Program-made: the position numbers and the translations under genes
Notes under the pieces: generated by a model
The model's input: the letters and a program-made list of their open reading frames with translations, nothing else
Database searches by the model: none
Told to the model about the DNA's origin: nothing
Source: a virus
Taxonomy: Duplodnaviria; Caudoviricetes
Virus record (IMG/VR): IMGVR_UViG_2788500073_000001
Location: 1-64,000 of that record
Length of the DNA: 64,000 bases
Reading direction: 5' to 3' (one strand)
In this document: positions 1-64,000 of the stretch, in pieces
Numbering within the stretch: the stretch's first letter is position 1
Layout: every line of letters begins with the position of its first letter

Positions 1-417
1 TTACCGGAAGGCGATATAGTAGTAGGTCTGGCCGGAGCTGTTGAGGAAGAAGGCTTCGTAGTCGTACTCCCCAGCGCCGCTGCGCACCGAAATCCCCGTA
101 TCGGTGAGGGATGCTCCCATGCTGCATCCTGCCTCCGAGAGGATGGCAAAGCCGATCTGCACCTCGGTGTACAAAGTGGGGTTCATCCGCAGCAGGGGGA
201 CGAAGTCGGTGTAGACCAAGCATATTTTGGGGCGGAACCCCAAGTCCACCGCCCGGGTGATCTTCCCATCCCCCACATAGCTGCCGCACACTGGGGTAAG
301 CTGGTGAAACGCCGCATCCAGCTTGAGGTTGTCAGCGTTGAAGTCGTCCATTTTGGGCTTGTCGGCGCCGGACCAGCTGTTAAGGGAGAGATGGGCGGTT
401 TTTTGGGAACTAGGCAT
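1..417 (-). CDS. short tail fibre / baseplate-distal protein
   Basis: Last gene of the virion operon in the window. N-terminal 'L..W...D...MDDFNADNLKLDAA' resembles a tail-fibre N-terminus; also 'GSYVGDG...LGFRPK'. Stop codon at 1-3. Confidence 0.55.
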   Translation of the reverse strand: MPSSQKTAHLSLNSWSGADKPKMDDFNADNLKLDAAFHQLTPVCGSYVGDGKITRAVDLGFRPKICLVYTDFVPLLRMNPTLYTEVQIGFAILSEAGCSMGASLTDTGISVRSGAGEYDYEAFFLNSSGQTYYYIAFR

Positions 418-1012
418 GCTGTCCCTCCTTTCCAAGTTTGTGGCCGTTGATATCAAACCATTGCCAACTGAAATCGGCCGAATCCCAGTCGATGAAGGAG
501 AGGCTGAACCCGTCGAACATCTCCCAAGTCAGAATGCCCACATCAAACTCCGCCGGGAGATGGGCAGGTAGCAGGGCCTGGATCTGCTTTTTCAGCTGCT
601 CCCAGTTTTCATACTCCAGAAGGGTGTCCACAAAGGAGATCGAAAGAGGTCCCTGTGGCGGGTTCTCGGTGATTCTCACCTTGACCCCGGCCCCGCTGAC
701 TGACTGTTCCAGCCGGGGGAGGGTGAAGTCCCCGGGCCGGATGGCCAAGCGGGCCAGCACCGTCTCCCGGCGGCTTTCCAGGGGGACTTCCAGCTGGGTG
801 GGCAACCCCAGGAGGGACTCCCACCGGCTCAGCGCTTCCCCGGAACAGCTGATGACAAAGCTGTCCTCCGCCACCCGGCGCAAGACCTCTTCCACCAAGG
901 CGAACCCCACCCCGTAGGCTTCCAGTTCCCGGCTGACAAAACTGTCGGGGGAGAGGTCATAAAGACCCATGGGGAGGAGCATCTCCCGCAGGGCCATAGC
1001 CGCCGCCCTCAT
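410..1012 (-). CDS. baseplate wedge protein, YmfQ/DUF2313 (XkdU-like)
   Basis: 'LSRWESLLGL...LESRRETVLARL' and 'LPAHL' motifs; directly follows baseplate J. Confidence 0.75.
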   Translation of the reverse strand: MRAAAMALREMLLPMGLYDLSPDSFVSRELEAYGVGFALVEEVLRRVAEDSFVISCSGEALSRWESLLGLPTQLEVPLESRRETVLARLAIRPGDFTLPRLEQSVSGAGVKVRITENPPQGPLSISFVDTLLEYENWEQLKKQIQALLPAHLPAEFDVGILTWEMFDGFSLSFIDWDSADFSWQWFDINGHKLGKEGQHA

Positions 1013-2070
1013 TGGGCGGCCCCCATTTGGGTCACGGTGATGGCCCCGGGCACCGCCACCTGCCGCGGCTCAATGGAGGTGTCCCCCGTAGGGGTGAGGA
1101 AGCGGCAGTTAGTGACAGAGGGCAGGCTATACACCCTGTGGATCATCCCGGCGAGGAGGGCGCTGCTGCCCACCCCCAGCCCCGTCAGGTATTGAGTGAG
1201 GGCTTCCTCCACCTGGGTTTTAGCCTCTTCCAGTCCGGCAGAGGTTTCAATCTCCACCGAGACAGGGACCGCCACCGCCTGGGCCGGGGTGAGGGTGACG
1301 TCCACGCTGATCTCTTTTTCAGCGGCGAACCGCTCCTTGAGGCGGTCCATCACCTCCCGGGAGGGAGCGGTCCCCCCAGCGGTGACTACCACCTCCACCG
1401 TGCCAGCGCCGGAAGGCCGGGGCAGAACTAGGGCAGAGGTGATCCCCTCTTCTTCCAAGGCAGCCTGGTGGTAGTAGGCGGCGTTGGCTCCGTTGGACAC
1501 CTCCCGGTAACTCTCCAGCAGCCGCCTGCGCAGGGATTCATCGTCCTCCGCGTCCACCCCGCCGGTGAAGGGGTCGGGGTTGCTCACCGAGGCGATACCG
1601 CTGGCCGGGGTGATCAGCACCGAGGCGGCGCCGGATGCCGCATTTCCCCCGCGTCCGGCAAGTTCTGCCTTTGCGGGGATGAGCACGCTTGTCTTCCCCT
1701 GGGGGAGAATCCCGTCCTCGGTGGTTTGGTACCGATAGGAGGGTTCTCCGTCGGTGGAGACAATCAGCCCCGCCGGAAGGGGGATGTCTTGGGGGGCCGG
1801 GGTGGCGCGGACGAACTTCAGCACCCCTTGGGCACAGGTGGCCGCCTTGCGCTGCAAGCCCCGCTGGGCGGCATGGCGGTCCAAAAACTCACCGGAACTG
1901 GTCTCAGGAAAGGCCCGGGCCTCCAGTTCTGCGGCGTAGTTGTACAAAAGCTCCAGCTGGGCGGCCAGTACCGTCATCCGGATGCCCAGGTCGGAGGCGT
2001 CGTCCGCCTCCGCGCCGGTCAATTCCCGGAAGCGGTCGGTCATGGCCGTCCGAATTTCCGTTTGGGTCAT
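1009..2070 (-). CDS. baseplate J/gp47 family protein
   Basis: 'GEFLDRHAAQRGLQRKAAT.AQG' and 'GGVDAEDDESLRRR' are baseplate J signatures. Confidence 0.9.
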   Translation of the reverse strand: MTQTEIRTAMTDRFRELTGAEADDASDLGIRMTVLAAQLELLYNYAAELEARAFPETSSGEFLDRHAAQRGLQRKAATCAQGVLKFVRATPAPQDIPLPAGLIVSTDGEPSYRYQTTEDGILPQGKTSVLIPAKAELAGRGGNAASGAASVLITPASGIASVSNPDPFTGGVDAEDDESLRRRLLESYREVSNGANAAYYHQAALEEEGITSALVLPRPSGAGTVEVVVTAGGTAPSREVMDRLKERFAAEKEISVDVTLTPAQAVAVPVSVEIETSAGLEEAKTQVEEALTQYLTGLGVGSSALLAGMIHRVYSLPSVTNCRFLTPTGDTSIEPRQVAVPGAITVTQMGAAQ

Positions 2071-2071
2071 G

Positions 2072-2422
2072 TTATAAATTCACCTCCAACAGGGTGGATG
2101 CCTCGCCCAAAGCCAGCTCCAGGGAAAGTTCGATCCGATCTTCTTCCGGGTCATAGCGGCAGGTGATCTCTCCCGCTTTTGCCCCGGCCATAGGGGCGAG
2201 GGCATCCATTACATACCCCTGGGCTGCTCGGTTCATCTGGGCGGCGGGACCCCTCTTGAGACGGTACAGTTCACTGCCCAGCTTAGGGTTGGGGGCAAAG
2301 CCCCCTTTGCGGCAGATGAGTCGAATCATCGCCCGCTGAGCTAGTTCCGCCTTCCCATCCACCGTCTGGGGCAGCCCCCGGCTGTCCAAGAGAAAATCCC
2401 CGTTGTGCAAAAGTGTGTCCAT
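2072..2422 (-). CDS. gp25-like / sheath-initiator baseplate protein
   Basis: ATG at 2422 with GGAGG RBS; 'ELAQRAMIRL...G.F...P.LGSEL' motif; lies just before baseplate J. Confidence 0.65.
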   Translation of the reverse strand: MDTLLHNGDFLLDSRGLPQTVDGKAELAQRAMIRLICRKGGFAPNPKLGSELYRLKRGPAAQMNRAAQGYVMDALAPMAGAKAGEITCRYDPEEDRIELSLELALGEASTLLEVNL

Positions 2423-2763
2423 TAGGTATCCTCCTTTTGAGGGGGGACCACTGTCCCGTCGGGTTGGATGGCCAGCCCATTGATTACCACATCCCCGGTG
2501 TTTTTCAGGTGGATATAGGCCCCGCCGCCGCTTTCCAGGATGAGCTCCCCCGGATTCAGCCCTTGGGTGGAAGCTGCGGTGCCCAGCAGGGCGTAGCCGC
2601 CCCCAAAGGGGATGAGGAAGCCCTGTTCCCCCTCCTTGGGGAAGCAGCGTAGGCCGCTGGGGCAAAAGAGGGGGAGGGTGTCGCAGCAGTCGGCAGCTGC
2701 GGTGATCTTACCTTCCGCCGAGGCGGAGATCCTCCCGGTGCAGGGGTCCAATTGGTTTGTCAT
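2422..2763 (-). CDS. putative baseplate spike (gp45/V-like), very short
   Basis: 'P.G....P..GEQG' OB-like start and 'GAYIHLKNTGDVVING' beta repeats; synteny. Confidence 0.55.
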   Translation of the reverse strand: MTNQLDPCTGRISASAEGKITAAADCCDTLPLFCPSGLRCFPKEGEQGFLIPFGGGYALLGTAASTQGLNPGELILESGGGAYIHLKNTGDVVINGLAIQPDGTVVPPQKEDT

Positions 2764-2768
2764 GGTTG

Positions 2769-3710
2769 TCATTCCTTTCGTAGATACAGCCGGGTAAAGG
2801 CCCCGCTGGCGGAGAATTCCCACCGGATCTCCACCGGGTAATATCCCATCTCCGAGCCAATGGAGTCGATGAGGTCGAACCGGTCGGCCAGGGAGAGGGG
2901 AAGAAGGTCGGGCAGCAGCGCCTCCGCCTGCCGGTAACGGTTCCAGGCGTCCATGAGCAGGCGGTCCGCCCCGGCCTGGGGGTTGTGCTGGTATTCATCG
3001 GGGGGGATCCAGTACCGTTTGCGCCGCACCCCGATCTCCTGGGCTTTTTCGCTGGAGACCGCGGAGGAGTAGTAGCCCTCCTCCCCCCGGATGCAAATTT
3101 TGGAGAGGACCCGGCTGCGCTCCCGCCGGAAGGTCAGCTTTTGGTAGGCTAAGCCCCCCTCCCCAATGGTGTACCGCCGCCCCCCGCTGGGCCGCTGGGG
3201 TTCAATGACTCCCTGGGGGGTCAGGTAGGGCCGCACCCCTAGAGCTCCCTCGCAAAACCCGCAGAAGGCCTCCCACTCGCTGGCCCCCTTGGACACCCGG
3301 TAAGAGGGGAGCCGCAGCTCCCCAAACCCGGCGATCGGGAAGCCGTAAGGGGCAATATACCGCTGGTAGACATCCTGGAGCCGGGGGGAGTCAAACCGCT
3401 GGGGAAGGGCTTGGTTGTCCAGCAGCAGCGCCCCGTCCGACCGGGCAAAGAGGGAGAGCAGTTCCCCCTTTGGGGAAGAGACCCGCTCCTCCTCATCCAC
3501 CTCCCCGATGAAGAGGATATCCCCTGGCAGCTGGGCTTTCACTTTACAAAGGGGCGGCAGGTCCTGGGGTAGGGGAAGGGTCAGCTCCAGCCCGTCCGCC
3601 GGGGAGTCCACCGCCCGGCTCAGTTGGAGGGAGACCGGCTGGGGCAGCGGGCAGGCCGTCCCGGTCTGGCTGTACCCGGTCAGCTGGATCAAATTGCTCA
3701 TTGTGGCCAC
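2769..3710 (-). CDS. baseplate hub / tail protein (XkdQ/Mu gpP-like)
   Basis: 313 aa; 'LSRAVDSPADGLELTL', 'LFIGEVDE'; located before the spike gene. Confidence 0.6.
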   Translation of the reverse strand: MATMSNLIQLTGYSQTGTACPLPQPVSLQLSRAVDSPADGLELTLPLPQDLPPLCKVKAQLPGDILFIGEVDEEERVSSPKGELLSLFARSDGALLLDNQALPQRFDSPRLQDVYQRYIAPYGFPIAGFGELRLPSYRVSKGASEWEAFCGFCEGALGVRPYLTPQGVIEPQRPSGGRRYTIGEGGLAYQKLTFRRERSRVLSKICIRGEEGYYSSAVSSEKAQEIGVRRKRYWIPPDEYQHNPQAGADRLLMDAWNRYRQAEALLPDLLPLSLADRFDLIDSIGSEMGYYPVEIRWEFSASGAFTRLYLRKE

Positions 3711-3717
3711 CGTCCTT

Positions 3718-4080
3718 TCACTGCCCTGCCTCCTCCAAAAACACCGCCGTGTAGGCGATGACCCGCCCGTCCCCGTCGGCGGTGTAGGTCAGCCGTTCAA
3801 AAAGGGCAAACAGCGCCTCGCCGGTGGGGAGGAATAAAGTCTTGACCTCCCCGCTTCCCGCCGCTTGTGCCAGGGAAGCAAGGGCTTTCCCTGTTTTCTG
3901 TGGGCTGTCGGAAAACAGTTCCCCTTTGCAGGTGATCCGCCGGCATTGGGGCCCCAGGGGCTGGATGCGTCCCCCCAGCCGGGGAAGGAATAGTTCTGCC
4001 GCCTTCTGGGCAGTCTCCACCTGGATGGTGTGGGGGTTGTGGGGGAAGAGGTAGTCCCCGAATTGCATGCGATCCATCAA
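3718..4080 (-). CDS. tail-tube initiator / DNA circularisation N-domain-like protein
   Basis: 'FPHNP..I', 'IQPLGPQCRRITCKGE' and 'LFLP' motifs; synteny. Confidence 0.5.
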   Translation of the reverse strand: MMDRMQFGDYLFPHNPHTIQVETAQKAAELFLPRLGGRIQPLGPQCRRITCKGELFSDSPQKTGKALASLAQAAGSGEVKTLFLPTGEALFALFERLTYTADGDGRVIAYTAVFLEEAGQ

Positions 4081-4358
4081 AAATCCCTCCCAAAGGGGAA
4101 GCGCAGGGCTTCCCGTTCTTGCAGTTTGGCCATCCGGTGAAGGAGGTTGTCCTCATCCTCCCAAAGGGGGGAGGCAGGGAAGGCCTCCATCTCCGCCGGT
4201 TTCCAATCGGCAACGGGTTCCCCCTCTTGGGGGAGGTTGGGCATCTGTGCCACCGCGGGGGGATCTGGCATCACCGCCGCCGGAAGGTTCTCCCGGTGGG
4301 GCGGGGTCAGCCCGGCGGCCTCTTTGTTTCGGGCGAGGGCCCGTTCCAATCCAGTCAT
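4077..4358 (-). CDS. 93-aa protein in the tape-measure gene position
   Basis: Translationally coupled ORF between the chaperone and the tube initiator. Confidence 0.45.
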   Translation of the reverse strand: MTGLERALARNKEAAGLTPPHRENLPAAVMPDPPAVAQMPNLPQEGEPVADWKPAEMEAFPASPLWEDEDNLLHRMAKLQEREALRFPFGRDF

Positions 4359-4654
4359 CTTCCCACCTCCCTGTCAAAGGATTCGTTGACGCCCCACTCC
4401 CCGCCCTCCCGCAGGAGCTGGGCATACTGGGCCAGCTCCTCCAGGGAGAAACGCTCCAGCACCTGGGCGGGGTGGGTCAGCTGAGGCTCTCCCCGCCGCA
4501 GGGAGAGGAAGACCGCCGCGCAGTTGTAAGCCACAGCCAGGGCGCCTAGGTCGTCGTCCATCTGGGCGAATAGCTGGGGGAGCACCTGGGCGGCCACCCG
4601 GCGCAATTTGAGGGCGTCGCCGGCGGTCAGGGGGGCGAAGCTGGGCCCGCTCAT
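4355..4654 (-). CDS. tail assembly chaperone
   Basis: ATG overlaps the tube stop codon (ATGA); ~99 aa, helical. Confidence 0.5.
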   Translation of the reverse strand: MSGPSFAPLTAGDALKLRRVAAQVLPQLFAQMDDDLGALAVAYNCAAVFLSLRRGEPQLTHPAQVLERFSLEELAQYAQLLREGGEWGVNESFDREVGR

Positions 4655-5034
4655 CGCAGCTCCATCCGCTTGGCAGCGGCGACGGTGACTGATTCCACCA
4701 TCACATCCCCCAAGGCGGCCGTCTCGGTGATGCCGGCCCACTCGCAGCCGGAGTAGATGATTTTCCGGTCGGGTTTGACCACTACCACGTTGAAGCCGGA
4801 GAGGTCGAAGAAGCCGATGCCATCGTCCAACCCGCCGGTCAGGCACACCCGGGAGAGCTCCAGAATGTGTTTTACCCGCCCCCCTACCGTGCCCACCGGT
4901 TCGCTGGAACCAAAGGCTTCAATGGTGCGGCTTTCCCGGGTGGACCGGGCCTTATAGCTCTGGACTACGGCCAGCTTTTTGCCGTTGATTTCAATGTAAA
5001 TATCCTTGCTTGTCGGCAGAGAACCAATTGCCAT
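4651..5034 (-). CDS. tail tube protein
   Basis: 127 aa, beta-rich, immediately after the sheath gene; GGAGG RBS. Confidence 0.7.
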   Translation of the reverse strand: MAIGSLPTSKDIYIEINGKKLAVVQSYKARSTRESRTIEAFGSSEPVGTVGGRVKHILELSRVCLTGGLDDGIGFFDLSGFNVVVVKPDRKIIYSGCEWAGITETAALGDVMVESVTVAAAKRMELR

Positions 5035-5047
5035 ACCTGTGCCTCCT

Positions 5048-6079
5048 TTACACCTGGATGCTGGCGGAGATCAAAATCTGGTTGGCGGCGTGGGCCACGG
5101 CAAAGGCCAGCTCTACCACCAGTACCGCCGGGTCGTCCGGGTGGACATACACCCGGGGCGGCTCATAGCTTTCGATAATCTCCCCATCCAGCAGCTGACC
5201 CAGTTCCACTGTCACCTGGGAGGCGATGCTCTCCCGGGTCTGGGTGGTGTTTTTCATCCCGGTGAGCCGGGATTTGAGGGCGCCCCGCACCGTTTCCATC
5301 ACGTGGTCAATAATCAGTATGGTGTTGACCGGCAGGAAGCTCAAATCCGTCTTGCCGCCGGTCTTGGTGCGGGTGGTCACCGCCCGGATGATCTCCACCC
5401 CGCCCGGCTGGGTCTCCAAGGGGGTGACCCCAGCGCCCAGCAGGGTTTCCACCTCATCCTGTCCCAGTTCCCGGGAGAGGCCCTCCGGCAGCGGGATTTC
5501 CCGTCCGGAGAACCCGGTGGAGGGGTCGCTTTCACAGAGGATTTCCCCGGCCACTGCCGCCGCGCCCAAAGGAGGGCATGCCGCACCGCCCAGGGAGGGG
5601 GCAGGGCAGACGAGGACCATCCTCTCGCTGTTCAGGGCGGAGGCCAGGGAAGAGGCGGCGGCGCTGTCGTCCACCCCGCAGAAACCCAACCGCTCCCGGC
5701 TTCCTTCGCTGGCCCGCTGGCAGCTCTCCTGCAAGGCGTCGAGGATGTCCTCCTCGGCCTTATCGCAGAGGATGCAGCCCACCTCGGCCACCGGCTCCAA
5801 GGCGGCAAAGGCGGCGGCGTACCCCTCCGCTGTATCGGTAGCTGCCGGGGAGAGGTAGACCGCGGCCACCCCCCGCCCAAACAGGAGGGAACAGGCGGCT
5901 AATGCCCAGCCTTCCAGCAGGGCGGCGGCCTCGCTGTAGCGGGAAAGGCGGGTCACCCCCTCCACCTCGGGAAAAACGCCTACCAGGGCAGCAGCCCGTT
6001 CGCTGACCGGCCGGGCGTACAGGCTGGTCACCGCATATTGGGAGTACACCCCCGGCCGTTTGGTAGCAATGGGGTTCAT
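5048..6079 (-). CDS. contractile tail sheath protein (minimal, 343 aa)
   Basis: N-terminal 'RPGVYS'; 'LLGAGVTPLE...IIRAVTT'; sheath C-terminal domain. Confidence 0.85.
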   Translation of the reverse strand: MNPIATKRPGVYSQYAVTSLYARPVSERAAALVGVFPEVEGVTRLSRYSEAAALLEGWALAACSLLFGRGVAAVYLSPAATDTAEGYAAAFAALEPVAEVGCILCDKAEEDILDALQESCQRASEGSRERLGFCGVDDSAAASSLASALNSERMVLVCPAPSLGGAACPPLGAAAVAGEILCESDPSTGFSGREIPLPEGLSRELGQDEVETLLGAGVTPLETQPGGVEIIRAVTTRTKTGGKTDLSFLPVNTILIIDHVMETVRGALKSRLTGMKNTTQTRESIASQVTVELGQLLDGEIIESYEPPRVYVHPDDPAVLVVELAFAVAHAANQILISASIQV

Positions 6080-6564
6080 TCCATCACCCTCCTCAGTTCA
6101 ATTTCATCAATGGCGAGGGAGGTCTCCCCGGCGCTGATCAAGGCGTTCATCCGCCCCTTGGCGCACAAGAGGAAGCCCCCGATGTTTTTGTCGTAAGCTA
6201 CAGGGCCACAGGTCAGCTCCTCCACCCCCAGGCTGTTGCGACGAAGGAGCAGAGCGTCGAGCAGCTCCTCGAACAGCCCTTGGCAGGCCCCACCCCCCAG
6301 GCGGACCGGGCAGGCCAGATCAAACCGCAGGGTGATTTGTACATACCGCCCCCGCAGGGTCTGGCTGCTGTCCTCCCCCAGATAGTCGTCCAGCCCTGCA
6401 TCTTGAACTGCCATAGCGTCAAACCCCACGGCAATCCGGCTTTTTAGGAGGGGAGAGGGCTTGGGCGATGGAGGAAATTCCCCCATCACCGCCACCCCTT
6501 GGCCGGAAAAATGGTCGGAGAGGTAGTCCACCAGCTGTTGTTTCAGCTCCTTCAAATCAGTCAT
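6076..6564 (-). CDS. tail terminator / neck protein
   Basis: Size and position before the sheath gene. Confidence 0.5.
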   Translation of the reverse strand: MTDLKELKQQLVDYLSDHFSGQGVAVMGEFPPSPKPSPLLKSRIAVGFDAMAVQDAGLDDYLGEDSSQTLRGRYVQITLRFDLACPVRLGGGACQGLFEELLDALLLRRNSLGVEELTCGPVAYDKNIGGFLLCAKGRMNALISAGETSLAIDEIELRRVME

Positions 6565-6889
6565 CCTGCTCCTCCTCCCGCGCCCGCTGGAGAACCGCCC
6601 ACCGGTAGAGGGCCTTGCCTTTGCCGTAAAAGTTCTCCGCCTGCTTCACAAAATAATGTTCCTCCCCAAAGCGGATAAAGTCCCCCTGCTGGGGGTAGGG
6701 GAGGGCTGGCCCATAGTAGAGGGCATGGCCTTTTTCCAGCTGCCCCAAGGCGGAGTAATCCGCCTCCAAATACAGCTTGCTCCGGTCGTGGATGGGCTGC
6801 ACCACCGCCTTTACCCGGTGCACCTCCCCTTGGTGTTCGATGGCCGTCTCCCACCCCAGGCGGGTGAGGATGGCCTCCACACCGGTCAC
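6557..6889 (-). CDS. head-closure protein
   Basis: 110 aa, beta-rich, 'QGDFIRFGEEHYFV'; synteny. Confidence 0.5.
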   Translation of the reverse strand: MTGVEAILTRLGWETAIEHQGEVHRVKAVVQPIHDRSKLYLEADYSALGQLEKGHALYYGPALPYPQQGDFIRFGEEHYFVKQAENFYGKGKALYRWAVLQRAREEEQDD

Positions 6890-7254
6890 GGTTTCACCTC
6901 AAAAAGGACTTTGGGGGAGAAGTCCGCCAGGTCGGCAAGGGAGAGGATGGCGTCGTCCCGGATGGCTCCGGCTGCCCGCAGCAGGCCGTCCCCATCGCAG
7001 GAGACCGAAAGCTCCCCCGCCTTGAGGCTGTGGCACCCCACCGCCGCCTCTAAAAGGGCGTATTTGTAATAGGCGATAGCCGCCGCCCCCTGGGTGAGCC
7101 GTTCCCCCTGCTGGGAGGGGGAAATCCCCTCCCGCAGGTGGGCCAGCAGGTCGTTCCAGGCAGAGGCGCACAGCCCCCGCCACCGTTCTTTTTCCCCCTC
7201 GTCCAAACCGGCGAGGGAGAGGAATGCCGTCAATACGGCGTCAACTTCCGACAT
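6886..7254 (-). CDS. head-tail adaptor/connector
   Basis: ATG at 7254 after the capsid gene; 'SLKAGELSVS' adaptor motif. Confidence 0.55.
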   Translation of the reverse strand: MSEVDAVLTAFLSLAGLDEGEKERWRGLCASAWNDLLAHLREGISPSQQGERLTQGAAAIAYYKYALLEAAVGCHSLKAGELSVSCDGDGLLRAAGAIRDDAILSLADLADFSPKVLFEVKP

Positions 7255-7265
7255 AGGCGCACCCC

Positions 7266-8264
7266 TTATGCAGTCAGGGTCAAGACCTTCACCGCGTCGG
7301 GGAAGATTTTGGCGAAGCCGCAGGTCTCGGTGATGGCCACCCGCTCCAGCTGGCAGTCGATCACCTTGTCGGAGTCCACGGTTACCCCGCCGCAGGAGAC
7401 CATCTCCAAAGCGCAGTTTTTGTCCATGGCGATGACTGTTCCCGCAGGTACCGCGTCGGATTTGATCAGCACCGCGCCAAAAGGGGTGAGGGCCGCGTCC
7501 GGGCCGGTGAAGGCGGCGGCACAGCCGGGCAGGTTGCACTCTGGCAGGGAGAGGATTTTGCCCGCCATGTCGGGGGAAGCCAGCAGCAGGTTCATCTCAT
7601 AGTCCTCAAAGCTTTGCCACAGCTTGAGAAGGTCGCTGTAGGCCAAGGTTCCGGAGGTGGCGCAGACGGTTTTCTCCGCCGCATCATCCCCAGTGCCGAT
7701 GAGGGCGCTCACCGCGTCTTTCAGCTTGCGCCGGGCGATGGAGTTGCCGATCTGCCGCAGGGTGACGGCGAACAGCTCCAGCCGCTGGAAGCGGATTGCC
7801 TCATAGCTGGCCGAGAGCATCCGGCCCCGCTTGTTGAGGGTCACCAGTTTATCCTTGAGGCGGATCTGGGTGGCGGGGATGGCGCCGCCCTCAGCGATGG
7901 CTTTGTCCTCATCCTCGCTGGCGGTGGAGGAGATGGAGCGGTAATCGGGGGTGTTCACCACCGTTTTGGCCGCCAGGATTAGATCCAAGGGGGAGTTTTT
8001 CATCCCCTGCTCCACTGCTCGGGTGAGGTAAGCGGGGAAGAGGAGGGCGGACTGGGGGTCCTGGAAGAATTTTTCCACCCGGTCGCCCAAGGGGCCGCTT
8101 ACTTTGATGTCGAACCGTTTCAGCTGGCGCTCCAGGGCGTCCAGGCCGCAGAGGTCGGTGCCCTCGTACCCGCGGGAGGGATCCAAGGCCTCCAGGCGGT
8201 TAAAAAAGCCCTCGCCTGTGTGGTACATGGATTTTTCCAGAACAACCGATTGATAATTGCCCAT
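7266..8264 (-). CDS. major capsid protein (HK97-fold)
   Basis: 'IAEGGAIP...VTLNKRGRMLSASYEAIR' capsid motif; AGGAGG RBS. Confidence 0.85.
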   Translation of the reverse strand: MGNYQSVVLEKSMYHTGEGFFNRLEALDPSRGYEGTDLCGLDALERQLKRFDIKVSGPLGDRVEKFFQDPQSALLFPAYLTRAVEQGMKNSPLDLILAAKTVVNTPDYRSISSTASEDEDKAIAEGGAIPATQIRLKDKLVTLNKRGRMLSASYEAIRFQRLELFAVTLRQIGNSIARRKLKDAVSALIGTGDDAAEKTVCATSGTLAYSDLLKLWQSFEDYEMNLLLASPDMAGKILSLPECNLPGCAAAFTGPDAALTPFGAVLIKSDAVPAGTVIAMDKNCALEMVSCGGVTVDSDKVIDCQLERVAITETCGFAKIFPDAVKVLTLTA

Positions 8265-8277
8265 AAAAATAGCCTCC

Positions 8278-9216
8278 TTACAGTTTAAAATGGCGGTTGG
8301 ATGTGGCTATGGTTCCCTCCGGGCGATAGAGCTGGGGCACCGGCAGGCCGGTGCCTTTTCCCAGCCCGGCCAGGAAGGATTGAAGTTCCCGGCAGGAGAG
8401 GGAAGCCGCCGCTTTTTGGGCCAGGGTCCCAGTCAGGGCCGGGTGCTGAAGCACCAGTGCCTTCTCCACCTCCCGACGCAGGGAGGAGAGGTACTCCTCC
8501 CCAGCCTGGGCAAGTGGCTCCAGCCGCTCCAGCTGGGTGAGAAGGGCTTTGGCCTCCCCGGATTTTAAAGTGACTTCCCCCAGCGCGAGCTTCTTCTTCA
8601 GCTCCCCAGGGGAGAGGGCGGTGCCGTAGGCTTTGGTTACCCCGGCTTCCCGCTGGGCGGGTACCGCCACAAAGGACCACTCATAGGCGTCGGTGGGCTC
8701 TTCCAGCAGGGTGCAGCACAGCTGGCCGCCGTACCGTTCCCCCGTTTTGTGTCCGCAGGAGCCGGCCGCTGCCCCGCAGATGGAACAGCTTTTTTTGGCC
8801 ACTGTGCAGCCAATGCTCACCTCTTTTTTGATCCCCGCGTCAATCTCCAAAATCAGGTCGGCGTTTTTCTCGCATCGGGGCAGGTAACACAGGGCCCGCA
8901 GCTGGCAGAAGGGTTCCCCGCAGCTGGTTTCCCGGCTGGCGTCCTCCACTACCTGCGTGTAAAAGATCCGGGCGGTCTGCCCCGCACCCTGGGGATTGTG
9001 GTCGAAGATGCCGGTCTTGCCCAGCATCATGGGGGCAAGGGCCTCCAAGGCGGGGCGGGTAAACCGCTCCCCATCCCGGTCCACCTCGTTGTCGCAGAGG
9101 TTGACCGCAAAGACAAACACCTCATCGGGGGAGAGTTTCCGGCGGGAGAAGCGGTTGATGGCGGCGAGTTGTTTCTCCCCGGCCGCCGCTTCGGGGAATG
9201 GGTCGATTCTATTCAT
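8278..9216 (-). CDS. putative prohead protease / scaffold
   Basis: Between portal and capsid; 'DH', 'EVSIGC', 'YEWSFVAVPAQ'; CxxC insert; coiled-coil C-terminus. Confidence 0.65.
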   Translation of the reverse strand: MNRIDPFPEAAAGEKQLAAINRFSRRKLSPDEVFVFAVNLCDNEVDRDGERFTRPALEALAPMMLGKTGIFDHNPQGAGQTARIFYTQVVEDASRETSCGEPFCQLRALCYLPRCEKNADLILEIDAGIKKEVSIGCTVAKKSCSICGAAAGSCGHKTGERYGGQLCCTLLEEPTDAYEWSFVAVPAQREAGVTKAYGTALSPGELKKKLALGEVTLKSGEAKALLTQLERLEPLAQAGEEYLSSLRREVEKALVLQHPALTGTLAQKAAASLSCRELQSFLAGLGKGTGLPVPQLYRPEGTIATSNRHFKL

Positions 9217-10357
9217 CCATAGCCTCCTTGTTTTCCCGCTCCAGCCGGTCGGCTTGAAGCTGGATCAGCCGGGTGTTGGCCAGCTCCACCTCGTCCTGCA
9301 GATTGATGCAGTCCCAGTCGATGGAGAAGGGCCGGTCCATCCCCTTTAGCAACAGATGGCTGCGGCAGACCTTCTCCACCACCGGGGTCAAGAGGGAGCG
9401 GTAATACTCCAGTTCACTGGTGAGGATGTCCGCTTGCTGGGCGCTCATCCGCTCGGTGGTGGACCAGTTGAGGCCCAATAAAAAGGGCGGGATCCCCAGT
9501 TTTGCCACCATTTGTTCCAACATCTGGCGCACCGGCACCTGGGTGTCAATCATCTGGTTGTCCGCACCGATGACCTTGACATCCACGTCGCCCACTGCCA
9601 CAAAGTCCCGGATGGAGCCGCTTTTGCCCGAATTCATGGCGTTCTGCCACTCCTTGGCGATGGAGGCGGCGATTTCCTGGGAATAGGCCCGGTCCAGGCT
9701 CCCGGCGCCGGGCTTGTAGGTGACGGCGTAACGCAGGTTGGCAATCCGTTCAAAGTTGTTGCCGATGGAGCGGAAGATTTTTAACAGGATATCGCTGACA
9801 AAAGGCAGGCCCTTTAAAAGCGAATTCCCTCGTATTTCCCCGGGGTTGGGCCGCAGGGCGGAAAACAAGATCCACTGGGGTTCCCGCACCGGTACAAGAC
9901 CCTCCTCCCCGGGGACGTAAAAGCACAGCTCCATAGGGGATTGGCCCGGTTTGACCGTCACCTGGCGGCAGGGGGCGTTGTACAGCCCCAGGACCCCTTC
10001 CTCCCCGGGGAGGATTTCCCCTACCGCCGAGCCATAGGTCAATAAGCTGTCCAGGTAGGAGGCCAAAAAGGGGGCGATGCCGGTCTGCCCGCCGGAGACT
10101 GGCACCTGGGAGAGAAACCGGCAAAGCTCCTCCCGGACGGCCTCCTCCTCACAGAGTACGGTAAACCCGCCAGTCAGCCGGACAATTTTGTCGATGGCCG
10201 CGTCGATGATGGGGACCGCTTCCCGCAGGCAGGCATACAGTTCCCCATCGCAGCCGCACAGAGGGGTGTAGTCCTCCAAGGGGCTGAATGGATGGGGGGA
10301 GCCCCGCCCGGTCTGCACCGAAAGGGCAGGCCTGCGGAATAAATTCGAAAAGCCCAA
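9209..10357 (-). CDS. portal protein
   Basis: TTG start with AGGAGGAGG RBS; follows TerL; 'LGIPPFLLG' portal motif. Confidence 0.8.
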   Translation of the reverse strand: MGFSNLFRRPALSVQTGRGSPHPFSPLEDYTPLCGCDGELYACLREAVPIIDAAIDKIVRLTGGFTVLCEEEAVREELCRFLSQVPVSGGQTGIAPFLASYLDSLLTYGSAVGEILPGEEGVLGLYNAPCRQVTVKPGQSPMELCFYVPGEEGLVPVREPQWILFSALRPNPGEIRGNSLLKGLPFVSDILLKIFRSIGNNFERIANLRYAVTYKPGAGSLDRAYSQEIAASIAKEWQNAMNSGKSGSIRDFVAVGDVDVKVIGADNQMIDTQVPVRQMLEQMVAKLGIPPFLLGLNWSTTERMSAQQADILTSELEYYRSLLTPVVEKVCRSHLLLKGMDRPFSIDWDCINLQDEVELANTRLIQLQADRLERENKEAMDE

Positions 10358-10467
10358 ACAATCCTCCTCCTTTCTCATAATTGTTTTGCCCCCCAAGGGG
10401 GCGCGCTGTTGGTTGCCGTCCCCATCCGCCCCGCCGGCGGGCGAAAAAGGGATTTTTTGGGAACAGG

Positions 10468-11709
10468 TCATCCCCGCTCCACACTCACGGCGAAGAACCC
10501 GGATTCCCCCTCCTGCATCGCCGCCATGGCGAAGTAGCGGATGTCATCCATGGCGTGGTCAAACTCCTTCACCGGCTTGTCCTGCCTCGCCCCTTCGTCC
10601 CACCGGTAGAGGGAAAACTCCCGGATGGTGTCGGCGCATTGGGGGGAGAAAAGTATTCTCCCTGCGAGAAGGGCTTCGCTCACCAGCTGGATCCCCTCCT
10701 TCACCCGGTTGTCAGCGGGTAAAACCCGGAACCGGCCGTGACGGCGGATGCAGGCTAGAAAACTGGCTGCCGAGGGGTCCACTACTACCTGCTCGATGGC
10801 CCGGTCCCCAGCCAGTTCTTCCAGGGCAGCATAAAGCTCCTCGTCGGTGCGGGTCAGGCCGTCCCGGCGGCTGTCCAGATACTGTTCCGCCAGCCGGTGC
10901 CACACCCCATCCCGCTCTCCCCACAGCCCCATGGAGCAGGGGTTTACGGTGCCGTAGTCGCAGGAGATCAGGTACCTCCGGTACTCCCCGTCCGGCTCCC
11001 GCAGGTGGCGGACAGGGTCGAACATGGGGTAGACAAGTCCTTGGGGGGCGCACCATTCCCCCAGCACATACCGCCGGTAAAACCCTCCGGAGTAAAGGCC
11101 CTCATATCGCCGGCGCACCTGGTCGGAGAGCCCCGGATTGTCCTCCATGGTGAAGTGGAGGTAGAGGATGCCCTTCTCCTCGGCTTTCTGCACCCATTCC
11201 CGGTAGAACCAGTGGCCCGGGTGGTCGGGGTTGCAGCTAAACCAGAATTTGGCCCCCTCCACCGAGCAGCGGGCCAGGGCCTGCTCCACAAAGGAGCGGG
11301 GCATCAGCACCACCTCATCCAGCAGCACCCCCGCCAGGGTGGCGCCTTGGATCAGGGCGGCGGAGCCCTCGTCCTTGCCTCCGAAGAGAAGAAACCGGTT
11401 CTGCTGGTTCCCCTGGCGGATGGTCACCAGGTTTTGGGAGGGCTGTTCCCGCACCTCCATCCCCAGCTCCCGCAGATAGGGCAGCAGGGGGAAGAGGAGA
11501 TTTCGCCGCAGCCCCCGGATCGTCCGGGCACAGATGGCGAAGTCCTCCCCTGCAAAAGAGGCCATGGCCCACAGCACAAAGGAGAGGGTGAGGCAGAAGG
11601 TCTTGCCGGAGCGGATGGCCCCGTCGCAGAGGATGCCGCTGTATCCCTCCTCCAGCCACCAGGTCAGCACCCGCAGCTGTTTGGGGGAAAAGCGGTCAAT
11701 CCTTCCCAT
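10468..11709 (-). CDS. terL: terminase large subunit (PBSX family)
   Basis: Walker A 'GAIRSGKT', Walker B 'LLDE', 'CNP..P.HW', nuclease motifs 'DYG' and 'DHAMDDIRY'. Confidence 0.93.
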   Translation of the reverse strand: MGRIDRFSPKQLRVLTWWLEEGYSGILCDGAIRSGKTFCLTLSFVLWAMASFAGEDFAICARTIRGLRRNLLFPLLPYLRELGMEVREQPSQNLVTIRQGNQQNRFLLFGGKDEGSAALIQGATLAGVLLDEVVLMPRSFVEQALARCSVEGAKFWFSCNPDHPGHWFYREWVQKAEEKGILYLHFTMEDNPGLSDQVRRRYEGLYSGGFYRRYVLGEWCAPQGLVYPMFDPVRHLREPDGEYRRYLISCDYGTVNPCSMGLWGERDGVWHRLAEQYLDSRRDGLTRTDEELYAALEELAGDRAIEQVVVDPSAASFLACIRRHGRFRVLPADNRVKEGIQLVSEALLAGRILFSPQCADTIREFSLYRWDEGARQDKPVKEFDHAMDDIRYFAMAAMQEGESGFFAVSVERG

Positions 11710-12169
11710 GGGCCTCCAGGGCCTTGGCGCTCATGAGGAGAGCCTGGTAGATGGGACTCTCCCCGGCGGGGGTTTCCTCTTTGGCGATCTCCCACAGCAG
11801 TTCTAGGGCCCGCAGCCGGTCGGCAAACTTGACCTCCACCCCGTTTTTGCCGGATTTGATCTCCGACACGCCGAACAGGTCGGGGAGATCCGCCCCTTCT
11901 GCTGTCACACCGCCTTGGGCCGAGGAGAAGATAAGCCGTAGGAGGCCGTTTTTGACAATCTCTGGAAGCAGGTCTTTGTGGGGCGCCCGCCGGATCTCCT
12001 CCCCCACCGCTTGGCGGATCTCCTCCCGGCAGAGAAGCTCGCCGGCGATGGCTGCTGCCTTTTTGCCTGGATATCCCGCCTCCAGGGCAGCTTCCCGGGG
12101 CAGCAGCAGGCGGGCGTAAGCCCCGCAGAACAACCGCTCCTTAGCGGTCAAAGGTGTTTCCAAACGCAT
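11696..12169 (-). CDS. terS: terminase small subunit
   Basis: 'LTAKERLFC..Y......AA.EAGY' and 'DRLRALELL' motifs. Confidence 0.8.
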   Translation of the reverse strand: MRLETPLTAKERLFCGAYARLLLPREAALEAGYPGKKAAAIAGELLCREEIRQAVGEEIRRAPHKDLLPEIVKNGLLRLIFSSAQGGVTAEGADLPDLFGVSEIKSGKNGVEVKFADRLRALELLWEIAKEETPAGESPIYQALLMSAKALEAHGKD

Positions 12170-12225
12170 CCCTCACAATCCATTGGTCTTTCGAGAAGGG
12201 GGAAGGGCCCTTCATCTTTCCCGCC

Positions 12226-12262
12226 AAAAGAAAAAAGAAGTTGCAAAAAAACTGCAACTTCT
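12226..12262 (-). terminator. intrinsic terminator-like hairpin ~60 nt upstream of terS
   Basis: AGAAGTTGCA-N7-TGCAACTTCT followed on the minus strand by TTTTTCTTTT. Confidence 0.55.
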
Positions 12263-12528
12263 CAAAAACATTTGAAAAACTGGCGGATTGGGGGATAGGA
12301 CGCTTGCGTTGTCCGCCGGAGGGGGAAATCCCCTGGTGTCGCCCCTTGACGAACACGGAAAATTATAGTTAAATAGAATATGTAACAATTGTTGCATGCC
12401 GGATGTGGGGGAGTTCCCCGCCGGTATCAGTCTCCCTGCAAAGAGGGAAGCGGGATGCAAAGTTTTTGCCGCGGCAGTTGTTCTTATTTTTGACGGGCGA
12501 CCCCGCCGTAAGGATGATGATACCCCCT

Positions 12529-13029
12529 ATGCCAACTTTGAACATTGTTTTGGTTGAGCCCCAAATTCCCCAGAATACCGGCAACATCGCCCGCACCTGT
12601 GCGGCCACCGGGGCCCGCCTCCACCTGGTGGGGCCGCTGGGCTTTTCCATTGACGACAAAAAACTCAAGCGGGCGGGCCTGGATTACTGGCACCTGCTAG
12701 ACATCACCTATTACGACGGCCTCTCTGACTTTTTCAGCAGGAACCAAGGGGAATTTTTTTATTTTACCACCAAAGGCCGCCATGTCTATAGCGAAGTCTC
12801 CTACCCGGACAACGCTTATATCGTCTTTGGGCGGGAGGACGCCGGCCTCCCGGAGGAGCTGCTGGTCCAAAACGAACCCACCTGTGTCCGTCTGCCTATG
12901 ATCGGGGCGGCCCGCAGTTTGAACCTGTCCAATACCGTGGCAGTGGCCACCTATGAAGCGCTGCGCCAATGGGGATACCCTGCCCTGGAATCCAAGGGGA
13001 AACTGACCAAATACCAGTGGAAGGAATAA
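12529..13029 (+). CDS. trmL: tRNA (cytidine/uridine-34 2'-O)-methyltransferase
   Basis: 'LVEPQIPQNTGNIARTCA', 'RAGLDYW', 'RSLNLSN' SPOUT motifs. Confidence 0.95.
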   Translation: MPTLNIVLVEPQIPQNTGNIARTCAATGARLHLVGPLGFSIDDKKLKRAGLDYWHLLDITYYDGLSDFFSRNQGEFFYFTTKGRHVYSEVSYPDNAYIVFGREDAGLPEELLVQNEPTCVRLPMIGAARSLNLSNTVAVATYEALRQWGYPALESKGKLTKYQWKE

Positions 13030-13036
13030 TGAAACC

Positions 13037-13909
13037 ATGGAAAAGATACTTTTGATGAGCGATTCCGCATGCGACATCCCCCGGGATTTGGAAGAGGAAC
13101 TGGGCATCCGCATCATCAACCTGCCCATCACTTATGAAGGGAAAACCCTGGAAGACCGGGTGGATTTTACCTCGGAGGAGTTTTACCAGATGCTGAATAC
13201 CTGCCAGGAGCTCCCCACCACCGCGGGGGTTACCCCTATCCGCTTTCTGGAGGAATTCTGGAAGGCCAGCCAAGAGGGGTACACCCATATTCTGTATGTT
13301 TCCATCAACGGCAAGGGATCCAATACCTTAAGCAACTGCCATCTGGCCATCGAGGGACTGTTTCAAAGCCGTCCAGAACTGGCGGACAAGCTGACCATTG
13401 AGGCCATTGACGGCAAAGCCTACTCGTTGGGGTATGGCTACCCGCTGATCAACGCCGCCAAGATGCTCAAGGAGGGGGCAACCTTCCAGCAGCTGAAAGA
13501 CTATTTGGTCAAAGCCATCGACGAAAACCAGATTTTCACGACTTTCTTCACCTTGAAATTTGCCAAGCGTTCTGGCCGCCTTGGTTCCACTGCCGCCTTT
13601 GTAGGGGACCTTTTGGGGCTGCGGCCCATCGTTTCCTTCCCTGATGGGGAGAATGTGGTGCTGGAGAAGGTTCGCGGTGACAAAGGGGTGATCCACCGCA
13701 TCGCTGAAATTTACCGGGATAAAGGCGAAGGCCGGGATTTTGTCATGCTCTACGGGGAGGATAAAAAGCCCGCTGACGAGCTTTGCGCCCTTATCGAGGA
13801 GATGACTGGCAAAAAGCCGGCCTATATCCTGCGCACCGGTGCCTGCATCGCCATCAACTCCGGGCCCAACATGGTGGGCATTGCTTTCCCCATCCCCGGC
13901 ACCAAATAA
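13037..13909 (+). CDS. DegV family fatty-acid-binding protein
   Basis: 'DSACDIP', 'SGRL', 'GPNMVGI' DegV motifs; 290 aa. Confidence 0.9.
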   Translation: MEKILLMSDSACDIPRDLEEELGIRIINLPITYEGKTLEDRVDFTSEEFYQMLNTCQELPTTAGVTPIRFLEEFWKASQEGYTHILYVSINGKGSNTLSNCHLAIEGLFQSRPELADKLTIEAIDGKAYSLGYGYPLINAAKMLKEGATFQQLKDYLVKAIDENQIFTTFFTLKFAKRSGRLGSTAAFVGDLLGLRPIVSFPDGENVVLEKVRGDKGVIHRIAEIYRDKGEGRDFVMLYGEDKKPADELCALIEEMTGKKPAYILRTGACIAINSGPNMVGIAFPIPGTK

Positions 13910-13921
13910 ATAAGAGATGAC

Positions 13922-13954
13922 AAAAGGGAGGGTTTACCCCTCCCTTTTCCTTTT
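13922..13954 (+). terminator. intrinsic terminator after degV
   Basis: AAAAGGGAGGG-TTTAC-CCCTCCCTTTT hairpin plus T run. Confidence 0.75.
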
Positions 13955-14160
13955 GCTGTATATCCTATTTGGGAATTTCCCCCAATTGTTGCTGACAGCG
14001 CAGATGGGCCCCTATTCCAACGCCGCACTTGAAAATGCCGGTGGAATAGGGTACAATGAATCGCAGAAGTGATCGCACTCAGCAACGTCCATCAAAGCCG
14101 GAAATAGTGCCAGCTCCCATCCGGCATCCCATAAGAATACACTGTGAAAGGTTGTGCAGC

Positions 14161-15354
14161 ATGAACGCACGGAACAAAAAAAATGTGGAGGACCTTTCCC
14201 TGAACGGCAAACGGGTTTTGGTCCGCTGCGATTTTAACGTCCCCGTCAAAGATGGGGCCATCACCAACGACAAACGCATCCAGGAATCCCTCAAAACCAT
14301 CCGGTACTTGGTTGATCAAGGGGCGCGGGTCATCCTCTGCTCCCACCTGGGCCGGCCGAAAAACGGCTATGCCGAGGAATTCTCCATGAAGCCGGTGGCC
14401 GCCCGCCTGTCGGAACTGTTGGGCCAGCCGGTGAAGATGGCAAAGGATGTTGTGGGGGAGGACGCCAAAGCCCTGGCCGCTTCCCTTCAGGACGGGGAGG
14501 TCATGCTCCTGGAAAACGTCCGTTTCCATAAGGAGGAGACCAAAAACGACCCAGAATTCTCCAAGCAGCTGGCCTCTCTGGCAGAGCTGTATGTCAACGA
14601 CGCTTTCGGCACTGCACACCGGGCCCACTCCTCCACCGCCGGGGTGGCGGACTACCTGCCCTCCGCCTGCGGCTACCTGATCCAGAAGGAGCTGGAGGTC
14701 ATGGGCAAGGCGCTGGATGACCCCAAACGGCCTTTTGTAGCCATCTTGGGCGGCGCCAAAGTCTCGGATAAAATCGGTGTGATCAACAACCTATTGGATA
14801 AAGTGGACACCCTCATCATAGGGGGCGGCATGGCCTACACCTTCCTCAAAGCCAAGGGCTGTGAGATCGGTGACTCCATCTGCGAAGAAGATAAACTGGA
14901 CCTGGCCAAAGAACTGATGGCCAAAGCCGAAAAGAACGGCGTGGCCCTTCTCCTGCCGGTGGACAATGTGGTGGCTGACGCTTTCTCGGCGGACGCGGCT
15001 ACCAAAGTGGTCGGCTCAGAAGCAATCCCCACCGGCTGGCAGGGGCTGGATATCGGCCCCAAGACCCGGGAACTGTTTGCCAAGGCCATTGCCGGAGCGG
15101 GCACTGTGGTTTGGAACGGCCCCATGGGCGTGTTTGAGCTGAAGCCCTTTGCCGAGGGCACTTGTGCCGTGGCCAAAGCGGTGGCGGACAGCGGCTCGGT
15201 CTCCATTATCGGCGGCGGCGATTCGGCAGCGGCGGTGGAACAGCTGGGCTTTGCCGATAAAATGACCCACATTTCCACTGGCGGCGGCGCCTCCCTGGAA
15301 TTCCTGGAAGGGCTGGAACTGCCCGGCATCGCCTGCCTTTCCGACCGGGACTAA
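14161..15354 (+). CDS. pgk: phosphoglycerate kinase
   Basis: '[11 protein letters not shown]', '[11 protein letters not shown]', '[11 protein letters not shown]'. Confidence 0.98.
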
Positions 15355-15386
15355 ACCGCATAATTCCATGTATGGGAGGAAAACCT

Positions 15387-16154
15387 ATGAACCCGAACAA
15401 GCGCAGCGCGGTCATCGCGGGCAACTGGAAGATGAACCTGACCCGCCCCCAGGCCAAAGCGCTGATTGAGGAGATAAAACCCCTGGTGGCAGGAGCCGCC
15501 TGCGGGGTGGTCCTCTGCGTTCCTTATACCGACCTGGAGACCGCCCTCTCGGCGGCTGCCGGCAGCAACATCAAAATCGGCGCCCAGAACTGCCATTGGG
15601 AGGAGTCCGGCGCCTTCACCGGGGAGATTTCCCCCGCCATGCTCACCGAGCTGGGGGCGGAATATGTCATCCTCGGCCACTCGGAGCGCCGCCAATACTT
15701 TGGCGACACCGACGAAACAGTCAACAAGCGGCTGCTGGCCGCCTTGGAAGCCGGCCTCAAGGTCATCCTCTGCGTGGGGGAGACCCTCTCCCAACGGGAG
15801 GAGGGCAAAACCCGGGAGGTTCTCTCCCGCCAGGCCACAGCGGCCTTAGCGGGGGTAACAGCCTCACAGCTCTCCAACATCATTGTCGCCTATGAGCCCA
15901 TCTGGGCCATCGGCACCGGAAAAACCGCCACCGCTGCCCAAGCGGGTGAGGGGAACGCTGTGGTCCGCGCCACCGTCGCCGCCCTCTATGGCGGGGAGGC
16001 CGCCGAAGCTCTCACCATCCAGTACGGCGGCTCGATGAAAGCCTCCAACGCGGCCGAGCTTCTTGCCCAGCCGGATGTGGACGGCGGCCTCATCGGCGGC
16101 GCATCGCTGAAAGCGGCAGATTTCGCCGCCATTGTCCAAGCGGCATCCAGATAA
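15387..16154 (+). CDS. tpiA: triosephosphate isomerase
   Basis: 'AGNWKMN', 'GHSERR', '[11 protein letters not shown]', 'LIGGASL'. Confidence 0.98.
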
Positions 16155-16170
16155 GATGGGGGAGAATTCA

Positions 16171-17685
16171 ATGAAAAAACCACTGGCCCTTGTCATACTG
16201 GATGGGTATGGCCTGGCCGATCAAACCGAAGGAAATGCGATCCGGGCGGCAAAGACCCCCAATCTGGACCGCATTTTTGCTGAAAACCCCCACACCCAGT
16301 TGCAGGCTTCCGGCCTGGCTGTGGGCCTGCCGGAGGGGCAGATGGGCAACTCCGAGGTGGGGCACACCAACATGGGCGCGGGCCGGGTCGTCTACCAAGA
16401 GCTGACCCGTATCACAAAATCCATAAAGGACGGGGATTTTTACCAGAATCCCGTCCTCCTCGCGGGAGTCCGGGCCTGTAAGGAGGGGGATAAAGCCCTC
16501 CACCTGCTGGGCCTCCTCTCGGACGGCGGGGTTCACAGCCACCTTTCCCACCTGTTGGGCCTCATCGAGCTGGCCAAGCGGGAGGGGCTTGAGAAGGTCT
16601 ATGTCCACGCCTTTTTGGACGGGCGGGATGTGCCGCCTCACACTGCCGGCATCTACCTGAAAAAGCTGGTGGAGGGGATGGAAGCCATCGGGGTAGGGAA
16701 GCTGGCCACCTTCATGGGCCGCTATTACGCCATGGACCGGGACAACCGCTGGGAGCGGGTGGAGCGGGCCTATGCCGCCATGGTCTATGGGGAAGGCAGC
16801 TACAACCCCGATTATGAGGATGCTCTGGAAAAATCCTATAAAAAAGAGATTACCGATGAATTTGTGGAGCCCACCGTCTGCGACCAGCAGGGGATGATCC
16901 GGGAAGGGGACACGGTGGTATTTTTCAACTTCCGCCCCGACCGCGCCCGGGAGATCACCCGCGCTTTGGTGGACCCGGAATTTACTGGTTTTAACCGGAG
17001 ATTGGGGTATTTCCCTCTCCATTACATCTGCATGACCCAGTACGACGCCACCATGCCGGGGGTTCAAATTGCCTTTCCGCCGCAAAAGCTGGAAAACACC
17101 TTGGGGGAATACCTCTCCGCCCACGGCAAACGGCAGCTGCGCATCGCCGAGACCGAGAAGTATGCCCACGTCACCTTTTTCTTCAACGGTGGGGTGGAGG
17201 CGGTCTATCCTGGTGAGGACCGGGTACTGATCCCCTCTCCCAAGGTAGCCACCTACGATTTGCAGCCGGAGATGAGCGCCTTTGCCGTCACGGAAGAGGC
17301 CCTGCGCCGCATCGACAGCGGGGAGTATGACGTCATCATCCTCAACTATGCCAACTGCGATATGGTGGGTCACACCGGTGTGTATGAAGCCGCAGTCAAA
17401 GCGGTGGAAGCGGTGGATGCCTGTGTCGGCCAGCTGGTGGACCACCTTTTGAAGGCTGGAGGAGCTGCCCTTATCACAGCGGACCACGGAAACGCAGACC
17501 AGATGATGGCTGAAGATGGCAGCCCGTTTACCGCTCACACCACCAACCCGGTGCCCTTTGTCGCGGCGGGGATTTCCCGCGGCCTGCGGGAGGGTGGAAT
17601 CCTGGCGGACATCGCCCCCACCATGTTGGAGCTGCTGGAACTCCCCCAGCCCACCGAGATGACCGGTCGGTCTCTGCTGCAATAA
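16171..17685 (+). CDS. gpmI: 2,3-bisphosphoglycerate-independent phosphoglycerate mutase
   Basis: '[10 protein letters not shown]', '[10 protein letters not shown]', 'DMVGHTG', 'TADHGN'. Confidence 0.98.
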
Positions 17686-17827
17686 GGAAAATCTCTCCAT
17701 TTGTTCACAAATTAGCGGTCAATCTTTCACAAAGGTGTATTGTACTTTCAAAAAAAGGGTATTATACTAAAAACAGTATTCATCATCTGCCGTGGCCGTC
17801 CGCCCGGCATAGACGGGAGGAAATACC

Positions 17828-18094
17828 ATGAAAAAAGGTTATCTCATATCCATTATTGCGCTTTTGGTCGCCCTGGTGGGCGTTGTAGTGGCCCTTGCCG
17901 CCTACTTTAAACGGAAAAACGATGCCCTTTGTGACGAGTACGGCGACGACCTGCTGGGCGCAGAGCCTGATGACCTGGACTACTATTCCACCCAGGTGGA
18001 GCCCAGCTGTGAAGAAGAGGAAGCCCAAGCGGAAGTGCCCGCTGAGGAGCCTGCTTCTGGGGATGAGGAGCCGGTAGCCAACATAGAAGAATAG
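17828..18094 (+). CDS. small membrane-anchored acidic protein
   Basis: GGAGG RBS; N-terminal TM segment; acidic tail; upstream TTGTAC-17-TATACT. Confidence 0.7.
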   Translation: MKKGYLISIIALLVALVGVVVALAAYFKRKNDALCDEYGDDLLGAEPDDLDYYSTQVEPSCEEEEAQAEVPAEEPASGDEEPVANIEE

Positions 18095-18131
18095 TCTCAA
18101 GAAAAAGTTCGATAGCATCTGAAAAAACTTC

Positions 18132-18160
18132 TTGACAATCTCTGCTCGCTGTGGTATTCT
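18132..18160 (+). promoter_or_regulatory. sigmaA promoter of the tRNA locus
   Basis: TTGACA-17-TATTCT with extended -10 TG. Confidence 0.8.
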
Positions 18161-18195
18161 ATATAGGCACCCAAAGAGAGTGCTTAATACAATAT

Positions 18196-18252
18196 CGCGG
18201 AGTGGAGCAGTTCGGTAGCTCGTCGGGCTCATAACGAACCCACTTTCGCAAC
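18196..18252 (+). pseudogene. truncated tRNA-fMet (5' half intact through the CAT anticodon)
   Basis: 18196-18235 matches the first 40 nt of the downstream tRNA-fMet except one base; T arm missing; 'TCGCAAC' is a possible remnant of the 3' end. Confidence 0.75.
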
Positions 18253-18289
18253 AAAATTCGAGAGCGCACAACTAAATAATTCGGTATTC

Positions 18290-18366
<77 letters not shown>

Positions 18367-18552
18367 ATACCGCTCTACAAGCGGCTTTGTGCCACTTATA
18401 GAGCACCAGGATCTGGGGAGTGAATTTTTCGTTTCGAGACGAATGGGTTCACTCCTCAGATTTTGTTTGTCCATAAAAAAATGATCTCGTTGCGCTGCCG
18501 GCCCCAGATTACCACGGGATATTACCTTTGACCGTTCGCGCAACATCTTCAC

Positions 18553-20265
18553 TTAAAAGCTGTCCATCAAACACTTCTTTCGCTGTTCCGCACCATGGGA
18601 ATAGCGCAAAGTTGTTGATTTATCGGCATGGCCTACGATTTCAGAAATGGATGGCAGATCTTCCGGATGCCTCTGAACCATTTCTGTGATAAAACTATGC
18701 CGTGTAGAATGAACAGTGACATTCTTTACGCCGCAGCTTTCCAAAAAACGCTTGAAGTGCGTATCAAATGTCTTGGGGTCATAGGGCCTAAGCAAAGGAG
18801 TTACCAATAGAAAGTTCTCCGTACCATGATTTGGGCAGTGGTCAACGCTGTAACCTAAAAGCCGCTCCTGGTAGGCGATCAATCTTCTGACGCACTCCTT
18901 CACCTGGGACCCGACCGGGAATTCCCGGATTGACGAGTCTGTTTTTGGCGGGCCTAAATAAAGGCCCGTTTTGTTTTTCTTCTTTGCCCAAGTGTCTACT
19001 CGCTGATAGTCCGGCGCCTGCTGTGCGTTGGGATGTTCCATTCGAGTAAGGGATTTTTCAATCCGGAAAAAACCAATGTTAGATCCGATTTGCCCAAGCT
19101 GCAAACCCAGCAGCTCCCCTTTCCGCATCCCTGTGCGCAGAAGGATCACAACGGCCCAGCCGATGGGGGAGTCAGATTCCATCCCTCTCTCCACCAGTAA
19201 GTTTTCCTGCTCTTCGGTGATAAGAGGGATTGCTTTCGCCCGGTGAAACTTCAGTTCCACTTCTCTGGCCGGATTGTGATCTATGAGTTTTTTGGGATTT
19301 ACCGCATAGTTCAGTGCCTTTTTGAGCATATTCCGCATGTCGGTAAGAGTTTTATGGGATAAACCGCCCTCTTTTCCATCGGCCCGGCCGGAACAGGCTT
19401 TCAAATCAAAGAAACCCTGCAGCATTTCGGTTGTCACTTCCTGAAGCCGGCGTTCACCGAAATGGGGAAGGAAATGGGCCTGGATATACATGCGGTACTT
19501 CTTTTTTGTGCTGGGCCGGAGGCTGGTTTTCCCGGCATGGTCCAGCCAGGACATCAAATAACCGCAAAAAGTATCCTTGTTCTTTCCCACAAACGTACCA
19601 TTGTCGATGGCGACTTGGATAGCCCGGAGTTTCTTCCGGGCCTCTTTTTCTGTGTGCGCATAAACGCTTTCTGTGCGGCCTTTCAAACAATAACGGCCTT
19701 CATAAAAGCCTTCCTTCCTCAACCGCACCCCATCGCGGAAGGGCCCATGCTTTTCGCCTTTTGGCAGCGTGTGCGAACCGTGGAACCTTCCAGCTGGGAA
19801 TCCGGCTGCTTTCAGGATCTCATCCAGGCTTTCTTCCGAATTGGTAAATGCGCCCTGCTGCACGGCTTGTTCAAAAGCGCGGTATTTTGCCTTCGCCTCC
19901 TCTTCAGAGACGGCGCCGATCCGATACTTCTTTCCCTGGACGCGCATCGCAACGCGCCAGGAATTAGGGGAATTGCGGTTGATGTTATAAGAACTGATCG
20001 CCGCCGGCAGCTCTCTCAGAACCCCGGCCGGGTAGCCGTTTTCCTTCAAGTAAAGATCCAAAAGGTCTTTGGAGCCGTCGAACGACTCTTTTTGGGCAAA
20101 TTGAAGCGCAAGATTCAACTTCTTCGTTGCCTCATCACGGGATATTGCTTGCATAAACAGGCGCTTTCCGTGATGAGAAAAGCTGGCTTGCCAAACGCCA
20201 TTGGCGTATCGGCGAATATTCCCTGTCCCCTTTTTACGGGGTAATTCTCCCGTAGATCCTTGCAT
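18553..20265 (-). CDS. int: tyrosine integrase
   Basis: Catalytic R (MRKGE), K (PKT), HSTR, GH and Y (LRYSH); SAM-like core-binding domain; GGAGG RBS. Confidence 0.93.
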   Translation of the reverse strand: MQGSTGELPRKKGTGNIRRYANGVWQASFSHHGKRLFMQAISRDEATKKLNLALQFAQKESFDGSKDLLDLYLKENGYPAGVLRELPAAISSYNINRNSPNSWRVAMRVQGKKYRIGAVSEEEAKAKYRAFEQAVQQGAFTNSEESLDEILKAAGFPAGRFHGSHTLPKGEKHGPFRDGVRLRKEGFYEGRYCLKGRTESVYAHTEKEARKKLRAIQVAIDNGTFVGKNKDTFCGYLMSWLDHAGKTSLRPSTKKKYRMYIQAHFLPHFGERRLQEVTTEMLQGFFDLKACSGRADGKEGGLSHKTLTDMRNMLKKALNYAVNPKKLIDHNPAREVELKFHRAKAIPLITEEQENLLVERGMESDSPIGWAVVILLRTGMRKGELLGLQLGQIGSNIGFFRIEKSLTRMEHPNAQQAPDYQRVDTWAKKKNKTGLYLGPPKTDSSIREFPVGSQVKECVRRLIAYQERLLGYSVDHCPNHGTENFLLVTPLLRPYDPKTFDTHFKRFLESCGVKNVTVHSTRHSFITEMVQRHPEDLPSISEIVGHADKSTTLRYSHGAEQRKKCLMDSF

Positions 20266-20343
20266 AACTGTTCCTCCCTTCTGATCTCGGGACAAACAAA
20301 AACTCGCCTGGCAAATCATTCAGCTGTAAAACGGGTGTGAATA

Positions 20344-20622
20344 TTATACGCCTTCACATTCCATTTCGTCCAGCTGCTTTTTGCACAAGCGAGCCGCGTA
20401 CCATTTGGTAAATACGCTTTTGGGAACCAGGATAAACTTGCTGTCTGGAACCGTTATAGCAGGAAAATCCTCTGATTTCAGAAGTTTGTAGGCTGTCCCC
20501 AAGCTGACCCCCATGTACTGAGAAATATGCTTGGCCTGAAGGGTGGGGGGATAGCTTTCTAAATCCGCTTCGATCAAGTTGACCATTTCTTCGTATAATG
20601 GCTTTTCATTCTCAGTGTTCAT
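20344..20622 (-). CDS. excisionase / HTH_17-type protein
   Basis: 'YPPTLQAKHISQYMGVSLGTAYKLL..DFP...LVPK..F..W'; directly upstream of the integrase. Confidence 0.8.
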   Translation of the reverse strand: MNTENEKPLYEEMVNLIEADLESYPPTLQAKHISQYMGVSLGTAYKLLKSEDFPAITVPDSKFILVPKSVFTKWYAARLCKKQLDEMECEGV

Positions 20623-20637
20623 CTTTTCTCACCTCTT

Positions 20638-21651
20638 TTACCTTGAAAGTCTGGAAAGGCCCTGCAAAAGCGTCTCGACAGACTGAATGGCTTGCTGCAA
20701 TCCTTGCCGCCACCGCTTTCGCTCTATGCCTTTCAGCGCCAATTCGTTGACGCAAAGGTCCTGAATTTTGATAAGGCTGCCGTGGATGTCTGTAAGCAGC
20801 TCCTGTGCCTGCAAGGATCCGCTCCGGCTGGGGGGAAGTGAGAAATACTTTTTTGCGGCCTCCCTTACAGATGCGGTTTCTTTGCACACAGCCTTTTTCT
20901 TCTTCGTTGCTGAGCTACACAGCCGTTCGCTCTGGAGCAGAACCTGTTCCAGTTCTTTCTGCCGGAAAACAGGTGCCTGGTTATTGTAAGATAACCGCCC
21001 ATTTACCGGTTCATAGATTACCAATCTGGATTTTGGAAGCTGGTTGTTACGGAGTGCGTTCAGATATTGCTGCTCGGAATAGACCTGGTATGGGATTTCG
21101 CCTTCTATCATTTTTTGCCGAAGGTTTTGATACCGGCACTGATCCCTGTATCTGCAGCTATTTGAACAGGACTGCACATGGATCAAATTTTTGGTAGAAC
21201 GGTCCAAACCCTGAGTGGTAAGGCGCCGTTCCAATTTGTCGGAAAGATCATGCCCATTTGCTTTTGCATTTTTGAGGCGTTTAATGCACACATAGCAGTC
21301 TGCAGATTCTTTTACCGCAAGCCGTGTGGAAGCGAGATAGCCGAGATCCCGCAGGCAGTCCAAAAGGCGCTGCAATTTTTCCGCATTCGCTTTTTGAGTT
21401 TTCTGGCTGCATACCAGGATCACCGTTGCAGGAGCTTTTTGACAACATTTTACGCCGATGATTGTAGCAATCGTTCCTGCCAGTAAATCCCTGGCAGGGC
21501 GCTCAAACCGGCTCTCTGACATTGCAGGAAGCATCGGCCGAGCCGATTCCAAAACCGGAAGAAGATCGGAATACCCCTGCTTTTGCACTTCCTGAACCAG
21601 ATTTTCCAAAATAAGTTCAGGTGTAAGGCCTTTCTTCCTGGTTTTGGGCAT
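20638..21651 (-). CDS. degenerate DinG/XPD-like helicase N-terminal half
   Basis: 'YVCIKRL' and 'CSNSCRYRDQCRY' Fe-S-like region; 'LP...LVIYEPV' in place of DEAH; no Walker A. Confidence 0.5.
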   Translation of the reverse strand: MPKTRKKGLTPELILENLVQEVQKQGYSDLLPVLESARPMLPAMSESRFERPARDLLAGTIATIIGVKCCQKAPATVILVCSQKTQKANAEKLQRLLDCLRDLGYLASTRLAVKESADCYVCIKRLKNAKANGHDLSDKLERRLTTQGLDRSTKNLIHVQSCSNSCRYRDQCRYQNLRQKMIEGEIPYQVYSEQQYLNALRNNQLPKSRLVIYEPVNGRLSYNNQAPVFRQKELEQVLLQSERLCSSATKKKKAVCKETASVREAAKKYFSLPPSRSGSLQAQELLTDIHGSLIKIQDLCVNELALKGIERKRWRQGLQQAIQSVETLLQGLSRLSR

Positions 21652-22164
21652 ATAGCTTTCTCCTTCCGCTGTGTAATTACGCTTTATAGCACAGAACTGC
21701 AGCCAAACGTATTTGGCTGCAGATACTCTGCCATAAAGCAGATGTTAAACCTATGAATGTCCCCTCTGAGACTTTACCGAACTCCAGGGCGGGGACCCTG
21801 GAAAACCACCCTTCTCTTGGTCGCTGGCCAATGCTCAGACTCATAACACCGGGCACCGGATCCGCACTCTGCCATTATCCAATGGCTGTGGTCCGAACCG
21901 CTGATGTTCTCGAATTTCCAACATCGAGCTGCCTCTCGCTGTGACGCCGCCGGGCAGAAGTAACTTTAAAAACCTCCCCCATTGTCATCGCGCACGGCCA
22001 GCGACGGCCGTTCCAAGGACGATCAACAGGCTCAATGAGCGCCTAGACTGTCCTCATCGCTTACCCACTCCCGGGCTGGGGGAATCTTCAAGGTGGCGAG
22101 GTCGTATGCGGTTTTCAAAGTGCAGCTATATTACCAACCTCCTAAAAGAGGCTGATAGCGATAT

Positions 22165-22443
22165 TTATAGGGATGTATCTTGCAATGCCATTTCCCGTGC
22201 AGCTTCCATAGATGCTTCGGGGAAAAGCTCATCCAGCGTCAAATGAGGCGCCAGAGTATCCCTGAGAATCAGGCAGTCTTGCATTGTTAAGTTGCTGCCA
22301 TCACTTTTCTGCAAACGGCGTGAGAGAGTGTCGGCTTTTACATCACAGATCAGCGCCAGTTCTTTGAGCGTGTATCCCTGGATGACTGCGACCTTTATGA
22401 TCGTCTTATAAAAATACTTGTCAAAATCAACTTTTCTTGTCAT
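22165..22443 (-). CDS. Cro/XRE-like HTH regulator
   Basis: 'YTLKELALICDVKADTLSRRL' and 'LTLDELF'; GGAGG RBS before ATG 22443. Confidence 0.75.
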   Translation of the reverse strand: MTRKVDFDKYFYKTIIKVAVIQGYTLKELALICDVKADTLSRRLQKSDGSNLTMQDCLILRDTLAPHLTLDELFPEASMEAAREMALQDTSL

Positions 22444-22584
22444 ATAAGCCTCCCGTTTCAAGCCTTTGGACGCCTTTGGAATCGCAACAATGTTTTGCAA
22501 ATTTACAAAATCTAATTTTCTAAAAAAATTAAATTTTTTGGCATCCAAAACCCGTAATAAAAAGGAGAACTCCTTGTAAATACG

Positions 22585-22613
22585 ATTTTATAGCGTATTA
22601 GCAGAAATGTCAA
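22585..22613 (-). promoter_or_regulatory. sigmaA promoter (leftward arm of divergent switch)
   Basis: TTGACA-17-TAAAAT on the minus strand. Confidence 0.7.
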
Positions 22614-22723
22614 CTATTGCAAATCTCGCAATCTGTTAAATTAAAACCCTATATTCGCAAAATTATAAATATAAAATTCAACTAAAATTTTGTTATTTAA
22701 TTAAAAAACAGCCGTGTTTTCGC

Positions 22724-22752
22724 TTGAAGTAACTATATAATTCTGTTATAAT
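22724..22752 (+). promoter_or_regulatory. sigmaA promoter (rightward arm of divergent switch)
   Basis: TTGAAG-17-TATAAT. Confidence 0.65.
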
Positions 22753-22785
22753 GAAATCGGATAGATTTTCAAAGAAGGGGTTTTT

Positions 22786-23192
22786 ATGTCGCTTTCAGAG
22801 AAAGAAGTATTTTTTCTTTGCTCAGGAATAATCACACGACTCTGCTTTCTTTGTGCAAACAGGTTGGTGTGCCATATTACCGAATTATGAACCGCCTGAA
22901 TAAAGGAGCCTTGGAAGAACTTTATCTGACAGATCTCGGCCCCATCTGCCAGGGGCTTGGCGTTTCCCTGGAAGACCTGACCAGCCTTTTGAAGCGCGCA
23001 CAAAATGAGGAATTTCCCGATGATTACCCACGCGAGCAAATCATTCTCCCTCCAGTCAATAACGAGTCGCTGAAAGACAGGACCATTGTTATGCTCGTGA
23101 CCGCAGAAGAGAAAAAGATGATAGAGGAAAGGCGTGAAGCTGTGCAAGCGGCTGTTGAGCGGGCGCTCCAGAATCAAAAAGATAAAGGTTAA
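22786..23192 (+). CDS. XRE-family repressor-like protein, apparently frameshifted at a T6 run (intact frame 22818-23192)
   Basis: HTH 'LLSLCKQVGVPYYRI...ICQGLGVSLEDL'; RBS plus ATG at 22786 is one base out of frame. Confidence 0.6.
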
Positions 23193-23235
23193 AAAAACAG
23201 GTAAGCATTCTATCAAAAGATGCTTACCTGTTTTT
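23191..23235. terminator. bidirectional terminator
   Basis: AAAAACAGGTAAGCAT...ATGCTTACCTGTTTTT inverted repeat between convergent genes. Confidence 0.7.
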
Positions 23236-23253
23236 CGTTATGAAACAACTTGG

Positions 23254-23712
23254 CTACTCGTTTGTGAAGAACCCGAAAACCAAACTGTTTAATGTGTCCT
23301 CATCCAGCTCTGTGAAGTTTTCCGGCTCGGGGTGGTTGTCTTCAGCTGGCTCAGAAGGAGGTGCCGAAACATCCTCCTGTGCTGCAGATTCCGAAGTTTC
23401 TGACGGCTCCGGTTTGGGCTGTACCACAATAGGCGGTTCTGAATCCTCATTTTTCGGTTTTCCCGGTTTTTCAGTGGTAGGGATATTGTAACTCGAATAG
23501 TCGCCGACAAAGATGTAGCTTCGTTTTCCAGACACCGAAATCGTTTCTCCCGCATGATTTTGGAGGAATTCTATAACGGCCTGTACGATCAAATCTCTGG
23601 CTCCGCCACGCGGCAGGGATTTTAAGACACTGTAAACTATGTCATGAGCCGGATCGACACCAAGCGGCTTGAAGCCGATATTTATTTTTTGCGCCTGACG
23701 TGTCTCGCTCAA
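23254..23712 (-). CDS. ParR-like centromere-binding adaptor
   Basis: RHH-like N-terminus 'DIVYSVLKSLPRGGARDLIVQAVIEF' with a disordered acidic tail; follows parM. Confidence 0.6.
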   Translation of the reverse strand: MSETRQAQKINIGFKPLGVDPAHDIVYSVLKSLPRGGARDLIVQAVIEFLQNHAGETISVSGKRSYIFVGDYSSYNIPTTEKPGKPKNEDSEPPIVVQPKPEPSETSESAAQEDVSAPPSEPAEDNHPEPENFTELDEDTLNSLVFGFFTNE

Positions 23713-23726
23713 AGTGTCTCACTCCT

Positions 23727-24701
23727 TTACTTCTGACCTTTCAGCAGAGTGCGTGCAAACGTCTCAAAGCCTTTTGCGTTCGCTTTCAGGTCATTGACAA
23801 CCACATAGCTGCCAGTGCTTTCTGCGGCATATTTCTCAATAAAGGGCTTGAGCAGGATCGAACCGCCTCCGCAGAAGACCACATAGCTGGACATCCAGTC
23901 TTCCCCGGCTTCTCGGTATTCGTCAAAGATAGCCTTCACATGGGCTTCAGCCACTTCCATTACAACCCGCACATGCTCCGGTTTGAAGAAACCAGGCTTG
24001 CCCTTGATAATGTCGTCGATCTGATCCTCTGTGATCCGCCGGCCGAATTCGTTCTGAAGCCGCAGCTGGATGCTGTTATACATCGGGATAACGCCCATAT
24101 CCAAAGAAGACATATTGGGATCGGGGCGGCCGTTCACCAGATGGACGGTATCCACGGTGCCACCACCAATATCGACTACATGGATACTGGGCTGCCGGAT
24201 AATCTCAGGGGAAAGGGTCAACAGAATGGAATACGCCTGGGGGCAGACGATCACATCGCTGATAGTGATCTGATGGCTGACACCGCCGCACTGGAAGCGG
24301 TAAACGCCGCCATCTTTGAGAAAGTAATCCCGATAAGTCTGGGCCAGCTTAGCGCTGGCCATGTGTCCGGGAGGCAGGCCTACGGCCAGGACAATTTTGC
24401 TGGTGGGGTTCATGTGGCGGGCCTGCATTTCCTTGGCTACAGCGATCAAGGTGAGATAGAGATGGTTCTCGTTGATGCTCTTGTCCCGTTCGTAGGCCAG
24501 CCGCTTGTTGCTTACGACATAATACTGCCCATTGATCAGCAGCAGATCCATGGGGTCAGGCGGCGCGACGGCCGGACGGTTCGGCAACTTCTGGATTCCC
24601 GCCAAAGTAATAGAGCCGGCAGTTTTTACGAGCTTATTACCGCTGTCACAGCCAATGACGGTTGTGATGGGTTCAGGCTGGTTGGTGATAATCGACATCA
24701 T
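23727..24701 (-). CDS. parM: ParM/StbA actin-like partition ATPase
   Basis: 'GCDSGNKLVK', 'VGLP', 'PQA', 'VDIGGGTVD', 'GGGS'. Confidence 0.9.
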   Translation of the reverse strand: MMSIITNQPEPITTVIGCDSGNKLVKTAGSITLAGIQKLPNRPAVAPPDPMDLLLINGQYYVVSNKRLAYERDKSINENHLYLTLIAVAKEMQARHMNPTSKIVLAVGLPPGHMASAKLAQTYRDYFLKDGGVYRFQCGGVSHQITISDVIVCPQAYSILLTLSPEIIRQPSIHVVDIGGGTVDTVHLVNGRPDPNMSSLDMGVIPMYNSIQLRLQNEFGRRITEDQIDDIIKGKPGFFKPEHVRVVMEVAEAHVKAIFDEYREAGEDWMSSYVVFCGGGSILLKPFIEKYAAESTGSYVVVNDLKANAKGFETFARTLLKGQK

Positions 24702-24716
24702 AATGTCCTCCTAAAT

Positions 24717-25484
24717 TTACCAAAAAAGTGTTGGATTGATTTCCTGTGTGAAGTGATTTCCCGCCAGAGCATGGAGAGGCTTTTTCATGTAGAGCGGTAT
24801 TCTGTGCCGCCGGCATGTCTCGGCAATTTCAGAAAGCCATTCCGGCTGGATCAGCTTTCTGTACCTTAATCTGCCTGTCCCCAACAGCATCCATTCCGGT
24901 TTGTACGGAGAAGCCTTCAGATACTGTTCCAGGTCAATGCGGCTTCGCATCGGCTCCATGACCAGGTAACGCACATCGGGGACCTCTGTTTGCAAAAGCC
25001 GTTGAAGCTGGCCCTGACGGTCAATCCATACGCCATAGATGGAATTGGGGCTTTTCATCGGGAATTCCAGATACCTCTCGGGGAACCGCGTCAGAAAGAA
25101 ATACTGATGAAGCGGCGCCGAAGCGGCAGCGTTCAAAACCTCATAGATCACAGAACTCGGCACCCAGGGGGCAAATAGATCTCCCTTGTGGCAGACGGCG
25201 ATATTCTCAGGTGTGTTCATATCCTGAAGTTCGCTCAGCCGATAGGGGCAGTAGGTGGGGTCAAACTTATAGGGGAATGCTACTTCAGTTCCGAACACTT
25301 CGTCATGCAAAGGCTCCGTGAGCGTATGAAATTCCCCGGTTTCGCATTCCCCGTCTAAAGACATCCAGTATAGCAGATCCCTTTTTCCGCCAACTTCCCG
25401 GATCAGACGCGCCGCCCGAAACAAGTAGGCGCTGTTCACGCCACCGGTCAACGGATCCCAGGATTTAAAGCGTAATTCGCTCAA
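24717..25484 (-). CDS. DUF5131 (phage Gp37/Gp68) family protein lacking the Cys motif
   Basis: 'W.P.TG', 'FLTRFPERY', 'MEPM..RID', 'PEW...I...C....IP.YMK'. Confidence 0.7.
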   Translation of the reverse strand: MSELRFKSWDPLTGGVNSAYLFRAARLIREVGGKRDLLYWMSLDGECETGEFHTLTEPLHDEVFGTEVAFPYKFDPTYCPYRLSELQDMNTPENIAVCHKGDLFAPWVPSSVIYEVLNAAASAPLHQYFFLTRFPERYLEFPMKSPNSIYGVWIDRQGQLQRLLQTEVPDVRYLVMEPMRSRIDLEQYLKASPYKPEWMLLGTGRLRYRKLIQPEWLSEIAETCRRHRIPLYMKKPLHALAGNHFTQEINPTLFW

Positions 25485-25652
25485 TTTTGTTTCACCTCTT
25501 CTCCAGCATAAAATCCTTTCATAATGTATATAGTAAAAAAAATGAAATTTACGACCGAAATTTGCGGAAATGAGGGCCCTAATTTTAATTTTTTGAAAAG
25601 CGCATATTTGCGCAACAAAAAAAGCCGCACAGAGGCGGCTTTTTCGATTGGC

Positions 25653-26828
25653 TTATTCGTCCCAATCGTTGACGTTAAATGGTAGATCATCCTCAGAAGC
25701 GCCCTGCTTTACCACTATGGGGAGGGCGATATGGGTAATCTTGCTTTTCCCTGCAAGCTCCGTTACGACCAAAGGGGAACTCGGGCCGTAAATCTTCATC
25801 TGCATAACAGGAAGCTGAAGATGGGAGCAAACTTCGGAAAGGTTTCGGGGGCTTATGGCAACTACCGCTTTCGGAAGGCTGCCGCCGGTTTGGGCGGGAA
25901 GCACATCCTCAATGTTTCCAAGACCGGTTTCATAGTGCGCTTCCACACAGCCTTTGCTGCTATCAGCGGACAGGAATACCGGTTGTTTTCTGGCGCTGCT
26001 GTCCAGAAGTTTTGCGCGCTCCAGGAACAGCGTCAAGCTGGATGCGTCGATAACGGCATCCAGGCATGGCGTTGGGGAAAGAGCCTTTATAACGGCATCT
26101 ATGCTGGAACGCCTGGAAGCACAACTGGGAATGCTGACGGTAATCTCATACTCTCCAAATCGCAGCAGATACCGGCGGCCGTCGCTGCCGATCAGGATTT
26201 CCGGCGCGTCTTCTTTGATTGAAAGCGGCGCCAGTGCCGTTATCACGCGAGGGTGGAGGAGATATTCTTCAGTTCCATCGCCGGTATAATCTGCCGGCGA
26301 TTCCACACAAGCAGCGATCTGGCCGTTTGTCGCAGTGATGGAAACACGGTCGTGCGTCAGCAAAATGCTTACTCTTTCCGTAGAGTCTTCGTGTGCCGAT
26401 TGGGCGGCAGCGTAGGCGGCAAGAGCGGCATTTTCAAAGACGTTTTGCGGGAGCCCGGAAAGCCCTTCTGCCGGAAATTCCGGGAATACCGGTTCGGGGA
26501 TGCTGGGCGGAAGGGCCCGATTCATCCGCGTTTTCCCGGCACTGAGCGTCAGCATACTATCGCGGACTGACAGCTTCCCTTCCGGGAAAGATTTCAGCAG
26601 ATCCAGGATGTCTTTGGCATTGGCAAAAACGGTAAATTCATTTTGAACCGGATACTCAAAGCAGCTCCGGCTCTGCACCTCCTTGCCGTAGAAGCAGACA
26701 ATCAGGCGGTCAGGCGCTTCCCCGCGAAGCATCGCATAGGAACCCTGGGTAGCCAGATTTCCCAAGCGTTTGACCTCAGCGGAGAACGCTTTATCAAAAT
26801 CCATCTCGAATAATTTAGGTGTACTCAC
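25653..26828 (-). CDS. divergent DNA polymerase III beta sliding clamp homologue
   Basis: 391 aa; 'ATNGQIA', 'LERAKLL', 'ISPRNL..V......PSSPLVV...HIALPI' align with DnaN motifs. Confidence 0.65.
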   Translation of the reverse strand: MSTPKLFEMDFDKAFSAEVKRLGNLATQGSYAMLRGEAPDRLIVCFYGKEVQSRSCFEYPVQNEFTVFANAKDILDLLKSFPEGKLSVRDSMLTLSAGKTRMNRALPPSIPEPVFPEFPAEGLSGLPQNVFENAALAAYAAAQSAHEDSTERVSILLTHDRVSITATNGQIAACVESPADYTGDGTEEYLLHPRVITALAPLSIKEDAPEILIGSDGRRYLLRFGEYEITVSIPSCASRRSSIDAVIKALSPTPCLDAVIDASSLTLFLERAKLLDSSARKQPVFLSADSSKGCVEAHYETGLGNIEDVLPAQTGGSLPKAVVAISPRNLSEVCSHLQLPVMQMKIYGPSSPLVVTELAGKSKITHIALPIVVKQGASEDDLPFNVNDWDE

Positions 26829-28123
26829 AGTGATTCCTCCTCATTTGGAAGTCGGCCAGAGTGATGCTGCTTATATATCACAAGCAGGTGGTCATCGACG
26901 CCTTTGCCCAGGTATTTCCCTTTGCTATGGGAGAAAAACTTCGGCAGAGGCTTTCCAGTGGCATATTCTTTTTTCAATTTTTGGCGCATTTCCAGAATGC
27001 TTTCCTTGATCTCCCGTTCCAGGTTATCCCTGTCCCTTCCCACATAGGGATTGGTGAACTTATCAAGATCATAGAATTCCACAATCTGCTCCACAGGGTT
27101 GGTTTCCATCAGCCATTGCAGCAGCGGCCGGACTCCTCCAAAATTGGAGGTTCCGACTACGCAGAGAACGCATAGGTCATCCTTCCCATAGAGTTTCTGG
27201 TACAGCGCCCTGGCCACATACCCTTTGATCGGGCCTTCGGTGACATAAACATACTTCAGCGGTTCCTTACCCATCTCCACATGGATCTCACTTACGGCGC
27301 TGATGCCGCTCTTCAGGCTTTCACGTCCACTCGTGAAGAAGCGGTATTTATCTTTTGCCGTAGTCGGCTTATTGAGCCTGATCTGCATGGAGACGATCAA
27401 TCCGTCTTTATTGCGGATAGGTACAAAATACCCGGGATCCGGGCAGTAAATACTCCAGTTCTCTTTTACTTCTCCAGTGGATTCGTCCACCTGTGAGAGT
27501 TTGAAGAAACCCGGTACATTTTCCAAATCCAGTCCCTGCGCAACCAGTTTCTGTGCCAGTTGCGTCCGGCCGAACAAGGGGGTAGACCGGAACATGATCC
27601 GGTCTATATCCCTGTCGGTCAGCCCTCGCTCATGAAGCGAAGCGCGGTGTGGCGCCGAGAGCTTCAAAAGCCGCAGAAATGCAGTATAGACAGCGTTCCT
27701 TTGCTCTGGGGAACTGATTTTGGAAGCCGCGTTAGCGGCTGATACAGCTGTTTGCCGCACCTGGCGCACCTTGTTCATATAGGCCGGGTCTTTCCGGCTG
27801 AGATTCAAGATGCGTTCCAGTTCCTTCATACCCCATTTCCGATCTTCTTCAGACGGTCGGAAGTAGAAGGCGCCGTTTTGAGAGCTGCTCCTTGTCGGCA
27901 CCAGCTTGGGATTGTGGAACAGGAGGAAAAGATCCAGCTTATCACCGCCGGCAGCGCACTTTGCGCATCGGCAGACGCCGCCATGTCCTTTGCTGACATT
28001 GACATTGAGCTTTTTCTTCCCCCCGCAGATTGGGCAATCATAATAACCACTATTGGAGCGAATCCGAGCGGCGTCGAGCCCCACGATGCTTATCACATCG
28101 AAAATTGAAAATTGGTCGAACAT
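26825..28123 (-). CDS. DNA primase-like protein (Zn finger + TOPRIM)
   Basis: 'CPICG...CRCAKC..GG', 'VTEGPIKG', 'YDLD', 'KGVDD'. Confidence 0.75.
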   Translation of the reverse strand: MFDQFSIFDVISIVGLDAARIRSNSGYYDCPICGGKKKLNVNVSKGHGGVCRCAKCAAGGDKLDLFLLFHNPKLVPTRSSSQNGAFYFRPSEEDRKWGMKELERILNLSRKDPAYMNKVRQVRQTAVSAANAASKISSPEQRNAVYTAFLRLLKLSAPHRASLHERGLTDRDIDRIMFRSTPLFGRTQLAQKLVAQGLDLENVPGFFKLSQVDESTGEVKENWSIYCPDPGYFVPIRNKDGLIVSMQIRLNKPTTAKDKYRFFTSGRESLKSGISAVSEIHVEMGKEPLKYVYVTEGPIKGYVARALYQKLYGKDDLCVLCVVGTSNFGGVRPLLQWLMETNPVEQIVEFYDLDKFTNPYVGRDRDNLEREIKESILEMRQKLKKEYATGKPLPKFFSHSKGKYLGKGVDDHLLVIYKQHHSGRLPNEEESL

Positions 28124-28149
28124 CCCGGCTTTCCCTCCTCAGTGTTCGA

Positions 28150-29394
28150 TTATCGTTTGTTCATCATCTCCACCAAAAGCAGCGTCGCCGCGTAGGCGGG
28201 AACATTTTTCCCATGGTAGAGATTTTTGCAGTTTTCTACGGCCTGGTTGGCAATATTGGTTCCCAGCGTACCGTAGATCTCACCAAATGTGCGGCCGGCA
28301 AACTGGCCCCTTGTGGAGGGATACCGGATTTGCATTACCAAGTCCTGATCGTTTTCCAGGAAGTTAATCGCCAGCTGGAGATCACGATTACGCATTTTCG
28401 TAGCAAATTCACCGTTGTTGCCGTTGATAAAGAACGCATCCACATCCTGATTTTGCTCATTGAAGAATCGCGGATCCAACTGCGGGTCTGGATAATTACC
28501 GGACATAGCCAGCATAATATAATCCCAAACCTTTTCTTCCGCTGTGCGCGGGTCTTCAGGCTCCGGCTCAACAGGAGACGCTTCAGTATCGGGTTGGAGG
28601 GAGGCGCCTTTTTCTGGTCCCTCCGGCGCCACTGGATCGCTCAACTCTTGTCGGCCAGCATCCTCTGTCACAACCGGCTGGGCAGGGGCTTCATCAGCCC
28701 GGCCCACATCAGCGGGAGGATCTGAGACAGGAACCGTGGCCTCTTTATCGGCTTTCGAACGTCTCTTTTTCACCGGCTTTTCTTCCGGCTGCTCTTCCGG
28801 TGCGGCAGCCTCCAGATCATGAATATCAATGATCTCGGAGGGCGCATTGGCATCTACTTTTGATTTCCCAGTCATGACCCCTGGCTGAGCCGGGGCAGCG
28901 GGAACCTCTGTAGGCGCCGCCTCATCCGGCGATCCAGCTGGTGCTGTTTCTGCAGCCTGCGGTTCCTCTGTCCCGAAAGTGTTCAGATCCAGCTGGCATC
29001 CATAGCCGGCAAAGTCCAATGCACGAGCGATCGCACGCGATTCCGCCGCTTCAATGAGTTTAATTCCGTCACCGTTCTGGCCGTCGGTCTGAGTATCTGC
29101 TGAGCCAAACGCATTGGCAATCGCTACGCCGTCAATGGTCACAGTCGCCTTCATGACAACCATGAACTCATCGCGGGAAACGATGTCTGTTTGGATTGTG
29201 CCGGCATTCCCATTTTTCAGCCGGAACCAAGTTACCTGAGAGCGGACCGGGAAAAATTTCCGAACCGGCTCGCCTTCAAAGGCAGGGGTAGATTCCTGTG
29301 CCAGAAGGGAAATGTCGATAGGAACTTCATTGATGGCTTTCAGCGCTTCGCAGTTGCCGCGATAGGGGGACGCCATTTTCTTCTCTGTTGTCAT
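28150..29394 (-). CDS. putative Rad52-like ssDNA-annealing protein with a long acidic linker
   Basis: 'V..WFR...IQTDIV...KATV...IEAAESRAIARAL..AGYG' N-terminal domain. Confidence 0.45.
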   Translation of the reverse strand: MTTEKKMASPYRGNCEALKAINEVPIDISLLAQESTPAFEGEPVRKFFPVRSQVTWFRLKNGNAGTIQTDIVSRDEFMVVMKATVTIDGVAIANAFGSADTQTDGQNGDGIKLIEAAESRAIARALDFAGYGCQLDLNTFGTEEPQAAETAPAGSPDEAAPTEVPAAPAQPGVMTGKSKVDANAPSEIIDIHDLEAAAPEEQPEEKPVKKRRSKADKEATVPVSDPPADVGRADEAPAQPVVTEDAGRQELSDPVAPEGPEKGASLQPDTEASPVEPEPEDPRTAEEKVWDYIMLAMSGNYPDPQLDPRFFNEQNQDVDAFFINGNNGEFATKMRNRDLQLAINFLENDQDLVMQIRYPSTRGQFAGRTFGEIYGTLGTNIANQAVENCKNLYHGKNVPAYAATLLLVEMMNKR

Positions 29395-29490
29395 TGTGAG
29401 TCCTCACTTTCTTACTTTTGTGGTTTTGGTTTCTATTTCTCTATGTGAAAAGGACTTCCCCCGACCAGGGAAAGCCCTTGAATTGGCAAT

Positions 29491-29650
29491 AAAAAAGGCA
29501 CGGTCGTGCCCAAAAGGGCGCAATCGTGCCGTTAGGTTTCACACCGGCCAGCTGTCAGCATGGACAGAAGGCCTTACTTTACTGCCTCGGTGGGCAGCGA
29601 ATACTTTCATGGAATACCTAGAGTGTACCCCCGTTTTTGTATCGTGTCAA
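29491..29650 (-). repeat. promoter-leader-terminator repeat, copy A
   Basis: TTGACA-17-TACACT, GTATTCCATG, hairpins P1 and P2, 15-bp terminator plus T6. Confidence 0.9.
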
Positions 29651-29682
29651 CACATCTTTGTTTTTTAATTCTTTTTAACACG

Positions 29683-31023
29683 TTATTTTCCCAATCTCTC
29701 CTCCAGAAGCATCCGGTCCTCCGCTGTTATGGAGTCTCCACCCATGGCAAATTCAATCAGGTCAGAGACGGAATTATTTAACCCAACCCCGTTATAGCTG
29801 CTCAGGTTGTCCACATCGGAAAACCGGCGGAACAGCGTTTTGTAGACCCTGACCCCCGTGAATGGATCGACAACGGAAGCCGTCATTTCAATAGCCGCGC
29901 TCTGGCTGCCTGTTTCTGTGCTGGTTAAGATGAAATAGCGAAGGCTGCACTCCAAAGAAGCCATACGTTCTTTCATCGCCTCCTCCATACCGGAATAATC
30001 ATCAAATTTTCGCTGATAGGAGGGATAGGTGGAGCTGATGGCGAAATGGCTGTCCAGATCGTCCCCGCCAAAGGAAAGTGTGGCCAGTGCGTCCATATCG
30101 CTCTTTTGAATGCCATCCACTGCCGTGTTCAGATATTCAACCAAGTCTTCATTGCCGAAAGCAGCTTCGGAAATCTCCCGTGCGTTGCCATAATCGTTTT
30201 TGAGCAGAAGGTCACCGCCGCGGGTGCCCTGGAACTCCACAGCGCCCCAGAAGAACGCATACTGGGGGATTTCATCGCCATAGGTATAGGATGTGGGATA
30301 ATACAGCATGGGCACATCATCTTCTATCAGGAACTCCAGCTTTACAAGATCTGTGCTTGCCGGAACACTGCCCATATCCATAGCAGAAATCGCCGCTGCC
30401 GCCCCTGTGGCTTTGAAAGAGGTCATCTCCTGATCGTATGCGGAATCTTCCCCTGCCGCAAGCTCAGGTGCTCTGGAGGCCATGTAGGGCGTTGTGACAG
30501 CGAGTGTAACGGTAACAAAATTGGACTGGCTGGGATCACCTCTGATTTCCAGTATCTCATAGGTCGTGGCACTCCCCATATTTCGGAACGCATCGCCGAT
30601 CGCCTCGTCCGCCAGACAGGTGTCCAGCATCAGCCGAAAGGGGTTATATTCCCCGCCGAAGGTGCGCGGTGAAACCTGCTGTTCGATGGTCTGCTCGTCA
30701 AGGGCCAACAACTTCGGAAGCATCTCCTCAATATTCCGGTCAACCTCTTCTTTTGTCAGCGTTGTGGGGGAGAGGTTGGAAAAATCCACTTCCGGGTAGG
30801 GCTGCTCATAATCCTGGTTGGTAGAATCAATATCCGGGATCTCCGATACCTGGGAAGACGATCCTTCCTGCTCACTGGAGAGGGAAGAAGAAGGCTCGCT
30901 TTCCGAACTGCCTGGCTCCTCCGTTGGCTCAGAGGACGGCTTTAAAAGCAGGAAGGCGCCGATTGCGACGACAGCTGCCGCTGCAATCAGCAGTGCCAGC
31001 GTTTTGGGTGATAGCTTTTTCAT
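29683..31023 (-). CDS. membrane-anchored or secreted acidic protein
   Basis: N-terminal TM/signal segment, Ser/Glu linker; adjacent to a signal peptidase. Confidence 0.7.
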   Translation of the reverse strand: MKKLSPKTLALLIAAAAVVAIGAFLLLKPSSEPTEEPGSSESEPSSSLSSEQEGSSSQVSEIPDIDSTNQDYEQPYPEVDFSNLSPTTLTKEEVDRNIEEMLPKLLALDEQTIEQQVSPRTFGGEYNPFRLMLDTCLADEAIGDAFRNMGSATTYEILEIRGDPSQSNFVTVTLAVTTPYMASRAPELAAGEDSAYDQEMTSFKATGAAAAISAMDMGSVPASTDLVKLEFLIEDDVPMLYYPTSYTYGDEIPQYAFFWGAVEFQGTRGGDLLLKNDYGNAREISEAAFGNEDLVEYLNTAVDGIQKSDMDALATLSFGGDDLDSHFAISSTYPSYQRKFDDYSGMEEAMKERMASLECSLRYFILTSTETGSQSAAIEMTASVVDPFTGVRVYKTLFRRFSDVDNLSSYNGVGLNNSVSDLIEFAMGGDSITAEDRMLLEERLGK

Positions 31024-31038
31024 TTGACAATCTCCTTT

Positions 31039-31542
31039 TTAGAAATGTGGAAGGGAAAATAGTTTTCTTTTTGCGACTGACCGGATTGCGGACGCTGGTA
31101 TGTAGGGGTTCTCCCAGTACCGGGCGTCATACGAGTGCTGACGGTTATCCCCCAGAAGCAGGTAGCAGCCTTCTGGAACTTGAAATATCTGCTCCTGGCC
31201 CTCCCTCTGGAATGACACATATTCCTCCCGAAGGGTTTTACCGTCAACAAAAATTGTCCCATCATCGGCAATTCGGACCTCTTCGCCGGGAAGGCCAATA
31301 ATCCTCTTGATCAGCATGGAGCCATCCTTTTCAAAGACGACAATATCTCCCCGTTCCAGTTCTGAAAAAACTCGGCTGCCCAAAAGGACATCGCCGCTGT
31401 TTAATGTGGGCGACATGCTTTCGCTGGGGACATACATCAGCATAAATACGCCTTGGAACAGAATGGTGGGAATCAACATAGCCAACGCCAGCAATACGAT
31501 AGCTTTGCCGAAAGAAACCGTGTGAACTGGATGCTGCGTCAT
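31039..31542 (-). CDS. lepB: signal peptidase I
   Basis: 'VPSESMSPTL', 'IKRIIGLPG', 'LGDNRQHSYDAR'. Confidence 0.92.
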   Translation of the reverse strand: MTQHPVHTVSFGKAIVLLALAMLIPTILFQGVFMLMYVPSESMSPTLNSGDVLLGSRVFSELERGDIVVFEKDGSMLIKRIIGLPGEEVRIADDGTIFVDGKTLREEYVSFQREGQEQIFQVPEGCYLLLGDNRQHSYDARYWENPYIPASAIRSVAKRKLFSLPHF

Positions 31543-31545
31543 ACC

Positions 31546-32046
31546 TTACTCCAGACCGGATTTAGGCGGCCGGTCCTCCACAAATTCGGTGGCGTCCCCT
31601 GCAGATTCCTCCCATTCTTCATCGCTGGGCAATTCGAAGTCCTCCGCGTGAAAGAAATCCGGCTGAGTCGTCATTTTCAAAGACTCATCCAGCTTGGGAT
31701 GCGCCGGATCGGAAGTACCGTTTGAGACATAATTGGAAGAATCTAAATAGCCCTCCAGCATCATGGGCATTTGGAGATGGAACCTGTACTCGGATTCCTC
31801 CGGCGCGTCTTCATTCCGGATATAGTCGTACTTGCCATCGTAAATCTCTTCATTGAAAACATCTTCCGCCATCCACTTGGCCACGTCCGCTTTGGCGACA
31901 ACGGCATTCAGCCCCACCGCCGATACCGTTACAGCAGCAGACGCCAACGCAATAGCGGAAAGGTTCCGGGGCGTGAAAAACTGGCCGTAATACCGCCTGG
32001 TGTGCTGAAGGCAGGCTCGAAGATTTGTGTGGATCCGCTTCATCAA
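31546..32046 (-). CDS. secreted hypothetical protein
   Basis: Hydrophobic segment with an A-X-A site; GGAGGAG RBS. Confidence 0.55.
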   Translation of the reverse strand: MMKRIHTNLRACLQHTRRYYGQFFTPRNLSAIALASAAVTVSAVGLNAVVAKADVAKWMAEDVFNEEIYDGKYDYIRNEDAPEESEYRFHLQMPMMLEGYLDSSNYVSNGTSDPAHPKLDESLKMTTQPDFFHAEDFELPSDEEWEESAGDATEFVEDRPPKSGLE

Positions 32047-32048
32047 AA

Positions 32049-32489
32049 TTACTCCTCCTTCCGGGATTTTTGACTTCTGAGGGTCAAGGTGTAGGGGCTC
32101 TCAATCCGGTCGATTGTCATAATACCGGACGCCTTATCGAATACGGCAGCTTGGATGCCGACGGCCGTTTGCTCACTGGCTGATGGGATTGCTCCCGCGG
32201 TGTTGCCTGGATAGCTCACCTTCACCGCGGCGTCCTTGGGGACTACCACAAGACGGTAGCCCAGCAAGTCCAAAAAGCCGGGAATACGCTGGAATTTCAA
32301 CCCATAGTTTGTGAGCCAGCCCATAAAGCCGCTATAACTTGGCCTGTTCCCGGAGGAGGTATCGACCTCGGAAGCCTCCCTGCAATATAGCTCGTAAAAA
32401 TCCTTATAGGTCATCTTATTGGCAGAAAGCAGGAAGCGGAACAGCTTGTCTTCCACTATCCGGCGGCTGTATGGCCGTTCTTTCGGCAT
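32049..32489 (-). CDS. putative HTH DNA-binding protein
   Basis: 'FLDLLGYRLVVVPK' end-of-HTH motif. Confidence 0.45.
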   Translation of the reverse strand: MPKERPYSRRIVEDKLFRFLLSANKMTYKDFYELYCREASEVDTSSGNRPSYSGFMGWLTNYGLKFQRIPGFLDLLGYRLVVVPKDAAVKVSYPGNTAGAIPSASEQTAVGIQAAVFDKASGIMTIDRIESPYTLTLRSQKSRKEE

Positions 32490-32641
32490 AGTATCATCTC
32501 CTGTCAAGATCCCAGCCTCAGAGACGGGCAATCAGTCGGGGCAATAGAATGAGCAAGGAAGGTTTGTGGAAGAAGGACCATTTGCATTTCTATTGTGACT
32601 ACCCGTCTCTCAAGCTGGGAATGCGATTTGTTTTGAAAAAC

Positions 32642-32996
32642 CGGGGCCGCAGGGAATCGAACCCTGATAAACCTTTCAACCCCATAGAGCGCCTGGTTTT
32701 CCAGGCGCCTTATGCCGGCCTTAACCCATACCGGCTTGCCCTGTCCCTCCGGCTCAGGCCGAACAACGCACTGAACTCCGAGCCAGCCTTCTTCCCTTTA
32801 GGGCTTCCGACACGTTCACAGGTGTCCACTCCATCTCTTTTCCCAGGGAGAGAACTGGTTAAGACAGGAGCGTTTTGCCGGGACAGATAATCATTTTTTC
32901 AGCCTGGTTCCCGGCCCAGGCCATTATTGCGTGCGATGGGGGGCGACCCCATACCTCCGGTTGGGCCCTCCGGCGTGCTCATTACACCACGCCCAC
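32642..32996 (-). ncRNA. candidate ncRNA with two degenerate tRNA-like domains and a pseudoknot
   Basis: Cloverleaf 32996-32928; canonical T arm CAGGG-TTCGATT-CCCTG at 32666-32650; upstream promoter at 33012-33044. Confidence 0.5.
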
Positions 32997-33047
32997 ATAT
33001 CCGTCTACTATCATTATAGTAAAAAAAACAGAAAAAACGACCAAAAT

Positions 33048-33076
33048 AAAAAAAGCCTCCACGAGGGAGGCTTTTT
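33048..33076. terminator. bidirectional terminator after the helicase gene
   Basis: AAAAAGCCTCC-ACGAG-GGAGGCTTTTT. Confidence 0.8.
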
Positions 33077-33091
33077 CTGCTTTTGAACGGC

Positions 33092-36000
33092 TTATGCCGT
33101 CAGCAATTCGGTCAGTTCAGCATATTCCTCCTTGAGTTGATCCAGCCGCTCCTGCTGTTCAAACGGCTCACTGAGCAATGCTTCAGCGGATTTGAGAGCG
33201 AGTTCGTTGGATCTGAGTTTATCCTGTTTTTCTTTCAGGGAATCCGGGATGCCGTTTACGATCTCGTCACAGAGCTTCAGGACAGAGATGCCCTTGAAAA
33301 TAATGCGATCCTGATCCAGCCTGTGTGTTGCCTTCCCCTGAAGGGCGATCGTGTAATCCTTGGCAGCAAAGAACGAAGATACGGCGTCTTGTCTGACTGC
33401 CACGATCTCCATTCCATTGTACTTCCCCAGTATATCTCCCTGCTCTAGTTTCACAACTTTTGGGCCGAGCACCTTAATAGCCTCGCTCCATTCCTCCTTG
33501 TTGTTGAGATGATAGCTTTTCCCGTCACATTCCAGAACAGGATCCCCATAATATGACTTGAGATGGGAAGCATCCTGCTCCAGCCTGGGGATCAGCTCCT
33601 TCAGATACTGGATGGTATGTGGGATGTTGATATGCACATCCTGTTTCAGACGGCTGCGCTGTGAGTCAAATCCACGCTTGAGGGTTTCCAGCCTGGCGAT
33701 CTCGCCTTCCAGCTTGGCGCGCTGGAGAAAACGGGTATCGCCGGTTGCGATCGCTTTGATCTCCGAATAGGTCAGCACCTTGGTATCGCTGTCCTCGATC
33801 GTGCGATGCGAGTAATCACCGCGCAGCACCTGGGAAATCAGTTTCGCCTTGAGCTCAATCAGCTGCCACATGTAGCTGTCAAACGACCCTTCTGTGACGT
33901 AGTTGAACACAAAGACGGTCGTGTGCATATTGCCGGGCCGTTCGATCCGCCCCTGCCGCTGGTCAATATCCTTCGGCGTCCACGGCACGTCCAAGTTATG
34001 GAGGGCAATGAGCCGGTTCTGGATATTGACCCCTTGGCCGATGGTGGCCGTCGATCCGATCAGCACACGCAGCCTGCCAGACTGCATTTTAATTCGCATA
34101 GAGGTCTGCTGCTTGGCAGTCTTAAAATCGTGGGCGAAGGCAATTTCGTCCTCGGGGATCCCCAGCTTCACCAGCTTCTGTTTCAAAGCGTCATAGACAT
34201 TGAAACCAGCCTGATTCGGGGTGGAGATGTCGCTGAAGGCCACCTGTGTAGCACGCAGGGACTGGTACTTCTGATAGAATTCCCAAATCCTATCGGCACA
34301 CTGGTTCACCTTATTGGTCTTGCTTTCAGGCGCCCTGGGACGGACCGTGCGGATGTCCAAAGCAGCTTTCCGTCCATCCACCGTAACAGCCAGCATATTG
34401 TCCTTATTTTTCTTGGTGCGGCCCTGACGGATCAGGTTGGCGCGCTCTACCAGCTCCTGCATATAGGCTTTCTGCTCAATGCTGGCAGGGCAGCTGACTG
34501 TTTGTATAACCACATCCGGCGTGTTCATCTGGATCTGGTCTTTGGTGACGGTATCCAGGAATTGCAAGACCATCTTCATGAGTTCAGGCACGTTTTTGAA
34601 GGAGGAAACCCGCCTTACCTGACGGAACCCTTCTCCATTTTCGTTCAGCCCTTCCGGCGGCAGCTCCCAATCGGTCGTAATATTGCCGTAGAGGGCAAGC
34701 CAGTCGTCCAGACCGAAAATGTTCTTTTCGATCAAGAGGTCTTCCTGGAAATACCGCTGGAGGGAATAGAGCTCGGTAATGCTGTTGACGATCGCCGTGC
34801 CGGTGGCAAAAGTGAAGCCGCCCTTCCCGCCATACAGACTTGCCAGGTATTTGGTTTTATAGTAGAGGTCGGTACACTTGGCCGAAGCGGTATTGGAAAC
34901 GCCGCGGAGTCCGTTCCCGCCGGTGGGGCAGTAGAGGTTTTTAAACTCGTGCGACTCGTCCACAAAGAGATAGTCGATTCCCAGTTCCTCCAGGTTATAA
35001 TCCGCGGATTGGTTCGCCAGGAAGTTCTGGGCCTGGTCCTCCCGCATCCGGGGTGTAACCAGATCCGCTGTGGTAACGCGGCTGTTTTCAGAGAACCGCA
35101 CACGGCGCATCAGTTCGGCGTTGTGCCAGATGGTCTTCTGCACAGAATCTGTCGGGGTCGGAATCAGGCTGAACGAGGAAGAACCGAGAATGATGGCGTC
35201 ATAATCCCCCAATGCCATGCGGGTGAGGAACCGTTTCCGGCGTGCTTTGCGCATGTCGGCCGGATCCGCCAGCAAAATGTTGGCGGAGGGGTAAAGGCGC
35301 ATCATCTCGCCTCCCCACTGCGGCAAGAGATTGTTCGGGACCAAGTAGAGGGGTTTGTTAATCCTTCCAAGACGCTTGAGTTCCATTCCGGCAGCCAACA
35401 GGGTGATGGTTTTTCCGCTGCCCACTGTATGGCCGATCAAGGCGCCGTTTTCCCGGATGATCCGGTATACTGCGTTTTTTTGATGCGGCTTGAGCTCAAT
35501 GGCAGCGGTCATTCCTGGAAAGGTCAGATGGCTTCCGTCATATTTAGGAACCACCTCATTGTTGTACTGCTGGTTATAGGCCGAAACGATTTCTGTTTCC
35601 CGTGTGGGGTCCTGGAAGATCCACTCACGGAATGCGTCCTCGATGAGGCGGCATTTTTCCAAAAGGATGACCGTTTTCTCATGATCCCGGACCTTGTGGA
35701 TTTTTCCGCTGGCGTCCGTTTCCTCTTTGGTCGCTACTACTTCATACTTGTTCATCAACCGTTGGGTCAGCCAAATCGCGTTATATTCCACCGTGCCGTA
35801 AACACTGCAGAATTCCGGGTTGGTAGCGGCAATGTAACAGTAGGTTTTGATCTTGTATCCTCCGTTCGCCTTCTTTTGAATGAGGAAGCTGTTGGGCCCG
35901 CGTCCAGTCTTTTTCTTCCCAATCTTTTCAAACAGGAATTGGGAAACGTAATCGGGGGACAGGAAGGGGGAACCCAGGGTGACATCAATATCCTCCGCCG

Positions 36001-38044
36001 GGATCAGCGGCGGCTGGGCCGCTTCCAGTGCTTTTACATTGGGCTCATAAGCCGGATCAGCGGCAGCAGTGGCTTTTGCTTCCTCCAGCTTTTGAAGGAC
36101 ATTGCCGCTCAGGTACTGGTCGCTGGTGAGCCATTCGTCCTCTTCGCTTTTGGCAGCGGGGTTCTTAAAGATCTGGCTGCCAGCCAGCTCCTGCAGCACG
36201 TCAGCTTCATCCATTTTGCACAGGCCGGCAATGTAGCGGATGTCTACCCATCCTTTGTGGTCCAGGCAGACAAAGAGAGATTCCTGCGGAGTATCACAGG
36301 AAGTGATGGCTTTCCGCATCTTGATGGTGCGTTTGGTGAAGATGTCGGCCTTGTGGACCACATCTTCCTCATCCGTGTATTCCAGAGAGGTGAGAAGAGA
36401 GGCTTCGGCATCCTCACGGAAGAGTCGGAGGTTTACCGGTTTGGTGAGAGGCCCGAATTCTTCTACAAACTGATCGTAGAAAAGATTGAGCTTTTCCTGC
36501 TCGGGCTCCAACTCTTCATCGGTACACTCCGCAATCTGCATCTGAATTACTTTCCGGGCCTGGTTGCGAATGGCGATCATACCCTTCACACGCTCCAGAG
36601 AACGGCCGGTGAATTTCTGCTTAATCATACGGCTGTCCACACGCTGGTACACCTCGCCGCCGATGAGAACCATCCCGAAGTTTTTGACGCCGGGAACAGC
36701 CGGAAGGCTTTGCCCATCTTCCGTTTCCTCATCCGTTTCTACCTCCTGATAGATCCCATCACATCCCCAGCCTTTTACGGCGGCATGGAACATCTTGACC
36801 TGGTTGCTTTCATCAACCGGTTCGACCGATTGAGGCGTTTTCATTTCAGGGACAAATTCGCCGATCATGCACTCGGGGTGTTCTTCATAATATGCAATGT
36901 GGCCGCGGGAAGGCTGAAACTGAGCGGTGTCCAGGGCGGATTTTTTTCGGGCTTTGGTAAACACCAGGATGTCGTAACAACACCCGTTGCCAAAAGCGTC
37001 ATAATCCATCCGCAGGCCGCCCACCAGCCGGACAGGGATTGCTGAAAGGATAAAGGGAACCTCCCTCCACAGCTGATCCACTGTTTTGCTGTCCATCATT
37101 ACCAGGAGAAGGCCGCCAGACCGTACTGCATTGACGGATCGCAGCATGGAAGCCGCGTAGTTGGGCAGTTCCAGGCCGCCGCCCTTCCTGCCGCGAAGGA
37201 TCTTAGTCCCTTTTGGATAGGAAGGGGCCATTGTGATCGCCAGGTCGTAATAACTGTCCTGGAGAAAGTCGTCCTCTGCCGTGATCTCGCTGGTGGGGAA
37301 TAACAGCGACTGAATGTCACCGCTCAGCCTGTCTGTGGCGTCAATCGTCACGCGGCTGGTCTTCACCAGCTTCTTGGGCAGCGAGCGGAGAATGGCGCCG
37401 TTTCCGGCGCCGTGGATCAGGATGTTCCCAGACTGGAAGCCTGCAGCCTTCAGGATACCGGAAACGGCGCGACGCACGATATGGCTGGGCGCATAAGGGT
37501 ACTGGGGGAGCGATTCAAACTCGTTAATTTCTTCGTCCGTGAAATGGGTTTCCAAGGTGTGCCGATGCTCCTGAACAGGGATCCCTTCCCAGCCGGAATA
37601 AGCGGCAAGGATCTCCTGGCTGGCAGTATCGGCATACTCATTTGCCAGGATAAGGCGTTTTGCCTCAAGGATCGCGTCAATATTCGCTTTGACCCGATCC
37701 GCTCCGTCCACAATCGGTTCCGGTTCGGCAGAAGGCGAAAACACCTTTGCTTTCCCTTTGCGGATGATAAGGTTTTGCACTGTCGGCAGATCCTGTTCCG
37801 CCTCCTTGTCCCACTCGATAAGCGGGGCTTTTTTCGGAGTGCTCTGAACGGTTTCCTCCGCTTCAGAATCATTTGCGAAGGAAGTGGGATCATCGTCTTC
37901 TTCTGCGAACATGGCTTCCCAATCCATTTGGTTCAGGTCATCCAGGGTGAGGATACCGGACTGACTACATTCATTGCCTGAAAGCAGACCGAATAAATCC
38001 TCGAAAGATACCTGCTTCATAGCAGGCGCTTGGTTTTTTGTCAT
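33092..38044 (-). CDS. DarB-like SNF2/SF2 helicase with an N-terminal methyltransferase-like domain
   Basis: 'HTVGSGKT', 'LFVDESH', 'ATGT', 'QRQGRIERPGN'; degenerate MTase fold at the N-terminus. Confidence 0.85.
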   Translation of the reverse strand: MTKNQAPAMKQVSFEDLFGLLSGNECSQSGILTLDDLNQMDWEAMFAEEDDDPTSFANDSEAEETVQSTPKKAPLIEWDKEAEQDLPTVQNLIIRKGKAKVFSPSAEPEPIVDGADRVKANIDAILEAKRLILANEYADTASQEILAAYSGWEGIPVQEHRHTLETHFTDEEINEFESLPQYPYAPSHIVRRAVSGILKAAGFQSGNILIHGAGNGAILRSLPKKLVKTSRVTIDATDRLSGDIQSLLFPTSEITAEDDFLQDSYYDLAITMAPSYPKGTKILRGRKGGGLELPNYAASMLRSVNAVRSGGLLLVMMDSKTVDQLWREVPFILSAIPVRLVGGLRMDYDAFGNGCCYDILVFTKARKKSALDTAQFQPSRGHIAYYEEHPECMIGEFVPEMKTPQSVEPVDESNQVKMFHAAVKGWGCDGIYQEVETDEETEDGQSLPAVPGVKNFGMVLIGGEVYQRVDSRMIKQKFTGRSLERVKGMIAIRNQARKVIQMQIAECTDEELEPEQEKLNLFYDQFVEEFGPLTKPVNLRLFREDAEASLLTSLEYTDEEDVVHKADIFTKRTIKMRKAITSCDTPQESLFVCLDHKGWVDIRYIAGLCKMDEADVLQELAGSQIFKNPAAKSEEDEWLTSDQYLSGNVLQKLEEAKATAAADPAYEPNVKALEAAQPPLIPAEDIDVTLGSPFLSPDYVSQFLFEKIGKKKTGRGPNSFLIQKKANGGYKIKTYCYIAATNPEFCSVYGTVEYNAIWLTQRLMNKYEVVATKEETDASGKIHKVRDHEKTVILLEKCRLIEDAFREWIFQDPTRETEIVSAYNQQYNNEVVPKYDGSHLTFPGMTAAIELKPHQKNAVYRIIRENGALIGHTVGSGKTITLLAAGMELKRLGRINKPLYLVPNNLLPQWGGEMMRLYPSANILLADPADMRKARRKRFLTRMALGDYDAIILGSSSFSLIPTPTDSVQKTIWHNAELMRRVRFSENSRVTTADLVTPRMREDQAQNFLANQSADYNLEELGIDYLFVDESHEFKNLYCPTGGNGLRGVSNTASAKCTDLYYKTKYLASLYGGKGGFTFATGTAIVNSITELYSLQRYFQEDLLIEKNIFGLDDWLALYGNITTDWELPPEGLNENGEGFRQVRRVSSFKNVPELMKMVLQFLDTVTKDQIQMNTPDVVIQTVSCPASIEQKAYMQELVERANLIRQGRTKKNKDNMLAVTVDGRKAALDIRTVRPRAPESKTNKVNQCADRIWEFYQKYQSLRATQVAFSDISTPNQAGFNVYDALKQKLVKLGIPEDEIAFAHDFKTAKQQTSMRIKMQSGRLRVLIGSTATIGQGVNIQNRLIALHNLDVPWTPKDIDQRQGRIERPGNMHTTVFVFNYVTEGSFDSYMWQLIELKAKLISQVLRGDYSHRTIEDSDTKVLTYSEIKAIATGDTRFLQRAKLEGEIARLETLKRGFDSQRSRLKQDVHINIPHTIQYLKELIPRLEQDASHLKSYYGDPVLECDGKSYHLNNKEEWSEAIKVLGPKVVKLEQGDILGKYNGMEIVAVRQDAVSSFFAAKDYTIALQGKATHRLDQDRIIFKGISVLKLCDEIVNGIPDSLKEKQDKLRSNELALKSAEALLSEPFEQQERLDQLKEEYAELTELLTA

Positions 38045-38135
38045 GACAATTCCTTCTTTCATTGGTTTTTGGCTTTTCTCTATGTAAAAAGGCCATCCCT
38101 TCTGACCAGGAAGGGACAGGCCTTGAATTGGCAAT

Positions 38136-38292
38136 AAAAAAGGCACGGTCGTGCCCAAAAGGGCGCAATCGTGCCGTTAGGTTTCACACCGGCCAAGCGT
38201 CAATGACGAAAGGCCTTACTTTACTGCTTCGGTGAGCAGCGGATACTTTCATGGAATACCTGAAGTATATGCCGCTTTTTGTATCGTGTCAA
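38136..38292 (-). repeat. promoter-leader-terminator repeat, copy B
   Basis: TTGACA-17-TATACT; P1 U-A variant; different inner P2 hairpin. Confidence 0.9.
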
Positions 38293-38330
38293 GGGTATTG
38301 CTAGCGCTGGATCCCTAAATCTGAGCATAG

Positions 38331-38359
38331 AAAAAAGCCCCGCCGAAGCGGGGCTTTTT
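38331..38359. terminator. bidirectional terminator
   Basis: AAAAAGCCCCGC-CGAA-GCGGGGCTTTTT. Confidence 0.85.
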
Positions 38360-38379
38360 ATTAGGGGATAGAACGAGAT

Positions 38380-38598
38380 TCAGATGCTATCCGGTTCTTT
38401 GATTGGAATTCCGCTTACGAAAGCGGCTTCAATCCACTCGTTCTTTGCGTCTTTCCCATTGGCAACTGCCTCTTCCAACGTTTCGCCAAAGGTGAAACAC
38501 CCCGGCAAATCTGGATAGGAGATTACAAACCCGCCCTCGGGGTCTGGAATAATTTCCATCCGGTAGGGCAATGAAAGGTATTTACTCAATGATTTCAT
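38380..38598 (-). CDS. HicB-family antitoxin-like protein
   Basis: 'YPDLPGCFTFGETLEEAVAN...W......IP.P'. Confidence 0.85.
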   Translation of the reverse strand: MKSLSKYLSLPYRMEIIPDPEGGFVISYPDLPGCFTFGETLEEAVANGKDAKNEWIEAAFVSGIPIKEPDSI

Positions 38599-38628
38599 GG
38601 CTGCTACCTCGCGTATGAAGCCTTCATG

Positions 38629-39456
38629 TCAGGACAGGTGAAGCGCTTTCTCCACAGCAGGTCGCTCATCCTTGGTGACACCTGCCTCCTCACAGGCCTG
38701 GGCAAAGGAGAAGTCATGCTTCTCCATAAGACGCTTGACGGCTCTTGCGATGCCACTGATTTCACCTTCAGCTTTACCTTCGGCTCTACCTTCGGCTTTA
38801 CCGTCGTTCCAAATCTCTTCAGAAATTCTGCACATATAGTCCACTCCTTCCTGATCGTCTTTGTAGTACCGGACATTCTCGGCCAGTACAGCATTGTTCA
38901 TTTCCTCTGGTCTTTTGCAAAAGAAATCGTGCATCAACGAGCCTACCGGGTCGTTTCCCCGATACTGCCCGTTTACATACAGGATGTGCTCCCCGTCGTC
39001 AAATGATGCGCCGGTTTCCTGCACCACCCTCTCGATATGATACAGGGGCAGGCCCTGCTCAAAATAATCGTTCTCAGTGATGAAGATGACATAGGTTTCC
39101 ACCAGTTCCTCGTACTTCCTACCCGGTTCGGTGATACTGGAATCGAGAAGGCTGCTGTTATACCGCGCCCTTTTCTGGGAAGCGCCGCTGTCAGCCCGTT
39201 GCACCTCAATATCATAGATGGCGCCGGTTTTGTCAGTGGCCAGGATGTCCAGCCTGACAGAGCGGCCCCACAAATTCTTCAGGTCGCGCTGTGTGAAGAC
39301 TTCCACAACCTGCAGGTCGTCCCGCTGCAACAAACAGCGGATTAACAGCTGCGTACACTCTTTGTCTTTGAATACCACCGTCATGAAAGTATCGTCAATG
39401 AGGCGGAATTCTTGGACAAGATTTAAGAGTTTTCTCCGTTTCTCTTCGCAATCCAT
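38629..39456 (-). CDS. Rpn family PD-(D/E)XK nuclease
   Basis: 'DDTFM', 'VRLDILA', 'DIEVQ', 'RARYN'; C-terminal 'EGRAEGKAEG' repeats. Confidence 0.88.
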   Translation of the reverse strand: MDCEEKRRKLLNLVQEFRLIDDTFMTVVFKDKECTQLLIRCLLQRDDLQVVEVFTQRDLKNLWGRSVRLDILATDKTGAIYDIEVQRADSGASQKRARYNSSLLDSSITEPGRKYEELVETYVIFITENDYFEQGLPLYHIERVVQETGASFDDGEHILYVNGQYRGNDPVGSLMHDFFCKRPEEMNNAVLAENVRYYKDDQEGVDYMCRISEEIWNDGKAEGRAEGKAEGEISGIARAVKRLMEKHDFSFAQACEEAGVTKDERPAVEKALHLS

Positions 39457-39515
39457 GGGATCACCTCTTACTTGTATTGTATATGATTTTTTGGTGTTCG
39501 TCAATCTAACCGGAA

Positions 39516-40202
39516 TCAGAGCGGTTCGTCCTCAAACTCCTCAAAGTCAGGCGCCTCTGGCGGATACGAATTGCCGCCGGACTGCCGCTTTGCTTTCGCT
39601 CTGGCCTTCTGTTCTTTCCGCCGCCGGGCCTTGTAAGGCTCGATGGTGTTGCGGATGAAGGGTGCCCCGAGGGTGATTTCCCATACGGAGATGTAGGCCA
39701 GAATGTCACCAAAGAACTTTTGAATTTCGTCATCCGAGAGGAACTTTTTTACGGATTTCTCCGGCTGGAATTTTCCCCCGGCTGACGTACCGGCTGTGAT
39801 GGCGATGGTCCAGGGATAATTGACCTTCTGGTCATTCCGTTTGGGCTGCCGCGTGACCTTGATCATCTCCATCCGGTTGGAACCGAAAGAGGAGAAGTCT
39901 TTCGTGGTTCCCCACTCAAAGTCCCGGTCGGTCATATTGAGCATACAGATCTTCTGGTAAAGCAGCCGGATCTCCGACGGCTCCAGATTGTAGCTCAGAA
40001 AGACCGACGGTTCCTTATCAAAATCGGTCACATTGATCTTGATCCGGCTGTACCGGGCGTGCAAAGACGCCGGGCACTTATCCGGGTCCCCGTCAAGGTC
40101 AGGGGCCTGAAGATAATCACAGGCCGCCACCAGCGTTTTCCGGTTGGTGATAAAGGCGATCTGGGTCACATCGGTGTCGTAACGCTTTTCGTTTTTGCTC
40201 AT
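39516..40202 (-). CDS. hypothetical protein with basic then acidic C-terminus
   Basis: 228-aa ORF with AGGAG RBS, in the AAA/vWA operon. Confidence 0.65.
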   Translation of the reverse strand: MSKNEKRYDTDVTQIAFITNRKTLVAACDYLQAPDLDGDPDKCPASLHARYSRIKINVTDFDKEPSVFLSYNLEPSEIRLLYQKICMLNMTDRDFEWGTTKDFSSFGSNRMEMIKVTRQPKRNDQKVNYPWTIAITAGTSAGGKFQPEKSVKKFLSDDEIQKFFGDILAYISVWEITLGAPFIRNTIEPYKARRRKEQKARAKAKRQSGGNSYPPEAPDFEEFEDEPL

Positions 40203-40220
40203 GATGTTTTCTCCTTCTTG

Positions 40221-42452
40221 CTACTTGATAAATCGTTTCATGGTGTTCAGCAAAGTCTTGGGCATCCGGGCCAGGTCGGAAACCTCAAAGAGGTTTTCCC
40301 CGTAGATCTCCTGAAGCTGGGGGATGTCCTCATCCAGGGCGGCCGCAAAGACCAGCACGCCGGATTTTTTGGCGTCCTCCATCACTGCTTTCAGGTGTGC
40401 CACTCCTTCTTCCATGCTGCGGTAATCCGCCGGCAGGCCATCGGAGATGATAAAGAGCAGCTTCAAATCCTCCGGGCGCTTCTTCAGTTCCGAGAGCATG
40501 TAGTTGAGGGCAGTACCGTCCCGGTTGCCGTCCAATGCCTGGGCAGCACAGATCCGGTATTTATCCTCCTTGTCTACTTTCTGGAACGGCGCCATGACCT
40601 CCATCACAACCGCCTTTTGGATCCAATCGACTGTGTGGCCGGCTACCATAACCGGAAAGTCCAAATCCACACAGAAATCATAGAGGACCAGAGCTGCATT
40701 GCTGGCGGCCTGGATCTTCGTTTGGAACAGGTTCTGCCCGCTGCTGTCCACCGCACTACTGCACATGGAACCGGATTGGTCGATGAGCAGGGCAGTGGCT
40801 ACCTGGGGCCGATCGTTTGGGAGCCGGTTCTTGGTGAAATACTTCTCGTCCGTCCGGTACAGGCTTCGGGTATCCAGCCGCCGGCCATAAGCAAGGCCGG
40901 TGAGCTTAGTTCCCCGTCTACGATCACGGAGGATTTTGAGCAGTTCCTTCTTGAGTGACTTGGAAACAGGGGAGATCTTGGGCCAGATGTAGTCATACCG
41001 CTGGATGCCTGCCTCCGGTACGGATGGAGAGCGATCTACCACGATACGGTAATCATCACCCTCAGCCGATTCATTGGCGTTTTTTTGCAGGGTGTCTTTC
41101 AGTTGGTTCTCAACCTTCTCATGGGCGGTATCTTTCGCCAGATCGGTTTCCACATTGTTCAGGATTTTCCCGAATGAGCCATCGCTGCTGCCCGCATCGC
41201 TTGCGGATTCAATGCGGATGGTTGCATCGGCCGTCTGATTGTTATCTTCATTACCGCTCTCCTGAGTGGCCTGCTTCGCATCACCGGAGTTCCCTTCCGC
41301 TTCAGATTCTCCATCCTGCCCGTTGCCGCCGGAAGGGCCGCTGCCCTCGCCTTCTTGTTCCTCCGATTGGGAGGGGGAAGGGAGTTCAATGAAAACCCGC
41401 AGCGGCCGCCCGGAATTGCTGTCCGGGTGGTCTTGATGGTCGGAACCGGGGCCTTCGAGGATCGTCTGAAGGATTTCTTCCAGCAGGCCGGCCAGTTCTT
41501 CGTCGGATAGCTCCTGAAGTTCCTGATCGGGCTGCGTTTCTTGACCCAACTGTTCCTCAATAAGGTCCCAGTTTTCCGCCATGATGTTCAGTGCCAGCTC
41601 TTTGCGGGCCAGAGCATTGGAATTTTCCACCTCACGATTGACCTGGAGAGACAACCGAGCGATTCGGTTATGGATGTCTGCAATCCCTTCGCTAAATGCA
41701 GGGTCAATCTCAACACTGCCTATTTTGAGCAGCGTGAGCAGGGCGTTTTGGAATACGCTCCACCGCCTCTGGGCATAGTCGGGATTTTCTCGCAAAGATT
41801 CCATAAAATCGCCGCTGAAAAAAGTTTGGTTCAGGATCCGCAGGGACTTTTTGGTGTCCCCAGGGTGCAGCAGCACAATACTCCGTTCGATGTAGGCGTC
41901 TTCCAGCACATTGTCCAGATCCTGATACAGCGTTGCAATCGCTTTACAGGTGCGGGGGCCTTTCTCCAGCGCAGCCTGGATTCCTTCCAGGCCATGCTCG
42001 TTTTGAGAAGTTACCCGATGCCGAGGTGGATAGATATTGCCAGAAGTCCAGGTTTCCCACTGTGTTTTTAACAGCGAGAAGTCCGTAAACAGGCAATGGG
42101 CAAACTCATGGCAGGCTAATCCCATGACACAATAGTTCCGATCGCTCCGGCGCGAGAGTTTCTGAATCGCAGGATAAGCCGCATTGATGACCACAGTGAT
42201 ATTATTTGTGTAGGCAGTCACGGCGTTTGGCTTTTCATCCCAGATAACCCTAGGCAGGGCGTGGATGTCCTTGCGGCCGGTACGGCCAACCAAATAGGCT
42301 CCCAGGCTGCTGAGCTGGCGCTGATACGCCGCGCTGCAGAAGATGTCCCGATCGCTGAGGCCGGCGCGGGCATCCATCAGGGCTTTCTGGATGGTGGCCG
42401 GGGTAATGATTGTTTTTCGGTATTCGGCTTCCAGCCGTTTCTTTTCTGACAT
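40221..42452 (-). CDS. vWA protein with N-terminal HExxH metallopeptidase-like domain (CobT/NorD-like)
   Basis: 'CHEFAH', 'NVLEDAYIE', acidic linker, MIDAS 'DQSGS', 'ISDGLP'. Confidence 0.85.
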   Translation of the reverse strand: MSEKKRLEAEYRKTIITPATIQKALMDARAGLSDRDIFCSAAYQRQLSSLGAYLVGRTGRKDIHALPRVIWDEKPNAVTAYTNNITVVINAAYPAIQKLSRRSDRNYCVMGLACHEFAHCLFTDFSLLKTQWETWTSGNIYPPRHRVTSQNEHGLEGIQAALEKGPRTCKAIATLYQDLDNVLEDAYIERSIVLLHPGDTKKSLRILNQTFFSGDFMESLRENPDYAQRRWSVFQNALLTLLKIGSVEIDPAFSEGIADIHNRIARLSLQVNREVENSNALARKELALNIMAENWDLIEEQLGQETQPDQELQELSDEELAGLLEEILQTILEGPGSDHQDHPDSNSGRPLRVFIELPSPSQSEEQEGEGSGPSGGNGQDGESEAEGNSGDAKQATQESGNEDNNQTADATIRIESASDAGSSDGSFGKILNNVETDLAKDTAHEKVENQLKDTLQKNANESAEGDDYRIVVDRSPSVPEAGIQRYDYIWPKISPVSKSLKKELLKILRDRRRGTKLTGLAYGRRLDTRSLYRTDEKYFTKNRLPNDRPQVATALLIDQSGSMCSSAVDSSGQNLFQTKIQAASNAALVLYDFCVDLDFPVMVAGHTVDWIQKAVVMEVMAPFQKVDKEDKYRICAAQALDGNRDGTALNYMLSELKKRPEDLKLLFIISDGLPADYRSMEEGVAHLKAVMEDAKKSGVLVFAAALDEDIPQLQEIYGENLFEVSDLARMPKTLLNTMKRFIK

Positions 42453-42534
42453 AGACTTTCCTCCTAATGAAAAATCCCCTGATATGTGCGCACAACTGGT
42501 CGATTGTACGCACGCAAAGGGGATTACATGTTGG

Positions 42535-44472
42535 TTATTCAAGTTCTTCAATGCTTTGGTGGATGCAGGTACGCACCAGGGCAATATCATCGGGGTCTTC
42601 GCCCACAGAGGGAAGAACGGTGAGTTCCGCTGCAGCGCGCATATCGCCGCCGAGAAGGACCGTCATCTTGGCCCAGTTGATTGCCTCACGGGTGCCGACA
42701 CTCCCACCTTCGATCTCCGCAGAGAAGTTGTCCTGGATACGGAGCACCGTCTGGACGATAGTGCGGCAAGCCTGTTCAGTGATCTCGGGGACGTGCATTC
42801 GGATGCGCTCCACCATTTCATCTTCGCTGGGGTGATTCAGATCGCATTTGACCTCGATACGGCTGTATACCGATTGGTTGCCATCCGTTGTACCGGCGTA
42901 GCCGACATTCTGGGTAAACACAATGACGGTATCGGGATGCCGCTGGATCACCTCGCCGGTGGGGAGACGGAGCTGCCCATTCTCTAAGATGTTGTTAAGG
43001 CCTACCAGAACGCCAGGCTTGAGGATGGTGTTCATCTCCTGGAGCTCCACCAGCCAGCCGCGTTGGAATCCCATGGCCAGGTCAGAGTAGACCACCTTGA
43101 ACTTGGAATTCTCACCGCTGAACAGCCCGACATCCTTCTTGCAAACGCTGATCAGCTTGGCCGTCAGCGCCGCGAAACATTCTGCTTCGCCAGCTTCTTC
43201 GTTTTCTATGCCGGTGATCTGTTCATAGACCACATCCGGCATAGAGGCAATTTCGAGAAAGCTGGGCAGAGCAAGGCCGCTGTCCCGCAACGCATAGAGG
43301 AGGTAATCGTACAACTCAGCGTCGGTAGTGATTTTGGATTCAGTGTTTGGGATCAGGTTGGAGGTGAGATCAAAAAATTCAAGCTCTGCGTGCCCGGTAA
43401 TGACCCCATAGGGGTTGCCGAACATGGATGCCAGGGCTTTGGCGCCTTCCGTTTTACCGGAACCGGCCGGTCCCCGCATCATGATGTTGCGGAAGGGCTT
43501 CCTAAAGATGGACGAACCAGCCACCGCTTTGGCGATGTTCATCACCGCCGGAACCGGTACATACCAGTCCGGAATGGTGAGCAGCCGGCTGCGATCCTCA
43601 TCATCGTAAACCCGATCCGGATCGATGGGGTACATGTTGGGTTCAACCGTGACTGGGCAATCGGATCGTACCGTTTTTAAGATGCCTTCCAGTACGAACA
43701 GATGCTGCTGCTCCAAAGCAGCGTTATTTTCCGACAATGGCATCAGCAGCATATCCGGGGCAAACATAACAGTCGGTTCCTCAGTTTTGACATAGCCGAT
43801 TTTTTCATTCCGCAGCAGCACTTTCAGGCATCCATCCCGGGCGTTCAGGTAAGAACTGTCTACCTGAAACGGTGCATTATACGCCGCTCTCGTTGCAGGA
43901 TTTATCTGATCCTTCAACTGGAGAAACAGTTCCCCTAAAATATCTTCTGCACGGGCGGGGCCGCTGGGAAATTTCAGACGATATTCCCTGGCAAAGCCAG
44001 CCGTTATCATGGCGAAGCCGCTGGAATTGCTCTCATACTGCATGATGGCAAAGAGCATAGCGCAGATCGCTTCCTTTGCTCCGGCATCTTCCAGACGCAT
44101 ACTATCCCATTTTTCCTCAAGATGGTTCCACACGATTCCCCGCAGCTCGAACTTTTCAAATCTGGAGTATTCCAGAATGTAAGCCCTGCCGTCAAGATGG
44201 GCGGGACTGCCGTACTCGAAGAAATACCGGCCGACTTCATCGGCAGCATAACCAGCGCTGGATGTGGCGAGAGAGGCGGGATTCTTTTTGGACTCCCAAA
44301 GCCGGAACCAGGCGGTTTCATTCTGGCCGAATACATTCGCGATTGCGTTTGCTGCAAAAGCCGGAACGCCTAACCTGTCCAAAGAAGCGGCGAAAAACGG
44401 CTTCATATTGTCGATCAGTTCGGCGGGCGTCGTAAGGTCTGTCAGCAACGAATAAAGTGTTTTCTTTGGCAT
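42535..44472 (-). CDS. MoxR/CbbQ-like AAA+ ATPase
   Basis: 'GPAGSGKT', 'ELQEMN', 'LNNILE', 'TQNVGYAG', 'SR'; paired with the vWA gene. Confidence 0.85.
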   Translation of the reverse strand: MPKKTLYSLLTDLTTPAELIDNMKPFFAASLDRLGVPAFAANAIANVFGQNETAWFRLWESKKNPASLATSSAGYAADEVGRYFFEYGSPAHLDGRAYILEYSRFEKFELRGIVWNHLEEKWDSMRLEDAGAKEAICAMLFAIMQYESNSSGFAMITAGFAREYRLKFPSGPARAEDILGELFLQLKDQINPATRAAYNAPFQVDSSYLNARDGCLKVLLRNEKIGYVKTEEPTVMFAPDMLLMPLSENNAALEQQHLFVLEGILKTVRSDCPVTVEPNMYPIDPDRVYDDEDRSRLLTIPDWYVPVPAVMNIAKAVAGSSIFRKPFRNIMMRGPAGSGKTEGAKALASMFGNPYGVITGHAELEFFDLTSNLIPNTESKITTDAELYDYLLYALRDSGLALPSFLEIASMPDVVYEQITGIENEEAGEAECFAALTAKLISVCKKDVGLFSGENSKFKVVYSDLAMGFQRGWLVELQEMNTILKPGVLVGLNNILENGQLRLPTGEVIQRHPDTVIVFTQNVGYAGTTDGNQSVYSRIEVKCDLNHPSEDEMVERIRMHVPEITEQACRTIVQTVLRIQDNFSAEIEGGSVGTREAINWAKMTVLLGGDMRAAAELTVLPSVGEDPDDIALVRTCIHQSIEELE

Positions 44473-44561
44473 AAAATCTCCTTCTTTTCTTGGTTTTTGG
44501 TATGATCTATATGGAAAGGCCCCTTCCCTTGACCAAAGGGAAGATTCCTTGAATTGGCAAT

Positions 44562-44721
44562 AAAAAAGGCACGGTCGCGCCCAAAAGGGCGCAATCGTGC
44601 CGTTAGGTTTCACACCGGCCAGCTGTCAGTATGGACAGGAGGCCTTACTTTACTGCTTCGGTGAGCAGCGGATACTTTCATGGAATATCTGAAGTGTACC
44701 CCCGTTTTTGTATCGTGTCAA
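44562..44721 (-). repeat. promoter-leader-terminator repeat, copy C
   Basis: Near-identical to copies A and E. Confidence 0.9.
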
Positions 44722-44873
44722 GGGCTTGTGAATGAGAAAAGCCGGGATAGTATGGTCTATCCCAGCTCGTGCTCTGAAATCCAACCGACAAGCGCTTCAA
44801 CAGGCTTTTCTCCAGCAGCAATTTGCAGAATAATATTGGATAATCCTATTTTGTGAAAGCTGCGTCTTGCATT

Positions 44874-45581
44874 TTAAGCCATCCCGACTTCCACGCCATT
44901 GGAATCCTGCCCCCAGCTGACGATCACCTGCTCGTCGGCGGTAAAATCCGCCGCGATCCCGTTCTCCCGGAAAATTTCAATCAGTTTTGAGAGAACAAGA
45001 GCTTCGGTTGGCAACCGAAGCTCTTCGTGATCATTCAGGAGACAGGTGTGGATGCTTGGGTCTTCGTTGGCAATGCAGGAGAGCAGCTCCATCAGCCTTG
45101 ATTCGCCGGTGCTGCCGTCTTCCTCATCCTTGGAATTCCACCAGGCTTCCGCCTGGCTCTGGGCTTCTTCCGGCGATAGTTCCCGTTTGCACAGCTGTTC
45201 TGGTATGAACTGCATGGCCGGCGCTTCGTTATGGGGAGCGTCCGGCGATGGTTCATCGGAACTGCCAGAGAATTTTTCCTCAAATTCCCGGCTGTCCATA
45301 TTCCAGATCTGAGCGCCAATTTTAAAGAACCTGCCGATCCGGTCGGACACCCGATCCCAAAGGGCCATAAGTCCCAGTATAGGGGCTTGCAGCATAGCCT
45401 TGGCGAAAGAAACGGCATTCTTAAAATAGACCCGGCAGGGTCCCACCGCTGCGAAGATCAGCAAAAACACTAACACAACAGTTGGCAGCGCGACGGCAAT
45501 CCGACAGGCCACCATTGCCAAAAGGAGCCTTACCAAAAGGCCCGAGCCGAACGGCTTACTTTTTTGATTCATTTTGGTCAT
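44874..45581 (-). CDS. membrane protein, hypothetical
   Basis: Two N-terminal hydrophobic segments; acidic C-terminal domain. Confidence 0.6.
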   Translation of the reverse strand: MTKMNQKSKPFGSGLLVRLLLAMVACRIAVALPTVVLVFLLIFAAVGPCRVYFKNAVSFAKAMLQAPILGLMALWDRVSDRIGRFFKIGAQIWNMDSREFEEKFSGSSDEPSPDAPHNEAPAMQFIPEQLCKRELSPEEAQSQAEAWWNSKDEEDGSTGESRLMELLSCIANEDPSIHTCLLNDHEELRLPTEALVLSKLIEIFRENGIAADFTADEQVIVSWGQDSNGVEVGMA

Positions 45582-46227
45582 TTTCTATTTCCTTCTTTCC
45601 GATTTTTGCATAATTTACATCGAATAACTTGAGTCCCAGAACGCCGAATGCGGTAGCTTCCAGTTTTCCCTGCGCAATGATGTGCGCTTTGTCCTTTAAT
45701 TTCAACCGTTCCACCTTGTCAGCCACTTCACCGTATCCGGTGCAGTAAACCGTCAGATAGGTTTCCCGGTCAAAGTCTGAGGAGGGATTGGAGAAAAGGC
45801 TGAACGCGACTTTCCGATAGTCCCCATGATCCTTGAAGATCTCGGTATCGGAAAGTTTGCGCACACCGCCTTCCATCTGGGCAACAGAAAAGATGGGCTC
45901 TTTTTCCGCGCTGAAGGTCACATCCAGGGCGTAGACACGAAGCTGGTCGATTTCCTGGCCGCTGTCGCGGTCCTGATAAGCGATCCTTTGCATAACTCCA
46001 ATTACACGCAGGAGGCTGCCTTCCGCAATCCCTTTTTCCAGCTCTTCAGCCTGCTCTTTGACAGCTGCGAAGCCGGAACGGCCGGTAATGACAAGTTCGA
46101 TGTCGATCGTGTTCTCTGATTTGTATTTCCCTGAAAAAACACAGGGCAGCGTTGCAGATTTTCCGCTTTTTGAGAAGACAAATCTTTCTGCTGCCGGACG
46201 AAGATCCAGGATCACATTACATGGCAT
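45556..46227 (-). CDS. tandem OB-fold SSB-like protein
   Basis: 'KG....SLLRVIG......YQDR' and 'CTGYGEVA...LKDKAHIIAQGKL' resemble two SSB OB folds. Confidence 0.5.
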   Translation of the reverse strand: MPCNVILDLRPAAERFVFSKSGKSATLPCVFSGKYKSENTIDIELVITGRSGFAAVKEQAEELEKGIAEGSLLRVIGVMQRIAYQDRDSGQEIDQLRVYALDVTFSAEKEPIFSVAQMEGGVRKLSDTEIFKDHGDYRKVAFSLFSNPSSDFDRETYLTVYCTGYGEVADKVERLKLKDKAHIIAQGKLEATAFGVLGLKLFDVNYAKIGKKEIENDQNESKK

Positions 46228-46277
46228 TGTTGGTTCCCCTTTCTTTAGGTGCCTAAACGGCTGATGGTTTATAGACG

Positions 46278-46437
46278 AAAAAAGGCACGGTCGCGCCCAG
46301 AAGGGCGCAATCGTGCCGTTAGGTTTCACACCGGCCAGCTGTCAACAGGGACGGGAGGCCTTACTTTACTGCTTCGGTGAGCAGCGGATACTTTCATGGA
46401 ATACCTGAAGTGTACTCCCGTTTTTGTATCGTGTCAA
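46278..46437 (-). repeat. promoter-leader-terminator repeat, copy D
   Basis: Same layout; P2 inner hairpin CCGTC/GACAG. Confidence 0.9.
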
Positions 46438-46715
46438 GGGCCGGCACTTGATTTCTACTGCCAATATGGTATGATGATAGAGAAGGAAAGCATTGTCTTT
46501 TCCTTATTCTCCCGCCGGTCGGACTGCCGTTGTTACCATCCATCTTTCCCGTACATTCCTGTATTGACCAGCATCAAAAAAGTCCGGCCATGTCTATCCG
46601 GTGCCGCCTGTTCCGCCTCGAAAAGTTAGGAAGGAATGGGTGGCTTTTTATTTTTTCTGAGGATCAGTAAATTTGTGTTGCAAATGCGGTGATTCCTCGT
46701 CTTTTATTATGAGAG

Positions 46716-47315
46716 GTGATACATTTGATTTTCCTTATGCTGCAGGCAATCGAAGACGAATCTGACCGCAACCGGCTGTCCGCCTTCTATTTGCAGTATT
46801 ATGGCCTGCTGAAAGCCAAAGCAGAATTTGTTTTGAAGCAATTCCATATTGGGGGTTCTTCCAATTTGGCTGAAGATATGGTTCAGGATGCGATGGCCAA
46901 AATGATCCAGAATATTGATACGATTTCAAAATTAAGCGATCCTCAGCTGGTAGCTTACGGTGTCAAAACGGTACAATCCTGCGCCACTGACTACTGCCGG
47001 AAAATGATTTCACAGCAAAAAGCCATTGAAGATAAAGGGATTTTAGAAGGAGCTGATGAGGATAAAGTATGGGAAGACTATACCGGTCTTTTTACCGAAG
47101 AAGATCCCATGCTTTTTCTTGGAGGGGTTCTGGCGGCCCTTCCCCAAAAAAGTCGTGATGTCCTCCTCTACAAACATTATTTTGACTATAGCGACAAAAA
47201 AATCGCGGAGCTTTTAGGGATACAAGAAAATTCAGTACGGATGGCACTGTCAAGAGCAAGAAAAAAGGTACGAAAAACTTGGGCTGCAATCAAAAAGGAA
47301 AAAGGAGAAGGATGA
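46716..47315 (+). CDS. ECF sigma-70 factor
   Basis: 'AEDMVQDA' region 2; 'SDKKIAELLGI..NSVRMALSRARKK' region 4. Confidence 0.9.
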   Translation: MIHLIFLMLQAIEDESDRNRLSAFYLQYYGLLKAKAEFVLKQFHIGGSSNLAEDMVQDAMAKMIQNIDTISKLSDPQLVAYGVKTVQSCATDYCRKMISQQKAIEDKGILEGADEDKVWEDYTGLFTEEDPMLFLGGVLAALPQKSRDVLLYKHYFDYSDKKIAELLGIQENSVRMALSRARKKVRKTWAAIKKEKGEG

Positions 47316-47318
47316 CAG

Positions 47319-48071
47319 ATGATTTATAATAATGAGCAGCAGCTTTTAAAGGTAGAAGACGAACTATTTAATTTGGCACTATTGGGACTTTTGGAGATTG
47401 AAGGGCGTAAACTGATCGAGGAAAAAGAGCAGATGGTCCAAAGGGGAGAATACGCTTCCCCGCCTGCGGATCAGCTGCGCCGCATTGAAAAAATGATCCG
47501 GCAGGGCGAAAGAAAAAAAGTGTTCCAATCATCTATTCGAAAAATTTCCCCTGTTATTTCAAAGGTCGCTGTGTGGTTTATGGTGTTTATCATGGGAACC
47601 GGCACCGTGGTCTTTGCCTCAGCTGATATACGCGAAGCGCTCTATCGGCTGATTGTTGAACAACACGAAAGATATTCGCAAATTGAACTGCAGCAGGGAG
47701 AAGAAAATAATGCTGAATATATCTCCAATGCCGCTTCTTATGTTCCGTCCTATGTGCCGGACCAAATGGAATTAGATCAGATTGAAAAATTGCGGTACAG
47801 TGTCAACGCATCCTATATTGGAAAGGACAATGAGGAACTGTACCTGACCTTCCGGCAGATCGATCCTACCGGCAGCGCGGAAATCCGCGTGGACACCGAG
47901 GATGCGAATCGGATTGAAAGCGTTGCGATAGGAAGCAGCGAAGGGCTCCTGGTTGAAAAAGACGGATCTATTCAGATCGTCTGGAACGCAGATGGGACTG
48001 TTTTGACGGTGATCTCCAATCTCAACGAGGAAGAGGTGCTCCGTTTTGCACAGGGGATTCAAACTCCATAG
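47319..48071 (+). CDS. anti-sigma factor (DUF4367-like)
   Basis: Single TM segment; 'PSYVP' and C-terminal 'W......ISNL.EEE....A..I'. Confidence 0.75.
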   Translation: MIYNNEQQLLKVEDELFNLALLGLLEIEGRKLIEEKEQMVQRGEYASPPADQLRRIEKMIRQGERKKVFQSSIRKISPVISKVAVWFMVFIMGTGTVVFASADIREALYRLIVEQHERYSQIELQQGEENNAEYISNAASYVPSYVPDQMELDQIEKLRYSVNASYIGKDNEELYLTFRQIDPTGSAEIRVDTEDANRIESVAIGSSEGLLVEKDGSIQIVWNADGTVLTVISNLNEEEVLRFAQGIQTP

Positions 48072-48189
48072 GGCCAGAATTACGAAAATGAGGGGATGGT
48101 GAAAACTTTTCCCTCATTTTTTATTTTATCGGTTGCATTTTGCCTTGTCTCCCGTCTTATTCTATGAGAGGACTAAAGGAGGCAATCAC

Positions 48190-48582
48190 ATGAAATCAAT
48201 GAAGCGCGCTCTCAGCCTGGGCCTTGCCCTGATGGTTATGACGGCAGCTACCAGCGTAGCCTACGCCAGATATGCCTACATCCGCCAATTTACCTTTGAC
48301 GGGGATATTGGTGCGACATCGGTGTACGGGGAGGCCTATGTGTCGCTGGATGGACAGGACTCATCCATGACCACCATCACCTTACAACGCTCCAGCGATG
48401 GAGGCCGTACCTATAAGACCGACCGGGTGCTGACTGCCAGGCATACGACCAGCAGCTCCTACTCTGCGGTGGGCGAGGCCGATAACCTCAACCCCGCCTA
48501 TGAGTACCGGCTGAAAGCTGAGGTCTTCGTCTATGACGAAGATAACAACGAAATCGACTACGACGTAGCATATATCGACTAA
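48190..48582 (+). CDS. small secreted protein (likely ECF target)
   Basis: Signal peptide ending 'AYA'; AGGAGG RBS; ECF-type promoter upstream. Confidence 0.7.
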   Translation: MKSMKRALSLGLALMVMTAATSVAYARYAYIRQFTFDGDIGATSVYGEAYVSLDGQDSSMTTITLQRSSDGGRTYKTDRVLTARHTTSSSYSAVGEADNLNPAYEYRLKAEVFVYDEDNNEIDYDVAYID

Positions 48583-48747
48583 ACCCAAGTGTTCCTCTCA
48601 CAATTTCATAAAAACTCAGGGTGTGCAGCGCAAAACGACGCTTGCCATACCCTGAGTTTTTTATCCACTGAAAGGGGGCGATCCCGATGATGTAACCTAT
48701 CTTCGCCGGAAAATCCACACGAAAAGCAACAATGGGAGGTTGAGAGA

Positions 48748-49449
48748 TTGATTGCTTTTTCCAGAACCGATATGGAACTGCTCGCTGACAGCATTATCAC
48801 TGATTATCGTGGGAGTGTGTTGACTCCATTCAGCCCGGTTGACGTTGACCGCTTGGCTTCTGAATATCTGGGCTTGGATGTTTCCTACATGGATTTTCCC
48901 CAGGATTCCGAAATCCTGGGCGTGACCGCCTATTCACAGTGCTGCCTGCACTTAAAAGGCCAGGATATTCAACTTAATTCCAATACTGTCCTCCTGGCCA
49001 AATCCCTGAAGCCCGGGGAACGGGGCGCCAATGAAGGCCGCCGGCGCTTTACTCTGGCTCACGAGTGCGCTCATCAGATCCTCTACCGGTATGAATCGGC
49101 TGTGGCACGGGAAGAAATCTGCCGGCCTTATTCCTGCCGGCGGGCGTTCTCTTTGCGGGAGCTGAAAACCCATGAAGATTGGAATGAGTGGCAGGCAGAT
49201 GCCCTTGGTGCCGCGCTGCTGATGCCGGAAGAGCTTGTGAGGCGCGTGGTATACCTTTTTACCCCTGATAATAAGCTGACGCGCTATGGGGACTGGTTCC
49301 CGCCGGAGGAGTACCGGCGTCTGGACAATATGAGCCGCTTCCTTGGCGTGTCGCACGCTGCTTTGCTGATCCGCCTCAAACAGCTGGGACTTCTGGAGCA
49401 GAAGAGATCCGGTGATTATCGAAATCCTTTGGATGTGGTGGCTGCATGA
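48748..49449 (+). CDS. ImmA/IrrE family metallopeptidase
   Basis: 'RRRFTLAHECAH' and 'EWQADALGAALLMP'. Confidence 0.9.
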   Translation: MIAFSRTDMELLADSIITDYRGSVLTPFSPVDVDRLASEYLGLDVSYMDFPQDSEILGVTAYSQCCLHLKGQDIQLNSNTVLLAKSLKPGERGANEGRRRFTLAHECAHQILYRYESAVAREEICRPYSCRRAFSLRELKTHEDWNEWQADALGAALLMPEELVRRVVYLFTPDNKLTRYGDWFPPEEYRRLDNMSRFLGVSHAALLIRLKQLGLLEQKRSGDYRNPLDVVAA

Positions 49450-49676
49450 AGAAAAGACAATTTGTACCGCCAACGCCTCAGATGTTGGCGAAGATCAGAA
49501 AAGCCGAGCTGGATGTGGTCGGGCATAATCAGAGAAACATTATGTGCCCGTACTGCCGGCGCCGCGCTATCATCGTATTTGACGATGCCAGCGGTCACAT
49601 CCAGACCCGCTGTAAGCACTGCGGGAAAGAGGTCATCATTGACCTGGTGAATATGAGAAGAACCCGACGGTTCTGA
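49446..49676 (+). CDS. small Zn-ribbon protein (Mu Com-like)
   Basis: 'IMCPYC...HIQTRCKHCGKE'; overlaps the immA stop codon. Confidence 0.7.
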   Translation: MKKRQFVPPTPQMLAKIRKAELDVVGHNQRNIMCPYCRRRAIIVFDDASGHIQTRCKHCGKEVIIDLVNMRRTRRF

Positions 49677-49891
49677 TCATATACCTGCCGGTTAGGCAGG
49701 CTGAGTACGAATATCCACACAAACGAAAATGACGCCGTGCACGGAGCCGCCGATGGCTGGACTTCCAAAGCCGCAACGAAAACCCTTTGCAAAAAGGGCT
49801 TTTCAACTGTGGCTTTGGATACGTCTGGGCCACCTGGCGGCTTTATTAGTTTTCCCTTCCCGGCTCCTCGCGGCCGGAAGGAGAAAACATC

Positions 49892-50326
49892 ATGGCACGA
49901 CACAAGAAAATCCGCGACAAGTATTTCATCAATCTGAACGGCCAGAAAATTGAGGTCACGAGGGAGGTCTATGAAGCCTGGTACGGCGGGGAGCGGAAGG
50001 AACGCTACCTGGAGGAGCGCGAGCGTGATTTCGGGGTTTATCCTGCCAGCAGTCTCACCGATGCCGACGGAGAACTCGATCCCCTGGACGCTGCCCAGTC
50101 CTCAGCAAATACGGAAGAAGAAGTGGAGCAGAAGGAAGAGTATGCGGAACTCTACAAAGCCCTTCATACTTTGCCGGAAAAGGAGCGCACAGTGCTCCAT
50201 CAGCTCTTTTTCCAGGGACTTACCATTGCGCGGATAGCCGAGCTGGAAGGCCTCGATGAGAGCAGCATCCGCTGGAGAAGGGACAGCGCCATCAAGAAGC
50301 TGAAAAAATATTTTGAGAAAATCTGA
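49892..50326 (+). CDS. sigma-70 region-4 protein (Tn916 Orf7-like)
   Basis: 'IEVTREVY', 'LPEKER..L...FFQGLT...IAE..G....SI..R...A.KKLK'. Confidence 0.85.
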   Translation: MARHKKIRDKYFINLNGQKIEVTREVYEAWYGGERKERYLEERERDFGVYPASSLTDADGELDPLDAAQSSANTEEEVEQKEEYAELYKALHTLPEKERTVLHQLFFQGLTIARIAELEGLDESSIRWRRDSAIKKLKKYFEKI

Positions 50327-50485
50327 AAAACTCTCCCGGATTGGGCTGATTTTTAGGATATAAGATAGAGGGGTTTTTAACAGCTCCTCAAAGGAAGCGA
50401 AAGCCCCGGCTAGGACGGCTCGCCGCAGAGTGCCGGAAAGCAAAGGACTTTCAAAACTGAATGATTTTAAAAAGGAGAGATTACT

Positions 50486-51472
50486 ATGGCACTTGTAAAT
50501 GGTGCGACTTATCGGTTTGAGAACCGTGCTGATCCTAACCGTTCTCTGAATGTGTACGGCAACAGCCCTGCTTCTCTTGCCAATGTTTGCCTGTGGACCT
50601 CGGATGACGATGACATTTGCCAGCAGTGGGTTTACATGAAGTCTGGCAGCCATGCGTATCTCGTGTGCAAGGGCAATCAGAATCTGGCCCTGGATCTCTA
50701 CACCGGTTCCGGTTCTTCGACTGTGAAGAACTACAACGCGCATGTCTATGCGCCTTCCGAGACCTCTTACATTGAGATCGAGGAGTCGGACGGCGATTAC
50801 ATCCAGATTAAGCTGGAGGAGTATTCCAACAAGTATCTGACTGCCAACCAGGGCAGCAACGGTACTTCCGGCGGTAAGGATGTCAATGCGGCTGGTAACG
50901 TTTACTTCTACAACGGAGGTCTGACCGACGACAGCCAGGATTGGCTGCCGGTTCGGCTGGATGGAGGTTCTGCCCCTGAACCAGGTGATGAAGGCGAAGG
51001 TAATGGCACAATCACTGTTGGCCAAAGACCTTCTACCCTTAATTACAATCGTGCTTGCTATGGGCCTAGCTTCAACCGTTTCCATGAAGATTATGCTCCG
51101 GGTAATGGGACAGCACAGTGCACCTGGCATTGTTATGGCCGAGCTTTCGAGGTGCTCGGTAAAACGATTCAGTTCTCTGGTTCCGGTGGTCTTCACGGGA
51201 AGTATTGGTATGATCGAATCACCAATGGAGAGCAGTCGAGCGTTCCCAAAGCAAATTCCATCGCAGTATGGGATGATGGAGGCAGTTATGGTCATGTTGG
51301 TTATGTAGAGAAGGTAGACAGTAATTATGTTTATGTTTCTGAGGCTAACTGGGGCCCTGATTACACCATGAATGTTCTGGATGCGACTGACGGCCAGGTA
51401 AAGCGATTCCCGAGAGATGATATGGATCGTGGTAGTTACGCTTTCGTAGGCTATGTCCACCTTGACATTTAA
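50486..51472 (+). CDS. ricin-B lectin + CHAP amidase, no signal peptide
   Basis: QxW-type beta-trefoil N-domain; CHAP motifs 'QCTWHC', 'YGHVGYVE', 'SEANW'. Confidence 0.85.
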   Translation: MALVNGATYRFENRADPNRSLNVYGNSPASLANVCLWTSDDDDICQQWVYMKSGSHAYLVCKGNQNLALDLYTGSGSSTVKNYNAHVYAPSETSYIEIEESDGDYIQIKLEEYSNKYLTANQGSNGTSGGKDVNAAGNVYFYNGGLTDDSQDWLPVRLDGGSAPEPGDEGEGNGTITVGQRPSTLNYNRACYGPSFNRFHEDYAPGNGTAQCTWHCYGRAFEVLGKTIQFSGSGGLHGKYWYDRITNGEQSSVPKANSIAVWDDGGSYGHVGYVEKVDSNYVYVSEANWGPDYTMNVLDATDGQVKRFPRDDMDRGSYAFVGYVHLDI

Positions 51473-51477
51473 AGCAG

Positions 51478-51516
51478 AAAAAATCCTGGGAGGCTTTCCC
51501 TCCCAGGATTTTTTTA
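51478..51516. terminator. bidirectional terminator
   Basis: AAAAAATCCTGGGAGG-CTTTC-CCTCCCAGGATTTTTT. Confidence 0.85.
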
Positions 51517-52326
51517 TAAAACAGAGCAAGAAAGAAAACGCCAGCCATATTCTTCAGAGTATTCTAAAGTCACTGTTGAAGATGTTGCAGGATCATTTTC
51601 CGAAGAAGCAGCAGTACGAGTTTCACATGACAATATTGCAATGCCATTTTTAATATTACAGTCTATAATGGTTGTCGTTGAGCTGATGCCACCTCCACCC
51701 ATAGGTGCCCAATATCCGTCAATTTCCGGATCATAATTTTCAATCATATCGTGAAGATTATCTGATGGAATTTTAAAATACTCCTGTAAGGCTTGATCCA
51801 TTATCCGTGCCGGTGTAAAAGGATAATCATAAAAATTTTGATTTTGAAGGGTTCTTACAGCATATTGATATGTGCTTTCCAAATTATCTCCTAGTATATA
51901 GCATCCAGCCGTATAAAGATAGTATCCATCTTCATCCGAATTAGAATCATCGAAATTAGAGGCAAAAATGTTAGAAGGTGCTATTTTGTTTATTTTTTCG
52001 GTGAATAATGCCATCAATTCTGGGGTGATATCCTGATTTAAAACTGCATCAGTCGAGTCCGACTCGGTGGAATCTGAAGAACTATAAGTATTGGGATCTT
52101 CTTGATTATTTATCACAACAGAACTGCTATTACTTTCAGATGAATTTGATGCCTCGACTTCCGATGATGGTGAACTACTCTCCGGCTCATCTTCTGGAGC
52201 AGAAGATGAGGGCATCTCAATTACAGATGATGGCCGATTCTCTTCCGCAGGAGATTCCATGCGGATTGTACAGCCTGTTGTGAGCATGATTACAGTGAAC
52301 ACTGCCGCCCAGATCCTTTTTTTCAT
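51514..52326 (-). CDS. lipoprotein (candidate immunity protein)
   Basis: Lipobox 'LTTGC'; Ser-rich linker; AT-rich; convergent with the CHAP gene. Confidence 0.7.
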   Translation of the reverse strand: MKKRIWAAVFTVIMLTTGCTIRMESPAEENRPSSVIEMPSSSAPEDEPESSSPSSEVEASNSSESNSSSVVINNQEDPNTYSSSDSTESDSTDAVLNQDITPELMALFTEKINKIAPSNIFASNFDDSNSDEDGYYLYTAGCYILGDNLESTYQYAVRTLQNQNFYDYPFTPARIMDQALQEYFKIPSDNLHDMIENYDPEIDGYWAPMGGGGISSTTTIIDCNIKNGIAILSCETRTAASSENDPATSSTVTLEYSEEYGWRFLSCSVL

Positions 52327-52374
52327 TAAAATCTCTCCTTTTTAATTTTTCCAGATTGTGAGGTGATATGAATA

Positions 52375-52812
52375 ATGGACGAAAAAGTGAAGATTGCCCT
52401 TTCTGGCTTCTGTGGCGCACTGGCTGCGTTGGCAGAGAATTATGGCTTGATCCTGACGCTCTGCTGTACCTTCATTCTTATTGACCTGGCTACCGGCCTT
52501 GCCAAAGCGAAGATCCAGGGCAAAATCAATAGCGACACCGGCTACAAGGGCTTCTGGCGCAAGGCAGCCATGCTGGCGGCCTTGGTATTCGGCATCTGTC
52601 TGGATGTGCTCTTTGACTATGTAGCCGGACTCGGTGTTGTTTCAATTACCGTATCTTCGCCGGTGGGGCGCATTCTGGCACTCTACATAGCGATCAACGA
52701 GTGCATTTCGATCTGTGAGAACCTGATCGCCTGCGGCGTGAAGATGCCGAAGTTTCTTTCGGCCGCTCTGGCCGCCGCGAAGGACGGCCTGGATCAAGAT
52801 CAGAAAGAATAA
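52375..52812 (+). CDS. holin (toxin-secretion / phage holin 4 family)
   Basis: 'ID..TG..KA...INS..GYKG..RK' and 'NE.ISI.ENL...GV..PKFL'. Confidence 0.9.
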   Translation: MDEKVKIALSGFCGALAALAENYGLILTLCCTFILIDLATGLAKAKIQGKINSDTGYKGFWRKAAMLAALVFGICLDVLFDYVAGLGVVSITVSSPVGRILALYIAINECISICENLIACGVKMPKFLSAALAAAKDGLDQDQKE

Positions 52813-53232
52813 CAAAAACGACCTGTATGAAATGGGCCGTTTTTGTTTTAAGGGATCGACATGCTGACCACCACCTTCGTACAGCAGAATTTCGCCATAA
52901 TCTCTTTCACATATAAAGACGGGAAATGGGGCAAAGTGCAACATGGTACAGGAGATAATTTTAATGTTTTTACTTTTAAGTTAAAAATAAATGGACGAAT
53001 ATGTTAAATATGTACAGTGAAGTTTGGCTCTTTTTTTGTGTACCGCTGTAAGCGGTTTTTTGTTACAATGAATATAGAAGGATAATCTTCTCTGCAAGCC
53101 CCGTTTTGAAAAGGCTATCCTTCAAAATGCTTTAATGGAAAGCGGCATATAGAGTTTGCTGGAAGAATGCTCTTCCGGCAAGATAGAAAGTCTTTCCAGA
53201 TTCACTTGAATGATCCATAAGGAGGAAGATTC

Positions 53233-55242
53233 ATGAAAGTGAAAAGAATAACAGCCATGGTATTGGCTGCTTTAATGACCAGCGCTACTACAAGCGTGGC
53301 GTTTGCCGTACAGCCAGGCGAGGTCGATGACGACCAGGTTTTGAACTTCTATGCTGGTCCCATCGGAGATGACCTCTACATGATGGACGAGGATGGATTT
53401 ATCCGTGCGGCGGCCCCCGGTGATTTTGCTCCCGGCGATGACATCTATCTTTCACTGATGGAGTACCAGGGCAACTTCAGCACCAGGGATGTCAATGGCC
53501 TGTATGTTTATGATTACTGGGATATTGGCAAGAACTGGGTTGAGGATGTAGAGATTGTTCACAAGAAAGGGCAATGGAAAGAGGCTGAGGCGCCGGCTAA
53601 GATCTATGAGATCTTTGGCACCGGGATTGGAGCCTTCGATAATGTGACCTTCTCCACCTCCAAGACCTACGATCATACGCTGCTGGCTTTGGCCAAAGAA
53701 GCACTTGAGGCAGAACGGGCTGCGGCTGAACAGGAAATTTTCAACGGCTATTCTGTAGAGGAATCGGGAAAAAAGTATCGCTATGATGGCAATACTTATA
53801 CTTCCACGGATGAAGTGGCCAATGCCGCAATTACCGATGGAATTTATCAGTGGCGGGAGTATCACACCATTGACGGAGAGATTGGCTTTGGCGCCTTGCC
53901 CGACTCGACCACAGAGGGGTATCTGAACGGTAAGACTTTGTTCTTAACTGAAGAAGAAGCCTTGGAAAGTGCAAATTGGCATCAGTATACAGCAGCCGAT
54001 GGGGAGCTGTACGCCGTTGAACAGTACATCGGAGGGTTCGGCTCGCTGGCAGAAAGCCAGGGAGATGATCCCAATGTTAAAACACTGCTTGAGTATCTGA
54101 GCATGAATGGCGTGGATACCAGCTCGGTATATGTCAACTCCGAAAATTCAAAATTCCTTATCCTGAATGCAGGAATGACTTCCGATGTATTTGCAGAGCA
54201 GGTTGGTTATACAGCGGTAAATGAGACTGTTTACTATAAGACAGAAAACGGCTCTAATACAACAGTTGATGTAGAAACCGGGCTGAATGGATACTTCAAG
54301 CAGGCTTCCGATGCCGGTTATACATCGCTTGTTGGTGCTGACAAGGATAGCGTCTATGACGATTTGGACCGCTCTGGCCTGGTAGAGCCTGTTTTTGAAG
54401 AAACCGTCTATATTGTAGATGGAAAGAGGCTGACCGAAACAGAAGCCAAGGCCGCAGCTGCTGCAACTGTTCAGGGGGTACTGGACAGTATGACCAGAAA
54501 AGACAATATCAGCGATGGTACGGCTGTTGCCGCTTATTCCCGCAACCCCACCGGCGATTATGACGGTTATGTTACAGACTCTGGATACCATTACTGGCTG
54601 AAGATTTCTACCAGGCGGTCCACCACTACAAGGGATGTGGATATTGTAGGTGATCTCGGAATCGGAACCAACCGCAGGGAAGCTGAGGAAAACACGATTG
54701 ATATAGATATTACCCTGAGCAATGCGGACTCTGATATGGATGACGAATACTATGATTATGTCTATATCGAACCCGGCAAGCGCGCTGTTGTGGACTTTGG
54801 AGACGATGCCAGCGATGAGTTTGAGGTAGAGTTTGGCGATGACGCCTACTTTATCTTTAACGCCCGCAGCCAGAGCAAGTTGAACCTGGCTTATAACACC
54901 AAATTCAACCGGGAGTTTGCTTCTGACTACGATCACGCCAATATCGACTTCATCAACTTTGAGGCAGAGCCTACCACCAATCGGACCGGTACGCTGTATA
55001 TCTATGCCGATGAGGATAGCTACATCTACGAAGTGACCTCCAAGGGCGCCAAGAAAATCTCTGGTGCTTACTACGATGATGACGAGGAAGCCTGGGTGAT
55101 CCGTACCAGACACCTGACATCCTATGCTATCTCGGATAAGAAACTCAAGACTGTGGACCAGATGGATGACAGTTCTTCCATCAACAAGCCCAATAAGCCT
55201 AATAGTGAAGACGACAAGTACAATCCCGACACAGGCCGGTAA
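53233..55242 (+). CDS. large acidic surface/secreted protein ending in NPDTGR
   Basis: Signal peptide ending 'AFA'; AGGAGG RBS; 669 aa. Confidence 0.75.
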   Translation: MKVKRITAMVLAALMTSATTSVAFAVQPGEVDDDQVLNFYAGPIGDDLYMMDEDGFIRAAAPGDFAPGDDIYLSLMEYQGNFSTRDVNGLYVYDYWDIGKNWVEDVEIVHKKGQWKEAEAPAKIYEIFGTGIGAFDNVTFSTSKTYDHTLLALAKEALEAERAAAEQEIFNGYSVEESGKKYRYDGNTYTSTDEVANAAITDGIYQWREYHTIDGEIGFGALPDSTTEGYLNGKTLFLTEEEALESANWHQYTAADGELYAVEQYIGGFGSLAESQGDDPNVKTLLEYLSMNGVDTSSVYVNSENSKFLILNAGMTSDVFAEQVGYTAVNETVYYKTENGSNTTVDVETGLNGYFKQASDAGYTSLVGADKDSVYDDLDRSGLVEPVFEETVYIVDGKRLTETEAKAAAAATVQGVLDSMTRKDNISDGTAVAAYSRNPTGDYDGYVTDSGYHYWLKISTRRSTTTRDVDIVGDLGIGTNRREAEENTIDIDITLSNADSDMDDEYYDYVYIEPGKRAVVDFGDDASDEFEVEFGDDAYFIFNARSQSKLNLAYNTKFNREFASDYDHANIDFINFEAEPTTNRTGTLYIYADEDSYIYEVTSKGAKKISGAYYDDDEEAWVIRTRHLTSYAISDKKLKTVDQMDDSSSINKPNKPNSEDDKYNPDTGR

Positions 55243-55264
55243 TTTGCTTGGCGTTCTGGAAACA

Positions 55265-55299
55265 AAAAAGAGAGTGAATTTTCGTTCACTCTCTTTTTT
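55265..55299. terminator. bidirectional terminator
   Basis: AAAAAGAGAGTGAA-TTTTCG-TTCACTCTCTTTTT. Confidence 0.8.
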
Positions 55300-55388
55300 A
55301 TTGTTGATTTTAACATATTAAGTCATTTTTCTTAACTGTGATGTACTCGAAATCATAGTTGGCATACTGTTGCCTTTCTTTCCTCCTC

Positions 55389-55961
55389 TCAAAGCAGATT
55401 CAGATGGGTTTCCAGCGCCTTTTCGATACGCTCCGGTTCAATGCCAATGTACCGCTGGGTTGTCGCCGGCGACGAGTGCTGCAGAAGCCGCTGAACCAGA
55501 GCAATGTCTTTGCCGTTCTCATTATAGATACTGGTGGCAAAGAATTTGCGAAAGGAGTGGGTGCTGATGTTTTCATACCCAGGCCCCAGATAGTCGCACA
55601 CCATGGCCAGGTGGTTCTGGATCGTCCGCTCGGAGATCGGGAAGATCACATCATCGGCCCCAATCTTGTTTTCGATGCAGTAGCTCTGCAGATAGGTGTA
55701 GAGTTCCACCGGGACGGTAAAGGTCCGTTTCTTTTTGGTCTTTTGCTCAATGAGGTCCAGCCGATACCGTCTGCCATCCCGGATGATGTTGCTGAGGGTC
55801 AGCTTACGGGAGATGTCGGAGATCCGCACACCCAGGTTTGCCTCCACTACCAGCGCGGCCGCGACTCGTGGATTGGGCCGGTGATCCAGAAATCCTTCCT
55901 GGATCGTCTTGATGATCTCGACATACTGCTCGGCGGTGAGCGCCACCGTCCGTTTGTTCAT
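55389..55961 (-). CDS. small (catalytic-domain-only) tyrosine recombinase
   Basis: 'GVRISD', 'EQKTKK', 'HSFRK', 'LQHSS..TTQRYIG'; 190 aa. Confidence 0.9.
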   Translation of the reverse strand: MNKRTVALTAEQYVEIIKTIQEGFLDHRPNPRVAAALVVEANLGVRISDISRKLTLSNIIRDGRRYRLDLIEQKTKKKRTFTVPVELYTYLQSYCIENKIGADDVIFPISERTIQNHLAMVCDYLGPGYENISTHSFRKFFATSIYNENGKDIALVQRLLQHSSPATTQRYIGIEPERIEKALETHLNLL

Positions 55962-56112
55962 AAAGTCACCTCCTGATAAAATTGCGTTTTTTCGCGGCCT
56001 AAATTGCGTATTTTTCGCCGTTTTTTCGGCCGTTTTTGAAGAATGGCTTCATTGCTTGATTTTGCGTTGCGTATTTTCATCAAAAAACGCAATCCTGAAT
56101 TGGGATGGAATT

Positions 56113-56427
56113 TCAGCCCTGAATCGCCGAAATTGCTTCGCTCTTAGTTTTGAAAACAGATTTGTTCAAGGCTTCGCCCTCAAAATGATAAAAGCCGTTA
56201 TTATCAAATATTACCAAGGATAAAATCAACTGTTCGTCCTCGTATATGGTGGCAAAAATAATACCGGGTTCGATCTGTTTTGAATCAAAATCAGCGTACC
56301 AGATGGCATCACCAGTATGGAGTGGCACCGGTTTACCGCCCAATCGATCGACTAATCGTAATCCGAAAATTTCTTGCACCTGTCTAATTTTTTCTCGCAG
56401 TTCCTCATTTGACATTGGTTCTATCAT
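56113..56427 (-). CDS. hypothetical protein
   Basis: Coupled ORF; ends in 'VFKTKSEA', a motif common in phage proteins. Confidence 0.55.
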   Translation of the reverse strand: MIEPMSNEELREKIRQVQEIFGLRLVDRLGGKPVPLHTGDAIWYADFDSKQIEPGIIFATIYEDEQLILSLVIFDNNGFYHFEGEALNKSVFKTKSEAISAIQG

Positions 56428-56636
56428 ATTCTCACCCTCAATTCCTGCAGATCGTCCGTTCGGATTCCGACCAGATACCAGTCATCAGCCATCTCGATCC
56501 GAGTGGGCTTCCACTCGCCATCAATCAGGACATCAAAGCATTCCCCGCAGTGCAGGCCGCCGTAGTAGCAGCCAAGATCAAAGCGAATGTCGTACCGATC
56601 CGTTGCGAGGTCATAGATCAAAGTTCCCTGTTTCAT
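56424..56636 (-). CDS. DUF5348-like protein
   Basis: 'GLHCGECFDVLIDGEWKPTRIEM..DWYL'. Confidence 0.75.
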   Translation of the reverse strand: MKQGTLIYDLATDRYDIRFDLGCYYGGLHCGECFDVLIDGEWKPTRIEMADDWYLVGIRTDDLQELRVRI

Positions 56637-57256
56637 AATGAGCTCCTCCCGATTTGGTTGAACGGAATTATTTTTGCTACATGCTGTTCATTGGCCGGAC
56701 GGCTCGACTGATGAGGACTCACATCCTGAAATCCAGCCGGGGACACATGCACATTGGTCAGGATGAACTGGACGGGAATGATCTGGCCGTTCTGCAACAT
56801 CCGCACTTCATAAAACTTAAAACGCCCCGGCGCTTCTAATTTCACATCCGAATTGGTGATCACGCTCTGTACCAGATCCGGCGCCATACTGGCTTTCACG
56901 CCAAGGCTCTGCACTTCATCGGGACCGGCGACAAACGGATTGGCTGCCAGCGCCTCCACCCGTTTTTTCAATTCTTTCTTCGCGGCGCCGAGCGATGCAA
57001 AATATTGGATGTCAAATTCGCGAAGCCCGGTAGTATTGATGTGGCTGAGATCCGCTGTGCTCACTTTATAAATACGGTCATGAGACAGCTCCCAGATAAC
57101 CTTTCTGTGGAGCTTCACAAAATCCCGTTCTTCTTCTGAAAGGTCATCATGGTTCTCCATACCTTCTACAAAATCCTGAAGGTACTGGATCAGTTCATCT
57201 CTGCTCAGGTCACTGATTTCCAAATTTCGATCCTCCTTTGCATTTAATCTCTTCAC
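56633..57256 (-). CDS. hypothetical protein
   Basis: 207-aa ORF with GTG start inside a tandem repeat. Confidence 0.55.
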   Translation of the reverse strand: MKRLNAKEDRNLEISDLSRDELIQYLQDFVEGMENHDDLSEEERDFVKLHRKVIWELSHDRIYKVSTADLSHINTTGLREFDIQYFASLGAAKKELKKRVEALAANPFVAGPDEVQSLGVKASMAPDLVQSVITNSDVKLEAPGRFKFYEVRMLQNGQIIPVQFILTNVHVSPAGFQDVSPHQSSRPANEQHVAKIIPFNQIGRSSL

Positions 57257-57306
57257 TTAATACATTTAATCTCTTCACTTAATATATTTAATCTCTTCAC
57301 TTAATA
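57241..57306. repeat. 3 x 22-bp tandem repeat (CATTTAATCTCTTCACTTAATA)
   Basis: Units at 57241, 57263 and 57285; one mismatch in the third. Confidence 0.9.
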
Positions 57307-57320
57307 TATAGTAAAAAAAA

Positions 57321-57815
57321 TAAAAAAAACGACCAATTCGGCGCGCTCCCGAATTGGTCGTTTGGAGTGTCCACACCTGCTGTGCAGTCAGGTGCTTTCA
57401 CTGCCGTGATTTGGTTGCACACTCCAAATCACACATTGCATAAAAGGAATCCAACAATCCCGCTTTCAGGCTATAGAGCCCTGATCCCAGAGCGGGCAGG
57501 GATTTCGCATCAAACCCAGGCCGGTGCCTCTTCTCCCATGCGAACAGGAGGGGCCATGCGAACTTTATACGGTGTTACCCGTTCAGCCCCGGCATGGTGG
57601 GGGGTGTTGCTGCGTCTCCTGAACACAGCGCAAAGGATGTTCACGCTCTGTTCAGGAGACGAAAGGGAAAATACATTAACGAGACGGAGTTATGCGCTTT
57701 TTGGAAGCGACCCACATTCTCGCCGGTCCATTTGCGGTTTCCTGGAGTGTTCTCAACAGGAAGGGCCGCCATGCTCACCCATTTTACCGGGCAAGGAAAG
57801 TATTACATGGAATAC
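57321..57815 (-). ncRNA. candidate ~490-nt structured ncRNA
   Basis: Own TTGACA-17-TACAAT promoter (57822-57850), many hairpins, 15-bp terminator at 57327-57363 plus U run; no ORF-track entry on this strand. Confidence 0.6.
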
Positions 57816-57990
57816 ACTTAAATTGTAGACGCATTTTTGTATCGTGTCAACAACTTGCTAAGGTATTTCCCTCCTCATTTTCGCAAAAAGAAAAAAGCCA
57901 CCCGCAGGTGGCTTTTAAAGAGTGGTATACTAAATTTCCGAACCCAGAAAAGTGCTTTCTCCTCTCGGCGAAAGCACCTTTCCTGTTTAA

Positions 57991-58482
57991 TTACATGAAC
58001 TCGATTTGTCCGCCATCAAAGCGATAAAGCGGGATTTCATTTTCTTTTGCGAATTCGATCTCCTGCTGCATCCCTGCCGAGATCACCGGCCCACAGATTA
58101 CCAGGCCGGAGCAATGGCGTAGCACTTCAAAGTCAAACGCCATCGCAGCTTCCCGAGAGGCTGGATCGGAATCATCCAGCTCGTTGGGCAGCGAGGTGTG
58201 TGGAGCATAGGCATAGACCTGTTCTCCGGGGAAATCAGCAGCCATCAGCTTGCCGACCTCGGCTTCGTAGCGTTCTGCAGCAGCCATATTAGCCTGTACA
58301 GCTTCCGGTGTTGCCGCAGACAATGGAGAGGCAACATAAAACACCAGGCTTTGTGTTGGGTACTCTCTGATTTCAAGATACCGGTTGCACGCATGGCACC
58401 ACAAACCGACAAACGGCGTTGCGGCTGCTTCGGACCAAATCACCTCTAATGGATGCCCTTGATGAAAATGATGTTTTTTCAT
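57991..58482 (-). CDS. DUF4406 / nucleoside deoxyribosyltransferase-like protein
   Basis: 'YVASP', 'APH', 'C..LVICG..IS.GM..EI..A...IP'. Confidence 0.7.
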   Translation of the reverse strand: MKKHHFHQGHPLEVIWSEAAATPFVGLWCHACNRYLEIREYPTQSLVFYVASPLSAATPEAVQANMAAAERYEAEVGKLMAADFPGEQVYAYAPHTSLPNELDDSDPASREAAMAFDFEVLRHCSGLVICGPVISAGMQQEIEFAKENEIPLYRFDGGQIEFM

Positions 58483-58491
58483 AGCAATACC

Positions 58492-58953
58492 TCAGAAGGG
58501 CAGGTCATCTTCGTCCCCGTCGATTTCCTGGAAATCATCCAGGGACGGAGCTACATAGCGGGTCTGATCGTTCGAAGAAGTGCGGGGCGCAGCTGTAGCC
58601 GCCGGAGCAGATTCGCTTCCGGTTGTCCTGTCCCTCTTGCTGCCACAGAACTCGAACTTCTGGACCTCAAATTCCACCATGGTGATGGGATACTGCTGGC
58701 CTTCGATCTCTTTTTTATAGGAAGTGTACTGCGCTTCGATCAGCAGCTCGCTTCCTTTCTGCGTGTTATTGGCCAGACGTTCAGCGACACTCTGCCAGGC
58801 AACAAAAGAAGGGTATTCGGTGATCGTCCCCTTTTTTGAGCCGGCATAGCGATCGCAGGCAAGCTGGAACCGGCAGACGGAAATGCCGCTGTTGGTTTTC
58901 TTCAGTTCAATATCCTTTGTGAGACGGCCGTGAAAAATGTTCTTCATAAACAT
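58492..58953 (-). CDS. ssb: single-stranded DNA-binding protein
   Basis: 'GRLTKDIELK.T..G..V..F.LA', 'KGS'; C-terminal 'DDLPF'. Confidence 0.92.
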   Translation of the reverse strand: MFMKNIFHGRLTKDIELKKTNSGISVCRFQLACDRYAGSKKGTITEYPSFVAWQSVAERLANNTQKGSELLIEAQYTSYKKEIEGQQYPITMVEFEVQKFEFCGSKRDRTTGSESAPAATAAPRTSSNDQTRYVAPSLDDFQEIDGDEDDLPF

Positions 58954-58972
58954 AGTTTTTTCCTCCTGTACT

Positions 58973-59248
58973 TTAATAAATCTCGCCGCAATCCAAGGCT
59001 CCATCCGGGTCATCCGGAGGAAGGCGGTAGACGCTTTTTCCCTCGGAAATGGTGCGGATCATTTCTTCCATGACAACCTGAGCCTGCTTTTCAGAACGGT
59101 ATGTAGCAATCGTGCGATTATGGCTGCCGACACCATAATAGAAGATTTTGATCTCGGTTTCCCCCATGACCGTGCCAGGTGCAGCGTCCACCTTAAAGAT
59201 GGAATCAAAATTGACGATGGTTTTTTTGTTTTGTGATACAATAATCAT
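58973..59248 (-). CDS. hypothetical protein
   Basis: AGGAGG RBS; 'IVSQNKK.IVNF', 'ATY.SE..A..V..E'; first gene behind repeat E. Confidence 0.6.
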   Translation of the reverse strand: MIIVSQNKKTIVNFDSIFKVDAAPGTVMGETEIKIFYYGVGSHNRTIATYRSEKQAQVVMEEMIRTISEGKSVYRLPPDDPDGALDCGEIY

Positions 59249-59337
59249 TTTGTATCCTCCTTTTGTTTTTGGTTAAGGTTTCATCGACATCTATAGGAAA
59301 AGAACCTACTTGGTATAGAAGGTCCTTGAATTTTCAC

Positions 59338-59498
59338 AAAAAAAGGCACGGTCACGCCCAAAAGGGCGCAATCGTGCCGTTAGGTTTCACACCGGCCAGC
59401 TGTCAGCATGGACAGGAGGCCTTACTTTACTGCTTCGGTGAGCAGCAGATACTTTCATGGAATATCTGAAGTGTACCCCCGTTTTTGTATCGTGTCAA
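59338..59498 (-). repeat. promoter-leader-terminator repeat, copy E
   Basis: Near-identical to copies A and C. Confidence 0.9.
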
Positions 59499-59521
59499 GG
59501 GCTTTTCCCCAAGCATCATTA

Positions 59522-60319
59522 TCAATTTTCACTTCCGCCTTTCGCCTCTTCGGTATACATGAGGTTCTGACGGCTGATGTAACCACTCTTTTGCAACAGC
59601 TCGGTGAGATCCTTGACAGCATTCTGCAGATACGGGTTGTCCTCAAAGCTCTTTTTGGCCGCCGCACAGGCAGAGTATTCCTGCTGGGCCTCGGCCAGGA
59701 TCGACTGCCGCTTGTCGATTTCCTCCTGGATATTTCGAAGGAAGCCTTCCGTATTGTCACAGGCACGGGTGGCGTCCTCCCGTGTATACCAGCCCAAGCC
59801 AGTGAGATAGCGTTTAAGGGCCCCGCGCTTATTAAAGGAAGTCTTTTTCAGAGGGATCTCGCCGGCACAGATAGTGCGCACACGGCTTTCCAGTTCCCGC
59901 ATCTCCTTTACGTTGTCCTCAGCTGTCTTCTGCTGCTTTTCGGCATCCCGCAGCCGATACCGCAATCCGTTGGCCACCGACTCATAGGTGGATTCATAAC
60001 GGTGTGCCTTGATGTCAATGACCATCAACTCAAATTGTGGATCGCGGTAACAGATCCGCAGAGGTGACAGCGGCTTATCACTGGCCCGTGTGATCTTGCA
60101 GTTGGCCAATGCCGGCAGTTTCCCAATCTGCTGGATCAGGACTTCATAAAGTTCATCTTCCGCATAACCCAAAAACTCCAAGGTCTTTTGCAGAAGATTC
60201 GGCTTATATGCGTCGTAAAATTCGCTGAGGATCCGCGCAGGGTCTTCAACGATACTGCTAAGCCGGTCAACTTCTTCATGGATTTCCTTTACTTTCAAAT
60301 CAAATTCACGCTTGTCCAT
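59522..60319 (-). CDS. coiled-coil hypothetical protein
   Basis: GAGGAGG RBS; 265 aa. Confidence 0.65.
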   Translation of the reverse strand: MDKREFDLKVKEIHEEVDRLSSIVEDPARILSEFYDAYKPNLLQKTLEFLGYAEDELYEVLIQQIGKLPALANCKITRASDKPLSPLRICYRDPQFELMVIDIKAHRYESTYESVANGLRYRLRDAEKQQKTAEDNVKEMRELESRVRTICAGEIPLKKTSFNKRGALKRYLTGLGWYTREDATRACDNTEGFLRNIQEEIDKRQSILAEAQQEYSACAAAKKSFEDNPYLQNAVKDLTELLQKSGYISRQNLMYTEEAKGGSEN

Positions 60320-60670
60320 GATTTTCGCCTCCTCTACTTAATATATAGTAAATTTTTTGAAATTTACGACCAAAAAAGTACGCTGCAATTTGACAAACAT
60401 AGAAAGAGAAGCTATAATAATAATTGAAAGAAAGGGGCGCTAAAAACGGTCCGACCAACCGAGTCCCGGCCTTTCGCTTTATCACAAATAGAGATACACT
60501 TACCATTTGTCTGTTCCTCTTTTGTGGTTTTTGGTTAAAAGATTTCTATGTAAGCACTTACAAGAAAGCCGCTCGAAAGGGCGGCTTTCTTGTTTGGACA
60601 AAAAGAAAAGAGCCCTTATGCAAGTTGGTGCATAAGGGCTCTTTTGCTGTTCTGATGAAAAGGAATTGTT

Positions 60671-61012
60671 TTATGTTATCCAGATCTCTTTCCCTTTCCA
60701 CTGTTCCCAGATTTCAGGGAGACTTGCCTGGATGATCCGTTCTGCTTCTGCCCTGGAACCACAGGAGTGGGTCCCCCAGCGGCTGCAAAGCGCTTTAGCC
60801 TGTTCCCAGCGTGGAACCATACCAGCTCGCAGCGCATTCGGGGAGGGCTGCAAAAGAATGGTTTCTTCTATGTCATCCCAGCAAAATCGGCATAACACGC
60901 ATGTTTCTGGTTGTTTAAAATCCGCCGTGTGCCACAACATTGCAAATCCCCCTTGATTTATTATACATGTCCTCACGAAATTTTCAATCCACCGGCAGAG
61001 GCGCCGGCGCAT
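60671..61012 (-). CDS. hypothetical protein (real start probably 'MLWH' near 60940)
   Basis: ORF downstream of uvrD with an AAGGGGG RBS-like site. Confidence 0.4.
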   Translation of the reverse strand: MRRRLCRWIENFVRTCIINQGGFAMLWHTADFKQPETCVLCRFCWDDIEETILLQPSPNALRAGMVPRWEQAKALCSRWGTHSCGSRAEAERIIQASLPEIWEQWKGKEIWIT

Positions 61013-62861
61013 TTTCCACCTTCAGCAAATCCTTGATGTCGGTGATAAAGGGGCTGACGAATGCGGGGTGCTCGTGCAAAAACCGCACGGCGCTGAGCTC
61101 CAGATCGTCGGTGGCCCGCGTCATTCCGACATAAAGGATGCGACGTTCTTCTTCAAGATCTTCCGCGTCTTTATGGGGGATGACACCGTTCACACAGGAG
61201 ACCAGGAAGACATGCCGGAATTCCAGCCCCTTGGCCCGATGGATCGTGGAGAGCGTGACAGCATCTTCTCGCTGAGCATTCTGCTGGTATGCCATCCGCT
61301 GCAATTCTACATAATCCAGGAGATCTTCAGCTGTGGAGAATTGCTCTCCAAGGGATAGCATCTCCTCAACGCTCTCCATCCGTTCTTCATACAGTTCTTC
61401 CGCAGCATCGGTTTTCAAAAAATCTCTGTAACCGATGTCGTCGTAGATGTAACGGAGCAAAGCTGTAAGGTCTGAATTGGCATTTCGGTTCAGCCAGAGC
61501 AGTTGAGAGGCAAGGCGGTCGGCATTTTTACGGTATCGCCATTCCAGAGCGAGGGGATTTTTCGTCAGAGCTTTTCTCGCACTGGCGCCGGTTTGGCCCA
61601 TATATGCCGTCATGGCCTCCCGAAAGGCGTTCCCAAAGTACCGGTTTGGCCGGTTCAACACCCGAAGGAGGGCGTCTGACTCATCGGGATTCACGGCCAA
61701 ATTCAGATAATCCAGCACATCCATGACATACGGCTGTTCCCAGAAGCAGCGTCCGCCCTGTACCTTAAAAGGAATGTTGCGAAGCAAAAGCGCCTCCTCA
61801 CATACCCGGGAAGAAGCGTTTGTGCGGTACAAGATCGCCATTTCTTCATATTCCTCACCCGATTCGGCCAGACGTTTTACCTTCCGAGCCACACCGTCCG
61901 CCTGGGCTTTTTCGTCCTCATAGAGGATAAACGAAGGCGATGAACCGCTGGGACGACTGGCTTTCACATCCTTGGAAAACTGATGGAGGTTCTTTGCAAT
62001 CAATGCGTTGGAGGCCGCCACTATTTCCGGCGTGGAACGATAATTGGTATCCAGGTATACGGTCTGGGTGTTCGGAAAACGGGTCGGGAATGTCAGGATG
62101 TTTTTTACATCCGCGCCGCGGAACCCATAGATGCTCTGCCAATCGTCTCCAACAACAAAAACATTGTTTCCGGCCGGAGTGATTAAGCGCAGCAGCGCAT
62201 CCTGTGCTGGATTGGTATCCTGGTACTCGTCCACCAGGATAAAGTCCCAGCGGCTTTTCCACTCGGCCTGAAGGGCTGCATTTTCACGAAGAAGGTAGAC
62301 AGGCAGATCGGTCATATCATCGAAATCATAGTAGCCGTTTTCAGCCTTAAAGGCTTCATAGGCAAGATAAACCTGGTAAATAGCAGCCAGGTCTGAGGGA
62401 AGACCTTTTTGCGCCAGGCATTCCTCCGGCCGGCGCAATGTACCTTTCAGGATCCCGATCGTGGAAGAAATATGCTTGGGCGCCGCATTTTGTTCTTCCA
62501 AGATGGTCCCCTTCATGACATCTTCAATAAAACGGATCTTCTGATATTCCCGCATCAGCGTTCTGTCCTCCGTATATCCACTGTTTCGGAGAATACTGAG
62601 CCCCAGCGCGTGGAAGGTGCTGATACAGACTTTTTGAGCACTGGGACGCAGAAAAATACGTTCCCGCATCTCCCCCACAGCTTTTTGTGAGAAGGTGATG
62701 GCCAATATCCGCTGGGGGCGCGCCCCTCGGTTTAAAAGAGCATTGACTCTGGCCACCAATACGGCGGTTTTGCCACTGCCAGCGCCGGCGATCACGCAGC
62801 ACGGTCCGTCAAAGTGATTTACGGCTGCCAACTGATTGGCGTTCAATTCCACTTCATTCAC
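60984..62861 (-). CDS. UvrD/PcrA/Rep SF1 helicase
   Basis: 'AGAGSGKT', 'VDEYQDTN', 'VGDDWQSIYGFRGA', 'NYRS', 'HRAKGLEF', 'YVGMTRA'. Confidence 0.95.
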   Translation of the reverse strand: MNEVELNANQLAAVNHFDGPCCVIAGAGSGKTAVLVARVNALLNRGARPQRILAITFSQKAVGEMRERIFLRPSAQKVCISTFHALGLSILRNSGYTEDRTLMREYQKIRFIEDVMKGTILEEQNAAPKHISSTIGILKGTLRRPEECLAQKGLPSDLAAIYQVYLAYEAFKAENGYYDFDDMTDLPVYLLRENAALQAEWKSRWDFILVDEYQDTNPAQDALLRLITPAGNNVFVVGDDWQSIYGFRGADVKNILTFPTRFPNTQTVYLDTNYRSTPEIVAASNALIAKNLHQFSKDVKASRPSGSSPSFILYEDEKAQADGVARKVKRLAESGEEYEEMAILYRTNASSRVCEEALLLRNIPFKVQGGRCFWEQPYVMDVLDYLNLAVNPDESDALLRVLNRPNRYFGNAFREAMTAYMGQTGASARKALTKNPLALEWRYRKNADRLASQLLWLNRNANSDLTALLRYIYDDIGYRDFLKTDAAEELYEERMESVEEMLSLGEQFSTAEDLLDYVELQRMAYQQNAQREDAVTLSTIHRAKGLEFRHVFLVSCVNGVIPHKDAEDLEEERRILYVGMTRATDDLELSAVRFLHEHPAFVSPFITDIKDLLKVENAPAPLPVD

Positions 62862-62958
62862 CCTTTCCTGCTTTTTAGTCTCTACTCTATATATAGTGAA
62901 TTTTTCAAAAATCCCAACAAAAAACGCCCGGTAAAATGCCGGGCGTTTTGGGGAAGGG

Positions 62959-63327
62959 CTACTTCACAACAGGCATTCTAATCTCCTGATCAAAATTCCT
63001 GATGCTGCCCTCCAATACGGTAATGGTGTTCCGATCCAGCTTTGTGCCGGTCTTTGCGTTTGCGTGGGCAATGCCGCTGCGGATCAGCCTGCGGATCTTC
63101 AAAACGGTTTCTACTGCCGTATCGGTGTTGGAAACTTCATTGTAGACCGCCTGGGACTGCTCCTTGGAAGCGATTTGAGAAACAACGCTCATTTGGAAGC
63201 CGGCCAAACTTGCAGCTGCCGCCTGGCGCTCTTTCTCTACGCTCTGTTTTTCATCCATGGAGGCAGTGGCGCTCCGCTTTACGATAGATTCTTTCTTTTC
63301 AATGTCAAAAATGTTATTCAGTGTCAT
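62959..63327 (-). CDS. hypothetical protein
   Basis: AAAGGA RBS; 122 aa; terminator at 62919-62949. Confidence 0.55.
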   Translation of the reverse strand: MTLNNIFDIEKKESIVKRSATASMDEKQSVEKERQAAAASLAGFQMSVVSQIASKEQSQAVYNEVSNTDTAVETVLKIRRLIRSGIAHANAKTGTKLDRNTITVLEGSIRNFDQEIRMPVVK

Positions 63328-63411
63328 GGTTTTTATCCTTTCTTATTATCATTTTTTAGGCGTAAAAATGCGCATAACACTTTTGCTATGCGCACAAATA
63401 AGGAATATTCT

Positions 63412-63978
63412 TTAGATTTGCTTCTGCTGCTGAGATGGCCCGATCAGATCGTACCGCTTTTTATAGTCCTCTTCCGCAAGCGCCCGAGCCTTCTGGGTAC
63501 AATCCTTCAGGTCAGCGCCATCAGGTTCACAAAGGACTCCGGTTACAAGCATGTGGGACGTCCGGTTCCAGATCGCTTCCCACAGTTCCTTATGAGCCAT
63601 TGTTGTTCCGTCCTTCTTCGCCCAGTTCTTCCGTGCGTACGACCGCAGGTAGCCCTTGGCGAACATATTGGCCACAAACTCATTGGCGGTATAGACCGTC
63701 ACTTTTGTCTGTTCGGCCTTGCTGGAAGGGGGAATCACATCAGCTTCAAAGGCTTCCTTGAGTGCACGGATCAGGATCTTCCCAAAATCGTCGGTATAAC
63801 CGCTTTTCCCGATCTCCTTGACCTGCCCTGAAGAGCAATCCAAAATCCTGGCGAAGTATCCTACGGATTTACTGCCCTTGTGGAAGGTCTTGGAGGCGGC
63901 TGCATAGATACGAAAGTCGTGAACCCGCCGCTCAACGCTGCCGGAAACCGGCTCTGTGTTGTTTACAGGCCCAGCCAT
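63412..63978 (-). CDS. RNase HI-fold protein with catalytic Asp residues replaced (5' end may lie outside the window)
   Basis: 'IYAAAS' (cf. IYTDGS), 'VTVYTANEFV' (cf. VYTDSQYV), 'KNWAKKDG..MAHKELWE'. Confidence 0.7.
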   Translation of the reverse strand: MAGPVNNTEPVSGSVERRVHDFRIYAAASKTFHKGSKSVGYFARILDCSSGQVKEIGKSGYTDDFGKILIRALKEAFEADVIPPSSKAEQTKVTVYTANEFVANMFAKGYLRSYARKNWAKKDGTTMAHKELWEAIWNRTSHMLVTGVLCEPDGADLKDCTQKARALAEEDYKKRYDLIGPSQQQKQI

Positions 63979-64000
63979 AACAGGCTCCGGGACTGCAGCC

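Follow-up and report, generated by a model that had tools for sequence, protein, structure and literature searches.

A probable gene transfer agent with a contractile tail, encoded by a chromosomal operon of Merdimmobilis hominis and related gut Clostridia

The window, that is, the whole analysed stretch of 64,000 nucleotides, is the beginning of an IMG/VR "provirus" record of 80,312 b. Its first 12,169 positions are occupied by 19 co-directional ORFs on the minus strand (Table 1), which mostly overlap their neighbours by 1-14 nt and are nowhere separated by more than 14 nt. These coupled genes encode TerS, TerL, portal, protease/scaffold, capsid, neck, sheath, tube, baseplate and short fibre proteins, which confirms the proposal of a first-pass annotation that an intact, tightly coupled virion gene set is contained in 12 kb. 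The predicted products are those of an HK97-type head and a PBSX/Mu-type contractile tail, with packaging by TerS, TerL and the portal protein.

Table 1. Features of the particle gene cluster and its terS-side border (window coordinates)
Feature	Position	Strand	Length	Evidence or remark
g19, short tail fibre/receptor-binding candidate	1..456	-	138 aa from probable start 417	
Mu gp48-like baseplate protein	410..1012	-	200 aa	PF10076 6.8e-14
Baseplate J	1009..2070	-	353 aa	PF04865 2.3e-50
gp46/gp25-like baseplate wedge protein	2072..2422	-	116 aa	PF07409 0.0047, under cut-off
g15, spike candidate	2422..2823	-	133 aa (longest ORF)	phrog_25991 5.8e-6 (function unknown)
Baseplate hub	2769..3710	-	313 aa	phrog_177 "baseplate hub" 7e-7
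g13, tube-fold baseplate/tube-initiator protein	3718..4080	-	120 aa	AlphaFold model, pLDDT 90.5
g12, miniature tape-measure-like protein	4077..4358	-	93 aa	Tape-measure position
g11, tail-assembly-chaperone-like	4355..4654	-	99 aa	Position after tube; conserved C-terminal region
Tail tube	4651..5034	-	127 aa	phrog_27038 4.6e-40
Tail sheath	5048..6079	-	343 aa	PF17482 2.3e-5; PF04984 3.9e-4
g8, neck or tail-terminator candidate	6076..6564	-	162 aa	phrog_25177 8e-5 (function unknown)
g7, neck/connector candidate	6557..6889	-	110 aa	Position
g6, neck/connector candidate	6886..7251	-	121 aa	Position only
Major capsid protein	7266..8264	-	332 aa	PF25209 2.5e-16
Prohead protease/scaffold-like protein	8278..9216	-	312 aa	phrog_16951 8.3e-92 (function unnamed)
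Portal	9209..10471	-	420 aa (longest ORF)	PF04860 2.8e-8
terL, large terminase	10468..11709	-	413 aa	PF03237 2.8e-13; also PF04466
terS, small terminase	11696..12169	-	157 aa	PF03592 7.6e-13; N-terminal HTH-type region
Conserved palindrome/terminator-like hairpin	12235..12263	-		66 nt upstream of terS
trmL (SpoU methylase), host gene outside the element	12403..13029	+		PF00588 1.8e-34

Positions 1-3 of the window are the stop codon of g19, the last gene of the cluster. Since the window opens the provirus record, its left edge is set by the record and does not mark the end of a contig. A near-identical contig of Merdimmobilis hominis NSJ-153 continues past this gene with a bidirectional terminator hairpin and then with genes for an ECF S component, a pyridoxal/HMP-kinase-family protein, TrkH and a NUDIX protein. 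These left neighbours are host genes, and therefore the element is limited to 12.1 kb and lacks lysis, integrase, repressor and replication genes. On the terS side lie trmL and the genes for DegV, PGK, TIM and iPGM, and no flanking direct repeats were found around the cluster on the NSJ-153 contig. Thus the earlier claim of a cluster embedded in housekeeping DNA, free of replication, repressor, integrase and att-like sequences, is supported on both sides, but the suggestion that lysis genes could lie to the left is not borne out, and none were found in the cluster or beside it. The distance between terS and trmL, previously given as about 360 bp, is 233 bp to the longest trmL ORF or about 345 bp to a later Met codon; the latter is judged the likelier start, since the long ORF resembles SpoU in Pfam only from residue 46 onwards. 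The hairpin upstream of terS consists of a 12-bp stem followed by a T run and matches no Rfam family. Its TTGC...GCAA core with a T-rich stretch was found by regular expression and by eye in the window and in 12 of 18 other loci inspected, and the alignment of this leader element comprises these 13 loci, window included.

The TerS match covers positions 1-127 of the 141 in the PF03592 profile, and the N-terminal motif of the protein is absent in five of 17 readable orthologues. TerL is 55-64% identical to its counterparts in relatives and at most 49% to those of cultured phages; for the portal protein, identity to relatives is 50-57%, and its PF04860 match (33.8 bits) is under the Pfam cut-off of 39.1. 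Across 63% of its length, the protease/scaffold-like protein shares 43% identity with the "major head and protease protein" of Flavonifractor phage Cormatin. The capsid alignment (A5) has a mean column identity of 65%. Neither g6 nor g7 has a match in Pfam or PHROG, and g7 orthologues are present in several loci.

Among the tail proteins, the sheath shows 32-33% identity to Mu-like sheaths across about 30% of the protein, and both its Pfam matches are under the curated cut-offs; the tube alignment (A1) has a mean column identity of 67%. The g11 gene is missing from some loci, and its product has no family match in Pfam or PHROG. The interval between tube and hub contains no tape measure of normal size: it spans 940 bp with three ORFs of 99, 93 and 120 aa, and is 528-1708 bp long in every locus where it could be measured. 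The gene list given by the first-pass annotation conceals this absence. The middle of the three ORFs, g12, has its own RBS and an ATGA stop-start overlap. Its orthologues have conserved N- and C-terminal motifs around a low-complexity middle of variable length, and measure 73-187 aa, or 260 aa in one locus (L050). Tail length is about 0.15 nm per tape-measure residue, and by this rule the 93-aa version would give an estimated tail of roughly 15-30 nm.

The structural model of g13 was matched by Foldseek to baseplate chains of phiCD508, diffocin, Mu and pyocin R2 (E 1e-6 to 7e-5, TMq 0.66-0.77). The tube-fold chains of phiCD508 and diffocin (PDB 9g8s, 9gb2, 8v3w; E 1.3e-6 to 3.9e-6, TMq 0.71-0.77) are only 10-16% identical to g13 in sequence; unlike the element in the window, diffocin has no head and phiCD508 is a complete phage. 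The g13 orthologue in locus L035 carries a LysM domain (Pfam). Similar C-terminal extensions were seen by eye in the orthologues of L044, L051 and L054. The spike role of g15 is suggested by its position between the hub and the gp25-like gene, whose product is 36-59% identical to those of relatives. The fibre candidate g19 has an N-terminal motif conserved in 16 orthologues; its model (pLDDT 84.7) has no PDB match at E<=1e-3, and a "tail fiber protein" is its top hit in BFVD (E 3.4e-5, TMq 0.43).

PBSX of Bacillus subtilis is a Gram-positive defective element with a head, a terminase and a contractile tail, which occupies about 28 kb. It encodes a repressor and a sigma-like activator of its own as well as a holin and a lysin, and its tape measure exceeds 1000 aa. 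The tail genes of the window follow the PBSX order xkdK-M-N-O-P-Q-R-S-T-U-V, the nearest cultured relatives of its baseplate J include XkdT-type proteins (25-35% identity), and the LysM domain and the look-alike extensions of g13 orthologues occur in the protein at the XkdP position. The tail gene order, the relatives of the J protein and the fold that g13 shares with diffocin, pyocin and phiCD508 baseplate proteins would fit a PBSX-like killer particle, defective and packaging host DNA incidentally, whose tail contraction kills competitors as a bacteriocin instead of delivering DNA. However, a bacteriocin needs no terminase, portal or capsid, and in this cluster TerL, portal and capsid rank with the most strongly conserved proteins. 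The fibre is 35-44% identical across genera, which is unusual for a weapon against varying competitors. Furthermore, unlike in PBSX, no repressor, activator, holin or lysin gene adjoins the cluster. We consider a killer particle rather unlikely. The protein in the tape-measure position, with 73-260 aa, is another difference from PBSX.

The cluster is conserved, single-copy and intact in many species of the host's family. The tube gene was found in 64 of 401 family genomes, always in a single copy, and the capsid gene in 172 of 401 (single copy in 169); the sheath gene was detected in 29 of 201 genomes, and at the order level the capsid gene in 34 of 301. Internal stops are absent from all 64 tube matches and from 149 of 150 capsid matches among those listed. 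Complete loci span about 11-16 kb, and collinearity was observed in all 20 loci of the first set and in 39 of 40 further ones. No integrase, replication, primase or regulator genes were found within 60 loci searched with the window's proteins. Comparison of the window strain with NSJ-153 (47 synonymous and 31 non-synonymous differences) gives a within-species pN/pS of 0.22, indicating purifying selection. A decaying cryptic prophage remnant without function would account for the absence of replication, lysogeny and lysis genes and of a normal tape measure, but it is hard to reconcile with a gene set that recurs, unchanged in order and size, in about 60 species whose proteins are 25-68% identical, with intact reading frames under such selection and with the column identities of 65-67% in tube and capsid. 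This reading, already disfavoured, is very improbable.

Positions 1-12000 have a GC content of 0.60-0.67, against 0.53-0.64 for the core genes next to them and 0.41-0.55 for 18-64 kb; the cluster, described earlier as at least equal to the flanking core genes, is in fact clearly higher. Across loci, with values from 0.26 to 0.71, cluster GC varies together with that of the host pgk operon (r 0.96, n=20), which it exceeds by 3.6 points, and with that of the flanks (r 0.94, n=50). The composition of the cluster is thus ameliorated to that of its host.

In 12 of 61 loci (window included) terS adjoins trmL. The same site is empty, with gaps of about 35-830 bp, in five of 20 tube-negative relatives examined, and occupied and empty sites are interleaved on the Pgk tree. 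The nearest relatives by Pgk lack the tube gene, which has a patchy distribution and occurs in 16% of family genomes. Distances for the cluster are correlated with those for the host (Mantel r 0.55, reached in 0 of 5000 permutations), and four of 17 splits are common to both trees (0.22 expected). Nevertheless, topology tests reject co-divergence with pgk-tpi-gpmI: delta lnL against that tree is 247 for the head and 222 for the tail (10,000 replicates), and 422 for the whole cluster (1000 replicates, flagged by the program as too few), whereas the head-versus-tail control gives only 63 and 101. Vertical inheritance, as originally claimed, is thus supported in part: shallow clades and pairwise distances agree with the host, but the patchy presence (64/401), the interleaved empty sites and the rejected three-gene host tree speak against it.

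The interleaved sites and the rejected host tree would fit a helper-dependent or recombination-borne mobile element which, instead of being an ancestral host locus, moves horizontally among related species and inserts into the ecfS/pdxK-trmL spacer and elsewhere. Within-species pS is also 0.015 in the cluster as against 0.006 in the flank and peaks locally at 0.11 in gp48, which suggests imported segments. Finally, of 20 neighbour ORFs scanned beside 11 other loci, 18 belong to ordinary cellular Pfam families or have no match, and the rest, an integrase gene and one for an S24 peptidase (repressor-like), lie at a single locus, L041. At this locus, however, the low-GC flanks (0.46), and not the cluster (0.63), are foreign to the genome (pgk operon 0.59). 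The GC match to the host core operon argues against recent arrival, and the lack of mobility genes within the 60 loci searched, the lack of att repeats and the single copy in 64 of 64 genomes also speak against such an element, which we regard as unlikely.

A gene transfer agent of Faecalibacterium prausnitzii, FpGTA, has been described in related gut Clostridia (Borodovich et al., Nat Commun 2026, PMC12946183). That account describes GTA-like packaging, with fragments of 4.6-8.9 kb, as a prominent feature of Ruminococcaceae and Oscillospiraceae, identifies a gene cluster for it in Faecalibacterium only, and raises the possibility of a killer particle for FpGTA as well. As published, FpGTA resembles the window cluster in being a chromosomal operon with TerS, TerL, portal, scaffold and capsid genes and without replication genes, and its portal and capsid accession numbers, two apart, fit the portal-X-capsid order. 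Tube-negative loci with the window's capsid family were found in the host's family; these, one of them (L100; about 7.9 kb, 11-12 ORFs) examined in full, resemble the 10-ORF operon I described for FpGTA. In contrast, FpGTA is described as podovirus-like, without sheath or tube, and as split in two operons, the second with baseplate, fibre, holin and endolysin genes, whereas in the window a single operon encodes the full contractile tail, and its neighbourhood is free of lysis genes. The window operon may be best read as a contractile-tailed counterpart of FpGTA.

A further parallel is found in Alphaproteobacteria. RcGTA, a conserved chromosomal head-tail cluster, measures about 14 kb and has neither replication nor integration genes; its lysis functions are encoded elsewhere, its GC content is above the host average, its TerS has no DNA-binding domain, its tail is non-contractile and its inheritance is largely congruent with the species tree. 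The window cluster is similar in its chromosomal conservation, in lacking replication and integration genes and in its GC excess, and the loss of the TerS N-terminal motif in some orthologues recalls the RcGTA protein. It differs in its contractile tail, in its unrelated protein lineage and in the rejection of strict congruence with the host tree.

A complete set of particle genes without replication, integration or lysis functions, situated amid housekeeping genes and conserved in many related species, points to a gene transfer agent, probably of a new, contractile-tailed kind known here from its genes. With a probability of about 0.6, we interpret the cluster as a domesticated, long-resident and selected GTA-like or PBSX-like particle operon ("viriform") of Merdimmobilis hominis and related gut Clostridia. 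We propose that a host signal would induce transcription from the trmL-terS spacer through the palindromic leader element, which could serve as an antitermination site or operator. The terminase would load small heads with cellular DNA, and the tape-measure-like protein would set an unusually short contractile tail. Release of the particles would depend on lysis functions from outside the cluster, and binding to kin cells on the short fibre. The element, presumably unable to copy or integrate itself, would for this reason persist as a host gene cluster.

Finally, among 50,697 phage records only two matched the tube and seven the capsid, with no close homologue of either protein in cultured phages. 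Unverified faecal virome scaffolds account for both tube matches and for five of those to the capsid, and a Caulobacter phage (27%) for the remaining two. The virome scaffold MT835508 turned out to be bacterial chromosome.

The particle cluster at the left end of the window consists of 19 minus-strand ORFs, from terS to the short-fibre candidate g19, with a largest gap of 14 nt and stop and start codons that mostly overlap; the family assignments and coordinates are collected in the table. Its GC content is 0.60-0.67, compared with 0.53-0.64 in the next five genes (trmL, DegV, PGK, TIM and iPGM, the right-hand neighbours) and with 0.41-0.55 in the DNA past 18 kb. The window makes up the first 64 kb of a longer IMG/VR 'provirus' record (80 kb), and its position 1 falls on the stop codon that ends g19. 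The left border was read from Merdimmobilis hominis NSJ-153, the single locus in a scan of species-representative genomes with a J protein 100% identical to that of the window. On its 704-kb contig, a bidirectional terminator hairpin directly follows the last gene of the cluster, and beyond the hairpin lie genes for an ECF S component, a pyridoxal/HMP-kinase-family protein, TrkH and a NUDIX protein, all convergent with the cluster. Since host genes stand directly beyond the last gene, the element is 12.1 kb long and has housekeeping genes at both borders.

Coordinates and family assignments of the features discussed in the text (window positions unless a locus is named)
Feature	Location	Match or content
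Particle cluster	1-12169 (-)	
TerS		PF03592
TerL		PF03237 and PF04466
Portal		PF04860, below cut-off
Protease/scaffold		phrog_16951, 8e-92 (PHROGs)
Capsid		PF25209
Sheath		PF17482 and PF04984, both below cut-off
Tube		phrog_27038, 5e-40 (PHROGs)
Hub		phrog_177 (PHROGs)
gp46/gp25-like protein		match below cut-off
Baseplate J		PF04865, 2.3e-50
Mu gp48-like protein	410-1012	PF10076
17-nt word, inner copy	~7120-7136	
17-nt word, terS leader copy	~12324-12340	
17-nt word in L099	9687 and 14891	
Separate integrative element	18553-46329	
Integrase of the separate element	18553-20319	tyrosine integrase, 588 aa
Relative of the cluster in L002 (MT835508.1)	20819-27705	head-only, 6.9 kb
Genes upstream of terS in L041	17889-19797	tyrosine integrase and S24 (LexA/CI-type) peptidase
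Truncated integrase in L004	17170-17637	C-terminal catalytic part, 155 aa

Genes for lysis, integration, repression or replication were found neither in nor beside the cluster, in the window or in the NSJ-153 flanks, and no direct repeats bracketing it were found. The first-pass annotation had described a virion operon without replication, integration or lysogeny functions amid housekeeping DNA, and this description is confirmed by the family searches, the borders and the collinear loci found across the family. Its suggestion that lysis genes could lie left of the window failed, as the NSJ-153 left flank carries the ECF, kinase, TrkH and NUDIX genes instead, and the integrase and replication genes that would have marked a prophage are likewise absent from that flank.

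The distribution of the cluster was surveyed in genomes of the family of NSJ-153. The sheath protein has a match in 29 of 201 genomes, the tube profile in 64 of 401 (one copy each, no internal stops) and the capsid profile in 172 of 401, in 169 of them as a single copy, with one internal TGA among the 150 capsid matches listed. At the order level, the capsid was found in 34 of 301 genomes. We retrieved 20 of the 28 non-self sheath loci and 40 of the 43 remaining tube loci, omitting three because of a contig-edge position or weak, partial matches. Collinearity with the window holds for every one of the first 20 and for 39 of the 40 others, at 25-68% protein identity, and complete loci span ~11-16 kb. 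Synteny across the family thus holds for 59 of 60 loci, and the tube and capsid genes are almost always in single copy.

The loci differ in the tail. Seven with a weak tube match have no match to sheath, J, gp48 or fibre. Two of these sheathless variants, L153 (genome G064) and L156 (genome G034), lie at trmL just as the contractile type does, which points to remodelling of the tail in place. About 108 of the 172 genomes with a capsid match owe it to tube-negative loci; most of the 20 retrieved (L100-L119) have the genes from terS to capsid, with a hub match in 11, a match to the g13 baseplate protein in six, and host genes next to them. The one fully read, L100, is ~7.9 kb long, and a more distant group has the gene order portal-capsid-protease. 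The head module is therefore common to at least three tail architectures, and its combination with a full contractile, a sheathless or a near-absent tail portrays a domesticated virus under remodelling, in at least two genomes at one site.

The contractile type itself has an unusual tail. The tube-hub interval of the window is 940 bp long and holds ORFs of 99, 93 and 120 aa; it measures 664-1619 bp in the first 21 loci and 528-1708 bp in 36 of the 40 further loci, and a tape measure of normal length is absent between tube and hub in every locus where the interval could be measured. Comparison of orthologues resolved the interval into three proteins, namely a chaperone-like protein (g11) missing in some lineages, a tape-measure-like protein (g12) and g13. 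The tape-measure-like protein has conserved N- and C-terminal motifs and a low-complexity middle that varies in length (73-187 aa in total, 260 aa in the relative L050), and this variable middle between conserved ends is therefore read as tape-measure behaviour. In L050, the 260-aa ORF right after the tube is enlarged by an internal tandem duplication of ~35 residues, a natural length variant. We considered that g11 and g12 might form a chaperone pair produced by programmed frameshift, which would leave no tape measure; g12 is more probably a separate protein, since it starts from an ATG and a Shine-Dalgarno sequence of its own, and no slippery heptamer was seen by eye. Tail length scales with tape-measure length, and a 93-aa ruler would give a tail of just a few tube rings. 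A tape-measure-like protein of 73-260 aa thus predicts an unusually short contractile tail, which would make the particle of structural interest.

The sequence-profile search of the PDB returned nothing meaningful for g13, whose fold was found after modelling only. Its model (pLDDT 90.5) resembles the tube-fold chains in the baseplates of phiCD508, diffocin, Mu and pyocin R2, with E-values of 1e-6 to 7e-5 and TMq of 0.66-0.77, in agreement with a tube-fold baseplate or tube-initiator protein. The g13 orthologue of the relative L035 carries a LysM domain (Pfam), and like C-terminal extensions were seen by eye in L044, L051 and L054. The last gene product, g19, has an N-terminal motif conserved among orthologues; its model has no match to the PDB by fold at E<=1e-3 and a weak likeness to viral tail-fibre models.

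The cluster adjoins trmL in 12 of 61 loci, the window included, and six loci show the kinase side as well as the trmL side. Elsewhere its neighbours are again mostly cellular: among 20 neighbour ORFs scanned at the 11 non-trmL loci of the first set, 18 belong to ordinary cellular Pfam families or have no match. These cellular neighbours include RnfB-like ferredoxin, GerA, glutamine synthetase III, AzlC, PduL and alanine racemase, as well as a cysteine-synthase-type PALP protein, SerRS, FtsK and PstS. Mobile-element neighbours were seen at only one of the 11 inspected loci, L041, where an integrase and a peptidase gene lie directly upstream of terS. There the flanks, not the cluster, look foreign, since their GC content is 0.46, against 59% for the pgk operon and 63% for the cluster. 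A truncated integrase was observed in another relative, L004, 5 kb past the fibre end and beyond four host genes. Empty sites also exist: kinase, ECF and trmL genes are contiguous, with gaps of ~35-830 bp, in five of the 20 tube-negative genomes nearest by Pgk, and in a Pgk tree of 40 genomes the occupied, relocated and empty states are interleaved.

The GC content of the cluster tracks that of the host over a range of 0.26-0.71 (flanks, r 0.94, n=50; pgk operon, r 0.96, n=20). In 45 of 50 loci the cluster is richer in GC than its flanks, with an average excess of 4.4 points. The cluster sequences of the window strain and NSJ-153 differ by 47 synonymous and 31 non-synonymous changes (pN/pS 0.22), compared with seven and none in five flanking host genes, so that selection on the cluster is purifying. 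The gp48-like gene, with a synonymous divergence of 0.11 against 0.015 cluster-wide in the same pair of strains, looks like a recombined segment.

The trees of 20 carriers were built with FastTree from nine cluster proteins (2967 columns) and from the host proteins Pgk, Tpi and GpmI (1199 columns). They have four of 17 splits in common, compared with 0.22 expected and with two of 5000 label permutations reaching four, and the patristic distances are correlated (Mantel r 0.55, reached by none of 5000 permutations). The deep nodes are weak, as only six of 17 splits are shared between the head half of the cluster and the tail half. The host topology was rejected for the whole cluster (delta lnL 422; 1000 replicates, which the program warns are too few) and for the head and tail alignments (delta lnL 247 and 222; 10,000 replicates), while the head-versus-tail controls gave delta lnL of 63 (p-AU 0.02) and 101 (p-AU 1e-4). 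The shared splits and the correlated distances speak for vertical inheritance, as proposed initially; the rejected three-gene topology and the interleaved occupied and empty sites speak against it. Presence is patchy (tube in 64 of 401 genomes); integrase and replication genes are absent beside the cluster in the window and in NSJ-153. Strictly vertical inheritance is not supported; in our reading, for which three glycolytic genes are a thin species-tree proxy, these patterns suggest long residence, with vertical descent within genus-level clades, losses and some exchange between lineages.

Among known systems, gene transfer agents (GTAs, classed as viriforms) keep phage-like genes for the head, the tail and packaging but none for replication, integration or lysogeny, and the cluster is alike; it is also alike in being a host locus kept in related genomes under purifying selection. 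A GTA particle further packs quasi-random host DNA, in pieces shorter than its own gene cluster, and delivers it to recipient cells, as the particle of this cluster may do. An intact temperate prophage would have integrase, repressor, replication and lysis modules and att repeats, all of which the cluster is without. Satellites of the cf-PICI type carry an integrase, replication or primase genes and regulators and use helper tails, whereas the cluster has no such genes and a full tail set of its own. Tailocins and extracellular contractile injection systems have no capsid or terminase, while here terminase, portal, protease and capsid are conserved. The closest rival is a role like that of PBSX, in which the particle may kill instead of donating DNA. 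The tail genes follow the xkdK...xkdV order of the PBSX contractile tail module, and XkdT-type proteins, at 25-35% identity, are among the nearest cultured relatives of J; the fold of g13 and the LysM domain in L035 likewise match a tail module of this kind. On the other hand, PBSX has its own repressor and activator, a holin-lysin cassette and a long tape measure, none of which occurs in or beside the cluster. A GTA-type particle is the best available reading of this gene content, by which the element would be a selected, long-resident and self-contained particle operon, unable to propagate itself.

The GTA-type reading can be set beside work on faecal viromes, which lists 63 packaging events and includes proteomics (Borodovich et al., PMC12946183). 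GTA-like packaging of 4.6-8.9 kb fragments is described there in Ruminococcaceae, Oscillospiraceae and Christensenellaceae; it is reported to be the most frequent kind of host DNA carried in capsids in human faecal viromes and to be concentrated in the first two families (PMC12946183). A gene cluster was found there for Faecalibacterium only and in none of the other MAGs searched, and no homologue of it was detected in reference genomes of Gemmiger and Subdoligranulum (PMC12946183). The MAGs with such packaging but no FpGTA belong to Gemmiger, Onthomonas, CAG-115, R. callidus and Christensenellaceae (PMC12946183). The Faecalibacterium agent, FpGTA, has two operons and 40-nm particles that look tail-less (PMC12946183). 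Our cluster is alike in having a TerS-TerL-portal-scaffold-capsid operon in a gut clostridial chromosome, but it encodes sheath and tube in one operon with the rest of the tail, in contrast to the podovirus-like short tail and second operon with fibre and lysis genes of FpGTA (PMC12946183). The tube-negative loci L100-L119 resemble FpGTA operon I. No Faecalibacterium name occurs among the 120 capsid relatives listed, down to 53% identity. Other GTA candidates, of different gene content, are given in a mouse transductomics preprint (10.64898/2026.07.08.737213), and in the literature searched we found no description of a contractile-tailed GTA-like element in these taxa.

Taken jointly, and with a probability of roughly 0.4, the cluster would be an anciently domesticated contractile-tailed GTA with a miniature tape measure, spread across a major Clostridia family of the human gut; its head module would be common to shorter tail-poor variants, plausibly including FpGTA, in ~43% of the species of the family, and it would be the machine behind GTA-like packaging of chromosomal DNA in those gut Ruminococcaceae and Oscillospiraceae that are without FpGTA. 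The 19-gene, ~12-kb cluster offers a concrete, searchable candidate GTA locus for genera beyond Faecalibacterium, and the question is open to direct experiment, as the carrier NSJ-153 is cultured and sequenced.

Among 50,697 phage records, the tube has two matches and the capsid seven, none of them a close relative in a cultured phage: the tube matches and five of those to the capsid come from unverified faecal virome scaffolds, and the remaining two capsid matches are to Caulobacter phage Seuss, at 27%. One such scaffold, MT835508.1 (L002; 'Bacteriophage sp.'), is bacterial chromosome encoding SecY, RpoA, RnfC, MCRA, ApbE and ABC transporters around a relative of the cluster; MT835769 (L055) is of the contractile type, and MT835952 (L056) and MT836604 (L057) are of the sheathless type. 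As a caution, several 'phage' or 'provirus' records in GenBank and IMG/VR built on this cluster represent bacterial chromosome rather than viruses. In the window itself, a separate integrative element adjoins gpmI, with five host genes between the cluster and the tyrosine integrase that heads it. It also encodes a ParM/Alp-like actin, DUF5131, a beta-clamp-like protein, a 1688-aa SNF2/ResIII helicase, a PD-(D/E)XK protein and a VWA and AAA_5 pair, and probably explains the call of a single 80-kb 'provirus' by IMG/VR. A neighbouring prophage supplying the missing functions of the cluster was considered and rejected, since the 18.5-46 kb part of the window contains no virion or lysis family.

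Finally, we inspected the leader region of the operon. The terS gene is preceded, at a distance of 66 nt, by a hairpin with a 12-bp stem and a T run after it, and a TTGC...GCAA palindrome with a T-rich stretch is found by regular expression and by eye at the equivalent position in the window and in 12 of 18 other loci inspected; the alignment of these 13 sequences reveals compensatory changes at three outer pairs. We infer a candidate leader terminator or operator, because the palindrome accompanies the operon at different chromosomal sites. There was no sign of a wider palindrome regulon: the pattern has four sites in the NSJ-153 genome, compared with one for the reversed control, and the three other sites adjoin no phage-like or lysis genes. 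No Rfam family was detected at the leader or in window positions 1-13200, where the sole hit, DUF3800-XI (E 0.32), is at chance level. The N-terminal HTH-type motif of TerS is missing in five of 17 readable orthologues (L039, L041, L045, L047 and L050) and kept in the other 12; its loss appears to have occurred more than once and fits a less stringent choice of sequence in packaging. A GC-rich, self-complementary word of 17 nt is exactly repeated, once inside the cluster and once in the terS leader; it is likewise present at two positions in L099, and its inner copy overlaps the chance-level Rfam hit.

What the first reader, a model, noticed from the sequence alone, without database searches (positions are those of the whole stretch)
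29491..59498. Five dispersed promoter + pseudoknot-like leader + terminator cassettes controlling the element's operons (candidate new attenuator/riboswitch family)
Seen: ~160-bp copies at 29491-29650, 38136-38292, 44562-44721, 46278-46437 and 59338-59498, all on the minus strand and each heading an operon (annealing protein/primase/clamp; DarB-like helicase; AAA/vWA/Rpn; OB-fold protein; SSB). The layout is TTGACA-17-TA(C/T)ACT, then GTATTCCATGAAAGTAT, then P1 GCUGC(C/U)-CACCGA-(G/A)GCAGU, then AAAGUAA, then P2 GGCC[inner hairpin]GGCC, then GGUGUGAAACCUAAC, then a 15-bp terminator with a U6+ tail. Copies covary: P1 has C-G in copy A and U-A in the others, and the P2 inner hairpin is CUGUC/GACAG versus CGUC/GACG. 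The invariant P1 loop CACCG is complementary to CGGUG at the 3' end of P2, which suggests a pseudoknot. Inference: a strong promoter whose transcript terminates by default unless a ligand, protein or RNA switches it, giving coordinated establishment-type expression. Known analogies are the CUP repeats of IncN plasmids and the repeated upstream sequences of pLS20 establishment operons. From memory the CACCG loop, AAA linker and GGUnUGA loosely resemble the guanidine-IV riboswitch, but the topology differs.
Basis: partly seen in the sequence, partly recalled or inferred. Interest (0 to 1): 0.9.

Follow-up and report, generated by a model that had tools for sequence, protein, structure and literature searches.

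The report
Repeated promoter-leader-terminator cassettes on conjugative element
A conjugative element of gut Clostridia places the same ~250-base control unit (strong promoter, small folded RNA, then one or two transcription stop signals) before eight to ten of its operons; it looks like an undescribed read-through switch, not a metabolite-sensing riboswitch.

Summary
The five copies are real. The 80.3-kb record holds 8 full copies plus one promoter-only copy.

Related, divergent cassettes occur 10 times in an Anaerotruncus colihominis conjugative element, twice in Angelakisella massiliensis, and in 23 gut-metagenome loci. This gives 44 distinct copies in three clades.

Hairpins P1 and P2 and terminator T1 are supported by compensatory changes. 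Wobble pairs show that the sense strand folds (141 G·U against 10 A·C cells). No Rfam family matches.

- The proposed pseudoknot is confined to the window's own near-identical clade.
- No antiterminator or closing stem competes with T1.
- The leader ORF is not conserved.
- The cassette is longer than described. A conserved linker and a second, freely covarying terminator-like hairpin (T2) follow T1.
- T1 has a 14-15-bp stem and an unusually conserved sequence.

Best reading: factor-dependent read-through control of an ICE regulon, combined with operator-like promoter DNA. The mechanism is unproven.

This scan has noted analogous, sequence-unrelated cassettes on other mobile elements. Sequence look-alikes were found only in this genome.

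The parts
29622..29650 (-). Copy A promoter: -35 TTGACA (29645-29650), 17-bp spacer, -10 TACACT (29622-29627)
29531..29598 (-). Copy A leader RNA module: P1 hairpin (arms 29593-29598 and 29581-29586), linker AAAGUAA, P2 hairpin (29546-29573), linker GGUGUGAAACCUAAC (29531-29545)
29491..29530 (-). Copy A terminator T1 (14-15-bp stem) plus U6 tail
29440..29484 (-). Copy A T2 module: AATTCAAGG linker, second hairpin (-16.5 kcal/mol, then U4), CATAGA box. The start codon of the 414-aa gene is at 29392-29394
38264..38292 (-). Copy B promoter (-10 TATACT)
38176..38240 (-). Copy B leader RNA module (P1, linker, shorter P2 inner hairpin CGUC/GACG, linker)
38136..38175 (-). Copy B T1 plus U6
38079..38129 (-). 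Copy B T2 module (-18.4 kcal/mol hairpin, U5). The start codon of the SNF2-family giant gene is at 38042-38044
44693..44721 (-). Copy C promoter
44602..44669 (-). Copy C leader RNA module
44562..44601 (-). Copy C T1 plus U6
44506..44555 (-). Copy C T2 module (-14.0 kcal/mol hairpin, U3). The start codon of the AAA_5 gene is at 44470-44472
46409..46437 (-). Copy D promoter
46318..46385 (-). Copy D leader RNA module
46278..46317 (-). Copy D T1 plus U6. This copy has no T2 module; the start codon is at 46225-46227
59470..59498 (-). Copy E promoter
59379..59446 (-). Copy E leader RNA module
59338..59378 (-). Copy E T1 plus U7
59290..59332 (-). Copy E T2 module, divergent (weak hairpin of -6.4 kcal/mol, U4, no GGUC loop). 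The start codon of the 91-aa ORF that precedes SSB is at 59246-59248
57803..57850 (-). Ninth, promoter-only copy. It shares TTGACACGATACAAAAA, has -10 TACAAT and GTATTCCATG just after +1, then diverges with no P1/P2/T1

Best explanation
Each cassette is a cis-acting control unit of about 250 nt that heads an operon of a tRNA-integrated integrative conjugative element (ICE) of gut Oscillospiraceae.

Parts of a unit, in order:
- A consensus housekeeping-sigma promoter. Its -35-proximal spacer and first ~15 transcribed bases are conserved as DNA, which suggests a protein operator.
- A leader RNA of about 95 nt with two covarying hairpins (P1, P2) joined by conserved single-stranded linkers.
- Directly afterwards, a very stable, sequence-conserved terminator with a long stem (T1).
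- In most copies, a second terminator-like hairpin (T2) whose stem sequence drifts freely, then the RBS.

Shown:
- The parts exist.
- Their stems covary, and the fold is on the sense strand.
- Nothing in the RNA competes with T1.
- No terminator other than T1/T2 was seen in the 33 nt between the upstream gene's stop and copy A's -35 box; the other junctions were not measured.

Inferred:
- By default, transcripts from each promoter stop at T1, giving an RNA of about 125 nt.
- The operons are expressed only when a trans-acting factor allows read-through. This factor would be element- or host-encoded and is not yet identified.
- The factor would act either by binding the conserved linker and 5' arm of T1 as they emerge, or by modifying RNA polymerase on the P1-P2 leader.
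- A repressor on the conserved promoter DNA probably adds a second lock. Together these would give coordinated on/off control of 8-10 operons.
For: Structure:
- 44 distinct copies in 3 clades.
- P1 is paired in 98.9% of cells, with 5 of 6 pairs changed on both sides. T1 is paired in 95.4%, with 9 of 14. The P2 outer stem is paired in 86.4%, with 3 of 4.
- 0 of 500 shuffles reach any of the five measures. Slid controls give 36-43% paired.
- G·U against A·C cells in the helices: 141 against 10.

No RNA-internal switch:
- Clade-wise alifold finds only P1, P2 and T1, also after the 3' arm of T1 is removed.
- The 5' arm of T1 pairs with upstream RNA no better than shuffled arms do (median z +0.7 to +0.9). 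T1 is -23 to -27 kcal/mol.

Second hairpin:
- T2 is present as a hairpin of -8 kcal/mol or stronger followed by at least 3 U in 17 of 21 own-clade, 8 of 10 Anaerotruncus-clade and 3 of 13 Angelakisella-clade copies.

Position and linkage:
- Promoter-before-terminator order with the RBS 51-97 nt after T1 in the five window copies (8 own copies and their start codons). The 10 Anaerotruncus copies lie directly upstream of ORFs.
- For 6 of the 8 own cassettes the first gene's orthologue is also cassette-headed in the Anaerotruncus element, at 33-65% protein identity. For a seventh, copy E, it is the second gene, SSB, at 66%.

Promoter module:
- The spacer next to the -35 box is conserved within each element: CGATACA in the own and Angelakisella clades, CTGGAAAAAAT in the Anaerotruncus clade.
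Against: - No antiterminator-type protein family (NusG/LoaP, Q, ANTAR, CAT_RBD) appeared among the 73 ORFs of the own element scanned with Pfam. The ICEs carry no NusG paralogue.
- Terminators with 14-15-bp stems resist the only tested processive system of Gram-positive conjugative plasmids (PMC10325885, passages read). T1 has such a stem.
- T2 is a weak or doubtful terminator in the Angelakisella clade, and 8 of 44 copies lack the T2 module.
- No transcript ends are available. The only RNA-library evidence is one depth-2.5 contig that runs through T1 and T2.
- Copies within an element may be homogenised by recombination, so conservation within one element is weak evidence.
Confidence: 0.45

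Rival explanations
1. There is no RNA switch. The promoters are controlled only at the DNA level by an element-encoded repressor, giving zygotic induction as with Reg576 or ArdK. T1/T2 are fixed attenuators and insulators that damp a very strong promoter and stop read-in from the upstream operon. P1/P2 only stabilise or shape the transcript.
For: - The -35-proximal spacer and the first transcribed bases are conserved, also in the promoter-only ninth copy.
- The element encodes a SpoVT/AbrB-type DNA-binding protein with a GAF domain inside a cassette-headed operon. It also carries an ImmA-like protease, Zn-ribbon and sigma region-4 module conserved in all three elements.
- Reg576 and CUP/ArdK are precedents (PMC6294495 abstract and outline; PMC6289460 passages).
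- T1/T2 are the only terminators seen between consecutive operons.
Against: - It does not explain why the P1 and P2 stems are maintained by compensatory change while the linkers and the T1 sequence are conserved across clades.
- Placing the promoter upstream of, rather than downstream of, two terminators is costly if read-through is never regulated.
- P1 starts about 20 nt from the predicted 5' end, so it is not a classic 5' stabiliser.
Confidence: 0.2
2. The unit from the promoter to T1 is a self-contained small-RNA gene present in 8-10 copies. The ~125-nt RNA acts in trans, for example as a decoy, regulator or anti-defence RNA. Downstream operons are expressed by leak or from other promoters.
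For: - It has its own consensus promoter and a strong, sequence-conserved terminator with a long stem. A terminator whose sequence is conserved behaves like part of a functional RNA.
- Multi-copy dosage.
- The element makes other promoter-driven non-coding stretches.
Against: - All 8 own copies and all 10 Anaerotruncus copies sit directly before an ORF, and none stands alone.
- The conserved sequence continues past T1 to the RBS.
- Orthologous genes keep their cassette across elements.
- When the same promoter drives a non-coding stretch, the RNA module is absent.
- No consistent promoter was found between T1 and the genes. The class II-like spacing holds in 12 of 21 own-clade copies, is 11-12 nt in 7 of 10 Anaerotruncus-clade copies, and the motif is absent in 12 of 13 Angelakisella-clade copies.
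Confidence: 0.15
3. The P1-P2 leader is an autonomous cis-acting processive antiterminator RNA (put/EAR/conAn2/canT-like) that makes polymerase terminator-resistant without a dedicated protein.
For: - A structured RNA lies between the promoter and two tandem terminators of unrelated sequence.
- Such RNAs are documented on Gram-positive conjugative elements (PMC8191782, PMC11658703, passages read).
- No protein factor was found.
Against: - If it were autonomous, T1/T2 would always be bypassed, including by polymerase reading in from upstream, so their conservation would be pointless.
- The known elements are 260-600 nt and single-copy (PMC8191782, PMC11658703), against about 95 nt in 8-10 copies here.
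- Long-stem terminators resist conAn (PMC10325885).
- No Rfam match, including EAR.
Confidence: 0.1
4. It is a ligand-sensing riboswitch or attenuator. P1, P2 and the conserved linkers form an aptamer that controls T1.
For: The conservation pattern is aptamer-like: covarying stems and conserved junction nucleotides directly abutting the terminator.
Against: - No mutually exclusive structure.
- The pseudoknot is not conserved.
- A second hairpin downstream could not be reached by an aptamer.
- No Rfam riboswitch match.
- The controlled genes are replication, recombination, helicase and toxin-antitoxin genes of an ICE, not a coherent metabolic or transport set.
Confidence: 0.07
5. The hairpins act in single-stranded DNA after transfer, as an ssDNA promoter or priming site (Frpo, EGeRS1-like).
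For: - The setting is an ICE, with several inverted repeats upstream of establishment-type operons, as in EGeRS1 (PMC8708921).
- The transfer genes lie just upstream.
Against: - G·U against A·C asymmetry (141 against 10) places the fold on the sense strand. From memory, in F-type leading regions the transferred strand is the template strand.
- A complete double-stranded consensus promoter is present, and its -35 and -10 boxes lie upstream of all four hairpins, not within any of them.
- Cassette GC (0.49-0.53) equals the element's GC (0.50), unlike EGeRS1 (PMC8708921).
Confidence: 0.05
6. It is leader-peptide (translation-coupled) attenuation. A ribosome on a short leader ORF that ends 11 nt before T1 masks the 5' arm of T1.
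For: A 22-23-codon ORF (AUG at unit position 41, UGA 11 nt before T1) is present in 21 of 21 own-clade copies, and the 3-nt indel in P2 keeps the frame.
Against: - Own-clade copies are near-identical.
- In the Anaerotruncus clade, start, frame, length (8-33 codons) and stop position (-53 to +14) are inconsistent, and 1 of 10 copies has no ORF.
- In the Angelakisella clade most starts are UUG, stops range from -41 to -5 with one outlier at +92, and 4 of 13 copies have no ORF.
- There is no Shine-Dalgarno sequence.
- Substitutions follow base-pairing, not codons.
Confidence: 0.03

Closest known systems
EGeRS1 / EGeRS2 'establishment gene regulatory sequences' of pLS20-family plasmids (PMC8708921; Reg576 in PMC6294495)
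   Same: A conserved sequence is repeated upstream of several (4-5) operons in one region of a Gram-positive conjugative element, each just before an RBS. EGeRS2 has a sigma-A promoter plus short inverted repeats. EGeRS1 has many inverted repeats.
   Different: - EGeRS1 is 420-750 bp, GC-enriched, and lacks a strong sigma-A promoter.
- EGeRS2 is about 140 bp, with a dual TTATCCC operator for an RHH repressor and no promoter-proximal terminator.
- Here the unit is about 250 nt, with a consensus promoter, two covarying hairpins, a long-stem terminator and a second hairpin.
- No sequence match in the plasmid collection.
CUP repeats and ArdK of IncN plasmids (PMC6289460 passages; Delver & Belogurov 1997 seen only as a reference entry)
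   Same: Conserved upstream repeats carry promoters for leading-region operons and are bound by a plasmid repressor.
   Different: They are Gram-negative and act at the DNA operator level only. No structured leader or terminator is described in the passages read.
Lambdoid PR'-qut-tR' with Q (recalled; summarised in PMC8191782 and PMC11658703)
   Same: A strong promoter is followed at once by a terminator, giving a short RNA by default. [quoted passage not shown]
   Different: - Q needs no RNA structure, whereas here two hairpins covary.
- No Q-family protein was found.
- There is no clear -10-like pause element of the TAnnnT type in the first transcribed bases.
- There are 8-10 copies instead of one.
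cis-acting RNA antiterminators: HK022 put, EAR, conAn2 (PMC8191782), canT of Tn916 (PMC11658703)
   Same: A folded RNA lies between a promoter and terminators on a mobile element. put (recalled) also consists of two hairpins.
   Different: - conAn2 is 260-600 bp and canT about 350-450 nt. Both are single-copy at the head of one long operon, with terminators far downstream.
- Here the RNA is about 95 nt, multi-copy, and its own long-stem terminator follows within 0-3 nt.
- No Rfam match to EAR.
Zipper-type attenuator cATT of pLS20 (PMC13401043, abstract and outline read)
   Same: A leader on a conjugative element with a weak hairpin, then a long hairpin, then an intrinsic terminator.
   Different: The zipper requires the flank upstream of the long hairpin to be complementary to the terminator. 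That complementarity is absent here.

Membership tests
Riboswitch with terminator expression platform (including guanidine-IV) | Match to a curated riboswitch covariance model | tested here: not met
   Rfam 15 at gathering threshold on the whole window gives only a tRNA. At E<=10 over 29000-60000, none of 18 weak hits overlaps a cassette. At E<=1 on six loci with divergent copies, the 2 hits lie elsewhere.
Riboswitch with terminator expression platform (including guanidine-IV) | Mutually exclusive terminator/antiterminator pairing | tested here: not met
   Clade-wise alifold with and without the 3' arm of T1. Duplex scan of upstream RNA against the 5' arm of T1 gives median z +0.7 to +0.9.
Riboswitch with terminator expression platform (including guanidine-IV) | Conserved aptamer core: covarying stems with conserved junction or loop nucleotides, including the proposed pseudoknot | tested here: inconclusive
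   Stems covary and the two linkers are conserved. The pseudoknot is confined to one clade: 20 of 21, 0 of 10 and 1 of 13 copies.
Riboswitch with terminator expression platform (including guanidine-IV) | Ligand binding | not testable with these tools
   Needs in-line probing or in vitro termination assays.
Processive antitermination system (N/nut, Q/qut, put, EAR, conAn, canT, LoaP) | A recognition element between the promoter and more than one terminator | tested here: met
   The P1-P2 leader is followed by T1 and, in most copies, T2.
Processive antitermination system (N/nut, Q/qut, put, EAR, conAn, canT, LoaP) | A dedicated factor gene (Q, N, NusG paralogue, ConAn1) on the element | tested here: not met
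   No such Pfam family among the 73 own-element ORFs scanned. NusG occurs only at host loci. Small unannotated proteins and the missing part of the record remain open.
Processive antitermination system (N/nut, Q/qut, put, EAR, conAn, canT, LoaP) | boxA-like Nus-factor site | tested here: inconclusive
   The host rrn boxA is CACCUUGAAAAUUGAACAAC in both the leader and the spacer. By my hand alignment, the linker after P2 matches about 9 of 16 positions.
Processive antitermination system (N/nut, Q/qut, put, EAR, conAn, canT, LoaP) | Read-through of heterologous terminators in cis | not testable with these tools
   Needs reporter assays. The 14-15-bp stem of T1 is of the class reported to resist conAn (PMC10325885).
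Repeated establishment-operon regulatory sequences (CUP, EGeRS) | The same upstream sequence before several operons of a conjugative element | tested here: met
   8 copies in the own record and 10 in the Anaerotruncus ICE, whose transfer genes (T4CP, VirB4-like, M23 hydrolase) lie adjacent.
Repeated establishment-operon regulatory sequences (CUP, EGeRS) | Sequence homology to CUP, EGeRS1 or EGeRS2 | tested here: not met
   No blastn 'distant' match in 72,556 plasmid records. I did not verify that the reference plasmids are in that collection.
Repeated establishment-operon regulatory sequences (CUP, EGeRS) | A cognate repressor binding an operator in the repeat | tested here: inconclusive
   Operator-like conserved spacer and first transcribed bases. 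Candidate DNA-binding proteins exist. Binding was not tested.
Intrinsic (factor-independent) terminator | A G+C-rich hairpin followed by a U-tract | tested here: met
   T1 has a 14-15 bp stem, -23 to -27 kcal/mol and U6-7 in all 44 copies. T2 meets the criterion in 28 of 44 copies.

The most novel reading that the evidence does not exclude
The cassettes are a new class of compact, multi-copy RNA-dependent antitermination switch. An as yet unknown factor would recognise the conserved linker and T1 5'-arm RNA, or load onto polymerase via the P1-P2 leader. It would override an otherwise antitermination-proof long-stem terminator at 8-10 promoters at once, firing the whole DNA-processing and establishment regulon of a gut-Clostridia ICE. 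The candidates are the element's sigma-like proteins, its SpoVT-like regulator, an S1-domain protein or a host factor. The ~125-nt terminated RNA may itself have a second role in trans.
Probability: 0.3. Interest if true: 0.8.

Novelty: new variant of a known kind. Interest (0 to 1): 0.6.

Why it matters
Conjugative elements of gut Firmicutes spread resistance and fitness genes, yet how they time their non-transfer genes (SSB, primase, helicases, recombination and anti-defence candidates) is almost unknown outside the Bacillus plasmids pLS20 and p576.

This is a compact, well-delimited and comparatively validated RNA/DNA control unit that governs 8-10 operons at once. It occurs in a sequenced isolate-derived genome, Anaerotruncus colihominis JM4-15 (record title). 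That makes regulon-wide control after initiation directly testable.

It also adds a covariation-supported RNA motif that no Rfam family covers. It poses a sharp question: how is a long-stem terminator, of the kind shown to resist the known plasmid antitermination system, ever read through?

Similar but unrelated cassettes noted by this scan on other mobile elements suggest a general design principle.

Tried and rejected
1. The 15-mer scan of viral contigs gave 31 loci that match only over 14-21 nt, so they are chance matches. The gapped motif scan gave one chance hit inside AT-rich coding sequence.

2. Protein-anchored scans of viral contigs found no relative.

3. blastn 'distant' against the plasmid and phage collections found no match.

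4. A covariance-model search of 151 genomes of the family found only G001 itself (stricter filters, 19 candidates scored per genome). An order-wide protein search of 401 genomes gave two further genomes with domain-level hits only. Neither of them has a cassette.

5. Pseudoknot. My first count used a register shifted by one column (helix 2), so I discard that helix.

6. Closing stem. The single-sequence MFE fold suggested a three-way junction. It is not recovered in any clade-wise consensus.

7. boxA. The host rrn boxA resembles the linker only weakly.

8. T2 as a 'class II' promoter. Copies B, G and H resemble TGGTCGT-N15-TACTAT, but the spacing is not conserved in the other clades.

9. Leader peptide: not conserved.

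10. Repressor/operator co-variation could not be done, because no HTH repressor sits beside the ImmA-like gene.

11. My first automatic T2 criterion was faulty and was replaced.

12. RNA data. Four runs, kept only as contigs, cover small scattered parts of 27500-31500. One 223-nt contig at depth 2.5 in the one true metatranscriptome lies on 29467-29605 and continues 84 nt into a B-type T2. Contigs show no ends and DNA carry-over is possible, so I count this as no evidence for or against termination.

13. A weak model hit at L073:9316-9474(-) (26.3 bits) was not examined.

14. Complex prediction, structure prediction, the protein atlas and the search of protein representatives were not used.

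15. Supplements of the papers (alignments of conAn2, canT and EGeRS) were not opened, so no direct sequence comparison with those elements was made.

16. Novelty searches in print are. None lists a description of this cassette. Subscription journals are not covered.

Full report
**Observation**

The -35 TTGACA, the 17-bp spacer, the -10 TA(C/T)ACT, both hairpins, both linkers and the terminator are as described.

- A 25-mer from the 3' half occurs exactly five times, against 0.00 expected in 100 shuffles.
- The 17-mer after the promoter occurs five times at up to 3 mismatches, against 0.08 expected.
- The window is the first 64 kb of an 80,312-nt record classed as a provirus. A search of the whole record gives eight full-length copies (89-100% identical to copy C, all on the minus strand; the extra ones are at 64739, 67739 and 78020) and one partial copy at 57803-57850.

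**The cassette is longer than reported**

Reading 140 nt past each terminator shows more structure in seven of the eight copies. The conserved terminator (T1) is followed by the linker ATTGCCAATTCAAGG, then a second hairpin whose stem differs between copies while staying paired, then a short U-run and an (A/C/T)ATAGA box. About 25-40 nt further on come an RBS and a start codon.

For copy A, only 33 nt separate the upstream gene's stop from the -35 box. I saw no terminator between consecutive operons other than T1 and T2; the other junctions were not measured.

**What the element is**

- Window 1-12 kb carries tailed-phage structural genes: baseplate J, sheath, capsid, portal and terminase. Host genes follow (phosphoglycerate kinase at 14056-15354), then a tRNA at 18290-18363.
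- A second element begins there with a 588-aa tyrosine integrase (18553-20319) and an HTH_17 excisionase-like gene. It runs to the end of the record.
- It carries an actin-like partition protein, a primase, SSB, UvrD-, RecD2- and SNF2-family helicases, a YqaJ-type exonuclease, an AAA_5/vWA pair, and PIN and HicB toxin-antitoxin parts.
- It also carries three sigma-like proteins, an ImmA/IrrE-type protease, and a SpoVT/AbrB-type DNA-binding protein with a GAF domain.
- It is syntenic with a stretch of Anaerotruncus colihominis contig C34 at 33-76% protein identity. There, the region just upstream in transcription order encodes a type IV coupling protein, a VirB4-like ATPase, an M23 hydrolase, a sortase and adhesins.
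- So the cassette-bearing element is an integrative conjugative element. The 'provirus' label most likely reflects the neighbouring phage-like module.

**Relatives**

Direct DNA searches of the viral, plasmid and phage collections gave nothing real.

The protein behind copy A (414 aa) has homologues. An alignment of them found two genomes, A. colihominis and Angelakisella massiliensis. In both, the homologous gene is preceded by a recognisably related but divergent cassette that is repeated elsewhere in the locus.

- A covariance model built from 12 copies finds 10 copies in the Anaerotruncus genome, all on one strand within 53 kb, and 2 in Angelakisella.
- It finds no further genome among the 151 searched in the family.
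- A degenerate pattern taken from columns conserved in all three species found 23 human-gut metagenome loci.
- The model then collected 65 matches. 45 are distinct sequences of 140 nt or more. After I dropped one opposite-strand terminator echo, 44 remain: 21 own-type, 10 Anaerotruncus-type and 13 Angelakisella-type. The other 20 matches were duplicates or contig-end fragments.

**Structure**

On the model-fitted alignment:

| Helix | Cells paired | Pairs changed on both sides |
|---|---|---|
| P1 | 98.9% | 5 of 6 |
| P2 outer stem | 86.4% | 3 of 4 |
| T1 | 95.4% | 9 of 14 |

- None of 500 column shuffles reaches the observed value on any of the five measures. Sliding the partners by 1-3 columns drops pairing to 36-43%.
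- The alignment was fitted to this structure, which favours it. However, an independent MAFFT alignment with RNAalifold, run clade by clade, recovers the same three helices.
- G·U cells outnumber A·C cells 141 to 10 in these helices. So the fold is selected on the sense strand, as in RNA.
- Across clades the P1 and P2 sequences and loops vary freely.
- Several parts are conserved across clades: the promoter boxes, about 15 nt after +1, the linker nnA(A/U)GU(A/G)A before P2, the linker GG(U/A)nUn..AAC..UAA after P2, and, unusually, much of T1 (GGCAYRAYUGCGYC...).

**What the comparative data reject**

1. The pseudoknot.
   - In the correct register it is 74.5% paired, almost all from the near-identical own clade.
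   - It covaries no better than shuffles: 167 of 500 shuffles reach the covariation score and 477 of 500 the count of double changes.
   - Per copy, loop/linker complementarity of 4 nt or more occurs in 20 of 21 own-clade, 0 of 10 Anaerotruncus-clade and 1 of 13 Angelakisella-clade copies. Own-clade variants CUCCGA and CAUCGA are not compensated.
2. A closing stem suggested by the single-sequence fold. It is absent from every clade consensus.
3. An antiterminator.
   - With the 3' arm of T1 removed, nothing conserved pairs with its 5' arm.
   - A duplex scan gives energies no better than shuffled arms (median z +0.7 to +0.9), at inconsistent sites.
   - T1 itself is -23 to -27 kcal/mol. The same result excludes the zipper-type layout of pLS20 (PMC13401043, abstract).
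4. A leader peptide. The 22-23-codon ORF ending 11 nt before T1 is present in 21 of 21 own-clade copies. Start, frame, length and stop are inconsistent elsewhere, and 1 of 10 and 4 of 13 copies have no such ORF.
5. Any Rfam family, guanidine-IV and EAR included.
6. A boxA. The host's own rrn boxA matches the linker only weakly.

**T2**

A hairpin of -8 kcal/mol or stronger followed by at least three U is present after T1 in 17 of 21 own-clade, 8 of 10 Anaerotruncus-clade and 3 of 13 Angelakisella-clade copies. One of those three, L068, is not the homologous hairpin.

In the Angelakisella clade a conserved hairpin exists in 10 of 13 copies, but its U-run is folded into the stem. By my reading, eight of the 44 copies lack the module.

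T2 of copies B, G and H resembles a second promoter class of the element: TGGTCGT, a T-rich N15 and TACTATAT, found at five minus-strand sites. The loop-to-box spacing is 15 nt in only 12 of 21 own-clade copies and 11-12 nt in 7 of 10 Anaerotruncus-clade copies. The motif is absent in 12 of 13 Angelakisella-clade copies. I therefore do not read T2 as a promoter.

**Mechanism**

Shown:
- A consensus promoter is followed, after a conserved folded leader, by a very strong terminator and usually a second one.
- No RNA-internal alternative to termination exists.
- All 18 copies in the two elements for which I called ORFs lie directly before an ORF.
- The cassette-gene link is kept between the two elements for six of the eight first genes, and for a seventh through its second gene, SSB.

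Inferred:
- Transcription stops at T1 by default, and the operons need read-through.
- Read-through is therefore brought about by something outside the leader's own folding.
- The conserved single-stranded linker and 5' arm of T1 form a continuous conserved stretch of about 30 nt. It is the obvious target for an RNA-binding factor. Alternatively, the P1-P2 leader could load a factor onto polymerase.
- The conserved -35-proximal spacer differs between elements (CGATACA against CTGGAAAAAAT). Together with the first transcribed bases, it looks like a protein operator. That would add repressor control of the kind shown for Reg576 (PMC6294495) and ArdK/CUP (PMC6289460).

Against a simple processive model:
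- Terminators with 14-15-bp stems were shown to resist conAn, whereas typical stems are 7-9 bp (PMC10325885, passages read). T1 has such a stem.
- No NusG paralogue, Q, ANTAR or CAT-type protein was found among the 73 own-element ORFs scanned, nor on the two other elements for NusG.
- The record lacks the transfer half of the element, and many small proteins have no family.

I put the factor-dependent read-through switch at 0.45. The rivals, in order, are:
- a fixed attenuator with repressor-only control;
- a trans-acting small RNA gene;
- an autonomous put-like RNA;
- a riboswitch;
- an ssDNA function;
- a leader peptide.

**Comparison with what is known**

The concept closest in print is the 'establishment gene regulatory sequence' of the pLS20 family (PMC8708921). 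Its two described types differ in size, content and (known or suspected) mechanism.

The architecture resembles lambda PR'-tR'. In its use of a folded RNA before terminators, it resembles put, EAR, conAn2 (PMC8191782) and canT of Tn916 (PMC11658703). Those elements are single-copy, and conAn2 and canT are three to six times larger. It fails tested membership features of each family (see the membership table). Searches of the paper library found no description of this cassette.

This scan has flagged architecturally similar but sequence-unrelated cassettes on other mobile elements. Those notes are unchecked leads. By sequence, look-alikes were noted only in this same genome.

**Verdict**

This is a real cis-element family supported by covariation. 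It is new to Rfam and, as far as my searches reach, to print. It controls 8-10 operons of gut-Clostridia ICEs.

The mechanism remains open but sharply posed. I rate it a new variant of a known kind (promoter-proximal termination control / repeated establishment regulatory sequences), with interest 0.6.

Noticed in passing
window 57803-57850 (-) and downstream to about 57320: A ninth copy of the cassette promoter (TTGACACGATACAAAAA, -10 TACAAT, GTATTCCATG) lacks P1/P2/T1. It leads into a stretch with no listed minus-strand ORF of 60 aa or more between 57257 and 57850, ahead of a class II promoter at 57308-57334.
   Followed up: partly
window 25530-25556, 33016-33042, 57308-57334, 60345-60371 (-); record 73115-73141 (-): A second promoter-like class, TGGTCGT with a T-rich 15-nt spacer and TACTATAT, occurs at five sites inside or between operons, often just after a U-run. 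It may be the regulon of one of the element's sigma-like proteins. Related GGTCGC...(C)CTATAT sites occur in the Anaerotruncus element.
   Followed up: partly
window about 57250-57307 (-): Directly after the class II promoter at 57308 there are three tandem ~20-nt repeats (attaagtgaagagattaaat-like), seen in the output.
   Followed up: no
window 46716-50326 (+): An opposite-strand regulatory module: ECF-type sigma (46716-47315), DUF4367 anti-sigma-like protein (47319-48071), ImmA/IrrE M78 protease (48748-49449), Com-like Zn-ribbon protein (49446-49676) and a sigma region-4 protein (49892-50326). The protease, Zn-ribbon and sigma-r4 trio is conserved in all three elements, with no HTH repressor beside it.
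   Followed up: partly
record 70128-70673 (-) = L001:6128-6673: A SpoVT/AbrB-type DNA-binding protein with a GAF domain lies inside the operon behind cassette H and is conserved in the Anaerotruncus element (42% identity). It is a candidate binder of the conserved promoter DNA.
   Followed up: no
window 1-12169 (-): A separate compact tailed-phage-like structural module (baseplate J, sheath, capsid, portal, large terminase) abuts host genes (PGK at 14056-15354). It probably explains the record's 'provirus' class and is unrelated to the cassettes.
   Followed up: partly
L075:6456-7814 (-) (Anaerotruncus ICE): A 452-aa protein with an S1 RNA-binding/OB domain sits next to the type IV coupling protein gene. 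It is a possible nucleic-acid-binding factor of the element.
   Followed up: no
window 29467-29605 (run X3): In the one true metatranscriptome, a 223-nt contig at depth 2.5 starts about 10 nt after the predicted +1 of a cassette and runs through T1 into a copy-B-type T2. Contig evidence only.
   Followed up: partly
L073:9316-9474 (-): A weak covariance-model hit (26.3 bits, E 0.007) in the Anaerotruncus element may be a degenerate eleventh cassette.
   Followed up: no

What the first reader, a model, noticed from the sequence alone, without database searches (positions are those of the whole stretch)
32642..32996. Transcript built from two degenerate tRNA-like domains flanking a pseudoknot
Seen on the minus strand right after a class-2 promoter. 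A 69-nt cloverleaf at 32996-32928 has acceptor GUGGGCG/CGCACGC (one mismatch), D arm GUGU/GCAC, anticodon stem CCGG/CCGG around GCC, T stem AUGGG/CCCAU with non-canonical loop GUCGCCC, and no CCA. Next is hairpin GCCUGG/CCAGGC, whose loop GCCGGGA pairs perfectly with downstream UCCCGGC, then further stems. A Ser/Leu-like domain follows with a collapsed anticodon arm (GCGCCUGG-AAAA-CCAGGCGC) and a canonical T arm CAGGG-UUCGAUU-CCCUG. Inference: a tRNA-mimic ncRNA (decoy for anticodon nucleases, or RNase P/Z processing tags releasing the central RNA), or a decayed tRNA array. It lacks the G3:U70 pair and tag peptide of tmRNA.
Basis: partly seen in the sequence, partly recalled or inferred. Interest (0 to 1): 0.7.

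Follow-up and report, generated by a model that had tools for sequence, protein, structure and literature searches.

The report
tRNA-shaped modules in an orphan leader
A 355-base non-coding stretch at the head of a gene cluster in an integrated mobile element from a chicken-gut bacterium holds one clearly tRNA-derived mini-structure and a looser cloverleaf, most likely cutting signals for tRNA-processing enzymes, but no distant relatives or clear expression data could be found to prove it.

Summary
The features are individually rare. A strict tRNA-geometry cloverleaf (32996-32929) occurs in 21 of 20,000 shuffles. A hairpin-loop pseudoknot (32921-32877) occurs in 15 of 5,000. An acceptor/T-arm minihelix (32683-32643) scores tRNA 22 bits and mascRNA 29 bits, both below threshold. 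Its pattern matched 0 of 401 Oscillospirales genomes.

It is not a tRNA or a tmRNA. The cloverleaf gets no tRNA-model hit and is not the minimum-energy fold. Overall fold stability is unremarkable (z -1.59).

The stretch sits between the terminator of a giant SNF2-helicase gene and an XRE-like regulator. That regulator heads a primase/clamp/ParB cluster in an element integrated at tRNA-Met.

Only 99%-identical copies were found. Their 5 differences all fall in the central segment, so covariation cannot be tested. Metatranscriptome contigs cover the stretch weakly and run across both proposed ends, so neither a discrete RNA nor an abundant one is shown.

Best reading (about 0.35): a structured leader whose tRNA-like modules are RNase P/Z cleavage signals. 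The main rival (about 0.3) is relic tRNA sequence. Interest is moderate.

The parts
33048..33078 (-). Intrinsic terminator of the upstream 1688-aa SNF2-helicase gene (ORF 33092-38158). It sets the upstream limit of the unit.
   Evidence: 13-pair stem, 5 G-C pairs, T-run; ORF and Pfam.
33013..33018 (-). TATAAT box behind a T-run. It is a candidate -10 element with no -35. The start would lie about 10 nt before the cloverleaf.
   Evidence: Sequence. Not called by the consensus scan. Inferred only.
32928..32996 (-). 5' cloverleaf with tRNA geometry (7/2/4/5/4/1/5/7/5/4/5/7/5/7) and GCC at the anticodon place. The D loop, T loop and position 33 are non-canonical.
   Evidence: 2 hits in the window; 21 of 20,000 shuffles; ARAGORN at ps90 only; no tRNA-model hit; cloverleaf -22.8 against MFE -26.8 kcal/mol.
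32877..32921 (-). Hairpin GCCUGG/CCAGGC whose loop GCCGGGA can pair with UCCCGGC 18 nt downstream, giving a candidate H-type pseudoknot. The nested alternative is the MFE.
   Evidence: 15 of 5,000 shuffles; MFE uses the loop/downstream helix; z -1.56.
32715..32876 (-). Central segment with a predicted long-range helix CUCCUGU/GGGACAGGG and inner hairpins. It carries all 5 differences from the 99% copies.
   Evidence: z -0.86.
32684..32714 (-). GC-rich hairpin CAUA-A-GGCGCCUGG-AAAA-CCAGGCGCU-C-UAUG directly 5' of the minihelix.
   Evidence: (I4).
32642..32683 (-). tRNA-like minihelix. It comprises acceptor GGGGUUG/CGGCCCC, a 10-nt linker in place of the D and anticodon arms, T arm CAGGG-UUCGAUU-CCCUG and discriminator G. 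It is followed by G and UUUUU, with no CCA.
   Evidence: mascRNA 29.1 bits, tRNA 22 bits; pattern in 0 of 401 genomes; 3' domain z -2.02.
32510..32620 (-). Very stable long hairpin in the rest of the leader. It ends about 5 nt before the ribosome-binding site of the XRE-like gene.
   Evidence: I1, 25-nt arms; -55.2 kcal/mol, z -8.38, 0 of 200 shuffles.
32049..32489 (-). First gene of the downstream cluster: a 146-aa protein, probably a small XRE-like helix-turn-helix regulator.
   Evidence: 3 relatives only; Atlas leads at 0.90 to XRE/HTH clusters; a lead, not proof.

Best explanation
The stretch is the structured front part of a leader of about 515 nt, running from about 33005 to 32490. The leader belongs to an operon that starts with an XRE-like regulator and continues into a signal peptidase, a primase-like protein, a sliding-clamp-like protein and ParB. 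The operon lies in an element integrated at tRNA-Met of an Oscillospirales bacterium.

The leader carries a tRNA-derived acceptor/T-arm minihelix at its 3' side and a tRNA-shaped cloverleaf at its 5' side.

Proposed mechanism:
1. RNase P cuts just 5' of G32683, and perhaps 5' of G32996.
2. RNase Z cuts after the discriminators (G32642, A32928), which lack an encoded CCA.
3. This releases a central pseudoknot-bearing RNA of about 240 nt.
4. It also leaves a downstream mRNA whose new 5' end is guarded by the very stable hairpin 32620-32510.

Shown: the sequence features, their rarity, the strand, and the gene context.

Inferred: transcription from the TATAAT, every cleavage, and any role of the released pieces.
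For: - The minihelix matches the tRNA model with only the D and anticodon arms missing (22 bits, E 0.0081) and the mascRNA model (29.1 bits, E 0.00013). mascRNA is a known RNase P/Z-processed tRNA-like tag (recalled, not from a call).
- The minihelix pattern occurs in 0 of 401 Oscillospirales genomes.
- The cloverleaf and the pseudoknot are each rare in shuffles (21 of 20,000; 15 of 5,000). They lie in the same intergenic region on the same strand.
- The G.U pairs in the acceptor and D stems, and the UUCGAUU loop, fit only the minus strand.
- The position fits a leader: a terminator upstream, no ORF of 60 aa or more on that strand, and no Pfam hit at E<=1 for the two plus-strand ORFs tested.
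- 20 of 21 cloverleaf stem pairs are intact although the loops are non-canonical. This is not the pattern of neutral decay (inference).
- The 99.2% copies L180 and L181 differ at 6 places in the 602-nt intergenic region. None lies in the terminator, -10 box, cloverleaf, pseudoknot, hairpin/minihelix or long hairpin, which together make up about half of it. By my own arithmetic p is about 0.01-0.03.
- An RNA-library contig spans 32539-32808, joining the 3' half to the downstream leader.
- Precedents: tRNA-like t-elements as RNase P/Z signals at mRNA ends (PMC1920247, abstract). RNase P also processes the phage P4 CI and P1/P7 C4 RNAs (PMC5499578, passage).
Against: - No expression or processing is shown. 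The RNA-run contigs over the region have low depth (2.85), no higher than contigs in the neighbouring genes (6.48 and 6.09). They bridge both proposed ends, and DNA carry-over cannot be excluded.
- There are no homologues beyond 99% identity, so there is no covariation.
- Thermodynamic stability is ordinary (z -1.59 overall; cloverleaf z +0.26). The cloverleaf is 4 kcal/mol above the MFE.
- The cloverleaf lacks the elbow nucleotides (G18, G19, U54, A58) that help RNase P and RNase Z bind (established knowledge, recalled).
- The promoter has no -35.
- The substitution density of the central part (5 in about 160 nt) is as high as in the neighbouring genes.
Confidence: 0.35

Rival explanations
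1. Relic tRNA sequence without present function. On this view the minihelix is a tRNA gene that lost its D and anticodon arms, or the remains of an old integration site or of a tRNA cluster carried by the element. The cloverleaf and pseudoknot are then either further decayed remains or chance pairings in GC-rich, CCGG/GGCC-rich sequence.
For: - The family is orphan and lineage-restricted.
- Fold energies are ordinary.
- The cloverleaf gets no tRNA-model hit.
- ARAGORN sub-threshold hits are common in GC-rich DNA (47 in 579,479 bases).
- There is no sign of an abundant RNA.
- Mobile elements often carry tRNA genes and tRNA-derived att sites (established knowledge).
- A 40-nt copy of the tRNA-Met 5' half at 18196-18235 shows that tRNA fragments do arise in this locus.
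Against: - The minihelix keeps a perfect T arm and a 7-bp acceptor, with the 5' strand moved to 10 nt from the T stem. An att relic would keep only the 3' part.
- No second copy exists in the 80-kb record, and no integrase is adjacent.
- The cloverleaf keeps 20 of 21 stem pairs while its loops differ. This is the reverse of neutral decay.
- 0 of 6 intergenic differences fall in the modules.
- Three rare features share one strand of one intergenic region.
Confidence: 0.3
2. A trans- or cis-acting immunity or control RNA of the element, in the manner of phage P4 CI or P1/P7 C4. A small RNA would be cut out of the leader by RNase P and would then pair with sites in the same transcript to stop transcription or translation of the regulator/replication operon.
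For: - The place in the element is the same: the leader of the regulator/replication genes of an integrated element.
- RNase P-type substrate shapes are present.
- CUCCUGUC (32870-32863) is an 8-nt perfect complement of the ribosome-binding region GACAGGAG (32505-32498) (I17).
- P4 CI and P1/P7 C4 are RNase P substrates (PMC5499578 passage). Their mode of action is recalled, not read.
Against: - The best duplex of the RNA with the ribosome-binding window (-23.4 kcal/mol) is matched by 30% of 1000 shuffles. For the duplex with the whole leader, 69% of 500 shuffles score at least as low.
- No hit to the C4 family; isrK reaches 18.8 bits, far below its gathering score of 50.
- No repeated target boxes were found.
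Confidence: 0.1
3. A DNA-level element rather than an RNA: a replication origin, a single-strand origin, or an operator region of the adjacent replication/partition module. Its hairpins would form in single-stranded DNA or bind the regulator.
For: - It lies directly upstream of the regulator, primase-like, clamp-like and ParB genes.
- There is strong inverted-repeat content, above all the 32510-32620 hairpin (z -8.38).
- In the unrelated viral locus L194, a similar hairpin plus minihelix lies about 250 nt upstream of a phage replisome-organiser gene.
Against: - The UUCGAUU T loop with an acceptor stem is a signature of RNA-processing substrates, not of known origins.
- No iterons or direct-repeat families were found.
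- No AT-rich unwinding stretch lies inside the region. GC there is 56-57%.
Confidence: 0.1
4. A tRNA decoy that soaks up a host anticodon nuclease or another tRNA-directed defence.
For: The overall cloverleaf shape with a GCC triplet at the anticodon place, and its location on a mobile element.
Against: - The anticodon arm is non-canonical: an A.A closing pair or a 9-nt loop, and G instead of U at position 33.
- The minihelix has no anticodon arm at all.
- There is no evidence of abundance.
- No known nuclease target is implied.
Confidence: 0.05

Closest known systems
tRNA-like 't-elements' of plant mitochondrial transcripts
   Same: These are tRNA-shaped but non-tRNA structures placed at the ends of other RNAs. 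They are thought to act as cis-signals for RNase P and/or RNase Z (PMC1920247, abstract).
   Different: They occur in organelles, not in a bacterial mobile element. No sequence relation exists. Processing here is untested.
mascRNA / MEN-beta tRNA-like tags (Rfam RF01684)
   Same: This is the best Rfam match: acceptor plus T arm with reduced D and anticodon arms, at the 3' end of a longer non-coding RNA (29.1 bits). RNase P/Z release of mascRNA is recalled, not from a call.
   Different: It is a vertebrate family. The score is below the gathering score of 42.5, so this is analogy and not membership.
Phage P4 CI RNA and P1/P7 C4 RNA (RNase P-processed leader RNAs of temperate elements)
   Same: Small RNAs cut by RNase P out of a leader transcript in the control region of an integrated or plasmid prophage (PMC5499578 passage).
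   Different: Those substrates are hairpin-like and lack a T-loop equivalent (same passage). There is no Rfam C4 hit here and no significant target complementarity.
tmRNA (ssrA)
   Same: Similar length (about 355 nt), with a tRNA-like part plus a pseudoknot.
   Different: - The 5' and 3' ends do not pair.
- G3-C70 is present instead of G3.U70.
- There is no credible tag frame.
- Scores are 12.1 bits (RF00023) and 8.8 bits (permuted), against a gathering score of 47.
- ARAGORN finds none at default settings.
Canonical tRNA (RF00005), e.g. tRNA-Gly(GCC)
   Same: The 5' module has exact cloverleaf geometry. The 3' module has a canonical T arm and acceptor.
   Different: The 5' module has no model hit and lacks G18, G19, U33, U54 and A58. 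The 3' module lacks the D and anticodon arms. Neither encodes CCA.

Membership tests
tRNA (RF00005): 5' cloverleaf 32996-32929 | Cloverleaf with standard stem and loop lengths | tested here: met
   The strict geometry scan gives 2 hits in the window, the real tRNA-Met and this one. 21 of 20,000 shuffles give such a cloverleaf.
tRNA (RF00005): 5' cloverleaf 32996-32929 | Score at or above the family threshold of the covariance model (29 bits), or an ARAGORN call at default settings | tested here: not met
   No tRNA hit at gathering, nor at E<=10 in a 91-nt search. ARAGORN finds none at default settings, only at ps90.
tRNA (RF00005): 5' cloverleaf 32996-32929 | Conserved tertiary nucleotides (G18 G19, U33, U54-A58 T loop) | tested here: not met
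   D loop AAUGA, anticodon loop GGGCCCA, T loop GUCGCCC. U8, A14, G53, U55, C56 and C61 are kept.
tRNA (RF00005): 3' minihelix 32683-32642 | All four arms present, and a score of at least 29 bits | tested here: not met
   22 bits. The acceptor and T arm align, while the D and anticodon arms are reduced to 3 and 1 nt.
tmRNA (RF00023 / permuted RF04321) | Model score of at least 47 bits, or an ARAGORN tmRNA call | tested here: not met
   12.1 bits and 8.8 bits. None at default settings. At ps70-80 only calls with implausible tags appear.
tmRNA (RF00023 / permuted RF04321) | G3.U70 in an acceptor formed by the 5' and 3' ends, and a tag reading frame | tested here: not met
   G3-C70 in both modules. 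The acceptor strands are local. There is no frame ending in the usual hydrophobic tail.
mascRNA-menRNA (RF01684) | Gathering score of 42.5 bits | tested here: not met
   29.1 bits, E 0.00013 in a 100-nt search. This is a shape analogue only.
RNase P/Z processing tag (t-element-like): functional class | Coaxial acceptor/T-arm stack of about 12 bp with a T loop and an unpaired 3' discriminator without CCA | tested here: met
   7-bp acceptor plus 5-bp T stem, UUCGAUU loop, discriminator G and then GUUUUU.
RNase P/Z processing tag (t-element-like): functional class | RNA ends at the module borders in vivo, or cleavage in vitro | not testable with these tools
   Only assembled contigs of RNA runs were available. 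They show neither ends nor strand.
P4 CI / P1 C4-type immunity RNA | Family model hit, and complementarity to target boxes in the same transcript | tested here: not met
   No C4 hit. Duplex energies are within the shuffle range: 30% and 69% of shuffles do as well.

The most novel reading that the evidence does not exclude
This could be a new class of bacterial mobile-element RNA. In it, a pseudoknotted non-coding RNA of about 240 nt is bracketed by two tRNA-shaped modules and is released from the leader of the element's regulator/replication operon by the host's tRNA-maturation enzymes. That would be a bacterial counterpart of the MALAT1-mascRNA and plant t-element arrangements, and it would couple control of the element to RNase P/Z activity. 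The unrelated viral locus L194, which has a similar hairpin plus minihelix upstream of a replisome-organiser gene, hints that such minihelix tags may recur in front of replication modules.
Probability: 0.2. Interest if true: 0.65.

Novelty: new variant of a known kind. Interest (0 to 1): 0.4.

Why it matters
If the modules are real processing signals, this would be a clear bacterial case of tRNA mimicry used to cut a leader RNA into parts, on a mobile element that is widespread in chicken-gut metagenomes. It would link element control to the host tRNA-processing machinery. If it is only relic tRNA sequence, it is an ordinary by-product of tRNA-associated mobile DNA. The present data do not separate the two.

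Tried and rejected
Searches for homologues that found nothing:
- blastn against plasmids and phages: no match.
- An exact 21-mer: 0 hits in IMG/VR, and 4 unrelated chance hits in genomes.
- The neighbouring protein as anchor: no relatives in viral or genome contigs, whether queried alone or as alignment A1.
- The metagenome scan: only two 99% copies.
- The 446-aa operon protein in IMG/VR: none.
- The C-terminus of the SNF2 protein: 204 relatives among 221 candidates in genomes (80 kept) and 9 in IMG/VR, all at 50% identity or less. Their flanks hold nothing like the RNA: nhmmer found nothing in them (its only hits, E 0.36 and 5, were in L002 and L005 from the 21-mer scan). The T-loop motif occurred only in L001 (own), L004 and L076. 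ARAGORN found 0 genes in the 18 of these 89 loci that I submitted.
- blastn of the RNA in 401 Oscillospirales genomes: 5 genomes with chance hits of 21-31 nt. Of the two I inspected, L175 and L178 lie in ARAGORN-negative stretches that look protein-coding.

Ideas rejected:
- Nested att site: no repeat of the region in the 80-kb record, and no tRNA in 64001-80312.
- Protein-coding on the plus strand: ORF 32549-32890 (113 aa) has no Pfam hit at E<=1 and a random-looking translation. The 5 differences fall on codon positions 3, 3, 2, 1 and 2.
- Anti-SD pairing with the regulator's ribosome-binding site: not better than shuffles.
- tmRNA, group I intron, RNase P RNA, ROOL/GOLLD, Y-RNA-like and T-box: no Rfam hit at E<=10.

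RNA runs:
- Only low-depth contigs were available.
- X17 and X19 are probably DNA.
- X16 covers 32539-32808 and X18 covers 32944-33223.
- The rest of the RNA has no cover. For contigs, this proves nothing.

Paper searches listed nothing describing this RNA. I read only listings, one abstract and one passage. Supplementary files were not opened.

Full report
**Observation**

- The 5' cloverleaf has standard tRNA spacing. It comprises a 7-bp acceptor (one G.A mismatch and one G.U), a 2-nt spacer, a 4-bp D stem, a 1-nt spacer and a 5-position anticodon stem with an A.A closing pair. The 7-nt loop has GCC in the middle. A 4-nt variable region, a 5-bp T stem, a 7-nt loop and discriminator A follow. 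No CCA is encoded.
- The hairpin GCCUGG/CCAGGC follows at 32921-32902. Its loop GCCGGGA is perfectly complementary to UCCCGGC at 32883-32877.
- The 3' part holds the hairpin GCGCCUGG-AAAA-CCAGGCGC and a canonical T arm, CAGGG-UUCGAUU-CCCUG.

**Is it more than chance?**

I wrote a scan for strict tRNA geometry.
- It finds two places in the 64-kb window on both strands: the real tRNA-Met (18290) and this cloverleaf.
- 21 of 20,000 dinucleotide shuffles of the 363-nt region contain one.
- In 1,158,958 scanned bases of other loci it gives 8 hits. These are one real tRNA, one isolated site, and one coding site shared by six related loci.

The pseudoknot-type arrangement occurs in 15 of 5,000 shuffles and twice in the window.

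The 3' module is recognised by covariance models:
- mascRNA-menRNA, 29.1 bits (gathering 42.5), E 0.0013 in a 1-kb search and 0.00013 in a 100-nt search.
- tRNA, 22 bits (gathering 29), E 0.0081, with the D and anticodon arms collapsed.
- A pattern for such a minihelix matches 0 of 401 Oscillospirales genomes.

My criteria were set after seeing the structures, so each p-value is optimistic. Even so, three rare features on one strand of one intergenic region are unlikely to be coincidence.

Several results limit this:
- ARAGORN and Rfam at their normal thresholds find nothing here.
- ARAGORN calls the cloverleaf tRNA-Gly(gcc) only at 90% thresholds. That setting yields 3 hits in this window and 47 in 579,479 bases of GC-rich control loci.
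- The tRNA model does not hit the cloverleaf even at E<=10 in a 91-nt search.
- The cloverleaf (-22.8 kcal/mol) is less stable than a competing fold (-26.8).
- Fold z-scores are -1.59 for the whole region. For the parts they are +0.26, -1.56, -0.86 and -2.02.

**Context**

The window is part of an 80,312-base record classed as a provirus. The host genes to the left (PGK, iPGM) are closest to Oscillospirales MAGs, at 74% or less.

- A 588-aa tyrosine integrase lies next to tRNA-Met.
- Almost all large ORFs from about 46 kb down to 18.5 kb are on the minus strand.
- Upstream of the region is a 1688-aa SNF2-type helicase gene, which ends in a strong terminator.
- Downstream come a 146-aa protein that is probably an XRE-like regulator (Atlas leads at 0.90; only 3 relatives among 5.8 billion proteins) and a 166-aa protein.
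- An S26 signal peptidase and two unknown proteins come next.
- A primase-like protein, a clamp-like protein and a ParB-like protein complete the cluster.
- An ECF-type sigma factor with a DUF4367 neighbour lies at 46.7-48.1 kb.

The only promoter-like feature in front of the region is a TATAAT (33018-33013) behind a T-run. The scan did not call it.

After the minihelix comes G, then UUUUU, then 150 nt that form an exceptionally stable hairpin (32620-32510; -55.2 kcal/mol; z -8.38; 0 of 200 shuffles). This hairpin ends just before the regulator's ribosome-binding site.

**Relatives and variation**

No diverged relative was found in any collection.

- Two metagenome loci (L180, L181) are identical to each other over the compared 3001 nt and 99.17% identical to the window (25 differences).
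- Six differences lie in the 602-nt intergenic region. Five are in the central segment (32875, 32770, 32766, 32750, 32739) and one is next to the start codon (32490).
- None lies in the cloverleaf, pseudoknot, hairpin/minihelix, long hairpin, terminator or -10 box.
- Four of the five fall in positions that are unpaired in the MFE. One breaks a predicted G-C pair.
- This is a weak hint of constraint on the modules (my arithmetic gives p of about 0.01-0.03). It is not a covariation test.

**Occurrence and expression**

- The stretch is held by 20 of the 24 listed runs from 11 studies, mostly chicken-gut metagenomes.
- Four RNA-labelled runs were laid, and two of them are probably DNA.
- The metatranscriptome X16 has a 270-nt contig, 32539-32808 (depth 2.85). 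It crosses the proposed 3' end. X16 also has contigs in both neighbouring genes at depths of 6.48 and 6.09.
- X18 has a contig, 32944-33223, that crosses the terminator, the TATAAT and the proposed 5' end.
- So neither an abundant nor a discrete RNA is shown. If these contigs are RNA at all, transcription runs through both ends.

**Interpretation**

The 3' module is a true tRNA-like minihelix, the minimal shape recognised by RNase P, RNase Z and the CCA-adding enzyme (established knowledge). The closest functional precedents are:
- plant mitochondrial t-elements (PMC1920247, abstract);
- the mascRNA tag (recalled);
- RNase P-processed leader RNAs of temperate phages, P4 CI and P1/P7 C4 (PMC5499578, passage).

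I therefore favour a processed leader: cuts at the minihelix, and perhaps at the cloverleaf, separate an upstream non-coding RNA from an mRNA that starts shortly before a protective hairpin. Confidence is about 0.35.

The main rival, at about 0.3, is relic tRNA sequence without function. Three observations argue against it:
- the moved 5' acceptor strand;
- the intact stems with altered loops;
- the absence of any repeat or adjacent integrase.

A P4-CI-like antisense role is not supported by complementarity tests. A DNA-level origin or operator role cannot be excluded. A decoy role has no support.

**Novelty**

The region is not a member of any Rfam family. Three literature searches listed nothing that describes it. 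If functional, it would be a new variant of tRNA-like processing tags. As it stands, it is an orphan with suggestive anatomy.

Noticed in passing
window 32510-32620 (-): A long, nearly perfect hairpin (25-nt arms plus inner pairs) lies just upstream of the ribosome-binding site of the XRE-like gene. It folds at -55.2 kcal/mol against -27.7 for shuffles (z -8.38). It could be an RNase III site, a 5' stabiliser or an operator.
   Followed up: partly
window 18196-18235 (+): A 40-nt, 97.5% identical copy of the 5' half of tRNA-Met (18290-18329) lies 94 nt upstream of the real gene. It is probably a scar of an earlier integration or excision. No copy of the tRNA 3' end was found elsewhere in the 80-kb record.
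   Followed up: partly
L194 7916-7990 and about 8370-8395 (-): An unrelated IMG/VR contig has a GC-rich hairpin followed by an acceptor/T-arm minihelix with a similar linker (AAUGGCUAG here, AAAGGUUUAU in the window). It lies about 250 nt upstream of a phage replisome-organiser gene (Pfam PF09681, E 2.6e-25). A second T-arm fragment lies about 400 nt further upstream. ARAGORN and Rfam (gathering) call nothing there.
   Followed up: partly
L183, L188, L190, L193; L189, L191: Two further groups of IMG/VR loci carry minihelix-like sequences, with an acceptor strand 8-12 nt from a UUCGA T arm. ARAGORN does not call them tRNAs. Some may lie inside coding regions. In all, 13 loci matched the pattern, and 2 of these were real tRNAs.
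   Followed up: no
window 46716-48071 (+): The element encodes an ECF-type sigma factor (Sigma70_r2/r4) followed by a DUF4367 protein, a possible anti-sigma partner. This could explain promoters without a standard -35.
   Followed up: no
window 25653-32046 (-): The operon behind the leader mixes an S26 (SipW-like) signal peptidase and two unknown proteins of 414-446 aa with primase-like, clamp-like and ParB-like genes. No phage structural or conjugation genes were recognised among the ORFs tested.
   Followed up: partly
window 32686-32731 (-): There is a short direct repeat: UAUGGGUUAAGG (from 32731) and UAUGGGGUUGAAAGG (from 32686). Either copy could pair with the 3' strand CGGCCCC, so the minihelix and a longer class-II-like fold are alternatives. 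Two modules, GGCCUG[G/A]GCCGG...CCGGCA[A/U]AA, recur 162-163 nt apart.
   Followed up: no
window 31500-34500: The stretch is held, at half of its sampled words or more, by 15 public runs. Most are labelled chicken-gut metagenome. In all, 20 rows from 11 studies hold some of it.
   Followed up: no
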